From Lingula anatina (Eukaryota > Animalia > Brachiopoda): a stretch of DNA of 64,000 nt. The notes under the pieces are model-generated. The model saw only the letters and a list, made by a program, of their open reading frames with translations, did not search any database and was not told where the DNA came from. The position numbers and the translations under genes were made by a program. Positions 1 to 64,000 of this stretch are shown here, piece after piece. The DNA lies in NCBI GenBank assembly GCA_051362555.1, contig CM120645.1, positions 9,238,001 through 9,302,000 of the forward strand. Direction: 5' to 3'. Positions within the stretch are counted from its first letter, which is position 1, and every line of letters begins with the position of its first letter.

Positions 1-1816
1 TGGGACATAGGTGCCCTCCTGGTCACCTTGGTTACCGTCACCAGATGTCTCTGCTGGCCCATCTTTCTGATCTTTGTGTTCTGATTGATTGTTCTGGTCA
101 TCTGATCCCTCAACAGTGTCAATTTTTAGTTCTTGGCTGTTTGGGTCTAGAATTAAATATAAGTATTCACTTCAGTTTTTAAAAGTGGCTGATTATCAGT
201 TAAAACTGGCTAATTAAAAAATACATTTCCCACTATTACAATTCTACAAATTCTGTTTCCGAATGGCATCAGTATCCAGGCTGTGTAGCCACTGACTGGC
301 AAGCTAAACCAGAAAAAAAAACATATAATCATTGAAGTGCTTTTAGGCAGCAAGATAAATTACCTGTGATATTATTAAAAACCCATACAGAATCACACTA
401 CAAATGTTATTATTTCTATGCAAAGTCTTACCAATGTCCACTTTCACTTGACTTCCATGTGTCACCTGCCCAATGGTGGCCAATATGGCGTTGAGCTGGT
501 CCTGGGTCAGGGTGACCATATTCCCCTGTAAATTAGCAGCACCTTTTGTGTGTCTACCATTTTGCTTCTTAGCTGTCTTCTCTGGAGCTGGTTTCTCCTT
601 TGCCAGCTTCTCTGGGGCATTTTCTGTTGACTTTTGTCGAGGCAATTCAGAAGCTTTATTCTTATTGGCCGATTGAGATCTCTTAGAAGCGGCCTTTTCA
701 TTGGTTGGTAGGGTATGCTTTTTGTTCTGTGTAAACTTATGGGCAGGGGGTGGGGGGTCCTCTTCAATCTGGACTTTAGACCTCAGGGGGAAAGGCTGTG
801 CTTTTTGCTTATAACTGAACTGAAAACAAAAAATCAAATTATCTTTTGATCTACACCTTATATTTCCCAATGAAGATAAAAAATGTTTCTTTGTGCAAAT
901 GCATCTACAGGTATTATACTGATATATATAGTGGTAATATCTAGCTCATAGTAAGATAAAATACATGACATTTACCTTCTTATGTTTCTTAGATGCTGCT
1001 GCTCCTAAAAATAATAATAATCAATATATGAAATAGTTAAGCAAAATAATAATTGTCTTTATGAAGTTTTTGGTTGATGTTGTTGCATTGGACATTAATG
1101 CTCATACACACCAAAATGTAACCAAAGAGGCATATGATAGTAGTATAAAACATTATTTTAATCATTATGTACTTGTATCTCTAACTATCAGGACTTTTTT
1201 CCTACAGTTCCAATAATGACACTATATGTATGATTCGTATTGTTTTATGAAATAAGTAATAAAACAAAAATATAAATCTACAATAAATTCACCCTACCTT
1301 GCTGCTGCCAAAATATGGCAGGTTTCCCACCTTGTTCACTGGTCTCAAACCTGGTGGCCACTCTGGAGATGATTTTAGACAAAACGGTTTTAACAAAGCA
1401 CTCATTGCCCTATTACTGATAATGTGACACATCTGTGAGACAGTGTTGTAAAGCTAGAGGAAGTGAACTGTGTGACACGAGTCCCTGTGCTACTGAGAGA
1501 GAGAGAGAGAGAATCTGCTGCTGATATATTCAGGCAGGTTAATGCAAGTAAAAACGTGAGCCTCAAACTACGCTGAAGATTGGCCTTAGATTAATACATT
1601 GATAAACACAGCACATTCTCGATATCAATGGTCTTACAAGTTACACTCTAACCTACATTGTAGCTGCCTTAATTTAGCCTGCACGGCCGTAGTGTAACGA
1701 GACGTTAGTAAACGGTGCCCGGCTACGAAGGCGCCTTACCATCATTTAAAGGAATATTTCGCCATTTACACTCCTCTTTACGCGTAGCGGTGTGTATGTA
1801 CTTACCCAAAACTCAT
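1..1816 (-). CDS. CCDC66: Coiled-coil domain-containing protein 66-like (centrosome/cilium), 5' part. Exons 1806-1816, 1298-1362, 976-1004, 432-819, <1-146; continues off the left edge
   Basis: GT-AG exons splice in frame to MSFGVATRFETSEQGGKPAIFW...GAAASKKHKK FSYKQK...VTLTQDQLNAILATIG. The N-terminus and LTQDQL motif resemble vertebrate CCDC66 (MNLGDGLKLETELLDGK; LTQDQLQQIL), recalled from memory. Confidence 0.75.
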
Positions 1817-1891
1817 TTTAATTTACGTTCACATGACAAAGTAATATAGTACTCCAATCAATTCTCCGATGAGCTATTTGATTTACGCACG

Positions 1892-1904
1892 GTTGCCAGA
1901 GAAT
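1892..1904. promoter_or_regulatory. Possible RFX X-box upstream of CCDC66
   Basis: GTTGCCAGAGAAT has a perfect GTTGCC half-site about 80 bp upstream of the ATG of a ciliary gene; the second half is imperfect. Confidence 0.35.
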
Positions 1905-3579
1905 TTCACGCATGTGCAGTGTACTGTTTTGGTTATTTACTTACAGATGGCAGCACGCGGAGTAGAAAACTTAACAAGATAAGCCCAAACCAATTTCACC
2001 CTACAGTAAAGCAAGGAGTTATAACAGAAGGAGATTACACGCAAGCCTTTCTATTGTCCGATGTCTGTTACGGTGGGCGGAGCTAGCTACGGGGGGGCCT
2101 CCGGTCTCAAGGTTTCGTCTGCGTCGCTCTCCTCAGCTTGGAGATAAATTTCATATGCGTTATTTCGCGTTAGAATTAGAGATCAGTAATGTCAAAGCGC
2201 CGCTGTATGCTGACGATTTTTTTCACAGGTAATTATTTGGACGATGTGCTGGAAGGGAACGATATCATAGAAAGCGATTATAAGGTGGTGACTGAGGATG
2301 GTCGCCATGAGCTTTTTTTAGTCGGTGATAGATGGCTTTTTTATGGCACAACCCGGTGAAAAATCACCAAGGAGAAGTCAAAAGAAAACGTCCCAACTGT
2401 GGTTTGTGAAAATGACATTCAAGTGAACGTCTGTCCTCACTGCCAAAGGACATAATATTAATACATTAACGTTTGGAACCTCCTGCCCTTGGGTCCCATA
2501 AACATATACATTGTGACAGTGCCTACGCTTTGTGTCTGGTTTTAAATTTCTTAAAGTATTTTTTCTCTCACTCGGTATAATTTTAATATTATAATGCATT
2601 TAATTAAAATTTTAATCCAAGGTTGAGGCAATGCCACGACACGTCAGTTTACTGAATACTCATTATAAATTTCTTTATCTTGGAAATTTCCCTTTTTTTC
2701 AGGATTATTTGACACGTACTAACACTGTTCATATTTGTTGGTAAACAAGTGCACAGTGCTATACATTAAGAATAATTTTTATTCATTCATAAATATATTT
2801 ATGTACAAAATATATCAGAAATTTTAGTATTCACTGAGCTCTTTAAAGTGAAACAAATAAAGATGAGAATATTGAATTTCAAACTATTATTTACTATATC
2901 AACTTAAAATATCTTTTAAGTCAACTCTATACTCAAGCACTCTATACTCATGAAAGTAGCATCTGTGAGTAAAACTATTTTATTATATCAATAGAAGAAC
3001 AAAAACAAAAATTTTACACATAAGCAGTAATAAATGAAGTCATAAGAATGATTAAGTTGCTACAGTTTTCCAGTTTTTTGCAGTCTATGATGGCATTTTT
3101 TTCAACCGTGCAAATAGAAATAATTATATTCTTTTTTATCTGACTTGCTGATACCAGTCTGTGCCAGATACTATTCCACTTACAGGCCAGCAAGGTCTGA
3201 GAATCTAATGGGCCGAATGAAAAAAAAAATCCTAGAAGATAAAGTGGTTAATTCTTACAAATAGGATAAAAACATGGGATTTTCAAAAGGTTATTATAGA
3301 TCAAGACAACATTTAGTAAGAACATTTATAAAATGTAACAGCTGAAAAAATTAACTGGTAAATAAGCAGTAAGTGACTGCTTTAAAGAAATTTCACTGAA
3401 ACAGAAATTTCACTGGCAATCAGGTAGACCGTTATACCATGGCACTCAACAATTTATATATAGGTTTTGAATTTTTTTCCACGTAACAGTAACATAAAAT
3501 TTTTGTCCACTTTTGCAATGTATAGAGTCAGTTAGGTGACTGAAAATATTTTAAAATGTCATAAAGGAGCACTATTAAT

Positions 3580-5900
3580 TTAATGCAATCTCTGTTGGCC
3601 AGTCTTATCCAGTTTCTTCTCCAAAAAGGACAACTCAAGTGAGAATTTCTTCAGGGCCTTTTCTTCTGCCTTGCTAATGCCATACCACTCAGAAAAGAGA
3701 GAAACCTGTAGGTTAGAAAAAAAACAACATAATAATAGCATTATGAACTACTAGTATCCATGTAGACATTATGGAATTACGCAGTGAAGTTTAATGTGTC
3801 TTGTTATGACTTGACTGAAATAATGTTCACCACATAAATGAACAATTTACAACTAAATTTATATAGAACATCAAGATTCATGATCACAAGCTAATAACCC
3901 CAAGAAATTGAAAGAAATTGTACTTATTACAGAAATTATTTAAATCCGCCCTGGTTCTTACTCTTCTGACAGGACAAAAAGGGGATTTCAGAGAGGCTGG
4001 TTGCTAAAAGGAAAATGCCCAAGGCTGTTGTATTTTCAAAAAAAAATTAAAAAGGGTACTGTTGTTAGTGAATGTTTAATGCATCTTAGGCATTATGACA
4101 AAAGTAACTTACCCCAGACACACTGACCTCCTTTTTTCATTGACATATTTTAATTTTTTCCAGCCTGACCATAATTCATATATTCAATGCAGCCTTCTCC
4201 CATATCTATAATAGAAAAAAAAAAACTTGAGTAGTGTTAAGATATGCATGTCAAATTCATTATCAATTTTGAGAGAATTTCTGTTTCAACACTACAAGAT
4301 GAAATATTTAATTTCAAGTAATGAATAAACCTTAATAGAGTTCTATTCTTTTGTAACCACCAAGGCAAAGATTCTTTCTTAAAATGAACTGAAACATCCA
4401 AGCTTGCCACCTAACATGCCAAAGTAGTGAAGTATAATTTAAGTAGAGAAGCAAGTACCCCTTAATTATAGAGGTGTCTTACACAATAAGGTGTGTCTTA
4501 GGCTCTGTTCTCACAACTTTTAGATCGATCTATCACCGCGGGGAGTCTCACTAGATTACTGTCAGATAATCCCCCGTAAGTGTCCGTCCCCGCCTACTAC
4601 AAGCTTTAAGGGGTAATTAACTTTCGTGTCCGCCCGGCTGACAGCTATTTAGCGTGAACCCCCAGGGAGTTAGGTCGATCCAATGTAGGTCGATCTAATC
4701 TATGAGAATGGGGTGTTACACACCTTGACTCAAAGAGAGATGTGTAGTGAGATAACAGGTAAAGTAATTGTTGGAGCCTAGGTGAACTTAAAACCTTAAG
4801 ACTTTAAATTAAGAAGCACCAGGATTCATGTGTGTTCTTTTTTCAAAGGTTTAATATGAATTAAAACATATATAATTATGTAAAAAGAAGACTAAATAAG
4901 TTAAAAATAACTATACCAAAGACACTGTGAAGTCAAACTTCCTGTTAGACCGCCATGATGGAAAATGCTGGGTGGAGGCAAAATGTTCCAGTCAAAAAAA
5001 CTGAGCACTTTACTTTAACAACAAAGTTACCACTCCAAAGCCACCCACCATGGCGAGAAGAAAAATGATGACCAACTGTCATGATAAGTCTTTTTAGATT
5101 TAAACATGAAAAAGGTAAAGGCCAAAATGGTACATTTACCCATAACACTAGAGTAAAAAATTGGTATTCTGAACAAATCAGGTCATTTTTTTCAAGAAAT
5201 ATTGGAGCAGTATCCATGCAATATATACCACGCCACGACCAAGATGTTCAAGAATCTAAACACACCAAATTTTTTTATAATCTTGCATTTGAAAAGTACA
5301 AAAAGCGGTAAGGCTTTTGGCCGTAACAAGCGTAACACTTTTTGATCGGAACTCATGAAAATTGTCAATTGTCATATCCAAGCTAGACCACATGTAAAAT
5401 CGCAAAAAAAAAACAATACTGCTCAAGCAAGTGTGTTGCACACATACCAATTAGTTAAATTTTATGACTGTCATGTGACACAAGTTTTAAAAAGTAGGAG
5501 GAAAATGTCTTTTTTCGAATTTTTTTTTCGAAATATTAACAAGATGGCGGCTTAAGCATCTGCTTGTTATTCGGCTACTGAAAGTGCACCTAAGTTTTAT
5601 TCTTTGCTATTGCCACAAATTACTTAACATTTGCAACTGTATAAAGACCAAACTTTCTTCATCTGATACTATATTTATAGGCACTTGTTATGAGTGGGAA
5701 ATATTTTTCGTGCAATATTTATTCTCCACACACCACCTCGCGAGATCAACGTGTAGCTGGACACTTACACAGTGAGACCCTACGACATAAAAGTTGCAAT
5801 TTATCTTCATATTTCGTGTAGTTATGCATTTAAAAGCACTTACCTGTTTTTTGAAAACCTTGTCCAACGTAATATCATATAAATTCTGTATTTCTCTCAT
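3580..5900 (-). pseudogene. Decayed 3-exon small gene inside the TIR element (exons 5844-5900, 4113-4205, 3580-3705)
   Basis: Three phase-0 exons with strong GT/AG sites (57, 93, 126 nt) give MREIQNLYDITLDKVFKKQ|IWEKAALNI*IMVRLEKIKICQ*KKEVSVSG|VSLFSEWYGISKAEEKALKKFSLELSFLEKKLDKTGQQRLH*, with two internal TGA codons. Confidence 0.4.
4501..4715. mobile_element. Small MITE nested in the P-like element; partial inverted copy at about 16961-17025
   Basis: Imperfect TIRs (TGTTCTCA..TTAGATCGATCTA / TAGGTCGATCTAA..TGAGAATGGGG). The 16961 region matches the reverse complement of its right end. Confidence 0.5.
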
Positions 5901-6617
5901 TTTTTAGAAACTTGGGACTCCGTTTCTGTTTCTGTCCTCAAAAATCAACAGACGAAGGCACAGATACTAACAAACGAGATTTAAACGAGAGTAATTAAGC
6001 GTAACAGAGATAGGCATCCATTGTTCTCTGGGTTCTTTTCATTCCGACCAATGAGAGACCGTAATACGGGCTCCGCCCCCACGCGTGTAATCTCCTTCTG
6101 TTATAACTCCTTGAGTAAAGGCAGTTTAAAGTCAATCGAGGTAGACTAAGGCAATAGTTCACACAGTTTATGCTAATTAAAGTTATTTAAAGGTAAAAAA
6201 GTTTACTGATGTCCACATATCGTGGATATAGGTTATAGATCATAATCACGGGACCCGAAATGACGTCTTTAATTTTTTTTACCGCACTGAAGAAAAGCAA
6301 GGATTTTTTAAATTTTAATTTATTCCTTGATAATATAATTCCTTGAGTAAATGGAAACACGCCTGCTATCAGCTGATTATGACTGTCAGTAGATGGTCAT
6401 AAATATGATATGTTTACGTAGGCCTACTCAGTACTGTTCATGTACGTCCGGTGTCCATTTCTGGCAATTTATTTACGCCATTAAATAAACCAATTAGAAT
6501 TATATGCTTTAAAAAAGCAAAAATTAAAAACAAAACGCAATAACAAAAATAACTTTGATGTATAACATAGCAAAAGCAAAATAATCAACTGAATTAGACC
6601 AAGAAGGTACATGTATA

Positions 6618-8597
6618 GGGGAGAGCGGGGTTGGTTGGAACAGTTTTCACCTTTTTTGCGATATCTCAGCAGTCAAAGCTTTGGGGACAAAAATAAAAAA
6701 TCTGATAGGGGAAAATTATATGCCGCACTCATCTATGAAATAAAACATCAAGTAGGTCTTTTTATTTTAGAGTAATGAATGCTCAAAGTTGGCTCCTAAA
6801 ACGTTCCATCTCACCCCACCCGCGGGGTCAGTTGGAACAGGCAGTGGGGTGAGTTGGAACAAGAGGGCGAGTTGGAACGCTTGCATATAAATTCAAAGTA
6901 TAATTCATTTTAAGAGTAGGTTTATCTATATTAATTTCCCAACAAGTACGTGTTACTTTGTATTCGTATCTCCATAGTTTGTAAGCATTTTTTACGTTTA
7001 CAATTTGCTTTCAAATAGTCTTTTCCATGTATAAACCATATCCAGTTACACTTCATTTCATAATGATAACAAAAGTGGTGTAGTTTAAGAGAAAAGAAAT
7101 TGAACTCATATAACTCAACCTATTAACAACAGTATGTTAGACCTACATGTACAAATGAAAACTGTATCTCTTTCAACTCAACAACTCAGAATCAAAATCG
7201 CAGTTATGACATATGTAGGCCCTACACTTGGTCAACCTTTGTACAGTCTTCATGTGACCACTTTAGACAAACAATGCATTTAACCCATTTCTCTTTTGGT
7301 CGGCTGTTAATGAACGGCTCCCCACAAACCAGACATGGCCACTCTTCTTCTGACTCAGAATCGCTGGTCATTTTTAATTTCCCTTTTCTTGATTTTCTCT
7401 ATCGACTAGAAATCTTAAACTGTTTTTTATTTTTGTTGCGCTTGTCCTTTTTAATTTTGTTGGGCTTGGCCTTTTCTTTTTCGAGTAGCTCATTTTCAGG
7501 TGTGTCAGTTAGTACTGCACTGCATCGTTTTCTTCTTTTAATCTTTGGAATGCGACGGTGAGCCTTTGGAAAGGGTCTAATTATTGCTGGACTTGAGCTG
7601 TTTGGGGGTTTTCTTAAGTGAGCTTTAGTGTGCTGTAGCACCTCTTCCGGTGAGGGCAACTGAGATTTCAACTGAATCTTTGTCTAAGTTACGAGGTGAA
7701 TATTTGTCTTTTCTGGCGGATTTTGTACCCTCGTTCACTAAACATTAACAGCAACCCCCAATCCATTACACAAAGCATTTAAAACCACATAGGCAGAATT
7801 GGTGTTGTATAGTTTATCCATAACATAGGCTCTCAGCTAGAATATTTTCATTTTGTCGCGAAAAGGAGTAATAATCAACATTTCCTTCCACATCTAAAAG
7901 CAATTTATCGCAAAAAGCAACAGTGGGCATGCAGACCCCTTTCGACCAAACAGCTAGCAACTGGATTTAACAAGCAGTGACCCCCCCCCCCCCCCCCCCC
8001 TTGTATCTTGTACACGCATGTAGGCCTACATTCCGGCATCTTGGAGATGTTCTATCAGCTAGATTCCGTCTCCAGTTGGAGTTGTACTGGGTTACTACGT
8101 CACTACTCTCTTCAAAGTTGAAATTAAAACATTTAGAGAGGTTTAAAAAATGAAAAACACCGTGCGGGGTGGGTTGGAACACCCCTGACAGTGTTCCAAC
8201 TGGCCCCATGTCAAATGTTCCGACCAGCCCCCATGACGTCATGGCCTACTTATGACACTGTATTTCTTTAACACGTGGGAAGTGATTAAAAAAAACAACA
8301 GCCTTTTGAACATCAAGGTGGTCCTAAACGCTATGCACAATTTCAGTGATATAATCCTTATACTTTAGTTTACAGCACGATGAATGTCAAAAATATGAAA
8401 ACTTACTTCGAGTAGCGAAAATAAGTTTTTTTCGCATAAAACTTTTACTGCATTTTCGAAACTTCCACAAGTTTACTGGATGAATGACCATGCCACGTGA
8501 CATTTTTATGCTGAAGGAGCACATGATCGGTCTTGTGATTTAAGAAATAAAGCCAATGTTCCAACTTACCCGCGTTCCAACCCACCCCGCTCTCCCC
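6618..8597 (-). mobile_element. pogo-type (Tc1/mariner superfamily) internal-deletion derivative retaining the transposase C-terminus and PHD finger
   Basis: TIR GGGGAGAGCGGGGT(T/G)GGTTGGAAC with TA flanks (6616-17, 8598-99) and repeated GTTGGAAC subterminal motifs. Minus strand reads SPAIIRPFPKA..RKRCSAVLTDTPE then CLVCGE..KWVKCIVCLKWSHEDC..YICHNC, with a stop and a frameshift; no DDE core. Confidence 0.88.
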
Positions 8598-8953
8598 TAC
8601 ATGTAGCCTATCTGAAGCACCTCCATTAATAAAAGTCGCCTACATGAAGGCCTATCAGTAGCACGAGTTGCTGAACAATACATGTAGGCCTACTGAACAC
8701 AATGGGCCTACCCTGGCCTGTACTACCTGGTCCTGTACTACCTGGTATATGTAGCTTACATGTAATTCTACAGTAGTACAGTAGATTAAAAACTAGAACC
8801 AGTTAAATAAGAAATGCTTGTACATTTTATGTAATTATGTAAAGTCGTTTCTTTCATTTCCTTTTTGATACTTTGATTAATTTGGTAATTCTGAGTAGGA
8901 GGATGGGCTATGCTTTCTGCAAAACTTACACCAGTACATTGTAACTATAGGAT

Positions 8954-9812
8954 CAGGGCTGCAGCCTGAGCAAAATGCCAGGGGGGGTGTTCTGGGTTCC
9001 ACAAAATATTGACAAAAACTGTTCAGTCAAGCAAATGTGAAATGTGGTCACTCACACATGTGATGCATAAATACAAAAGACCACACCTACTGAGATCAGA
9101 CACACACACACTGACTTTACTGGAGAAGGACAGAAGGACATGACTCTCTTAATAAGATATAGACTCCACAATTTATGTAAGTGTATTTGTTTTAATTTAT
9201 GAGAATCATTGTTTTATATTATACTTTTGAATATATTATATTATATTGTATTTTTATTTTTTATTTTAGTAACCGGCTATCGGCTATCTACTATCAGCAA
9301 TTTTGAATAAACTGAAAATAAAGCCAACCGTGTACAAAAAGGAGTTCTATGTTCTTTATAACCCAATACAGAGGGGGGGGGGGGGCAGTAAGCGGACACG
9401 AGGGGGCGAAAATTTTTAAAAACTGTATGTATAATACTGCATTCTGGTGCATTTTAACTGTTATTTATTGCTCAATCAGAAGTCAGAAATTGTTGGTTCA
9501 TTTTGCCATAAGTACAGTCATTTTTTCAACACAACACGCCAATTGGACTTCATTTCGTAGATTGTCTCAGGATCGGGAATAACTGAGTTGGCTAAAAACA
9601 GTACACCTTTGTAAACAGATTGTTGAATGATTGTCTAGTGGCCATGAGTGCATTTTCTCACAGACTTGATACCAACTTTGCAATTATTTTTTTTTACCTT
9701 TGCGATTATTATTTTTTTTTTTTGCACCTCAAATCCCGGGGGAGGGGGGGGGGGCAGCTTCAACCCCTGCCCCCCCCCCCCCCCCCCCCCCCCCCCGGAG
9801 GCTACGGCCCTG
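8954..9812. mobile_element. Non-autonomous TIR element (CAGGGC-type termini, poly-G/C subtermini)
   Basis: CAGGGCTGCAGCC ... GGCTACGGCCCTG, with a 6-bp direct repeat TAGGAT on both flanks. Confidence 0.7.
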
Positions 9813-10112
9813 TAGGATCCAATATAAGAGTAATGGTAGATTGTAAGTAGGTAGTAGGCCTATATACGCCAGTAACTCCATGTACAGTATCCTGTTTTTT
9901 ATTGCTAAAAAGGAATTAATAATTTATTTTCGTTTAAATGGCACCAATATTGTTTTAATATTCAAATTTTACATACGATAACTAAAAAGAAATAATATAA
10001 AAATTATTCATTGAATACAGATTCATACGTCTTGTTAATAAAAATACGCTGAGTGAGGGGTGGTGGTGGTGTCAGAGTGACCGAATACCCATAAAAGTGG
10101 CTCAATTTAAGT

Positions 10113-13100
10113 TCACATTTTAGAAGTCTCATTGGCACCATATCTCGTCCCATGGTGTTTCTCCACCGTACAGGACCCCTCCAAGTCTTCAACATGTTCT
10201 AACAACTTGGCGTCTTTGGTCTCTGGCAGCGGGAACGCAGCAAGTGACCCAAGGATGGCCAGAACACCGTACAGGATAAACGGAAGTTTTTTGGCCACTT
10301 GACCGATGTCCAGTTTGCCCAGGTAGTTGATGTAAGGAAATGCTATGCCACCCAGTCGGCCAGCAAGGGAAGAAAAACCTCCCGCATTGCTCCTAAATCA
10401 AGGAAGAAAACGAAAGTGGAATCAATTAACAACATTAAGACAGGTGGAATCTGCATTAATGTACATGTACTAATACTGCCCCCATTTCTCTATTGTTGCA
10501 CACTGTTTAATAGCATTAATCTGTTAGATTGTGTATTTGGTTTCACATCTTCTATTTTTATTTAGCTTCACGATTATTAAAATGATCAAGTAAGAGTAAC
10601 TACGCTAATATTTTAGAGTCATCTAATAGATATACTTTTCTTAATGGAACAGGTATTTGTATTGTATTTGTATACGTTTTGCAGTCCCCACAAATCAATA
10701 TTGAGCACATGAATATAATATGTCCGAACCTTAGCACAGTGGGGAAGAGTTCTGTGGTGTAGAGTACGAGGATAGTGAAGGAGGAATTCATCCAGAACTT
10801 CCCCAGTGCAGGTAGTATACGTGCTGACCATAGTCCGGCGGCTGGAGATAAGAGAAAACAAGGTTATAATTCAAATTATTGTTTTTCTTTTTATCAAGAG
10901 CTTGTAAAATATGTGGGTATTACCTCCAATATTTCTGTGACTGTCAGTCACCATCATCAGGGAGTAAATGACTAGGGTCATTTCACCTGGAATGAAAATC
11001 CAGGTCAATTGCCCCTAATCGATCACTGGCCTTGTGTTGTAACTGTTACATCCTCCCCCCGGGGCTCCTCTGCATCCCTCTGGAGCACCGTGAGGTAGAT
11101 AGCTGGTAAATCATACTCCCCTGTCTGTTCAGGTCTGGTTGTTTGGTCCTGATGTGTACAGCTTCTGCTATTTTTCTTTGAAATGTCCAGTTTTCCCTGT
11201 CTATCACTTTCAGGCTGTCAAAATCAATGTGGTGACCTGGATGTTTGCAGGTATGTTCTCCAAGGGCTGATTTCCAGTTGTTTTTGGCCACTGAGTCTTT
11301 GTGTTCTTTCATTCTTGTGGCTAATGGTCTTACAACACAAGGCCAGTGATTAGGGGCAATTGACCTGGATTTTCATTCCAGGTGAAATGACCCTAGTCAT
11401 TTACTCCCTGATGATGGTGACTGACAGTCACAGAAATTAACATTACCTCAAAATTTAAGTAAGATCACTGAAAAGAAAAAAAACTTATTTGATAAACAAA
11501 GATCATTACATCCCGACCTAATGAGTACTATATTGTAAACAGAAGCAAAGGGAGATCAGTTAACCTGTGTCCGTTGGAATAAAAGGAGTGACGATACAGG
11601 CGATTCCAGCCAGCATCCCGGATACTATTAACGGCATACGGCGCCCTATTCTGTACAATATAGAAGACATTTAACATTATAATCCATTAAGAGTATTTTA
11701 TATGGTATATAATTGAATTAATCAATTGTCAAGTGCATACATTAAGCAAATAATATTATTTGGTTTTTATAGCAGGAGTGATAAAAAAAAGGTGTACTGA
11801 GTATCGTAATTGTAGGCTATGTGTAATGTAATTTTAATTATGTATTTTCCGCTGTAGATTGAAACAATTTGCATTAGGAATGGTTGTAAATCAGTTATCA
11901 ATAATTCAATATCACAACGGATACCCATGCAGATAAAGGACACATTCATGCACGTCGCTCATCATTTCTTTATTTTTTTTTTTATTCACCACGCTGTCAT
12001 TAACTCATTACTCGACCAGAGCGCAGGCGCAGGGGCTTGCATACGCAGATTCTCGCACGCACACAAACTTACCTCCATGCTAGTAACAAAGCTAACATGA
12101 CCGCAGGCACTTCTATCACCATTAGAAGGAAAAAGTTGAGGTAGAAGTCGCCGTTAATACTGGGTGCACTGAAGGAGATGCCGTAATACACTAGTGTATT
12201 CACGATCCTAAAACAAATGAGAAATAAGATGATTATTTTCCAATTGATGCAGCTTGTGTCACCTTTACATCAAACCATTTTTGTTTCTCTCTCTCTTTTA
12301 TTTTTAATTTCTGCTGAGATCTAAGTGGTTTTTTCATGGCATATCCACATATGAACGGTGGAATAAAAGATGAACGACGGTGGATAAAAGATGAACGAGA
12401 GGTTCAAATATGAGAGTGGACTAAACCTCTTTTTAATGACTCAAACTACACACAAATTCACTTTTTCTATCCGTGCCTCACCACAGTATCGTGCAGCAAA
12501 TTATTCTCAGTCGAATTTTGGGGGTCCTGAACAAATCAAGAGTCGTGTACGTTTTCTCTTCGTTGTTTGAGTCGTCTCCGGCGCTTCTGTCTTTTTTCGA
12601 GATTGGCACACAAAGCTGAAAATCTTCTGGCAGTTTCTTATTGTTGAACTTGGCCATGTTGTAGACCAGCTGCTGTGCTTCCCCTTGTCTGCCTCTTGCC
12701 ATCAACCAACGCACAGACTCCGGGACAAACCTAGAGAGAGAAAAAAATTGTCACAATTTTAAAAGCTGTAAATAATTTAATGCGTTCTTGAACAATTTTT
12801 TCTATCAACAAGATATATTGGAAATGCCGTTATACAAGTTTTTGTACACTGTTAAATGTAACAAGAAATTCAAAGGATTTCATATCTTGTTTTCTGTATA
12901 TGCTTTTTTACTTTGCAAAGAAATGGCCATTTTGGCTTTATTATTTTATTTATTTATTTATTGGAATCAAAACCTCAGAATTCCTCAACCAAGTAACATA
13001 TAAAATTCAAAGGATAATTTTATTAGCTGTTTTAATAAATTCTATTCATTTCACTTAATATAATACACACCACCAGACCAAGACCCCCGCCAGAGCAGGC

Positions 13101-13838
13101 AACGATATCACCAGCTGTAGTGTTTTCCAGTCCCGGATGAGGTAGCCGAACAACGCCATGGTGAGGGCACCGCTGTTCCAGCCAAATGCTGCCAGAATTC
13201 CGAAATAAGTTCGCTGTTTTGGCGGGAAGATTTCCAGTATTAAAAGGTAGCCGGTGAGCCAGAATCCCTGAGGGAGAAAGATATAATCTATCATTACTAA
13301 ATTTGTTTAGTCATTTCCAATAGAGCAACTACTGGTATTCATTCATAGCTTTAGGATTTTTTCTCACAATTTGACCAAAATAGTTCGATCGAAATCAGAC
13401 AAAGTGGACAATGTGGGTGGAGGACGAGAAATACCGTATACCAGAGGGAAGCTCAGCAATATGGAATTAATTCTATACAAACATCCTCTCTTTACAGTAG
13501 AGAAAAGTGTTAATAATTAGCCAGAGCCATAGCTGTGAATGTCTAGTGAATTACTAATCCGTCACGTGGCCCTGGTAGAGGGCAGACGGAAAATATGTTA
13601 GAAACATGTAAAATATAATTGGAGAAATACCAGACAAGGTACATGTGCGAGAACTCGGTTCTTTTGGGTTCTGGGGAAATTCCAGAAGAGGCAAGTGTCT
13701 CGACTGCCCCATATTCGCCACGGTCAAGGTCTAGTGAGAGATACTTGCTATTTTCTTTCACAACATGTACAAATAATAAACAACAGAACATGAGAGTTTT
13801 GATTTTTCGTTAAGTTACAACTTTAGCAAGCCAGATGG

Positions 13839-13891
<53 letters not shown>

Positions 13892-15761
13892 AAATAAACA
13901 AACAATATAAGAAACCAATAAATAAATAAATAATTATATCACCATGCACCTACCACTGTCAATGTACCCAGAAAGAAGCGAAACACCAGGAAGATGTAGA
14001 CATTTGGCGAGAACATGGTCACAGACCCCACCACTGCCGTGCCCGCCAATGTCCCGAAAAATATCTTTCTTCTTCCGTATCTATCAGCCAGGAATCCGAA
14101 GAGGAGATCGCCTAGAAGAATGCCAAAACTGAAGATGGCTTGCGCTGTCTCTGCCAGAAAGTTCTTATCGCAAACCAGGTCCCACTAAAGAAGAATATAC
14201 ATTTAATTATGTATTTTAAACAGGATTGGGCAAATGTTTGTAATCATATCCACATTTTGATTCTGTTTTCTGGGCCTGTTGAACTTAAATGACGTCAAAC
14301 ATTATTGGAGTTACAACAATGCACAACGACCTGTTTATGTTATCAAACCCAAGAATACATTGTTTCAGTGACGTTAAAAATCGTTCTCTGAATTGATCTA
14401 ATATGGCTTTCCAAAATATAGTATTATTTTAAAATCCATGCATCAAACATCGAGTACGGTTCAACTCTTTGCACTGTTCCTTACCTGAGTAACGATGGAG
14501 TTAGTGACGGGGTTATGGCTGTACCACCAGCCGTACTCACAGCCCGTGGTGTAATTGTTGCCTGCGGTGTCGTTGGCGAACAGACTGCACTTCCCAATGC
14601 TGGAAAACGAGTAGTTGCCAGCATCTCCAACCGACGTGTCGTTGAAATCTCCAAATGGAATCTGAGTTAGGAATGAAAGCTATTTAAATTTAAACTGCAA
14701 ACTAAATCCCCCGGTAAAAATTAAGGTAAATGGAATTTAAGATGTACTCGTACGTGGTTTGGTGATAAGGGCGTAAGCATTTATACAATGAACTGTGTTC
14801 CCGTTATAAAAAAAGCAAACTAGAGGTAGAAATGAAAAATTAACAGATTGGAGTATACATTAAAACATTCCGTATTAATTTTAGCTCTTAAAAGATACAA
14901 GTAAAGGTAACTAGGCTGATGGACTTTAGTGGACATAGAAGACATATATCGAGAAAAATAGCCGCGTCTAGATCAGTTCTCACAGAAATTATATTCATTT
15001 TTAATTAAAAAGAAGACGTTAGATGGCTTCCTCCTCTATGTTACCCATATGCTCTGTGACTACCACAATGGACGTTTGACCGAGAAAATTTTTCATCATT
15101 ATTGCTTGCATTCATCTTAACACCGCTACAACTGAGAGATCGTGATCTACATTGACATTTCCCTATGTCTGTCGACTGACGATGCGGGCTAGCTGGGTAC
15201 GGGCACATTTTACATGATTTATGAATTCATATTAATGTGTTTCATCTATATTGAAACAAAAGATAATAAGAGCAAATTGATGTTTATGACTGCTAGGCCT
15301 ATGTGTACAAAGCTATATAAGGCACCTATATAACCTATATGATGTACCCAGTATACTGAAGGCCAACTAATTAAAATTTTAATAGGCATGATGTAAAGGC
15401 ATATCTACTTACATACTGAAAATATGAATGCATTATTTGGCACACAAACATGTATATACACACGCTTACACACATGCACGTATAGATTCATATGTATCTA
15501 TACGTGTACATACTCGTATAGATACATATGGGAAGACCCTCAAACCCCGGCCCTCCCCCCGAAGGCGGTGAGTGAAGGCGGTTCAGGAGGAGAATCCTTT
15601 AGACTTACCCTGCACCTGTGTTCAGGCTCGTAGCCCAAGAAGTTCATGCTGAACGTCTGCCATGCAAAGGGCCAGTTGGAGAGAACAGTGACCAGAAACC
15701 ATGCCAACATCTGGTGCCGTCCATACGGGCCAACGTGCTCCAAGACTTCGTCGTACTCCAT
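10113..15761 (-). CDS. SLC22-family organic cation transporter (MFS). 9 exons: 15609-15761, 14485-14661, 13954-14184, 13071-13267, 12482-12730, 12073-12207, 11565-11650, 10730-10841, 10113-10392
   Basis: All junctions are GT-AG and phase-consistent. Motifs: YDEVLEHVGPYGRHQ, SIVTQWDLVC, LADRYGRR, FVPESVRWL, LDLFRTPKIR, LVYYG, ELFPTVLRS, LPETK. Confidence 0.95.
10921..10968 (-). ncRNA. Putative minimal hammerhead-ribozyme motif in the Penelope pseudo-LTR (inverted twin at 11400-11437, +)
   Basis: UUACUCC-CUGAUGA-U-GGUGACU-GAC-AGUCACA-GAAA-U-AUU-GGAG(G)UAA shows both core boxes, stem II and a possible stem I. Confidence 0.5.
10930..11438 (-). mobile_element. Penelope-like retroelement 3' fragment: GIY-YIG endonuclease C-terminus between inverted pseudo-LTR copies, in SLC22 intron 7
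   Basis: ORF RMKEHK..SALGEH..HPGHHIDFDSLKVIDRE..RKIAEAVHI..PDLNR. About 108-bp inverted repeats at 10933-11042 and 11330-11436; ATTACCTC direct repeat on the flanks. Confidence 0.88.
13842..13888. repeat. (TA)n microsatellite in SLC22 intron 3
   Basis: Direct inspection. Confidence 0.9.
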
Positions 15762-17802
15762 TAGTCTTACAGTACAACTTGACTACCAATGAGCTGAATG
15801 GTCCAGGCAGTCTAGATCTGCGTGTTCAGAGCAAATATATATATATATACACCTGTCCTATATACAGGGGTTATATACGAAGTACTTAGACGATCTTACA
15901 TAAAGACAGACTGAAGCTCTGTGTGGCAATTGTTTTTACGCTGTCGTGTCGTTTTGCGAACCAAAATACCGGCGCGTAGAGTGCACGTGCGTCTATCTCA
16001 CCCCCACAGTTAATGTGTCCTTATCGTCATCCTACCGATTCACTTGATATTATGATTTAGCTGTGTAGTAAACTAAACAATCCTTCTTAAGCAGAAATAT
16101 GCATAGGAACACCGTCATCAGGATTTAGGTATACAGAGGATAAATACGGACACCTGATTCTTGGACACTTACAGTATATGTGACTGAAATCAGCTGTAGG
16201 TAGTTATAGAGTGGCGATAGGTACGTTACACTCATGGCTCAAAGGTTAGGTCGAATACATGTAATACGTCACATTTGTAAACAGGATTTGGGTGAACAGC
16301 AGCTAGCTATAGGTATAACCTGCATCAGTGACAAAATAACACGTCAAGTGTCAACAAAGTGGCGTTATCTGTGACAGGTCCGGGATATAAATGAGAGGAT
16401 GGGAGCCAGAAAACAACTGCTCCGCCTCCCATGTTTAATTTTCACACATTCATAATAAAGAAAAAAAAAACGAAGTGAAATTTATACATTGATAACATCC
16501 GTGTTTTTGTTTGCTAGCTCCTGCTCGTCTAACATCGAGAACAGATATGAACAGATATGAACAAGTTCATACTACCCAAGATGCAGCGTTGAAGTTAGCT
16601 TGGTCTAGCGTCAGGTTTCAGCCGTAGTTTCCAGGTTCGTTTGTGAAAAAAAATTAAGAACCTGTAAACTAGACACTACATGTATACACTAACTTCAGCG
16701 CCACCTTTTGAGATCTCGCAAAACAGGAAAGAACATATGCTCAAGAAGATGCTGTGTGAAGATAAAAACGTGGGTGTTTTGTAGAATTATTTGTTTAAAG
16801 AAACTCTCATTACACGTTTTTTTTAGTAAAGGGCACTGCGCTCGTTTGATTACTAAGACTGGAGGTTGAAGAGACCATTCTCCCAAGAAAGAAAATCCCC
16901 TTACATAACCGTGACGTTCTGGACATCCACTACCCGGTATATATATATATATAGGCCTATGACCCCGTTCCCATAGCTAGATCAATCTAGCAGGATCAGT
17001 CCATCTCCGAGGGGTTTCTTGCTAAATTGCATTCAGCTTAAGTGGCTTAGATGATGTCTGGCACATAGGTCCTAATGCATAAACGAAAACGTAAAAATGA
17101 AGAAGAGATTTCGTGGAATGATATGAAAATTCATTCATTCTAGTTCACGGCTACAAAGTATATATCTAGTTCACAGATCCAGTATCAATAAGTCCGTATT
17201 GTATAGTGACAATAACGACAGTCTGGAGCTTTCGAACGTTTATTCACCGAGTCTCTTTTTCATACAAATTTACAAGTATTTATACGCAATTTCACCTTTC
17301 TGGTCATGCATTTCCTTGTTTTCTTTCCATTGTCTTTGCGTGATCACATTGCGTGATTTTCCATTCTCATATTGCAAACCACCGTTCAACATTTCCTGAT
17401 TAGGTACTTTATTAGAAACTTGTTTTTAATTTATTTTAAACATTACACGAATTACTCATGCTTGGACCATATCCAGCCTTAGTTTGCAAGTGTTTTACAC
17501 GTGTAAGAAACTTGCAAATCTATTGAGAAATTAACCAATCAAATCGAACTATATGTAGGTGACTTTGACATGTTCCATCTTTTCCTACCACGAAAACAAT
17601 TCCTGCACTTGTTGACTGTTAAATAAATTTAATTTACACTTAATAACTCTCTATCCTTTCACTCGTTTGATTCTCCTTTAATTATTACTTGCAATTAGTG
17701 AAAGTGTAAGTCATTTACTTTACAACAGTATTATATATTTCATATATACCTCCTCTCCGCGCAGATCAATATTTAGTTTGCGGGTTTCTACCCTGTATTT
17801 AA

Positions 17803-20094
17803 TCACATGACGGTAAAGCTTAAAGACAAGAACGCAACCTGAGCGTAAAGTGTGATAAAATAAATGGGGACAGCCGGAGACACAGAAGAGGACGCCGTCG
17901 TGGTATGCGTGGCGCCGTCTAGGACTTCAGTGGACCGAGTCTTATTGCCGCCATTGCCACACATGTCGGCATCGCGCGGTCTGGCCATCAGATACAGAGA
18001 TCCCTCAGCCAACTTGATTGAACGCTTTTCCAGAAACTTGTCCATGGATGGCAGCAGACATACCATCTGTTTCCAACCCTCGATGTAGGAGACGCTGGGA
18101 GAATTCCTTGAAATCCTTGCCACATACATGATGCTGAGAGCCGAACCCTCCTCTGCCATCTGCAAACTGCAGTCGTAAGGCTCCATCAGCGAAAGGTTAA
18201 AAGCAATAGCCATATGTCCTATACTGGTATCAATTTTGCCACAAATATTAATGACCGGGCGTTCAGTAAGGTTCCAGCCATCAGGTGCAAAGACAAACTT
18301 CACTTGATAGAACACGCGCTCAAAAGCGTGTAAAAGCGGGCTGCACTCTCCACCAATTGACTTGAAGCCTACTGGGCAGGGCTGGGTGGCCTAAAATCCC
18401 GAGAACAGAACGTTTTCATAAAATCATATTTGTAGTTAACTATATGTTATACGCAGGCCTATGGCTACCTTTAATTTGAATTCTTGGCGCATTTACGGAC
18501 CAGACGTATTAGCGAACGAAGAAATCTCATTTTAAGAGTGACGTCTTGTAGGCTAGCCTACACTAGACGGCTTGGCGACGTTCACGTATGCGCTGTACCT
18601 TTACTCACCTTGTCCACGTTCCACTCTGCGCTGTCGTCGCTGATCCTCAGCAAAGAACTAAAACTTGGGGGCATGTACTTCCTGATAAGTGACGGGTATG
18701 ATCCTGAAATAAAGCTGTGATACTTAGTAAAGAACTTCCTGACCCCCTCCCCCTCGATTTCAGGTCCCCTCTTGATATTAGAATTTTGACTAGCTGAATC
18801 ATAGTTTTTAACCGTACCAAATGGCACCGTTCGCCCTCTAATATACCAACATATTTCGGGACCTTTCAGCGGGCCCAAAACACCACGCGGACTAGACCCC
18901 CCTCCCCCCCGCCCCCCTTCAAATAATCCTGGATCCGCCTTTGCGTGTATCCGTGTTCAGGTACAGAGCGATATCATGTCCTGGTACATGTAATAGAGAT
19001 ATCAGAATCTACCTACCTTCTTGGTACCTTATCCCGGCATAGCACAGCATGCAATGGTAGTTCTTAAACACCTGGATACTTTTGTAAAGACTCGTCTGTG
19101 TCACCGCTGTGTAAGAGAGACACGTGTCACGCAGAGAGGACTGCACGTCAGAGCCACGCAGACTGGACGTCTCGTACAGCGTGTTGTTCACCAGCTCAAA
19201 ATCACACAGCTCCACGTCATTAGCGTTCACTGGAGGGAAACAGAACCTCGGCCTATTAGGGTAACTGCTCGGTTTTAACATCGCATAGCAATCATACTTC
19301 AGGAGAACCATCTCTAGGATGCATTGCCACGACGTACAATTCAGGAATTCTTCCACGGGTGTCAGAATGCATTTCACCTGCACGTGCCACTGAACGCTGT
19401 CCCTGACCCCGTGACACAGCGCGCAGTACTTATTAGCGTACGTCACACCATTGGCGTCCGTGACGGGGAGGAAGGTCTCAAAGTCTGCCCTGGTAGCGTT
19501 GACACATTGCTGCCTGACGTCGCTGTCCTGCCAGGCGTCCGGGCACTGAGCCAGCGTCCAGACGGGGTACACGTGGTGCCAGGAGGCCTGGGACATTCTC
19601 GGCAAACTTGACGAACGACCAACTGTGAAATCAGCATTCTTCTGAATTGGTGTGCATGTCATGAAGCCAGCATGCTGTACAATATGCTCTACCTCTGAGA
19701 TGTCGCTACCCGTGTCCCGGCCAGAGCTGCCCTGTGCCATCTGACTACTGCCATTCCCTGGGGGCAGACCCAGGGGTGGAGCGGCCAATACACCACTGTT
19801 CTGACTGCTGGCACAGTGGTGGGCCACGTCATAGCAGCAGTCTTCAAACAAACAGCACAGTAAGTCTGTAGAACAGTGGATAATGAAGCGGTACCAGGAC
19901 ATCATAGACATCTTGCTGCCATATAACCACCGGTTACCAGGCGGGTTAGAGCCTGGCATGGACGACCCGTGTCCTCCGCCTGGAGAGATCCCGTCCTCTG
20001 TCTTCAACCGACTGCTGTCCACGACACCGTCACAGGGCAGGATACAGTAGCAGAGAAATACCAGCGAAATCTTCATGTACTTGTACATTTTCAT
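17803..20094 (-). CDS. Secreted or GPI-anchored Cys-rich somatomedin-B-domain protein resembling the ectodomain of invertebrate SMB adhesion/Methuselah-like GPCRs. Exons 19017-20094, 18609-18703, 17803-18390
   Basis: Signal peptide MKISLVFLCYCILPCDG; SMB-like CSTDLLCCLFEDCCYD..C; family motifs PVTDANGVTYANKYCALCHG, VFKNYHCMLC, PPSFSSLL. Splicing is in frame. Ends in an S/T-rich linker and hydrophobic tail. Confidence 0.75.
18740..18943 (-). mobile_element. Truncated MITE of the CAGGGGCGGATCC family
   Basis: Shares TTAGAATTTTGACTAGCTGAATCAT and TTCAAATAATCCTGGATCCGCC with the copies at 26259 and 36735. Confidence 0.65.
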
Positions 20095-20970
20095 TGGAGA
20101 AGTGGTAGCCCAAGAGACTACGGCTCGATGTACTGACACCTTGCTGATGTAGTCCAGTTAAATACTGGACATTTTTCGTGTCGGGTTGTCGAGATCGCGT
20201 GCGTCTCGGCGTGCGTCACACAACTGTTGCAGTGATTCTTGTGAAATAATTTTTGAACAGAAACCATATATGATGATTAGCATAGTGCCATGTCAATTCA
20301 GCAGTCAAAACAAATCTCGTCTTGGAACATCCTTTTGTCAGAAGTATACAGAGACGAGACTCCCATTGTGCACTTTTGACAAAAAGGATGATACAAATTG
20401 CTCTCAAAGGTCATTGTTTTTTATTGCCCACCTTGTTCTCTATGAAGGTGGGGGGGGGAGGGTCTGGAAAAAGGCCACTCTTTTTAGACATGTGAAAATG
20501 ATGACAAAAATGGATGAGTTCAAAACTCGGTGATTTAGTGGGTCTTACTGGTGGTCCAAAACAAGTGAGGCCAAATTCGTGCATTGAAGATCATTTTCCC
20601 TGCCTTTGGCTTTGATAAATCTCTGAACCTGCAGATTATTGGATCTTAAGATAAACGATGGGAATATGTGCAATTTTTTATTTTGCAAAATGACTGAACC
20701 CTCTGACAAACTGAATTGCAGTAGCCGAGAAATACCAGCGAAATCTTCATGTACTTGTACATTTCATTGGAAAAGTGGTAGCCCAAGAGACTATACTGAC
20801 ACCTTGCTGATGTAGTCCAGTTAAATACTGGACATTTTTCGTGTCGGCTTGTCAAGATCGCGTTCGTCTCGGCGTGCGTCACACAACAGTTGCAGTGATT
20901 CTTGTTACGAAACAGAAACCATATAAAATGAACAACATCGTGCCATGTCAATTCAGCAGTTAAAACAAAA
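20045..20970. repeat. Tandem duplication of the 5' end of the SMB gene (about 20045-20310 vs 20716-20970)
   Basis: Two near-identical blocks; the upstream copy encodes only MYKYMKISLVFLGYCN before diverging. Confidence 0.85.
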
Positions 20971-22142
20971 TGACAACGCCAGTGAACAGCTCTAAAATAA
21001 AGTCTCATCTTGGAGCTCGGCACCAAAGTGGAATGATTTAATATAGTGGCACCCCGGGATAAAGCAAGATATAAACAAATGGAATAGAACATCCTCATTA
21101 AAATGGTAGAGCATAGAAATCCGAGTTGTAAACCCTTTAAAAGTAAGGCAAAATAAAGATTGCATTCAAATACAAAGTCTTATTGTTTAACAGTATTCCT
21201 CGAGGTGGTTACTGGTACTTTCCATTTGCACATCAAACGGGCGCCATCCAGCATTCCTTGGCTCACGGTTGCTTCATACCAATTTTGGTATATAACAGGG
21301 AAGGCAACAGTTAGGTTATGTTCTGTGAGGTAGTTCGTAAAGAAGGGTCATCCATTAGAGGCAGAGAGTTACAAATAGGTTATGTTCTTTGAGATTGTTT
21401 TTAAGGGGTCGTCCATTTTATCATCGTTATCAGATGTCTGCAAACAGTAGGCGGTGGCCGGGGGGGTGGGGGCGGGGGGGGGGGGGGGGCGGGGGGAGGG
21501 GGGGGGGTTATGCCCTACGTGTATGTACCACACGTGTGTGCACAAAAACATTCAGATTTAATATATACCTGAATAGAACAAAGCATATTATTCTTTGTTT
21601 ATATACGGCTGTGGCTACGAATAGCGTGACCAAAAAAAGAATTCATTTGAAGATTTTATTAAAACCTTTTTCCTTTTGAAAATTATTCTGGCTTCCAAGG
21701 CACATTAATTATTTGTAGTAATTAGTATTAATATTAGTAATTATAAGTTTTTTTAATTTTATAACCTTGTTATCACTACTGAAGTGTTGTAAAGTTAATA
21801 TTTGTGCTCTAATGCCGAGGTTCCCAACTAATTATATTTGATAGTTAATGATGATTGAGGGGAGTGTAGCACTGATTGACATTAAGAATTTAATTTGGCG
21901 TTTCTTTAGTCATCAGTTCGTTTCGTTTCAGGGTGCCTATTAGATCCTATTAGGTCGAATAAGAAGTTCGTAAAAGGGAAAGCTTATAACGGTATTAAAC
22001 TATAAACATGTATATTGAATTGCAGCCAGTAACAAAATATGATGTTTTACACACGTCACAATACAGTTTCCTCTTGGTTTATTTCTTTGAATATGAATCA
22101 GTCTGTGTGACGTGTCCGTTTTTGACGTCAATAAAATTACAA

Positions 22143-25100
22143 TCACAGACTGACGTCACGACCAACTATTGTGAAAGACGCCCATTCGGTGCGAGGCCGA
22201 TCTTGCATGGTTTGCATGGCATTCCTGAGTGCGCGGCTGACTGTTTTTCTCGCGATAAGATCTTGATAAAAGCTGGTCATAAAGGCTTTGGTCGCCTGGT
22301 CCGGCAGTTGCCATAGTGCCACTACCACCGCCTTGGCTCCTATAAATACAATGTACATTTTCATGTTTTCTTAAAATTCAGTTTATCACTTCCCTAGGCC
22401 TAGAAAGGATTGTTCTATATAATTAGTATGCGAACAGGTTATGAGAATACTTACGCCAAGATTTTGTCTGTTTCTTAAAAACTATAAAAAAGTGATTAAA
22501 TAATAGTAATATGTACATAGTAAAAAAGTAAACGTTACTCTTTGAAAACTTAAATAAAGATGTTGTAGCGCACCTGCTACTAGAAATGCCCTGGACAGTC
22601 CTACCACGCCCTCGTTTTTTATCTCCCCACTTCCGCTGTGGCAGGCACTGAGAACAACAATTTTAGCTCGTAGTTTCATCTCCATCACCTCCTCTGCAGT
22701 CAAGTAGACATCCTTGCTGGATAAGGTCCCGTCTTCTGGCGACCCGTCGGGAGACAAAACCAAGGCTGTCTCGGACCAGCTGCCATGACAGGCCACGTGG
22801 ATGACGTCAGCACGAGGTAGTTCCTTTTTTACAACGCTAAGTCGTGCGCGGTCTCGGAGAAGAGGTTCCGTGCCTAACATTCCCGCGATAAGAATCGCTT
22901 CATCTTCGGCACCTGGTAACTTGCACGGTGTCCATTTTTGTCCGCAAATGTCGATTTCTGGGACAGAAGGATTACCCACAACTAGTGCCCGGGGCTGTGT
23001 TTTCTCTTCACTAGAAGATGAGTCTTCTCGAAGGGAGTGGGCTAAAATCTCCAACGATGGCATAACGGTGGCGCAGTAATCATTGATGAGGAGAGCTGGG
23101 AAAGGCACCAAATGCAGCTGAAGGTCGGGTATGATGACGATGTTGCTGTATCGACCGCCATCTTTTTTCAGCACATTTAACACGGGAACAAGGATGCCGT
23201 CATACCACCTTTGAAACACTTTCTTCAAACCATTGCCTTTGGACATAAGAGTGACGTCATGGGTGCTAGAAGAATCGAGCACGCTGTCCAAGTTATTTCG
23301 AGTACGACCTTTCCAACCGCCCATTCTCCAGTTTACACTAGGGATGGTCTGAATCCCAGCTGGGGATGGTGGAGAGAGTGACCGCAGCACGGACAGCTCA
23401 CTTAAGAGCCCCGTGACCTTAGTGTCCGGGCACGTGACGTCATAGTCAAGAAACGTGACGTCATCTTGCTGCGGTCGGATGACCCAGGCGAATAGTTTGT
23501 CGTTGATTAAGGCAAATACCACCACGGGTACGTTGGCAGTGTTTACAACCCGGTGGATTGCTTCTGGACCTCTTATATGATTTGTGATATCTGTCTTAGG
23601 ACGTCTGGCGTACATGATATCTAGCATTGACCGGGCTCTACATTGCTCAGCCACTGACAGAGCCTCGGTGTATTTTTGTTGCTGTATATAAATTTCCTGT
23701 TGACCAGTGAAGCACTCTATCGCCGACTCGAAGTATTCTATTTTGTTGTCATCGTCATTCAACTTTCTTTCTCGAACATGAGATGCCACTATAATTGCCT
23801 TTCCGTATTCTCCACTGGCTTTCTCTAGCAAACCTTGCTCCTTGTACAAGGAGCCCTGCAGGGTGAAGTAAATTTGTTCCAGTTCTGTACTTAAGTCATG
23901 AGCCATCTCCCGACATGCCGAAGCGTGTCTTTGAGCCTCAAGAAATCTCCCATGCTTCGTGCAAATCCTCACAATTCGTTGATGACATAAACACTCAATA
24001 AGCAGGTTTTTAGCCTCCCGGGCCAATTTAATCGTCCGTTTAAAATGCGAACTGGCGTTCTGAAGAAGAGCATATGTGTATTTTGTTTTGCATAAACGGT
24101 CCTTGTCTTTTATTTCATCAGCAATATCTATTGCGTCTTCGCAGCATTTTACAGCTTGCTGAAATAATAGAGGGTCACTTTCGGATTTAGAACGTGCCTC
24201 CTTAAGTGTAAAGTAAGCTATTTCCATTTTCACATCACCAAGACGAACGCGGTCTCCTAAGTTCTGCAAAACGCGTCGGTTTTGTTCAAGAAAACGCAGT
24301 GCCCTTTCATTGTTTCCAATCAGTATGTAAGTTTTGCTCATGCAAGTCAGACACAAACTCAGTATTTCTTGAGAATCGTAGTCATTTTCATCGAGGGATT
24401 CCGCGATTTTTAACGCTTGGGTGGCGTGATCAAAAGAAATCTGGAATGAGTCGACATAACGGCGATGATTGGCCATATAAATATGAGTTTTGGCTAGCAA
24501 GAACTTGTCCCCCAGGCCTTGGGCTATTTGCAGCGCTTTCTCCAGCACCTCCCAATCCGCATAGTTGTATGGATCTGAAACACGGACATCTTGCATTAAG
24601 AGCAAACACGTTGCAACAATGTCTTTCCTGTCAAGTTGTTCGGCCAAAGCGTTGGCTTTGTATATATAGTCAGACGCTCTCAAAAAGACCTTCCAATCGA
24701 TGCAAGAGCGACCCAACTGCATAAGCAAGCATGCTGCTTTTTCTTTCAATCCCCTTATCTCTGCTATGTTTAAAGCCCCTTTCAGGTAATCATGTTGGTT
24801 TTTGAAGTCGTATTTCACACTGTAACACCAGGCAATGGTCTCGAAAAGGTTCATTAAAGCGTCTGTCACATTATCATTTTTTAACAGAAGTTTCGCTTGT
24901 CGCTCCCCGCCTTCCCCCAGGCTATCCTTTGCTGTTATGTAAAAAGGCAATGCCTTTGCCTTCTCTCTGTGCTTTAGGGTTTCACTATAAACCACACCCA
25001 ATGCCTGGTATGCCAATGATTTTAAGATGACTTTGTCTGTCGGGTTGGAACTATCCAAGGTCATGCAGGTTTTGTTGTAAAAATTGTACAGTATTTTGTT

Positions 25101-25214
25101 AGATGTGGACTCCACGTCCTCCTTCATTGCCAATAAAGCGGCGGTGTACTCCCCTTGTTGAACGAGGGTCTCGATGTCTTGCAAATGTTGGTTTCCTTCA
25201 ATAATGCTGTCCAT
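22143..25214 (-). CDS. TPR-CHAT protein copy 1 (TTC28-like, caspase-fold CHAT domain). Exons 22574-25232 (ATG 25214) and 22143-22339
   Basis: TPR-like helices followed by AEQCRARSMLD, IVIIPDLQLHLVPFPAL, ALVVGNP, LPGAEDEA, IHVACHG, VVLSACHSG, GVVGLSRAFLVAG|AKAVVVALW, WASFTIVG. Confidence 0.93.
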
Positions 25215-25774
25215 CTCTATAGGAGAATGCAACTGCAAAATCAGAAAAAAAATACTGCAAAACATGGCATGTTGTCTTGTTGTTACTCATAACACAAAAC
25301 TAATTTTTAATCTCTGACATATCATACAGGGTAACCCATAACAGTTCTATTAAATCCTACAAAGAATTATCAAATTGTAAACAATTTGCTCGATATAAGT
25401 TTAATATATGCAATAGCATTCCCTAGACTTCCAGTTATCTTGGTTGCTTTAGATAAAAGTTATGGTTTATTAAGCTTCAAAGGTCCATCTATCAAACTTT
25501 AAAGGTTGGTCTGATTTTTAGTTTTAGAATACATATGTTTATAAGTTATAAGTTTCAGTTTCAGTTAACTTGGTTGCTTAACATAAAAGTGATATTCTTT
25601 GAATAATATCATGATTCAAATGGTCTCGCGGCATTGGTGACACAGATGCATACGTCGGGCAAAGTTGGCAATTACTCCCAACAGATTCTTCTGATTTTTG
25701 CTGTGGTTGCTACCCTTAGTTCATCAATCATTTGGGGCTGTTCTGGTGCACATTATCCTCGAGATACATGTATC

Positions 25775-25930
25775 CAGGGCCGTAGCCTCCGGGGGGCAGG
25801 GGGGCAGCTGCCCCCCCTGGGATTAAGAATTTTCCACAGTGGTAGGGGACACCCCCTCCCCTCTCGGGGGCTTCGCCCCCTCATGTCCGCTTTCTGCCCT
25901 CCGTGGCATTTTGCTCTGGCCACGACCCTG
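25775..25930. mobile_element. Short MITE (CAGGGCCGTAGCC type)
   Basis: CAGGGCCGTAGCC...GGCCACGACCCTG with GTATC repeated on both flanks. Confidence 0.65.
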
Positions 25931-26258
25931 GTATCCCAAACTAGGGGATTTCAAGCCCGGTAAATGTTGTGCCCCTGAACGTTGGGTGGGGTGGGGGTCA
26001 CCCTGTAATTTCGATGAAATGGTGATTTCGATGAAATGGAAAGAATCCCACGTTCTACTTAAGAAATGTCACTGATCACATTTCAGTACCACTACTAATA
26101 GGACGTGTCAGAGACAAGAAAGTTTCAGTTATAAGGCTATCAAAATTTAAGGGTGTGTCTGATGTCAAATTTTAAAATACATATATTTATATGTTATATG
26201 TTATAACAGTCGGGAATGCAAGAGAACTGTGGTCAAAGATCATTAGTCAATAGCTTTA

Positions 26259-26533
26259 CAGGGGCGGATCCAGGATTATTAGAAGGGGGATTGTGGATGC
26301 GAAGCCGACCCCCCCCCCCACACCTTCTTGGCGTGGGTTTTGGGCCCACTGAAAGGCCCGGTAAGATTTTGGTATTTTATTGGTCTATTTTGTACAGTTT
26401 AGAACTATGATTCAGCTAGTCAAATGTCTACTTTGAAGAGGAGGTTATTGGTGTTATTTTATTTTTAAGAAATCAAAAGGGGGGGGGAGGCGGTTGGGAC
26501 CTCCCTGACACCTCCCCCCTAAATCGGCCCCTG
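26259..26533 (+). mobile_element. MITE, CAGGGGCGGATCC family
   Basis: CAGGGGCGGAT...ATCGGCCCCTG; absent at the homologous position in repeat unit 2 (about 34440). Confidence 0.75.
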
Positions 26534-26639
26534 GCTAACAACAGGTGTCCAGCGAGGTCAAACTCACCCATTTCTACATTTTACCACAAGGGGCGGGGGG
26601 GGGGGGGGGGGGGCGGCTGGGGGGGGGGGGGATCTGACT

Positions 26640-28010
26640 CCAAACACAACAGTAACTGGCGGGTTATCGTATCCATCACAGATAATGTCTGGCTCAAGAA
26701 GCAGAAGACACATTGGCTGATAAACTATCATTTTATTTCTAAAGCTGCTTACAAAGGGACTTCTGATCTGCATGCAAATTGCTGTTGAAGTAACATAACT
26801 GATAAATATTTTCAACAAAAAAAAACAAAAAAAACAAGTGATTTGACGTTGGTGGGTTTCACAAATCGTAAAAAAGAAAAAAAAATAAGCACAATATTAA
26901 AGACTTAAACTTTAAGTCATATTCTGGTAGATAAGACCATCTAAGGGATAACATATAACCGCAAACGGCAGCTTTGAAAGCGTATTTGTTACATGCACAA
27001 GCAACATCCGTGCTATACTTTTAAGCAAAATTCATCCGAAAACAGTGTATTTACTTTTTAAGGCACTTACTTGTTTTAAAGAGGGAATTACTGGTAGATT
27101 ATTGCCTTCAGTCTCAGCTTGGATGTTCACGACCAGAGCTTCCACATTCACTTTTGCTGTGGCGGGGATTTTGCTGGTTTCTGTTCGCACTATTGTGTTT
27201 ATTTTGAGTCAAAGGCTAAAATAGAAATTGGAAATGTTATCAAGTTTCATGAGGTCACGATCAGCTTAAAAATCGATATCATCGGTAATACGTAACTTCC
27301 GGGGAAATTCGAAGAAGCATTACCTGTACATCTAGAAAACAACTGTTTGTCGGAAATAAGGTGAATTAGGAAATGAAATAGAAACAAAGAGACATATTAG
27401 AGAAAGTATTTGATTTCAGCAAATGAACTACACATCCATGTTTGGAGGTCTTCACATTTGTCGAAGATTTAAAGCACGAATAAGTCATGTTCTACAAGAG
27501 GGTCGATTTCACTTATAAACCCCCCCCCCCCCCCCCCCCAAGTGCAGCTACAGCATAAACAAACACCTACAGCGGTTGTACCTATCTTTTTTTTTCTAAT
27601 AGCACTCACCAATTTATATAGGCACTATAAGGGCCTACTATGTATACATGTATATTCAGAAAGGACATAGTTATAGGCAATTTAGCAAATATTGACTTAT
27701 GACGGCGCCACTGTCTAGTATTCAAGTGTTTTGTGCTTTCTGTGAAGTCCCTACCTGTTTCAAAGGGGATAAAATATATTAAGTTCAGTTGCATCTTTGC
27801 TGTTAACGGTCAGAGTTTCCACAAACACCTTTTCTTAGGTAAAGACTGGTGGTTTTTACACTATTCTGATTGAGTCAAAAGCTTAAAATAGATGTTGGGC
27901 ATTTTATTAGGTCATTTGACTTCATGATCATATGACAAGATTTCAATTGCGTCAAAAACTTTCAGGGAGGATCTAAAGAAGCTGTGATATTACATATATA
28001 AATGTACCTT
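26640..28010 (-). pseudogene. Decayed upstream exons of TPR-CHAT unit 1 (homologous blocks at about 34600-36380 and 42900-44305)
   Basis: Two paralogous ~250-bp exon-like blocks per unit, each ending near ..KQ|GT, conserved among units but with stops and frameshifts. Confidence 0.5.
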
Positions 28011-28344
28011 TAGAAAGCAGTTTTCTTTTCGAAAATGAGTACTTCAGTTAGATGTTCCAGAGACACAGCTGAACTCTTTAGTACACACTAAAGAAAAAGC
28101 CAATGTTCCTTGCATACATGTATGACGTATGTAGGTATTCAAATACTTAAAATACTTGTTATCTAAATAATATAACATATAAAAATATTAAAACGCAATT
28201 ATTTAGCCATGTTGTGCAAGAATTCTAATTTCACAAATAAAAACGCTTTCAATAAACAACATCTGTGTAAAACAAGCGAGACACATCCACCTGTTTTACC
28301 ATAGAGCTCTTATACATGTATACATTGCCAAAGATAAAACAAAT

Positions 28345-28378
<34 letters not shown>

Positions 28379-29323
28379 AAAGAAGAAGATACAATGAGAG
28401 AGAGATTAAAGAGATCACACCAGGTTTTTAATTAGAGGCAACACTACCAATCCATTACACGTATTACATATTTGAAATGTTTGGCGGCCCCCAGTAATCC
28501 GACATTAAAGAAAGAACTTTTTGTCGCAATAATTATTGTCGCGCAGACACCGGATATAGATAACTCAAACGAACAACTTAAACAATAAGTCACACAAGTT
28601 CCACTGACGCCCCGGCTTGTCTAAATTTCTCAAAATATTATATTAATGAATGTCTTAAAGCAAGCTTACCTTTTCCCGTGTTCTTTATTCTTGGTAAAAA
28701 CTAAAATAAAGCCCTTGAATTTGGAGAGATTTGGAGATTTTTTAGTGTGCGATAGCTGTCGTGGAAAATGTCCTCTTTTAATTGATAATCGTGCACTTTA
28801 TATTCAGCTTCTGTTTATTGACGCTCTATGGTAACGGTGTCAAAACATTTCTAATTTATGAGGGGAATTTTTCTGACGCAACATTTTCCAGCATTACGTT
28901 GGATAAATATTGACATAGTATTTGCTGTATACTTATCTTATCTTTTATACACTTTACCCTAACAGAAATCCAATTTCCGTTAAAGATATAAACCATCACT
29001 TTTAAGTAACCTGGACCTACTGTCTTTTGCTGCAGGCAATGAAATAATAGAAAGACTGGAGTGCGACCAAATTTAGTTGTAGGATCAATTCTTGTACATG
29101 TAGCATCAATGACAGTTGAACATTTAATGCTTGTGTCCATTGCAATTGGGGTTTCCTGCAAATTGAGGTGAAAACGGGGAAAAAAACAGATGATGTGTGA
29201 AGATAAAAAGTGTGTTTTGTAGAATTATTTGTATAAAGAAACTGGTATTACTTGCATTACAAGTGTTCTTTGAATTTTTTGATTACTCAGACTGGAGGTT
29301 GTAGAGACCATTTCTCCAAGCCC

Positions 29324-29354
<31 letters not shown>

Positions 29355-30002
29355 CTTATACAACCAAGACGCCCTGGCCATCCACCTGTTATGCCATAGA
29401 GCTGTTACTGTATATAACACACGTGTGTGCACAAAATATTTAGATATAATATATACCTGAATGAAACAATGCATATTATTCTTTTGTTGGCTGAAACAGT
29501 AAGACCAAAAAGGTTTTATTAAACGATTTTATTAAACAAGCACTTTTTCTTTTGAATTTCATTCTGACTTTGTTAAGCTCCCGAGGAACATTAATTCAAT
29601 TTTTTTAAATTTACAATCTTGTTGTCACTATTGCAGTGTTAAAAAGTTTGTGTTCTAAAGTCGTTGCCTCCGGCAAATTATATTTGACATTTAAAATAAT
29701 GGTGAGGAGTGTGTCGCACTGACTGACACTATACCCCTAAGATTTTAATTTGGGGTTTCAACGTCGAGTGCAGGGCATGTTTCTTTAGTCATCTGATAGT
29801 TTTAGGGTGTCCATTAATTTACCAAAATTGCGTCGAATAAAAAGTTCGTAAAAGGGAAATCTTATAAGAGTAGTAAAACTGTATTGAATACATTAGCGTC
29901 AGTAACAATATATGATCATGATGTTAAAATACACACGTCGGAATAAAGTTCCCTCTTGTCTCTGAGACCGGCCTTCTGTTTATGACGTCATTAAAATTAC
30001 AA

Positions 30003-32044
30003 TCACAGACTGACGTCACGACCAACTATTGTAAAAGACGCCCATTCGGTGCATGGCCGATCTTGCATGGTTTGCATGGCATTCCTGAGTGCGCGGCTGA
30101 CTGTTTTTCTCGCGATAAGATCTTGATAGAAGCTGGTCATAAAGGCTTTGGTCGCTTGGTCCGGCAGTTGCCATAGTGCCACTACCACCGCCTTGGCTCC
30201 TACAAATACAATGTACATTTACATGTTTTCTTAAGTTTCAGTTAATCAGTTCACAAGGTCAGAAAAGGGTTGTAAATATAATGTTATTTGAATAATCTGG
30301 GAACAGGATAAGAGAATGCTTACGTCTTAGTGCATTTTAACAATAAAAAACAAAAGTAGCCATTATTTTATCTGTTTTTTAGAAACATCAAATAATTGAT
30401 CAAATGATTTATTAACATAGTCAAAAAGTATATGTTACTCTCTGAAACCTAACTGGAGACTATAAAGCGCACCTGCTACTAGAAATGCCCTGGACAGTCC
30501 TACCACGCCCTCGTTTTTTATCTCCCCACTTCCGCTGTGGCAGGCACTGAGAACAACAATTTTAGCTCGTAGTTTCATCTCCATCACCTCCTCTGCAGTC
30601 AAGTAGACATCCTTGCTGGATAAGGTCCCGTCTTTTGGCGACCCGTCGGGAGACAAAACCAGGGCCGTCTCGGACCAGCTGCCATGACAGGCTACGTGGA
30701 TGACGTCAGCACGAGGTAGTTCCTGCTTGACAACGCTAAGTCGTGCGAGGTCTCGGAGAAGAGGTTCCGCGCCTAACATTTCCGCAATAAGAATCGCTTC
30801 ATCTTCGGCACCAGGTAACTTGCACGGTGTCCATTGTTGTCCGCAAATGTCGATTTCTGGGGCAGCAGGATTACCAACAACTAGTGCTCTGGACTGTGTG
30901 TTCTTTTCACTCGAAGATGAGTCTTCTCGAAGGGAGTGGGCAAAAATCTCCAAAGATGGCATAATGGTGGCGCAGAAATCATTGATGAGGAGAGCTGGGA
31001 AAGGCACCAAATGCAGCTGAAGGTCGGGTATGATGACGATATTGCTGTATCGATCGCCATCTTTTTTCAGCACACTTACCACGGGAGCAAGGATGACGTC
31101 ATACCACATTTGAAACACTTTCCTCAAACCATTGCCTTTGGACATAAGATTGACGTCATGGGTGCTAGAAGAATCGAGCACGCTGTCCAGGCTATTACGA
31201 GTATGACCTGACCAAGCACCCGTAAGCATACATCTCCAGTTTACACTTGGGATGGTCTGATTCCCAGCTGGGGATGGTGGAGAGAGTGACCGCAACACAG
31301 AGAGCTCACTTAAGAGCCCCGTGACGTCAGTGTCCGGGCACGTGATGGCATAGTCAAGAAACATAACGTCATCTTGCTGCGGTCGGATAACCCAGGCGAA
31401 TAGTTTGTCGTTGATTAAGGCAAATACAACTACGGGAATGTTGGCAGTATTAACAACCCAGTGGATTTCTTTTGGTCTTTTTATATGTTTTGGGATATCT
31501 GTCTTAGTACGTCTGGGGTACATGATATCTAGCATTGACTGGGCTCTACATTGCTCAGCCACTGACAGAGCCTCGGTGTATTTTTGTTGCTGTATATAAA
31601 TTTCCTGGAGACCAGTGAAGCACTCCATCACCGACTCGAAGTATTCTATTTTGTTGTCATCGTCATTCAACCGTCTTTCTCGAACATAAGATGCTATTGA
31701 AATTCCATGCACGTATGGTGTCTTGGCTTTCTGGAGAAGACCCTGCGCCTTGTACAAAGAGCCCTGCAGCGTGTAGCACATTTGCCGCAGTTCTATACAT
31801 GTCAGTTCAATAGCCAGTAAACCACACCCAATGCCTGGTTTGCTAAGGCTTTTAAGATGCCTTTTTCTGTCGGGTTGGCACTATCCAAGGCCATGCAGGT
31901 ATTTTTGTAAAAATTGTACAGTATTTTGTTAGATGTGGACTCCACGTCCTCCTTCATTGCCAGTAAAGCGGCGGTGTACTCCCCTTGTTGAACGAGGGTC
32001 TCGATGTCTTGCAAATGTTGGTTTTCTTCAATAATGCGCTCCAT
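30003..32044 (-). pseudogene. TPR-CHAT copy 2 with a ~1.2-kb frameshifting deletion of the TPR region; the CHAT ORF (ATG 31781, exons 30473-31781 and 30003-30199) remains open
   Basis: The junction at 31818/31819 joins sequence equivalent to copy 3 positions 40719 and 41933 (1213 bp missing). His and Cys motifs retained. Confidence 0.85.
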
Positions 32045-32125
32045 CTCTATACGAGGTTGCAACTGTGAAAATAAAAAAGGAAATAACATTGTCTTGAAAG
32101 AGAAAACTAATTTTTAATCTCTTAA

Positions 32126-32471
32126 AGGGATAACAACTGTTCGTAAGTTATTCATATTTCAAAATAAATGCATTGTAAACATCTCATAGGAATATAATAA
32201 ATTCCATTTTACCACAAAAAAAAAAAAAAACGGTGGTCAACAAAAGTATTCTGGAATTTATACTTGCCACCACACCATGTGACCTCCCTAGATGGCTATG
32301 CTCTGTAATAATCTCTAAAGAGAATATTACAAAAAAAAAACTTTTTAGAAAAAAACCAAGGACTAACTTTGAATGTGGGAATGGATTCATTAACCACTGG
32401 TAAGTGTAAGAAAATAGTCCTTTAACCTAGGAAAACCAATTTTTTGGCCAAAATGAACAGTTGTTATCCCT
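32126..32471. mobile_element. Kolobok-like MITE (TTAA TSD); homologous copy at 42244-42578
   Basis: TTAA-AGGGATAACAACTGTTC ... GAACAGTTGTTATCCCT-TTAA; absent from unit 1. Confidence 0.8.
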
Positions 32472-32583
32472 TTAAATATCATACAGTGTAACCCCACAAA
32501 ATAAACAAAACCCATAACAATTGGATTAAATCCTACAAATGTTTGTCAAATTATAAGCAATTTGCTTGACTAAGTTTAATATA

Positions 32584-34234
32584 CAGACTTGACATTTAAT
32601 ATGGAATATTTTTCCAAAACATAATTCATCAGTTTTTTTCTTATTTTGCTGACTGATAAATGAAAATAAGGATTAAAATCGTGTTTTAATAACTTTTGAT
32701 AATCTCTTCGATGTCATTGTGACATCAGTTCATTAATTGAATTCGTCAGTGAAGCAAACAAAAATACATTGCCTATTTTAAGTCATACGACAACCATTGA
32801 AAGCGATAATTTGGAACTCCATATTTTCATAATTATTGTCTTTAAAAGAGTTACACGCCCCACAAAGGCCCCCCATGTCAGTGTCTAGTCACAGCAACAG
32901 TCGCTGTTACGCTTGACCTCATCTTGCTGCTACCAGAGCTTTCAAGCCGCAAGGCATTTCTTATGATAGGCTTTTTAGAGTTTAATCAGGGATAAAATTC
33001 CAGAATACGGTTAAAAGTTGTCCAATTTGGCTCAGTTTTGATGTAGGACATGCAGGCCGTTGATTCGGCGAGTAATGGCCTACCCACATATTGTCTATGT
33101 GGTTCAAATATGGCAATTTTGATGACCACGGTAGCTACTCATTCCCTTGGTTCTGTAAGTTATCTGCTATTAAAAGTGCTCTGTGTGAACCGGCAACCTC
33201 ACCCTGCAACCTAAAATTGTTCCTAAGGTGTCTCCTATCAAATGATAGTCAAGTGGTTCCCAGATTATTCCTTTATTTGATCTGGTTCAGGTTTTCAACG
33301 ATGACTACCATTGGTGTTTTGGCACCAATGTGGTATCCACTCCAAATACTGACACTGTCAATGACCCTAGTCACTTAAGAAGTGGCACACGCTTCGTCGT
33401 AGGCCTCTTCAGGACGTCTGTAAACTCTGTTTTGACCAGTTTAGCGGTACAGGTTAAATGTGATCTCAATAAAGAAAGCCACGCGGTTTCAGTGTTTTAC
33501 CCAGAAACTGTCATGGTCCCCAATTCATTAGAGAAACAGACTAGGCTGCTTTGCTGTTTACAGTGGCTTCCTCAGATGTCGCCTGGAATCCTAACCTGCT
33601 GAAATCAGTTTGGTGTCCGCTAAGAGCCTTGAAAAACAAGTTTTGGTGACAATTTGTCCCTCATTCAAAACGGACTGGGTGGTTTTTGTTTAATTGCAGC
33701 AGCATATCCTGAAGGACAGTGAGTCCTATACCCTGGTGGTAAGACGTCGATGCATTGGGCTTGGTCTCTGTGTAGTGCCTCAAACTGGGCATAACTCTAT
33801 AAAACTGTGTAAACCGTTCCGTTTGACACAATAATCTGTCTGGCAATGTCTGTGTTTTTCGCGCCATTCTGGCACAGCTTAACAGATTTGTAAAACGCTG
33901 CTTAACTCATTTTACGCACTGCAAAACCGACCGCTTGCATGCAAATATTGAATGCAGTATTAGCCGACATATGGATACTTTTTTGACAGAACCATGCTTC
34001 GCCAAAGCCAAGCTTTGACTAGCCCAAAGGAGCACTGCCCAATTGAATCACTGCATATTACACAAGGCAGCAGTGCAACAGACTTGGTAGGCAGTTAATT
34101 GGCAGCGACACACCCGACTTCACACTTCTCCAGTCAGATGTCTTATATGAAATCTGAATTTTTTGAAAAAAGAACGCATTTTTACCTAGGTATACCTTTA
34201 AAACTGAAATATTCCATATCAAATGTCAAGTCTG
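32584..34234 (-). mobile_element. Decayed Tc1-like transposon, specific to unit 2
   Basis: 27-bp TIR CAGACTTGACATTT(A/G)ATATGGAATATT with TA flanks. Minus-strand relic FRLQGEVAGSHRA..LPWSSKLPYLNHIDNMW resembles the Tc1 QQDNARPH..WPSxSPDLNPIE motif. Confidence 0.85.
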
Positions 34235-35337
34235 TATGTAAAAGCATTCCCCAAAGTTTCAGTTATCTTGATTACTTTACATAAAAGTTATGTTCTTTGA
34301 ATAATATGTTTTAAAGGGCCTTCTATCACACTTCAAGGGTGGGTCTGATTTCCAGTTTAGGTATACATATGCTTACAAGTTGCTTGTGATAAAAGTCGCG
34401 AATGCAAGTGAAATGTGATCAAAGATCTTTTGTCAATTGTTTCAGACATAGCAACAACTGTCTAGTAAGGGCAAACTCACCCTGAGCTACTCAACCTCTG
34501 TCATCATTATACATGTACCACAGGGAGGTGGGGGGGGGGGGGGGGGGGGGGGGGGGGCTAGGGGGGGGGTTGAGCATCTAACTCAATGAGCAAAACAGGG
34601 ATGTGACACTAACAGATTATCGTATCCATCATAGGTAATGTCTTCAGATTATTTCTCAAGCTACTGACAAGGGGACTACCGAATTTCGGATCTGCATGCA
34701 AATTGCTGTTAAGTAGCACAGCTGATTATTTTTTTCAACATTTCTTGCATTTCGTTAAAAAAAGGGAAAAAAGCACAGTATCAACGACTTAAACTTTAAA
34801 TTTAACTCTTATTGTGGTACATAACCATCTAAACAAAAACGTAAACGGCAGCTCTAAAAGCGTATTTGTTTCATGTACAAGCGACACTCGTGCTATACTT
34901 TTAAGCAAAAATCACTTGAAATGTGTATATACTTATTTAAAGGCTCTTACCTGTTTTAAAAAGGAAATTAGATTATTGCCTTCAGTCTCAGCTTTTATGT
35001 TAACGGCCAGAGCTTCCACATTCACTTTTGCTTTGGCCGGGATTTTTTTAGTTTCTGTACGTACTATTGTGTTTATTTTGAGTCAAAGGCTGAAGCAGAA
35101 ATTGGGAATTTTGTCAGGTTTCTTGAGATCAAGATCAGCTTTCAATATCGATATCATGAGTAATCCGTAACTTCCGGGTAAAATCCGAAGACGCATTACC
35201 TCTAGAAAACACTCGTTTGCCGGAAATTAGGTGTAATATGAAATGATGGAGAAACAAAATGCACACGTAAGAGAAAGTAAATGATTTCCGCAAATGAACT
35301 ACATGTACTTTTTGGCCTTCACATTATCGTTGAAGAT

Positions 35338-35990
35338 TTAAAGCACAATAATCATGTTGTACAAAAAGGCCAATTTCACTTACAAACGCTTCAACAAACA
35401 TGCAACTATAGTATAAACATATACAGGTAGCTACAGCGCTTGCACTTATCTTTTTCTAATACATCTCTACAATTTACATAGGCCCTGTAGGCAAGATAGG
35501 GGCCTATTATATACATTCTGAAAGGACGCAGTTGTAGGCATGGGCGTCCGCAGAAAATTTTCCAGGGAGGAGGGGGTCAAAGTCATTGAAGGGGGAGATA
35601 ATGATTGGCTGGGTACCCGCAATAAAAATGCAGTCCCAAAATTCTAGTGTGGGTGTGGGGGGTTAAAGCACAAAAATCATGTTGTACAAAACGGCCAATT
35701 TCACAATAATTCAACAAACATGCAACTACAGTATAAACATAAAGCTTCTGTACAGCGCTTGCACTTATCTTTTTCTAATACAACTCTACAATTTACATAG
35801 GGCCTGTAGGCAATATAGGGGCCTATCATATACGTTCTGAAAGGACGCAGTTGTTGGCATGGGCGTCCGCAGAAAATTTTCCAGGGGGGGGGGGGGGGGG
35901 TTCAAAGTCGTTGAAGGGGGAAATAATGATTGGCTGGGTACCCACAATAAAAATGCAGTCCCAAAATTCTAGGGGATGGGGGTTGAGCCC
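35338..35990. repeat. ~325-bp tandem duplication including the left part of a MITE
   Basis: TTAAAGCACAA(T/A)AATCATGTTGTACAAAA starts at 35338 and 35663. Confidence 0.85.
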
Positions 35991-36013
35991 CCCCCCCCCT
36001 GCGGACGCCCTTG
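35858..36013. mobile_element. MITE with 7-bp TSD and CATGG/CAAGG termini (P-like); truncated copy starts at 35539
   Basis: CATGGGCGTCCGCAG...CTGCGGACGCCCTTG with TSD TTGTTGG/TTGTCGG; empty site AGTTGTAGGTGAATT in unit 3 (about 43931). Confidence 0.8.
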
Positions 36014-36734
36014 TTGTCGGTGAATTAAGCAAATATCTGTGACGCGCGAATCTCATTTACAATGTATAGGCCTACTGTCTAGAAACCATGTGTTTTGTGC
36101 CTTTTGTAACTTAAGCCCCTACCTGCTTTAAAGGGGATCAAATATATCCTTCAGTCGCAATTTTGATATTAACGGTCAGAGTTTCCACATACAATTTTTC
36201 TTTGACTTATGGTTTCTACACTGTTTTAAGCGTGATCGAGTCAAAGGCTAAAAATAGATGTTGGGAATTTTATGAGGTCAATTGACGTCACGATCATAGG
36301 ATCAGATATCGATATCGTCAATCCATAGTTTTCAGGGAGGATTTGAAGAAGCAGTGATGCTGCATGTACATGTGCCTCTGGAAAGCAGTTGTTTTTCGGA
36401 AATGTTACTTCCAGAGACAAAACAGAATTCATTAGGCCCTAATACACACTAAAAAAAAGCCAAAGCTTCTTGCATGGATACCACGTATCATGTGTGAGGT
36501 ACCCTGTAGGTCTTCAAATGCTTGAAATACTTGATGTTTTAATAATATAACAATTAGAAAATATTAAAACGCAAAAGTTTAGCCATCTTGTGTACGAATT
36601 TTAATTTCACAAGTAAAATATTTTTATTGTGATTTGCAGGATTTTCATCTTTGCGTTTATTAATTAATCTATAATGTTATTATTATTTTTTTTTTATACA
36701 GGGCAGGAAGTCTTTTTAATTAAACGCACACTAC

Positions 36735-36915
36735 CAGTGGCGGATTTAGGGGGATGTCAGGGGGGTCCTGACCCCTCCTCCTTCGATTTCTGAAAAAATC
36801 ACACCAAAGGTTTCCTCTTCAAATTAGAATTTTGACTAGCTGAATCATGGGGAGGGGAAGGGTTGGCATCCACGGACCCCCCCCCCCCCTTCAAATAATC
36901 CTGGATCCGCCCCTG
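36735..36915 (-). mobile_element. MITE, CAGGGGCGGATCC family (inverted copy)
   Basis: CAGTGGCGGAT...ATCCGCCCCTG; internal similarity to 26259-26533. Confidence 0.75.
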
Positions 36916-37430
36916 CATGACTATTGGGCACCGTTTACTAGTGCCCAAAACAAAGCAATGGCAATCAGGCACGTATCCAGTACTACAATAAAATGGTTCT
37001 TAGTGGGCCTAAATTATCAATAATAACAAAAACTTAATGAATGAAATAAAAGAATAGAAAACTGGAGAAAAAAAAACAAGATTAATAAATAAATAAGGAA
37101 TAATGATTATTTATTTATTTCTCAAAGGTTAAATAGTTAGATGAATTAGGCTAAGCACATACATATTTATTAATTTAATAATACGTATTTGGTAATTAAT
37201 TAATCAATTAATTAATTATTATATAATTAATCAACAGACAAAAAAACACAGATACCCCAGATTGGATTTGTTCATAAAATGTTGACGTTTTGATGAGGTA
37301 TAGATGGTGCGACTTAAGAATATCTCCTGTATGTAAATAAAACACGTAAACATTGAGATGAAAGAAGCAAATTCATATTAATGCGTTGCTTTGGATCAGT
37401 TTTGTTAGAGTGAAACCACCAGCAGGGCAG

Positions 37431-37700
37431 ACACAATCTCGCGAGACTTTCCGATATATATGATGTAAACAGCCGCCATTTCCGAGAGAGTGGAAACTTA
37501 CAATCCTTCGAGGTTTACTGTTAATATCATGTTTCTTAACTCCTGAAGCTTAGAGTATCTCTATACTGACATCCAGAAGATTTGATGGTGAGTTTCAAGT
37601 CTTCCTTAGATGGACGGTACCCTTAAAAGTGAATTTAATATTTTAAAACTATCCGGAATTCTTGCTATCCCCGACTTCACGATTCACGAAATGCTTGTGT
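37431..37700 (+). repeat. Duplicated copy of the HROB/NLR promoter and first non-coding exon (source about 52886-53149)
   Basis: Highly similar block containing TCTCGCGAGA, GCCGCCATTT and GATG|GTGAGT. Confidence 0.9.
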
Positions 37701-38899
37701 ATGTCCGGACTATAGTGCTTCTGTTTATTGCCGCTCTATGGTTACGGTGTCAAAACATTTCTAATTTATGAGCGGAATTTTTCTGACGCAACATTTTCCA
37801 GCATTACGTTGGATAAATATTGATATAGTATTTGCTGTATACTTATCTTATCATTTATACACTTTACCCAAACAGAAATCCAATTTCCGTTAAAGATAAA
37901 CCATCACCTTTAAGTAACCTGGACCTACTGTCTTTTGCTGCAGGCAATGAAAAAATAGAAAAACTGGAGTGCGACCAAATTTAGTTGTAAGATCAATTCT
38001 TGCCCATGTAGCAGCAATGACGGCCGAACACTTAATGCTTGTGTCCAGTGCAATTGGGGTTTCCTGCAAATTGAGGGGAAAACTAAAAAAAAGCAGAAGA
38101 TGATGTGTGAAGAGAAAAACGTGTGTTTTGTAGAATTATTTGTATAAAGAAACTGGTATTACTTGCATTACAAGTGTACTTTGAATTATTTGATTACTCA
38201 GACTGGAGTTTGTAGAGACCATTTCTTCAAGCCCCCCCCCCCCAAAAAAAAATCCCCTTAAACAACCAAGACGCTCTGACCATCCACCTGTTATGCCATA
38301 GAGCTGTTACTGTATATAACACACGTGTGTGAACAAAATATTTAGAAATAATATATACCTGAATGAAACAATACATATTATTCTTTTGTTGGCTGAAACA
38401 GTATGACCAAAAAGGTTTCATTAAAAGAATTTATTAAACAAGCACTTTTCCTTTTGAATTTCATTCTGACTTTGTTAAGCTCCCGAGGAACATTAATTCA
38501 AAATATATTCATAACTTTTAAAGTTGTTTTTTTAATTTGCAATCTTGTTGTCACTATTGCAGTGTTGAAAAATATTTGACATTTAATATAATGGTGAGGG
38601 GTGGCTAGCACTGACTGACACTACATGTATACCCCTAAGAATTTAATTTGGGGTTTCAGCATCGACTGCAGGGCATGTTTCTTTAGTCATCCGATAGTAT
38701 TAGGGTGTGCATTAATTTACCAAAATTGCGTTGAATAAAAATTTCATAAAAGGGAACTCTTATAAGAGTATAAAAACTTTGTAATGGATACATTGGCGTC
38801 AGTAACACTATATGATTATGATGGTTTATAAACGCAGGAATAAAGTTCCTTCTTGTCTCTGTGACGTGCCTTCTGTTTATGACGACATTAAAATTACAA

Positions 38900-41800
38900 T
38901 CACAGACTGACGTCACGACCAACTATTGTGAAAGACGCCCATTCGGTGCGAGGCCGATCTTGCATGGTTTGCATGGCATTCCTGAGTGCGCGGCTGACTG
39001 TGTTTCTCGCGATAAGATCTTGATAAAAGCTGGTCATAAAGGCTTTGGTCGCTTGGTCCGGCAGTTGCCATAGTGCCACTACCACCGCCTTGGCTCCTAC
39101 AAATACAATGTACATTTTTATGTTTTCTTAAAATTCAGTTTATCACTTCCCTAGGCCAGAAAAGGGTTGTTAATATAATGTTATATAATTAATCTGGGAG
39201 CAGGATTAGAGAATGCTTGCGTCCAAGTGCATTTTAACAATAAAAAGCAAAAGTCGCCAATATTTTATCTGTTTTTTTTTTTTTAATCTAAAAATTAACT
39301 AAATGATATATTGATATAGTATAAAAAGTATATGTTACTCTTTGAAAACCTAACTGGAGACTAAAAAGCGCACCTGCTACTAGAAATGCCCTGGACAGTC
39401 CTACCACGCCCTCGTTTCTGATCTGCCCACTTCCGCTGTGGCAGGCACTGAGAACAACAATTTTAGCTCGAAGTTTCATCTCCATCACCTCCTCTGCAGT
39501 CAAGTAGACATCCTTGCTGGATAAGGTCTCGTCTTCTGGCGACCTGTCGGGAGACAAAACCAGGGCTGTCTCGGACCAGCTGCCATGACAGGCCATGTGG
39601 ATGACGTCAGCACGAGGTAGTTCCTTCTTGACAACGCTAAGTCGTGCGCGGTCTCGGAGAAGAGGTTCCGTGCCTAACATTTCCGCGATAAGAATCGCTT
39701 CATCTTCGGCACCTGGTAACTTGCACGGTGTCCATTTTTGTCCGCAAATGTCGATTTCTGGGACTGCAGGATTACCCACAACTAGTGCTCTGGGCTGTGT
39801 GTTCTCTTCACTCGAAGATGAATCTTCTCGAAGGGAGTGGGCTAAAATCTCCAACGATGGCATAACGGTGGCGCAGTAATCATTGATGAGGAGAGCTGGG
39901 AAAGGCACCAAATGCAGCTGAAGGTCGGGTATGATGACGATGTTGCTGTATCGATCGCCATCTTTTTTCAGCATATTTAACACGGAAAAAAGGATGACGT
40001 CATACCACCTTTGAAACACTTTCCTCAAATCATTGCCTTTGGACGTTAAAGTGGCGTCATGGGTGCTAGAAGAATCAAGCGCGCTGTCCAAGTTATTTCG
40101 AGTACGACCTTTCCAACCGCCCATATACATATTTCTCCAGTTTACACTAGGGATGGTCTGATCCCCAGCTGGGGATGGGGGAGAGAGTGACCGCAGCACG
40201 GAGAGCTCACTTAAGAGCCCCGTGACGTCAGTGTCCGGGCACGTGACGGCATAGTCAAGAAACGTAACGTCATCTTGCTGCGGTCGGATGACCCAGGCGA
40301 ATAGTTTGTCGTTGATTAAGGCAAATACAACTACGGGCATGTTGGCAGTATTGACAACCCAGTGGATTTCTTTTGGTCTTTTTATATGTTTTGGGATATC
40401 TGCCTTGGGACGTCTGGCGTACACGATATCTAGCATTGACCGGGCTCGACATTGCTCAGCCACTGACAGAGCCTCGGTGTATTTTTGTTGCTGTATATAA
40501 ATTTCCTGGAGAGCAGTGAAGCACTCCATCACCGACTCGAAGTATTCTATTTTGTTGTCATCGTCATTCAACCGTCTTTCTCGAACATAAGATGCTATTG
40601 ATATTCCATGCATGTATGGTGTCCTGGCTTTCTGGAGCAAACCCTGCGCCTTGTACAAAGAGCCCTGCAGCGTGTAGCACATTTGCTGCAGTTCTATACT
40701 TGTCAGCTCAATAGCCAGTTGCAGAGATGCCGAAGCGTGTTCTTCCGCCTTATCGAAACTCCGTTGTTTTATGAAAATCTTCGCCAAATGTTGATGACAT
40801 AAACACTCAATGGACATATTTTCAACGTCTTGGGCCAATTCAATTGTCCATTTAAAATGCGAAATGGCGCCCGTTGTAGATCCATATCGCTCCAGAAGAG
40901 CAGCATATTTGTATTTTGTTTTGCATAAACGATCCTTGTCTTTTATTTTATCAGCAATATCTATTGCGTGTTTAAAGCATTTTACAGTTACCTGAAATAA
41001 TGAGTCAATTTCTGATTCAGAACTAGCCTTCGCAAGTGTTAAGTAAGATATTTCCATTTCCACATCACTAAGACGAATGCGGTCTCCCAAGTTCTGCAAG
41101 ACGCGTCGGTTTTGTTCAAGAAAACGCAGTGCTCTTTCAGTGTTTCCAACCAGTATACAAGTTTTGCTCATGCACGTCAGACACAAACTCAATATTTCTT
41201 GAGAATCGTAGTCGTTTTCATCGAGGGATTCCGCGATTTTTAACGCTAGGCTGGCGTGATCAATAGAATCCTGATATGAGCCGAACTGACGGCGATCATT
41301 GGAGATACAAACATGGGCACTGGCTAGCAACAGCTTGCCCCCTAGGTCTTGGGCTATTTGCAGCGCTTTCTCTAGCTCCTCCTCATCCGAACAGTCGTCT
41401 CTTTTTGAAAGATGGACATCTTGTTTTAACAGCAAACACGCTGCAACAATGTCTTTCCTGTCAAGTTCTTCGGCCATATCTTCGGCTTGGGATATATAGT
41501 CATACGCTTCCCCAAAGATTCTCAGATTGAGGCAAGAGCGACCCAACTGCATCAGCAAGCATGCCGCTTTATCTTTCAAACCCCGCTCTTTTGCTACGAT
41601 CCAAGCCACTCTCAGGTGAACGTATTGCTTTTCAAAGTCGTATTTCACATTGTAACACCAGGCAATGGTCTCGTAAAGGTTCAGTAAAGCGTCTACCGCA
41701 TTTTCATTATCGGCTGTAAGTTCTTTTGGTCGAACCCCGACTTCCACTAGGCTTTTCTTCGCTGTTTTATACAAACGCAATATCTTGTCAATTTTATTCA

Positions 41801-42158
41801 AAGCGTCTGCCAAGTTTTGATCATTGGATATAAGTCCCCTTTGTCCCAGCCATGCTTCCAACAGGCTATCCTTCGCTGTTATGTAAAAATGTAATGCCTT
41901 TGCTTTCTCTCTATGCTTTAGGGTCTCACTATAAACCACACCCAATGCCTGGTATGCCAAGCATTTTAAGATGCCTTTGTCTGTCGAGTTGGCATCATCC
42001 AAGGCCATGCAGGTATTTTTGTAAAAGTTGTACAGTATTTTGTTAGATGAAGACTCCACGTCCTCCTTCATTGCCAGTAAAGCGGCGGTGTACTCCCCTT
42101 GTTGAACGAGGGTCTCGATGTCTTGCAAATGTTGGTTTTCTTCAATGATGCTAGCCAT
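38900..42158 (-). CDS. TPR-CHAT protein copy 3 (full length). Exons 39374-42167 (ATG 42158) and 38900-39096
   Basis: Same motifs as copy 1 (IHMACHG, VVLSACHSG); long open exon plus the conserved last exon. Confidence 0.93.
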
Positions 42159-45074
42159 GGGTTGCAACTGTGAAAATAAAAAAAAAGGAAATAACATTGT
42201 CTTGTAGTTACTCATAACAGAAAACTAATTTTTAATCTCTTAAAGGGATAAGTTATTTATATTTCACAATAAAAGCATTGTAATCATAGGAATACATCAT
42301 AGGAATACAATAAATTCCATTTTACCACCAAAAAACGGTGGTCAACGAAATTATTCTGGAATTTATACTTGCCATCACACCACGTGACCTCCCTAGATGG
42401 CTATGCTCTGTTATAATTTCTTAAAAGAATATAACAAAAAAAAACTTTTTAGAAAAATAGCAAGGACTAACTTTGAATGTGGGAATGGATTTGTTAACTA
42501 ACCATTGGTAAGTATGGAAAAATTGTCCTTTACCCTAGGAAAACCCATTTTTGGCCAAAATGAACAGTTGTTATCCCTTTAAATATCATACAGGGTGACT
42601 CCACAAAATAAACAGAGCCCATGGCCCATAACAATTTTATTAAATCCTACAAAGGTTAGTCAAATTATAAGTAATTTGCCCGAATAAGTTTAATATACAG
42701 GTCGGTAGCCAGCAATTTCAAAAGGGGGGGGGGGGTTCTTTTTCTGAAAAGTGGACCTTTTTCCATAAAAACGTCATATACCTAGATCAAATGCTACCGA
42801 GAGTGGAACTTTTCTCCACAAAAGGGGCATTATACATGTACAGTACCATAGGGAGGTGGGGGTGGGGGGTGGGGGGCTAGGGGGGGGGAGCATCTTACTT
42901 ATGAGCACAACAGGGGTGTGAAACTAACAGGTTATCGTATCCACCACACATTGACTGATAAACTTTCAGATTATTTCTCAAGCTACTGACAAGGGGACTA
43001 CCGAACTTCGGATCTGCATGCAAATTGCTGTTAAGTAGCACAGCTGATGTTTTTTTTTTTTTTTTCATTAAAAATGCAAGAAAACCCATAATTTCACGTT
43101 GAAGGGTTTTACAAATCGTAAATAATAAGCACAGTATCAAAGACTTAAACTTTAAATTAACTCTTATTATGGTACATAACCATCTAAGGGATCAAACAAA
43201 AACGTACACGGCAGCTCTAAAAGCGTATTTGTTTCATGTACAAGCGACACTCGTGCTATACTTTTAAGTAAAAATCACTTAAAATGTGTATATACTTATT
43301 TAAAGGCTCTTACCTGTTTTAAAAAGGAAATTAGATTATTGCCTTCAGTCTCAGCTTGGATGTTCACGGCAAGAGCTTACGCATTCACTTTTGCTTTGGC
43401 AGGGATTTTTTTAGTTTCTGTACGTACTATTGTGTTTATTTTGCGTCAAAGGCTAAAACAGAAATTGGGAATTTTGTCAAGTTTTTTTAGATCAAGATCA
43501 GCTTTCAATATCGATATCATGAGTAATCCGTAACTTCCGGGTAAAATCCGAAGAAGCATTACCTCTAGAAAACACTCGTTTGCCGGAAATAAGGTGTAAT
43601 ATGAAATGATGGAGAAACAAAATGCACACGTAATAGAAAGTTAATGATTTCCGCAAATGAACTACATGTACTTTTAGGAGGCCTTGACATTATCGTTGGA
43701 GATTTAAAGCACACAAATAAACCATGTTCTACAAGAAGGTCAATTTCACTTATAAACGCGCCACTACCCCCCCCCCCCCCCCAAAAAAAAAAATATATAT
43801 ATATATATATATAAAGGCAGCTACAGCACAAACATACAGCTACATCGCTTGTACTTATACTTTTCCAATACAGCTCACCAATTTACATAGGCACTATAGG
43901 GGCCTATTATATATTTTCTGAAAGGCACACAGTTGTAGGTGAATTTACCAAATATTGATCTGTGACGCGCGAATGCCATTTAATATTGTCTAGTATTCTT
44001 GTGTTTTGTGCTTTCTATGAACTCCCTACCTGTTGTAAAGGGGATCAAAATATATACTTCAGTCGCAGCTTTGATGTTAACGGTCAGAGATTCCACATAC
44101 ACTTTTTTCTTTGCCAAAGACTGGTGCACGTGGTTTCTACACTATACTCTGTTAAGCGTGATTGAGCCAAATGCTAAAAATAGATGTTGGGCATTTTATT
44201 AGGTCACTTGACGTCATGATCATATGATCAGATGTCGATATCGTCAATCCATATAATAGTTTTCAGGGAGGATCTGAAGAAGCTGTGATTCATTCACATT
44301 TACCTTTGGAAAGCAGTGTTTTTTTTCGATGATAATTAAGATACATGTAGTGCAGCGTATCATGATGATAAGACGATTCAGAGACAATATATCGCATTCA
44401 GTTAATATTCTATAAGAAAAAAATCAATGTCTCCTCCTAATAGGTGAGCTAGGCCTTCACATGCTGAGTATCAGGCCTAGTCATCATTATTTAAGCAAGT
44501 TTGCCATGTTGAATGCGAAGGTTGATTTCACTGATAATAAGCTTTAAATAAATTTATGATATTAATTTCAGCACGAAGCAGCACTTATGTTTCATTATTT
44601 GTGGTCCAATTTATCCACACGTGGCACAATATTTTACTGTAGTAGAATGTGGACGTTTAATAGGGTAGACAAATATACATGTTGGGTTGCAAATATTGAT
44701 CTGTGACAGCAGGTGCCTGCATGATGACACAGTTATGCTCACTTCTTTTAGGTTAAGGGGTGGGGGGGATAATATACATGTAGAAACGCATACACTAGCC
44801 TACCGATACAGACCCGATATGCAGATGTATAGCACTGTATGCATATAGGCCTATATACAACTTGTATAGTTTGGAGTAGTATTTTGGCTGCTGGTCCCAC
44901 ATGTACAGTGTTAAAAGAGTAGATGTACAGTGCATGCATAGATCTAGGCCCTATACCATGTAGCTAGCCTGAATTGCGTGGGCATGTTTGAACCGTCATG
45001 AGACACGACGGTGTAGCCTCGTTATGAGAGTGGGGGTAGGGGTTTGGAAATAGCGAAGTTGTTTTACTTTCTAA

Positions 45075-45217
45075 AAATGCACATGGTTATAAAGCTTTAA
45101 AATGATGGCACAATACGACAAATTTTATTCACTGATTATGCAGCTAAAGATGCACATGTTAATAAAGCTTAGAAATGATCGCACAATACAAATTTTGATC
45201 ACTGATTATACAGCTTC
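45075..45217. repeat. ~72-bp tandem duplication
   Basis: ATGCACATG..AAAGCTT..GCACAATAC..AAATTTT..CACTGATTAT..CAGCT occurs twice. Confidence 0.75.
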
Positions 45218-46150
45218 ATATAGATGCATTTAGAGCATAAGGTCAGGTCGATCGTGTCGTGCCTCTATGTACACGTAGTAGGCCTATATATTAAATTGTA
45301 CAGATGCAGTTAAATACGTGCCATGCGCCTTACAAGTATCGTTTTTTTTAACTTTCAACTATGAAAGAAACACGTACTGCACTGTACACAAATTCCTCTC
45401 TGAGGCGGACTTGTGTCAATTACTTCATTTAAGAGATTCGTGTCTTAATTATGTCTTCTTATTTCTAATAACAATTAGACCGTGAATTAAGGATATAACA
45501 GCATGTATTATCTCAGTATCTGGTCAAAGTTTTATCTTTATAAATGTATAAATTTTATCCGCGAAACAAAATGACCATAGCACTGTTTTTATTCATTCTT
45601 TCAAGAAAGCAAACAAAAAAATCGGTGCTTAAATGTTTATTTCTTCAAAAATCTGAACACCTTTAATTGGAACTCATATTATTAGTTATAAAATCATAAA
45701 ACGTAAGCTAACTATCTCAGGGACGCAAATGATGAAGTCCCTTCAAAAAAAGTTGCCTACTACATTAGAAAAAGCAGCAAGGGGAGATCAGAAATATTGG
45801 GGCAGCCACAAAGTCAACATGCTATTGTACAGGTATAATGTAAAAAAATGCTTTAAGCATAAAGTAATAAGTGCAAATATATTTATAAAAATATCTTTGA
45901 TATTCACATCAGTCTGTTATATATGTATTTCAATAATTTATATAGTATTATAGATCTCAGTTTTGTGCATTTGTCAACAATGTTAGAATATAGTCATTGT
46001 ACCAAATGTACTAGTATCAACAAAGACAATATAATTATGTACATCAACACCCCTTTGCAATATGTACTTTAGAGTCCTAAGTCTGGGGTAACTGAACTTT
46101 ACACATTTTCATGAAATATTACCAAACAGTAAAGTAACACACAATTTTAC

Positions 46151-49100
46151 TTAAAGAAACATCTGAATGACCGAATCTGACAAACTTTCTGCAGCTTCAT
46201 CAAATGTAGAATAGTCACTGGATTCGGCAATCAATTTGAATTCAGCCCTCTTCAGTGTTTTGGGTCTTTGGAATTCCTTGAACAATACCAAAACTTTGGG
46301 TGAGACTACCAGCCCGTCCAACACAAAAGACTCTAAGGCATCGTCCTTAGGTAGAGCTGCAAGCAGTGCTTTTGCTGAAGCTTCATGAAATAACACGCTC
46401 TCTTTTTGTAAAAAATGGACAGAGATCTCTCTCAGAACCCGATTTTGTTTTATTATGTCTGTCAAATCAGACACAAAATCTGTGGTTCCACCACCGTATA
46501 TTACATCCCATCCAGAAAACTCCAGGGAAACTAAAGTTCTATTGCGCTGGGCAACAGCCTCAAGGGCATGGCAAATGCCATTTTCTTCTCTGTTTTTTGA
46601 GGTGACATCTGGTGAACCATAAATTATGCCTCGACTTCGACCAAGGAAAGCTATCGATAATATTTGGATGCTTTTACTGTTTTTGATAAGGTCGCTTACT
46701 GCTAAAAAGAGCGTTTTAATCCTATTTCTTAAACCTGGAATGTTTTCCCAGCCAATCATTTCAAACCTGTTCAGGCGATGAGACTCACTGATAGCTGCAA
46801 GAGTTTCCACAATAGCATTCGTGATGCTATCGGGGATTTCTTCATCACTTTCTCCGTTTTTCCCTCCAAACCCCACAACAAGTGACTGTAGATCCCTGTT
46901 TTGTTCAACAAGTACCTTTATGGCCGAAAGCACGGGCGTAGCATTATGACCAAAACCCTCAATGCCATAGAGCTCAACTTGTCGAAAGAGAGGTGGGTGC
47001 TGTAATGGCAGCAGTAAAAAAGGCACATGAGATTCATCTAAACATTGCCTTCCTAAATCGAGTTTAAAACCCAACAGATGACTTTCTGGCGATAGCAATA
47101 AAGCTGAAAGCTCTTGCCAAGAACCCTCAGTCACAGTTATGTCTTTGTCAAAATTCATGCTAAGATAATCTAAAGTTTCCTTGGTTTTGCATAACCGGCA
47201 GAACTCTCTGAGATCTACCGTACAGTTTCTAAAGGTGACATCCAAACTCTTAATTGCCTCTGTCTCCAACATAAACGAACACAGCTCTGGCATAAAATCC
47301 CTACGGACTCGTTCCATCTTATAAGGCCATGGCAAACATGAACAGAAAAGCTTTTTCTCTTCTGTGTCTTCTCCGTTGAAACTGATGGAAAGCGTCTCAA
47401 TTTTCTTTGCATTCTTTAAACATTCTAAGGTGACCTGCTTAAAATGACCCTTTAATTCAAGCGCCCTCACTGTGGACTGATTGTTCGAGAGGGTGTTAAA
47501 CACGGGGCCTAAAATGCAATAGTCGAAAGGTGGAGTGCTGCACTCGTCACCCATTCCAACCGTATCGTCAAGTCTAGACAAACTTAGCTTTTGCGGCAAG
47601 ACCATCAACAACCTTGGCACCTGATAACCCAAGCTCAAGTGTTTCCACGGACCTGCAGCCTGTAATAATTTGTCTCACTCTTTTAAAGTAAGACTTTTGT
47701 ACACAGGCATAAGACAAGGTATCACAAACACCATCTGATTGGCCACAGATTACCTCAATTATTTTTGGAACCTGCTGAGGGTGCTTATCTTGATACTCAA
47801 GGACTTTTCGGAGGCCTTGCTCGAACTCGTAGCTCATATTTATGGGCAAAGGCAACACCTCCCAAAACGCACAAGAAAAACAATCCAGAAAGTTACATCT
47901 GTTGCATTCATAAAAACATTCAAAAATAGTCTGTAAGATACCAGCTTTCACCATGTACTGAAACAACCTATCTACATCGACAGTGTGCAAGAAATTCAGC
48001 CACTCAACGCTTTTCTTCTTCCCCGTTAATTTCTCATAAACAGATTTGGCCAATTTTACCCTGATAATTCGAATATACTTTTCACTCTCGATTGGCGCAT
48101 CTATGGTCTGCACTGCCTGAGCAAGTGCATTGAACAATGGCTGGCTCTTTTCACCCATGAACCCTGCCACAAACCTGCTAAGAAGCCTGTTGGAGGGACC
48201 ACTGGCACATCGAACAAATAAAGTGTCATTTGTGGCGGACTGTAATGACACATACCATGCACAGAGTGCTTCTTGGAAAGTGCGATGCAAAAACGAGCAA
48301 GTTGTATATTCAAACGTTTTTAAATAGCTTCTTCTCTTCTTCATGAACCCTAGTTCAATAAAATGAACATTGTGGTAACCCCTACGGATGTCTGTCACTG
48401 AAAATGACATCGTGTCATCATTACAGAGACCGTCATAAGCTAATTTCCCAAGTTTCCGTAAATGAGGTAACACTTGTTCTGGGATGTTTTCATCAGTCAT
48501 TTCTATTTTGTTACGTTCACAATATCTTTTAATAATGTAAACAATTATTTCCCAATACAATCTGGTGATTGTATTAGGAAGAGACCTTTGATGAACTGAC
48601 CATACCAAGCAAAGCAAAACTAAATTCAAAGGGTTGCAGGATATTTCAGACACATTTCGTTGTTCTGACAATTCTTGCAGCAATTTTTGCCCAGATTTTC
48701 GGTCGTCTTGGAAGTGTTTTAAGACATAGGCATCTCTGCTGGTTTCTGAAAACCCGTTGATGGTATAAAATGCGTCACACGCCTTAAGATCTTCAATACA
48801 TTCATACGGCCGAGATGTAATCATGACGGTGCTTTTTCGCAATAATTTGGAATGCACAATTTTGTCGACGTCAAAATAGAGCGTGTCGGACTTTTTGTGT
48901 TCGGGGAGTTCATCATAAGCATCAAAAATAAACAAAACATGTTCTTGATGCTTTGCTAGCTCTTCCAACACTTCCTTATAATCGATGGTTTGCGTGTAGC
49001 CCAGTTGCATCAACAGGTCTTCTGGAAGTAACTGATCAAAACATGTCTCGACAAAAGAATTTCTCATATTTTTGCATTCTAACAAGAACACTAGTTCAAA

Positions 49101-50998
49101 CTGGGGGTATAGACCTCGCGCCCAATCATATGCAATTTTGTGACAATACAAGGATTTCCCTACACCGGGTTCCCCCTCCACTCTTATACGACAAGGCTGC
49201 CTCCCAGAGCTTTCTTTAGCAAACATATTACTAGTTACAGTGAGATCTTCTTCTCGCTCTCCAGAAGGACCGGAACTATATTTTCTCTTGATTTCTAAAT
49301 CTGTATACACTTCATAAAACTGAAACTTGAACTCATCCAGCCAAGGAAGAGGTTGAATATCTGTAAAAAGATCCAGGTAGAGATCCTTCAGGATTTCGGC
49401 TACTTTGGCCCACCACAGAGGGCGACTGGTATGGACAGGGGGACAGGTGCTCGTGTGTGCACTGGGTTCATAGGGTTGGCCATTGATGGGTGATTTTGAT
49501 GCATCTGTAGGTCCTGAAAATTAACAAGACATTTTCAACCCGCATATAAAAAAAATAAAACTGCTATCCAACAGAAAAAAGCATAATAGCTAGGTAATAA
49601 ATCTGAACTATTTTACGTTTAGGCCAATATAAACACACTAAACCTGCATCTTAATTTTTACGTATACTTAAAAAATTTCTGTGTGTATCAATGTTGTATT
49701 GTCGACCTTCTTTTCACACCAGCCCACCAGTCAACAAGGTGTGTTAGATTTCCAGTTTCCTTTTGTTTTATGATATGATACTGAAGATAAGATATTAAGG
49801 TCGGTTTTTAGGCTACAATAGACTTGCTGTGCAAGGGGCCGCATGATACGTCTGACATAAGATGAAAAGGTAGACACATTGAAAAAGATGCTAATCTTGA
49901 AACACGGGTTCATTTGTATAATGACATGACTGTTGATAAAATTAAAAGCCGGGAATGCAATTTAAGCTCTAACATATATATTGCGCATATGCTATCTGCT
50001 TGATAGTTAATTTTTAGTTACGCAATTGAACCCTGCTGTTGTTTAAAATTCAGTTCGATCTTTAAATTAACCCTAGCCTGAGCACGAAATATCAGTTTTT
50101 CAATAAATGTGTTTCTTCTTGATGTGCTTACTTTGAAATGAAAATAATTTTATATCTCTTTTAAATTTCCAGGTGTAGTAAATACATTAGTAAATTCTGT
50201 AAATGTATATCTACAACATTACGGAATTATGAAAAAACGTAGAATAATAATAATCATTTTACGGCAAAAGGTTGGTGTAAAAAAATAAAGTGTTTTACCT
50301 TTCACTACCACCAGTATTTCCTCCACTCTAGTCGCGAGCTCTAAGATTTGTTCTGATTGTTTTTGGACCGTCATTGCCAGATTCTCTCCCTGCTGGTGGA
50401 GCTTCTCCAACATGATCTTGGCTTCCTGGTCTTGCTTGTACCAATCTCGGATCACATTAAGATATGTCTCCTCATTTTCAGTCAATGGATCTGTCTCTAG
50501 AGAGAGGATCTTGCTTTGCCAGTGCGGGCCGCCGAGGCGAAGTATAGCCTGCTGTATTACTGGAAAGTAAGTGTTGAACGAAGTCTCCGGAAGTTTTGAG
50601 CTCTCCACGTGCGCGTACAAATGGTTCCTGCACCACTTCAGTCTTGCCAAGTCGTCAGCTACTGCTGTGTCAAATGCCTTGGGGAGCTGGTCCCAGCCGT
50701 TGGCTGGCGGAGAAAGATTGCACACATTTCTCAACAAAATAAAAAGAAGAGTAATGTTAAAGTCCTTTGACTGTCCAAATGTATTTGTGGCCGGGTACAG
50801 TTTTGTCCACTGGGGCTTTGTTAATACACGCTTCGTATGAAGTCTCAACAAATGGCATTTATATTTGAAGAGTATCACTGGGAGGGTCACTGGAGGGTGA
50901 ATTTTATCAAAAACCTCTCTTACTGCCTCGGTCCCGCAGTCCAGCAATAGTCTACACATCAGAATAAAATGCCTTCTTTCTTCGCCACATGAATCCAT
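46151..50998 (-). CDS. NLR-like protein: DZIP3-like HEPN + coiled coil + NACHT + LRR-like C-terminus. Exons 50299-50998 and 46151-49513, with a +1 frameshift near 47574-47638
   Basis: HEPN: CRLLLDCGT..QWTKLYP..FNITLLFILLRN..PPANGW..DLARLKWCRNHLYAH. NACHT: PLPW, VYTDL, Walker A GEPGVGKS, Walker B LFIFDAYDEL, ITSRP, NPLNL, FLHRTFQE. Leu-rich repetitive C-terminus. Phase-1 GT-AG intron. Confidence 0.88.
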
Positions 50999-52889
50999 GA
51001 TACGTACGTCACTCTCTCCCTGAAAAGATTTGCAACGTTATGGCATAAATGCGTTTAGGGTCAATTAACAGAAGATTTTATAAAAATATTGGAATTCTCT
51101 ATGCATATGGCAATTCGAGTCAATAATCTATGCTAGTGCATATATGCGCATGCATAAATGAAAGTGCAAGTGCACGTCCTCTCTGACAGGCTGTTGGGCA
51201 CAGTTCAAGCGCTCTCAACATTTTACTGAATATCACTTAAAATTTGTTGAGGGCAACTGTTTAGAGCCTTTTAATATACCATCCATTTGATCTTGTAGGG
51301 CCAAATGAGAATAATTTAAAGCACCAAAACCGGTTTTAGAACGAGCGAGAAGAATTTATAGGGCTTAGTTTTGGTGGTAGAAAACATAAAATTGGACAAA
51401 AGTTTAAACACTTAACCTGAGTTTCATTCCCTTTATTACAAATATGTTGATTTATACTATTTCAAGGCTACAAATTTAGGTCTATTTTAAAATTTCCTCA
51501 ACAAATTAAGTAAGGCCTACTTTCAGCCGCGATTAGAAAAATCAGAGTTGCTTACATCAACATTTCTAAACGTCCCAATAAAGAGAAAACGTGGCAGGCA
51601 ACATACAAAAACGGACAAGAAAAAGTTTAACAGAGGTCACGACGGCAGTTGATAGATAGGCCTACATTATGTAGAAAGAAGTGGAGAGGTTTGGTCCATG
51701 GAGTGTGCCGACAATCTTTAATATACGGAGGATCGGGATGATGATGATGATAGATATTATTTTGATGACTTTTAGATGCAGAAAACATAAATTTGGACTC
51801 ACCTCTCAAGTTTATTTTTTAAGGTTCGACGCTTTCTTGGCACTGGGGATATGGTAACTTAACAGAACTATGTGACCAATTTTTTAACTTCGTAGGTAGC
51901 CTACTTATTCATAAATTGACGAGGGACCAACTTGCCCCGGGGTCCAACTTGCCCGGTCTCCCCAACATGTAGGCTACTAACTACCTGTAAGGGGACTCCA
52001 TCTAGGCCTATTAATTAGTTGCTAGCCTAGCTTCAAAGTTTTGTCAAAATATTCTAGGCCCTACATGTTCAGTGTAGCCTATTAAATTTCAAATAACTTA
52101 CGTTTCATGTTCGCGTAAAGCCTCTTCTTTCATAAAGACAACAATATACACAGTTGCTACCCCTGGTAGCTACAGTAGCTACATATGAACGTGTAGGCTA
52201 CGTGTAGGCCCCTACATGTATAGGCCCTATAGCCTATTCTGAAGATGCTCGGCCTACTGGATACCCAGCTCTGCTTCTCTGCTTTTTGTAGTAGGCCTAG
52301 GCCTCCCAGACGGACGGTTGTAGATCAGCATAAAGCTGATAAGATTTGACTCATCTCCTCAGCCGTTTTCTGTTTTATTTGTTTACTTATTTACTTTTTA
52401 CTGTAAAAAGTAGCACTAACAGGCCTACGCCCCCGAAGGTAGCCTACGCATAAAATTATCAAATAAAATACAGCATGCAACGTACAAGGACACAGCCTAA
52501 CGGAATTTTACTTTTTTTTCGAGTACATAAACGTTATCGTACATGTATATCTGTTTGAACAAACGGAACAAACACTCGTGTCCTATTTTCTACTACGTAC
52601 ACTGTACATGTAGTCCTACATGTAGGCCTATTACTGGTACGCTTACTTGGCTACATGTAGGCCTACATGCCTACATGTACAGTACCCAAAAGGGTGCCTA
52701 CCTGTATTCAAACTGAGATCTTACTAAATATATTGGTCTACTTGTACCGGTACAAGACATACAGAGAAAGGGGGATAATATGTTCAATATTTTACTAACT
52801 CACAGACCTTGAATTAAAAAAGTTGGTTTGTCAAAACGGGTCAGATATTCATGATTAATACGTGTAATGCGAACTGAGCAGGGAGCACA

Positions 52890-52936
52890 AGTCTCGCGAG
52901 ACTCTCCGATATGTATGATGTAAACAGCCGCCATTT
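52890..52936. promoter_or_regulatory. Probable bidirectional promoter core between the NLR and HROB
   Basis: Palindrome AGTCTCGCGAGACT (CGCG/BANP-type motif) at 52890-52903, YY1-type GCCGCCATTT at 52927-52936, splice donor at 53043. Confidence 0.65.
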
Positions 52937-53451
52937 CCAAGAGAGTAGAAACTTACAATCCTTCTAGGGTTGCAGTTAATATCATGTTTCTGGCTTCCTG
53001 AAGCTTAGAGTATCTCTATACTGATATCCAGAAGATTTGATGGTGAGTTTCAAGTCTTCCTTATATGCACGATTACTTTAAAAGGGCATTTGATATTTCA
53101 AAACTAACCGCAATTCTTGCATTCACTTCACGAACCAAGAAATGCTTGTACAGAATTAGCGAATGACAATCAAATATTCAATGGAGGAATACATTAATTT
53201 ACACCGTCAAGTTTATAAGTTATTTGATTGACTAAAATCCATGTATACTTGTTTATAATATATTCTTTAAGTTACATTTTAGTGCCCATAAGATAATGTC
53301 CCCATGATAACACTTACAGCAAGAACTGGGAGGTGACCGAGCGACCCATGATGAAGTCTTAGCTGTCTGACACTATAACACCCATCTAGCTGGTTGTCAA
53401 CTGTAGTCTGTGTGTTGTACATATCTGTGTTTGCCAACAGTTCAGTACACG

Positions 53452-55599
53452 ATGTTCCAGTTGGATGACACAGATGACTTGGACTATAGCTTGGAGGAAG
53501 GGGTAAATATGTAAAATGTCATGGCATAATGTTTAAAACGTGACGTTAAATTAAATAAATTTGAACTCTGTGACTTGACTTTATCTGCCAGAAATGTGTG
53601 TCATTTGTTTGCTACTAAAACAATTTGACTTATTAAAGTTATTTACAAAGAATGATGAGATAATTGTTTTAAAAGGCAGTCACATCTCTGTGATGGTTGA
53701 ATATATATTTACTAGAATTTTACTACTCTAATTGTTTTCACAACTGATATCAGCTAGTTTTATTAAACAGATATCATAAATGTGTTTATTAGTTCAGTTG
53801 ATTTTTAAATATGACCATTTACATGATACACCACATATTGTAGAGAAAACATTATCTTAGTATACTGTGATATATGTTCTCGATATTTTGAAGGACTTCC
53901 TCAGTGCTGCCTTCAGCACAACCAAACCAGCTGTGCAGAATAAAAAGAGAAGTAGTTTTGAGCTTGGCTATGAGGATGGCGATGACTCCGGACCAAAGAA
54001 AGCTAGATGTACAGAAAGTAATGGAAGAGGTAGTAAGAAAATCATGATAATTTGATACACAGTTGGTTTAAATAAAAGAGAAATACTGAGTGTGGTGTGC
54101 ATTCCTTGGCGTTGTGTTGAAAATTGTTGATCTTATAGTTATCATTTGTATCATTTGTAGTATTTTTCAATTTTGTAATGTCTAAGCTCCTCTCGTAATC
54201 TGCATGCTCCTTTTACCCTGGCATTCCTGTGCTTTTGTTAGTAGTCTGAGTGCATGTGCAATTAGACAACATAGCATGGGCCTTTGTGAAAAATATAGAC
54301 AAATTATTTTTTTAAAAATAATGGAAATAATGATGATATTCTCTATATATATATTAAGCTGGGCTCACGCTATAGCGAATCGCATAATTTCAGAAATGCG
54401 AAAACAAAATGTAATATTAACTCTTGAGTGTTCTTTGATTCTTTGTAGTAACTGACCCTACATCATGTGACCAGGGACCTCACACCAGGGGTCAGCACCG
54501 TCCAGGACTAGAGGCTGCTCCCAGTGACCAGAGAATTCAAACTGACCAGCTGCAAGCTATGAACACAACCACAAAGAAAAAGTTCACATTTAAATCTCCC
54601 AGAGGGATTCGACAGAGTTTTAGTTCTAACTCTGCGACTGTTCCTTCCAACTCTGGACTGAGTGAAAGAATGCCATTGCCTTCCATAGTTACAGACTTTG
54701 ATGAAAGCACTGACCACAATGGATCAGCAAAGTTAACAGGGTCTGGAACCCATGGAGAATATACAAAAGATAGGAACACAAGTGAAGCCCATGGCTTTTC
54801 TGTAGACAGCTTGACAGCAGAGGAGATAGCAGTGTCATGTGACCTGGACCAGTGGTCAGATGATGACTGGTCATGTGACAGGAACTTGAAGAAGAGTGGT
54901 ATTCTGGGTAATGAAGATGACCCAAGCGGCAGCTGCAGTGGAAAGAAGTCGGTGCTGCCTTCTATAGAAAAGAAAGTTTCTGAAAATGTTAGAACAGCTG
55001 GTGAATTGGGAAACAGGCAGTCTGATAATTTTCTGTGTGGTATTAAATCTGATGACAGTAAGGACTGTAAATTTTCAGCGTCATCTGAAACTAACAGATA
55101 TTCTTTAGGGAAGAACACAGTGGTAAATTCCATTCATGAATCATTGTCTGCGAATAAAGAAAGTTTGGATTCATCATCATTTAATGGCGTATCACCACAG
55201 ACAGTGCCGCACTGTTCTGGCGGGTTAAGATCTCGGACAGTAACACCATCTACCAGTAAGTCAGATACTAAACCGCCGTTCAAAAATGCACTGGGTTCAC
55301 AAACATTAGAGACACCCACATGTAATAATAAATCATCAACAGTTCAGTCATCAGGTAATGGTTTGAGACCACAGACAGTTGCTCCCTCTAGCAGCATGCT
55401 TAGACCGCAGACAGTGGAGACATCTGGTGACCCGTCCACTCCACAGAGAGTAATGCCATCTATCAAAAAGTTGGGATCAGAGGGCCATACGCTGCGGGGT
55501 GAAGTGCAAGCATCTTCAAAAAAGAAGAGAAAGTTTCCAGGCCCAGCTGGGCTTCTGCCAAAGTTGGTTAGTAGAGCTTTGTCAGTTAGGGTGCACGTT

Positions 55600-55654
<55 letters not shown>

Positions 55655-56657
55655 TTTTTCTTGCAAAGTATTTTTGAAAACATTTTAAAAGTAGTGGTAC
55701 AATTTTTTAGGATTGATAATCTTACATATTTTATTATTTGATATTTGCTGCTCAACTTGTTCCATAAATTTTTTTGTCTGAGCATTTTAGTCTTGAAACT
55801 ACTGGTAAGTAGACCACTAACTGCAGAGAAAAATGAAGTTGGTCATATTTGTTTTTGCATTTGGCATAAGTATTGTTTTTTGGTTATTCTATTTCAGACT
55901 ACGGAAGCAGGTCTGTCTGATACCAGGCTTCCAAGTCCGCATGTGCCCACTGTGGTTGCTAAGGAGAACAAAGTAATGAACTCTGCTACAACTATTGTTT
56001 CTTTAAATCAACAGCTATAATCAAAATTATTTCCATTTTATTTTGGCATCTCTCAAAACACCTATAGATGGAGAACGATTCCAAGTGTTTGACGTATTGA
56101 ATAGAAATGCTTCACACACACAAACACTAACACACGGGTGGACATTTGCTCAAATTTTGAAGCATTTAAATATGTATTTGACTTAAGACAGAAGACTTGA
56201 TGGGCTGATGAGATAGTTATAATCATTCCCCCCTTAATCAGCAGAGCATCTTGATTAATGTCAGGTAGTTTTACTGCCAAGAGTCTATTGTAAAATTAAA
56301 TATTTGACTGACATACCAGTCATATGTGTTTAAATTAGTGTTTTTGTTTCCCTTGTAAAATCCATGCACTGTATGATTATGTTCTTGTCTCTTTTGCAGA
56401 CGCCCCTATTTCCCTGCAGCCAGAGTTCACAGGAAGTGTTTGGTGGCGCCACCTGGAGGGCTATGCTGCTTGAAGTGGGCGAGGCTGACTACACCGCCAT
56501 TGCTGCAAAATATAGTCTTGCAAATATTGTCAGGAAAGTAAGTTGTTTGAGTTCAGGCAAGCTTTTCCTCAATCAGCAACTGGGGTTATACAGACACATC
56601 CTTATTGATAGCAAAATTTCTCAAATTCCAAATGTGAAGTGATTAATTGAATTATAT

Positions 56658-56692
<35 letters not shown>

Positions 56693-58551
56693 TTATTATT
56701 ATTATTATTATTTTTTTTTTTTTTTGGTTGGGGGGGAGTACTCCAGAGCAAATTTCTATTATACTATTACTCATTTTTGAAACACACATTAATATGAGTT
56801 TAATATCAGTTCTGGAAAAACCTAATCACAAATTAGTATTCTTAGCTGCTTATGAGAGGCAATTTCACATATTGGACAAGGGGTTTAATGGTTGTTATGT
56901 AAAATGGCTATAACTTTTTATGTACAGACACAGATGTGTCTGTACATATAGCCATCATCTGCGTCTGTCGTCGCCGTCGTCGCCGTCGCCATGCACTTTT
57001 ACCGATAACACGATAAGTGGAAAACTGTTTTTTCTTTTGGCTTGAAACTTACAGAACTAATGAATATTCATAATACGCAGGTCAAGTTCGAAAATCAGCA
57101 TGATCGGGTCACTTATAGGGAATTTATGCTGTTTTTATGTACAGACACAGATGTGTCTGTACATATAGCCATCATCTGCGTCTGTCGTCGCCGTTGTCGC
57201 TGTCGTCGCCGTCGCCGTCGCCGTGCACTTTTACCGATAACACGATAAGTGGAAAACCATTTTACCTTTTGACTTGAAACTTGCAGAACTGATGAATATT
57301 CATAATACGCAGGTCAAGTTCGAAAATCAGCATGATCGGGTCACTTTTAGGGAATTTATGCAGTTTTTTCACTTTTTTCAGCATATATGCAGCACCGATA
57401 ACACGATAAGTGGAAAACCATTTTACCTTTTGACTTGAAACTTACAGAACTGATGAATATTCATAATACGCAGGTCAAGTTCGAAAATCAGCATGATCGG
57501 GTCACTTTTAGGGAATTTATGCTGTTTTTTCACTTTTTTCAGCATATATGCAGCACCGATAACACGATAAGTGGAAAACCATTTTACCTTTTGACTTGAA
57601 ACTTACAGAACTGATGAATATTCATAATACGCAGGTCAAGTTCGAAAATCAGCATGATTGGGCTATTTTTAGGGAATTTATGCTGTTTTTTCACTATTTT
57701 CAATATAAATGCAACACTGATAACACAATATAAGAAAAACGGATTGGCCAATTGTAATTATACTCACAGGAGTGGTCAATCTTACTAAAACGCAGGTTGA
57801 GTTCGAAAATCAGCATAATCGGGCCATTATTTTAGAAGTTATACTGTTTTTTTCACATTTCCTCAGATTCAATTCTTAAGCATGTTAACAGTCTCATTAT
57901 TGAACTAATAAGATGCCTAAAAGTGTTTGTTTGATATTTCCTGCATCTTTACAACATTGTTAGTTGATTATGTAAAAAACATGGTAAACTTGTTATCATG
58001 TATTGTGTAATAAAGTGTCAAAAATGGAAATAAACTCATATCATTGCAGTTTGTCAGATTCAATCATCCACTATGTTCAGAATCTCAGAATGGAGGAAAT
58101 TGGACATTTAACACTGTTCTATTGATACTTTTCCCATCTCATCAATTTTTTTAGTTGGTCATATAAAAATGGCAGTAAAATGTTTATATTGTTTTATGTT
58201 AAAAAAGTGTTAAAAATGGAAATAAACCCATTTCAGAACAGTGCTGTCTTGTTTACATTTTGGCATTTTCAAGGCGTGACTTTGAAGTTCCATGGGCCTG
58301 AAGACCTTTGCTAGTCACATTTTCTGAATATCTGTGATACAAATATTTTATAATTAAAAATTGATGGTCATTAAGCTGTTAAACATTATGTAATATTGCA
58401 TCAAAATTTGAAGAAACCCCTATTTTGGGCACTGCTTCCATGATGACCATTTAAGGAAAATCATGTCACTTACTGTTCTCAAACTTACAGGAAAGAAACA
58501 TGGGACTAAAATACAGCTTCAGTAGGCAATGCAGGCTGTTTGGTTTGGTTT

Positions 58552-58595
<44 letters not shown>

Positions 58596-61500
58596 GCAGT
58601 TAAACAGTTTTTTGTGAAAATTTAATTTTTCACATATTGGCATTTTCAAGGTGTGACTTTAAAGTTCCATGATCTTGAAGACTTTTGCTTGTCACATTTT
58701 CTGAATGTCCATGTTACTAATATTTTATTAATAACATTTGATTGTCATTATGCTGTTAAACATTATTTAATGTTGTATCAAAATTTGAAGAAACCCCTAT
58801 TTTGGGCACTGCTCCTATGATGACCATTTAAGGGAAATTATGTCACTTACTGTTCTCAAACTTATAGGAAAGAAATATGGGACTAAAATACAGCTTCAAT
58901 AGGCAACGCATACTGTTTGGTAAATTTCTCTGGCAGTTTTTTGTGAAAATTTAATTTTTCACTTATTTGCATCTTTATTTTCTGTTCTTTGTCTGTACAT
59001 TTGACAGCTTTGCTGCCTTGTTCATAATTTTGGTTAAAAAAAAACATTTTGTTATTCTAATTTCAAATTTTCCAAAAGTAAACTCTCAAAGGTTACTCGT
59101 AATCACATAAAAAATTGAATTTGTAAGAATTATGTCTTGAGGCTAATTTTAAATATTGTAAAGAAACCTCGTGAGATATGTCTTATATATTGTTTGTCTT
59201 AATTGTCTCAGGCCAGCCAGAAGCTGTTACCAGATGGTAAAGTGCCTGTGGTGTGTGCTGTCATAGAGTCTATACAAGCAAGAGAGGCAGAGGCTAGTCT
59301 ACAGCTTAGGGACCCCTCTGGTAAAAATAGTACACAATATATTCAGAAATGATTTGTTTTCATTGTTACACTGCTTATTATTGTTAATGAGAAGAGATCT
59401 TTCGGTGAAGTTTGTGTAACAGTGGTGAATGGTACTTAACTTTGCTCAGCGCCGCAGCATTTGAGTGCATTCAAGTTTTTGAAATCATTTTTATTTATTC
59501 ATTTCTTTATTTCTGTTATTTTTTATGTATTATTATAATTTTTTTTAAGGGGGGGTGGGGTGGTAGTTTGGGTAATGTATTTTTCTGAACGAAGTCACCA
59601 TTTATGTGTGTCTGTGTGTAAACATACCTGTAGAGTATAGGAATCAGTGTCACTAGTGTTAACATACAATCTTGTACCACAGGCACCATCCAGGGCACAG
59701 TGCACAGACAGCTGGTGAAGGAATACGGCACTCGGCTCCAGCTGGGCTCTGTGCTGGTATTGCGACAGGTGAGACAGCACGTCTACTACAATCTTCATAC
59801 ACTGAGGCTTCAGACACCCTTTCCTTAAAGGGCCTATTTCAAAATATGTCTTAAAGCAAAAGCCACTTATAGTGAAGACTGCTGTAGATTTTAAGCAATC
59901 TAAGTTGTTAAAAGGATTTTAAAGATTATTCTGACAATCATTTTGTGGCAGTTCAGAAATATACACCATTCATAGTCATTAGTAATATGTTCTTATACCA
60001 ATGTTGCAAAGTTGACTTGCCATAGTTGGCTATCTGTTTAAAGCTGTCTTGATCTATGGCTAGGGTTCTGGCATACCAGATGAATTCCTTATTGGGGCCT
60101 CAGTCTAAGAGCCAAATTGAAGATTTTATAAAAGGGAAAATATAGTTTTCTATTGTGTGGTGGCACACAAAACTGCTGTATCTGCTCACATTTCTCACAG
60201 CTCAGCTTGATCAGCGTTTCCAGGCTTTGTTAAAGTCTTTTTATCCCACTAGCCTTTGGGGATACCAGGGTTTATTATCTAGAATCCAAACCAAAACTGT
60301 GGCCAATAACTGCACAAATTCACATAGTTTTACTGGCCAGATTTTAATTGTACTGAGGTCAGTGCTCCATGGCTGTCTTTAGCATTTGGTAAAGTGCCAG
60401 TATTAGGGTCACAGGCTGTAAACTTTGCTATCTTCAGTCTCTTCGGTCTGTTTTTCATTATACCTATCTTGACATGGGTCATTCTTCAAGATGAGAGTCA
60501 GACAGTGCAAGTGAAAAATAATTTCCTGACACAGTTTTCGTACAGAAAAAAAAAAAAAAGAAGAAATGGATCAGGAACCTTTCTGTACCAAGATGTGTTT
60601 CCAGATAATGGTAGAAATTGGTGATGGTATCAAACATGTCAGCTTAAGGTATTTTTTATAACATGCTCTGTGGGAGTTTGGGAAGTCTTTAAAAGGGAAT
60701 TATTGTCTTTCAATGTGGAGAAGTTGCTGATCCATGAAAGTATCACATCTCCAAAATCCCCCAGACATATTATTGTTGTGTCAGTGGATACATAACTGAA
60801 ACCAAGTTGATCTAATTAAACATTTAAAGTGTCATAGCATCTTCACTTTTTGTCTGAAATTGATGTTTTAAAAGCAGAAAAGAAAATGGTTTTGTGGCAT
60901 TTACAGTAATTACTTGATCTTTACAGTGCATTAAAGTTATTAAATTTTCAGATACATTATTTTAGAATAATAAAAATATATTTCTGTGTAGCATCTGTGG
61001 TGCTTTTTCTGTATAATATAGAACTAACTATAAGGTAGCCGGCTTTTCAGTTTTGTGGCTACCAGTCAGGGGGAGTTTTCTAATTTAAAGAATATATGAG
61101 AAACTATGAACTGTAAAAGTACTGTTAAATTCACAATTTTCCCATTGAAAAGGTAGAGTCATTGCCATATATTAGTGCTAGAACATCTGCGTTTAATCAT
61201 TGACAATTCATTATTGTTCTTATTATCCTAACTGTAGCTGATCAAACCAGACAGTACACTTGAAATCAAAGTCGGTTCCCTAAGTCCTTGTTTTCTTTGG
61301 TGAGGTTAAGTAAGGTCTTAAATGGATTTTTCTTTTCATTCCCAGAGCTGCTGTCACTTTCTGTTCAGAGAGCTGTCTTATTGTGTTGACTAATGATTGC
61401 TAAGTTCTCATCCACAGAGTGTGCTAGAAAAAAAAACTCTGTAAACATGTAATGGTTTTTGGAAAAAAAAAAGGAATTGCCTCTGTATTCTGAAGTGTTG

Positions 61501-63734
61501 TTCGCTTTGCTTCTTCTGCCCCCTCGCTACAGATAAGATATTGATAAGAAGTCTTGGTAATTGGGATGGGAATTCTAAAGGTCTGGGACTAATATCATTT
61601 GATAACTCGTAAACAATATGTAAAACATGGCATTCTATAAACAACAACAGTATTAGCTGGCTAAGATAATAGGATTTGGAATAGATTTTGATGAACGTTT
61701 AATTGCAATCAAGCTGATGTGTACACAGCTTATAAGGGGGATATTTAGGGTTGTGGAGGAGCAAGGGTGTCTGTAGTTAAATCCTATTCATTTTGACCAC
61801 TTTGAATACACTGTATTCAAACATTAACATTGAACAGTATTTATTGGATGGTGCATCCCAGAGATTTGGGTTATTTCTCCCAAGTGACTAGATTAAGGAC
61901 TTTGGCATTACTGAACCTAATATCACATAAGCAGTTGTGGACTTACAAGCAATATAAAGCAACATGTAGGGCAGATAGTGGTTATTATGAGAGTGACTGA
62001 AAGTCTGATTGCACAAAGTTAAACAATTATTACACTGAGTTCTGTTTATTATCTTTACTCTTTAGACACATTTGTATCAGGAACAGTTGTATAAAATGAA
62101 CATTCAGAAACAGTGTTCCACTTTTCTTTTATCGGAGCATGTCAGTATGTTTTTTGACTCATCAGTTGATATTGATTGAAGCAATGTTTTTGATTATCAA
62201 GAAGCTCAAGAAATGCTCTTCTTTGATTTCTTATTTTACAATATGTGCAGTAGATTTAAAAAACATTCTCAACAATGCTTCATTTTGTGGGGAAAAAAAA
62301 CAGCTAGACTGGCTTTTTAAATACCCCTGCAAAAATTTGTCTCATTTAACATTCACTTACAATTCTCAGTCTATTCTAGAACATTTGGTGTATTTTTTGT
62401 ACAGGTCTAATGTTCTTCTGTAATGAATGAAATAGTTCGAGAACTGTTTTTGGGGAAGTCCTTCAGAATGTTCTAGAACAGGTTAAGAACATTGGTTATT
62501 AAAAGAGAAAAATATTATGATCTAGGACAGATTGAGAACCAAAAGTGAGCATTAAATGAACAAATTTTCACAGGGGAAGAAACAAAATAGTTGTTATATT
62601 TTTGTTGTCACTTCCAGGTGGGAGTGTTCAGCCCCTCAGCCAGGAACCACTACTTAAACATCACCCCCAATAACCTGGTGAAGATCTACAGTGGCGGCAG
62701 CGGTGGGACAGGGGAAGGAACAGACATTGGTGGTGGCAGCGGTGGGACAGGGGAAGGAACAGACACCGGTGGTGGTGGTGGTGGTAGTGGTGGTGAAAGT
62801 GGCAATAGGATCAAACCGATTACTGTAGCCTGTGACCAGAGTCTGAAGGACATTGTGCAGTCAGGATTAAGTGTCCCTAGTGTGAGAAAGGTGGTACATG
62901 GAGCAGCACCAAGAGGTGTGGGTCAGGTATCTACTCAGAGTAACCCTGCTCAAGGGGCACCTGTTACTAGAATTGGACTTGGTCAACAGAGGCAGACTAA
63001 TGACTGGTCAAAAAGTAATGGTCAACTGTCCAGAACACATCAGATAACCACTGGTCAAGGTTCGCCAGCCTTAAATAGGCAGTCACCATCTTCAAACATG
63101 CAAAGCAGACTAAGGCAGAGCAATAACTGGAGGACTAGAGTGTCTTTGACTCCAGGAACAACTAGCAATATCCAATCTCCTACCACAAACTTATCATCAC
63201 TCCAGGCGCCATCCATTGCATCAGCACATGTTGGACAAAAACAAAATCCTGCACCATCAAATGTGCAGGGCAGCCAGTTTAAAACTGTCAGAACTTTTCA
63301 ATCAGTTGATCCCAATTTGACCTCTGCTACAAATAAATCAGAGACGATGCCAGTGAACAGATCCTTGCCTGGTTTTGGTGCCAAAATGAATCAGGTGGCC
63401 AGTGCGCTGCCTGCGCAGAACACTCCCCCTGGACCAAGACAGCCCTTGCAGGGGACCACACTGAAGACATCTAGTGGTGGGAAATTTACCTTTAAAAAGA
63501 CCGCAGGAGGCACAGGGAGTCCTGGGGGAACTAACTTGTCACCTGGGTCGCTTCAGGGCCAATCTGTGTTTAGTGACAGTCAGAACTTGTCACCTTCATT
63601 GGTTCAGAGCCAAAAGACTGCGTGCAATAAAGGGGATTCGTTTTCTAACAAGATGGCTGCCAGCAAGGTTGTGGGAGTGCCCTGTGGTAAACCAGTTGGA
63701 CAGAAGACGGCCGAAGATTTATGGATGGAGGATG
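53452..63734 (+). CDS. HROB: Homologous recombination OB-fold protein (C17orf53/MCM8IP). Exons 53452-53502, 53894-54029 (or 54032), 54449-55566, 55898-55972, 56400-56537, 59212-59320, 59683-59768, 62618-63734; last exon lies beyond the window
   Basis: Acidic N-terminus ..EEG|DFLSA, KRKFPGPAGLLP, GKVP, LRDPSGTIQGTVHRQL..LGSVLVLRQ|VGVFSPSARNHYLNITPNNLVKIY. Phase-consistent GT-AG exons. Confidence 0.93.
55600..55657. repeat. (TTTA)n microsatellite (another at about 56655-56710)
   Basis: Direct inspection. Confidence 0.9.
56915..59022 (+). mobile_element. Helentron-associated non-autonomous element (HINE/DINE-1-like) with internal tandem repeats, in an HROB intron
   Basis: 5' T-run then hairpin TGTACAGACAC-AGAT-GTGTCTGTACA; (GTC/GCC)n microsatellite; 161-bp repeats (marker at 57233, 57394, 57555, 57716); a second ~380-bp duplication; 3' subTIR GTCTGTACAT, hairpin CAGC-TTT-GCTG, then TT. 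Confidence 0.8.
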
Positions 63735-64000
63735 GTGAGGCTATTTAATTAGATTTTTTTTACATGACCCCATTCAGGTAGACTAATAGAGTCTTTTCCA
63801 CGGTCACGTGACTTCCGCTAAATTATCCGTGGGAACGCGAGATTTTGCGGGATTTGAAGTTTCAGGGGGAAAGTGTGGAGTGTACACGACGGACGCCATA
63901 TCGAGGAGTGCTCATTTCAATCTGAATTTTCAAAGTTTCGTAACATGTTAACACCTGATTTTTTTCGAAAACACATTCATGGGAGCAGTTGGATTAGAAA

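Follow-up and report, generated by a model that had tools for sequence, protein, structure and literature searches.

In a 64,000-nucleotide window of the Lingula anatina genome (contig CM120645.1), a HEPN-NACHT-LRR receptor (NLR) gene adjoins three TPR-CHAT paralogs. We consider it probable, at roughly 0.68, that these are two likely independent immune-type sensor-effector genes sharing a haplotype-variable region, and they likely adjoin because this region varies between haplotypes and undergoes birth and death. Judged from their domains, the NLR is predicted to be its own RNase and the TPR-CHATs their own sensor-proteases. In the intact NLR allele, the LRRs would bind a ligand and the NACHT domain would be released; ATP-driven oligomerisation would then let HEPN domains meet, and the paired Rx5H sites would cut RNA. 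In the TPR-CHATs, the variable TPRs would bind a ligand, and the His-Cys site would open and cleave a substrate encoded elsewhere.

Several facts make independence likely. First, the N-terminus of the NLR is a HEPN domain with an Rx5H motif, as in its coral HEPN-NLR relatives, and no CARD, PYD or Death domain was found on the coding exons of the receptor or the protease (Pfam, E 0.01). Second, the TPR-CHAT array was duplicated without the NLR, and copies 1 and 3 are intact beside a deletion in the NLR. The CHAT dyad shared with relatives and the dN/dS contrast between TPR and CHAT (both below) fit the same reading. TPR, CHAT and NACHT rank among the domains most enriched in the non-syntenic regions of Acropora (PMC12314368), and the pearl oyster has more than 50 HEPN-NACHT genes, enriched in non-syntenic haplotype-variable regions (PMC9646362).

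A sequence-only reading of the window had described four co-oriented genes. This was borne out: all four lie on the minus strand, their HEPN, NACHT and CHAT domains are above the Pfam cut-offs, and catalytic motifs are present in each. The named proteins closest to those of the window come from L. anatina. The birth-and-death signature it had noted is supported; the NLR and TPR-CHAT copy 2 are both frameshifted, and therefore only two of the four genes are intact. The span it had given, 21500..51020, is too short, as the NLR continues beyond it, with a non-coding 5' exon at about 52,102-52,130. Among its proposed flanking genes, HROB was confirmed (exons at 54439..63748, plus strand, head-to-head with the NLR; Pfam HROB on 59634-59825 and 62591-63745). 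The SLC22 flank is weakly supported, one of five exon fragments matching Sugar_tr below the cut-off, and for the 'surface-protein' gene there is no more than an SMB/DUF8401-like lead (0.87).

A second version of the cluster is represented by XP_013408801-804, consecutive accessions from one 334,660-bp L. anatina RefSeq scaffold with the same gene set. It diverges by 7-15% of residues across both gene types, and its NLR is intact. This version is probably another haplotype; because both versions come from one species, they count as one event.

The TPR-CHAT array

Self-BLAST delimited an array of three tandem units, each 6.6-7.8 kb long, at 21520..44329 (unit limits ~21520-28242, ~28807-36618 and ~37717-44329). 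It contains no NLR sequence, and its edge lies ~1.8 kb from the NLR stop codon. Copy 1 (22143..25214, minus strand; CDS exons 25214-22574 and 22339-22143) is intact and encodes 945 aa with the dyad motifs His810 and Cys858; it matches XP_023931919 at 99.8% and XP_013408801 at 89% over exon 1. Copy 3 (38900..42158, minus strand; CDS exons 42158-39374 and 39096-38900), also intact, encodes 993 aa with the dyad motifs and matches XP_013408802 at 93% over exon 1. Copy 2 (30003..32044, minus strand) is broken by a 1,213-nt internal deletion at 31817/31818, through which most TPRs were lost and the frame was shifted to a stop at codon 81; its CHAT half remains open and keeps both dyad motifs. An intron at this gap was considered and rejected; it is a genomic deletion whose junction overlaps by 1 bp. 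All three paralogs have a CHAT domain above the Pfam cut-off (E ~1e-36).

TPR_12 exceeds the Pfam cut-off in copy 3 only. Across the N-terminal half of the protein, however, a profile built from 105 relatives finds TPR structures, and copies 1 and 3 each have a TPR array and then a single CHAT domain. H810 and C858 are invariant in all 105 alignment rows, and the CHAT His and Cys recur at the matching positions in 150 of the 152 aligned CHAT regions. CHAT contains one conserved intron. Solved CHAT proteins are only remotely similar (8rot, E 3e-4); a single-sequence structure model of TPR-CHAT was poor (pLDDT 43) and was left out of the conclusions. Between copies 1 and 3, the one pair analysed by Nei-Gojobori, two TPR blocks gave dN/dS values of 1.02 and 0.87, and CHAT gave 0.30. 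This pattern (~0.9-1.0 in TPR vs ~0.3 in CHAT), with the deeply diverged haplotypes, is an immune-like one and supports that part of the earlier interpretation.

The coral TTC28-like TPR-CHAT expansions share with Lingula the N-terminal TPRs and one CHAT, as well as tandem duplication, TPR variability and haplotype copy differences (PMC12314368, PMC9145168). Unlike them, the Lingula array is small (three copies) and occurs in a lophotrochozoan; most non-anthozoan animals have one or two TPR-CHAT copies (PMC12314368). In the protein library searched, the close TPR-CHAT subfamily falls into one cluster at 50% identity and is therefore not widely scattered. A quick CHAT tree, bearing on descent from animal TTC28 versus recent bacterial transfer, covered 82 of 153 rows, among them no canonical TTC28, and came with a long-branch warning. 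It placed Lingula TPR-CHAT on a long separate branch, near cnidarian rows and outside the 70-row group in which the named or JGI prokaryotic rows lie.

It is unlikely that the TPR-CHATs are non-immune offshoots of TTC28, a protein with a role in cell division, that evolve under relaxed selection, with the NLR as a chance, decaying neighbour. RefSeq labels these proteins TTC28-like, the expansion in Montipora was proposed to act in the cell cycle (PMC9145168), two of the four cluster genes are broken, and a dN/dS near 1 fits relaxation and diversifying selection equally. Run X15 had no reads on the cluster genes and run X12 none on the NLR, counts that are no test of expression. However, while the TPRs diverge, purifying selection acts on CHAT and its dyad stays intact, and haplotypes as deeply diverged as these are typically found at immune loci. 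Moreover, canonical TTC28 has ~2,500 aa, and the TPR-CHATs, at ~950-990 aa, are much shorter.

The HEPN-NACHT-LRR receptor

The NLR gene lies on the minus strand. The 3' part of its 5' non-coding exon was placed at 52102..52130 from a loose end of run X4 at 51019, with a GT donor and an AG acceptor. The next exon (50299..51019, ATG at 50998) encodes a DZIP3-type HEPN followed by a helical linker, and the last exon (46151..49513) encodes NACHT, helical domains and ribonuclease-inhibitor (RI)-type LRRs, with a frameshift inside. The splice joint 49512-50298 was seen in run X4; the NLR is transcribed at a low level and spliced.

Both HEPN_DZIP3 (PF18738, E 4e-43) and NACHT (PF05729, E 1e-25, with NLRP3 and NLRC4 matches) pass the Pfam cut-offs. 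The Rx5H motif of HEPN is intact at R124-H130 and is matched in seven of eight other search hits; the Walker A and Walker B motifs of NACHT are intact. The C-terminal 480 aa are predicted to form an RI-type LRR solenoid (pLDDT 70), and Foldseek matched this model to NLRC4, NLRP3 and RI with E values between 1e-8 and 1e-6. The HEPN-NACHT-LRR receptor of the sequence-only reading was therefore recovered in its HEPN, NACHT and LRR fold, but the window allele is frameshifted and its LRRs are out of frame.

DZIP3/hRUL138-like HEPN-NACHT-LRR NLRs of bivalves, corals and other invertebrates share the architecture, the Rx4-6H motif and haplotype variability (PMC9646362, PMC8662601); the available parts of these two reports do not mention TPR-CHAT neighbours. 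The Stylophora and Oculina HEPN-NLRs are ~40% identical to the Lingula NLR in the HEPN region. Unlike in this group, few close relatives of the NLR were found in Lingula (one cluster among the matches of a word-limited search), and a common allele lacks most LRRs.

Linkage of the two gene types

From the linkage, a single non-canonical inflammasome had been proposed. Our results do not support this: the N-terminal domain of the NLR is HEPN, a predicted effector and not an adaptor of the CARD, Death or PYD type; the TPR-CHATs have a variable sensor region of their own in a tandem unit duplicated without the NLR; and the NLR is truncated on the haplotype where two proteases remain intact. The NLRC4/NAIP-caspase-1 inflammasome has, like the Lingula locus, NACHT with an RI-type LRR fold and a clan CD-type protease nearby. 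Unlike it, the Lingula receptor and protease are without CARD, PYD and Death domains, and the protease is of the CHAT type. L. anatina is reported to have separate CARD-NLRC, caspase-1 and GSDME homologues (PMC11508797).

Such a linked module is rather improbable. In it, an NLR oligomer would recruit and activate the neighbouring TPR-CHATs, or the variable TPR-CHATs would sense a ligand, cleave the NLR and thereby turn on its HEPN RNase. In that case the diverged haplotypes would represent co-adapted sets. The genes are co-oriented and ~2 kb apart, the dyads are intact, and the diverged scaffold carries the same gene set, with its divergence spanning both gene types. There are also precedents: in fungi, CHAT proteases are clustered with death effectors and protease-NACHT fusions occur (PMC8851545); in Craspase, a partner complex allosterically activates TPR-CHAT (PMC9729208). 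Against these points, the NLR has no adaptor domain and was left out of the duplication, its truncated allele occurs in at least two studies, and the two cluster versions are one event. The ORFs scanned, which include part of the small exons, contain no recognisable gasdermin or other substrate gene. In animals, furthermore, gene-neighbourhood inference is weak.

The Lingula TPR-CHATs resemble Csx29/TPR-CHAT of type III-E CRISPR, a partner- or ligand-activated protein with TPRs and a caspase-like His-Cys protease (PMC9729208), and the fungal HET-Q2-like TPR-CHAT gasdermin activators, which combine TPRs with a His-Cys protease and whose genes are clustered with the substrate (PMC8851545). Unlike in these systems, no CRISPR effector, Csx30 or gasdermin was recognised at the Lingula locus, and the partner proposed there is an NLR. 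Also improbable is an animal defence island with co-adapted haplotypes, likened to fungal and bacterial systems, in which the hypervariable TPR-CHATs and the HEPN-NLR would activate each other as a CARD-free protease/RNase death switch, a common LRR-less allele segregating in it as off or always on.

Assuming uniform placement, a NACHT gene would be found within 50 kb of a given locus with p ~0.7-1%, from the 31-40 NACHT domains counted in L. anatina and a genome that we take to be ~400-450 Mb; this figure is post hoc, carries no correction for the many windows and domain pairs of the scan, and disregards the non-uniform placement of immune genes. No NLR-TPR-CHAT gene pair in an animal was described in the titles and abstract beginnings of the literature searched, most subscription papers lying outside it.

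Some observations count against independence. The adjacency is tight, co-oriented and recurs in the second cluster version; chance under uniform placement is only ~1%, and the close TPR-CHAT subfamily is one cluster; run X18 has reads on NLR and TPR-CHAT alike.

If the module were true, an animal NLR would be coupled to a clan CD protease that is not a caspase, and the large, unexplained TPR-CHAT expansions of invertebrates would gain a pathway. On the likelier reading of two independent genes, the locus is a compact test case, offering within one species a single-locus TPR-CHAT array with intact dyads and diverged haplotypes, together with intact and naturally truncated HEPN-NLR alleles. It would let two predictions be assayed directly: RNase activity of animal HEPN-NLRs and protease activity of animal TPR-CHATs.

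The 47-nt deletion in the receptor gene

Compared with XP_013408804, the window NLR has a 47-nt deletion at 47594..47595 (minus strand). The deletion shifts the frame to a stop at 47574-47576 (codon 880), and the resulting 879-aa product would be a HEPN-NACHT protein without most LRRs; the C-terminal LRRs, in frame in XP_013408804, are out of frame here. It is present in contigs of all three deep DNA runs, X1 (record 4), X2 (record 1) and X3 (record 12), which span two studies, one possibly the source of the window and the other that of X3.

An assembly error was rejected, as the 47 nt are also lacking in the X1, X2 and X3 contigs that run across the site, X3 being from another study. An intron or a programmed frameshift was rejected by inspection, with 16 codons gone and no slippery heptamer.

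The 480 codons downstream of the deletion are still open, and from this the deletion looks young; the intact proteases beside it therefore tell little about independence. Most likely, the window carries a loss-of-function allele that is young and common. It is very improbable that the 879-aa protein is instead active or regulatory (e.g. sensor-independent or dominant-negative) and kept by selection: its stop lies within the last exon, so that junction-dependent decay would be unexpected from the exon map, spliced X4 depths of window-identical vs diverged contigs are 14.0 vs 14.3 and 8.4 vs 9.2, and the allele, found in at least two studies, keeps its HEPN and Walker motifs, but no window-type X4 contig among those listed spans the deletion, no such form appeared among the 752-2,396-aa candidates of a word-limited search, and a young null allele accounts for the same data.

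With the likeness setting at 82%, no diverged NLR copy appears in the X2 contigs, which cannot prove absence, whereas X4 shows one at this setting. In run X4, this diverged copy has extra letters at the deletion site.

Gene content and transcription

The window DNA is AT-rich and intron-containing, with large ORFs that correspond to Lingula anatina proteins. XP_023931919 is 99.8% identical to TPR-CHAT copy 1 (22143..25214), and the intact RefSeq NLR protein XP_013408804 is 85-94% identical to the pieces of the window NLR. All four genes, the NLR and three TPR-CHAT paralogs, lie on the minus strand and have canonical splice sites. Pfam identified the HEPN_DZIP3 (50.2-51.0 kb) and NACHT (47.6-49.5 kb) domains of the NLR, and a CHAT domain in three ORFs. 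No Pfam LRR match was found in the 480 aa after NACHT; structure prediction with a 19-row alignment gave a beta-alpha solenoid for this region, with NLRC4, NLRP3 and ribonuclease inhibitor among its closest structural matches. The HEPN Rx5H motif, Walker A and B, and CHAT His810/Cys858 are retained, and this His and Cys pair recurs in 150 of the 152 CHAT regions aligned. The sequence-only reading of a HEPN-NACHT NLR with three co-oriented TPR-CHAT genes therefore holds for orientation and domains (Pfam and fold), but two of the four genes are broken.

The locus is real, tidy and immune-like, and holds additional members of known gene families. Both gene types are already described; the available part of PMC8662601 reports HEPN-NLRs in nine invertebrate taxa. 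Their pairing in an animal was not found named in the literature searched, which covered few subscription papers.

Sequencing run X4, labelled 'DNA?', acts like RNA: the 49512-50298 intron is skipped, intron depth is almost nil, and the NLR is linked to an upstream exon near 52,102. In run X18, depth was about 1x on the NLR exons and about 2-7x on TPR-CHAT copy 3 (paralogs and alleles pooled). Run X19 gave 42 reads on the NLR, X12 gave none on the NLR, and X15 none on the NLR or copy 3. Some samples thus transcribe the genes; the depths carry no information on induction.

The NLR allele and the two versions of the cluster

The spliced window NLR is 4,063 nt with a first stop at codon 880; the reference XP_013408804 is 1,369 aa. 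Protein alignment with this reference points to a 47-nt deletion at 47594/5. An assembly slip as the source of the frameshift was ruled out by contigs of runs X1, X2 and X3. The site is spanned gap-free by X1 record 4 and X2 record 1; the 29 gap letters of X3 record 12, counted over 6.7 kb, fall short of what a 47-letter insertion would need. The deletion allele was seen in these three DNA runs from two studies, of which that of X1 and X2 may be the window's source and that of X3 is separate.

Both window-identical contigs and a diverged copy occur in X4, the latter carrying extra letters where the window has the deletion. This copy encodes the XP_013408804 residue at 31 of the 32 codons tested (from 40 of 321 variant rows). 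Its divergence rises from 8/398 nt in HEPN to 49/361 nt in the LRRs, as would be expected of a variable sensor.

The cluster is represented in RefSeq by two versions. On a 697,313-bp scaffold there are TPR-CHAT models; a 334,660-bp scaffold carries two TPR-CHATs together with the intact NLR (XP_013408801-804, consecutive), in an order taken from accession numbers. The two versions are probably allelic, not fixed paralogs. In X3 the depth was 44 on the NLR contig versus 62-78 in the HROB region, at 82% likeness no diverged or intact NLR copy was seen among X2 contigs, and none of the 42 X19 reads reached at least 99% likeness to the window. Since contigs cannot prove the absence of a copy, segmental duplication is possible.

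Four of the eight X2-versus-window differences fall in 20 bp of the HEPN exon (50444-50463), which may represent a short conversion tract.

The TPR-CHAT array

The array consists of three tandemly duplicated units of about 7 kb each, none containing NLR sequence. In the window, copy 2 (30003..32044) lacks 1,213 nt and has a stop at codon 81. Between copy 1 and copy 3 (38900..42158), two TPR blocks show 60-65% identity with dN/dS of 1.02 and 0.87, values near 1 that fit diversifying or relaxed selection alike, and CHAT shows 96% identity with dN/dS of 0.30. The lower dS in CHAT (0.06 vs 0.24) hints at gene conversion.

The subfamily forms one cluster among 1.84 billion cluster representatives. 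The next matches, at 30-40% identity, include cnidarian TTC28-like and prokaryotic CHATs, and a quick tree, subject to a long-branch warning, places Lingula outside a mainly prokaryotic group. A non-immune TTC28-like role of the TPR-CHATs, considered from the available part of PMC9145168, seems unlikely.

The top non-Lingula matches (P0149, P0150, P0151, P0152) have two CHAT domains each, and P0152 is additionally fused to an AAA ATPase. The RefSeq isoform P0144 (XP_013390537) has extra N-terminal exons matching upstream exons of copy 2's unit (36056-34942), and a body 90-91% identical to both copies 2 and 3. This suggests either a relative of copy 2 without the deletion or a third array arrangement. 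In copy 3, a very high-copy repeat (42240-42760) separates the large exon from the UTR exons. Two DNA runs gave it a bin depth of about 48,000, and many RNA reads fitted it in part; related sequences occur near 25.3, 32.5 and 34.2 kb.

Relation of the receptor to the proteases and to flanking genes

In an inflammasome, the protease is recruited by the N-terminal death-fold domain of the receptor. In the Lingula NLR, by contrast, this position is taken by a predicted RNase, which would be a built-in effector. The TPR-CHATs have their own variable TPR region alongside the predicted protease domain, so that on paper each is a complete sensor-effector. No bridging domain between them was visible with Pfam. 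The proposal that the linkage marks a non-canonical inflammasome is, on these grounds, unsupported so far.

We consider it probable (roughly 0.7) that the NLR and TPR-CHATs function independently within a haplotype-variable region. TPR, CHAT and NACHT rank among the most enriched domains of non-syntenic regions in Acropora (PMC12314368), and the more than 50 HEPN-NACHT genes of pearl oyster are enriched in regions of this kind (PMC9646362). Co-location would thus be expected without a functional link, adjacency itself lying outside the scope of the available parts of both papers. Against independence, the uniform-placement chance of the neighbourhood is about 1% (NACHT count from the PMC8662601 supplement; genome size assumed), and the arrangement is also kept in the diverged cluster version. 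Intact proteases, moreover, cannot prove independence when the NLR deletion is so young. A single module has precedent outside animals: according to the available parts of these papers, CHAT proteases are clustered with their gasdermin substrates in fungi (PMC8851545) and a partner complex switches on Csx29 (PMC9729208). We nevertheless regard joint action as quite unlikely and favour independent genes. Because the NLR stop lies in the last exon, the deletion allele could yield an LRR-less HEPN-NACHT product; that such an allele is functional is very improbable.

The first mapped NLR exon and the first large exon of the HROB region are arranged head-to-head on opposite strands, about 2.3 kb apart (interval 52100-54500), and a shared promoter is possible. 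An HROB intron contains a tandem array of 161-bp period (56915-57860; about 4 copies plus degenerate ones). On the other flank, a Cys-rich SMB/DUF8401-like gene (17803-21179), possibly broken or multi-exon, contains two copies of a signal-peptide-like exon (20045-20314 and 20719-20969; 87% alike). Transposon-like remnants occur at 7225-7683 and 10931-11437 (a PHD-finger fragment; an endonuclease-like ORF flanked by 112-bp inverted repeats), the ORF and its repeats sitting within the SLC22-like gene.
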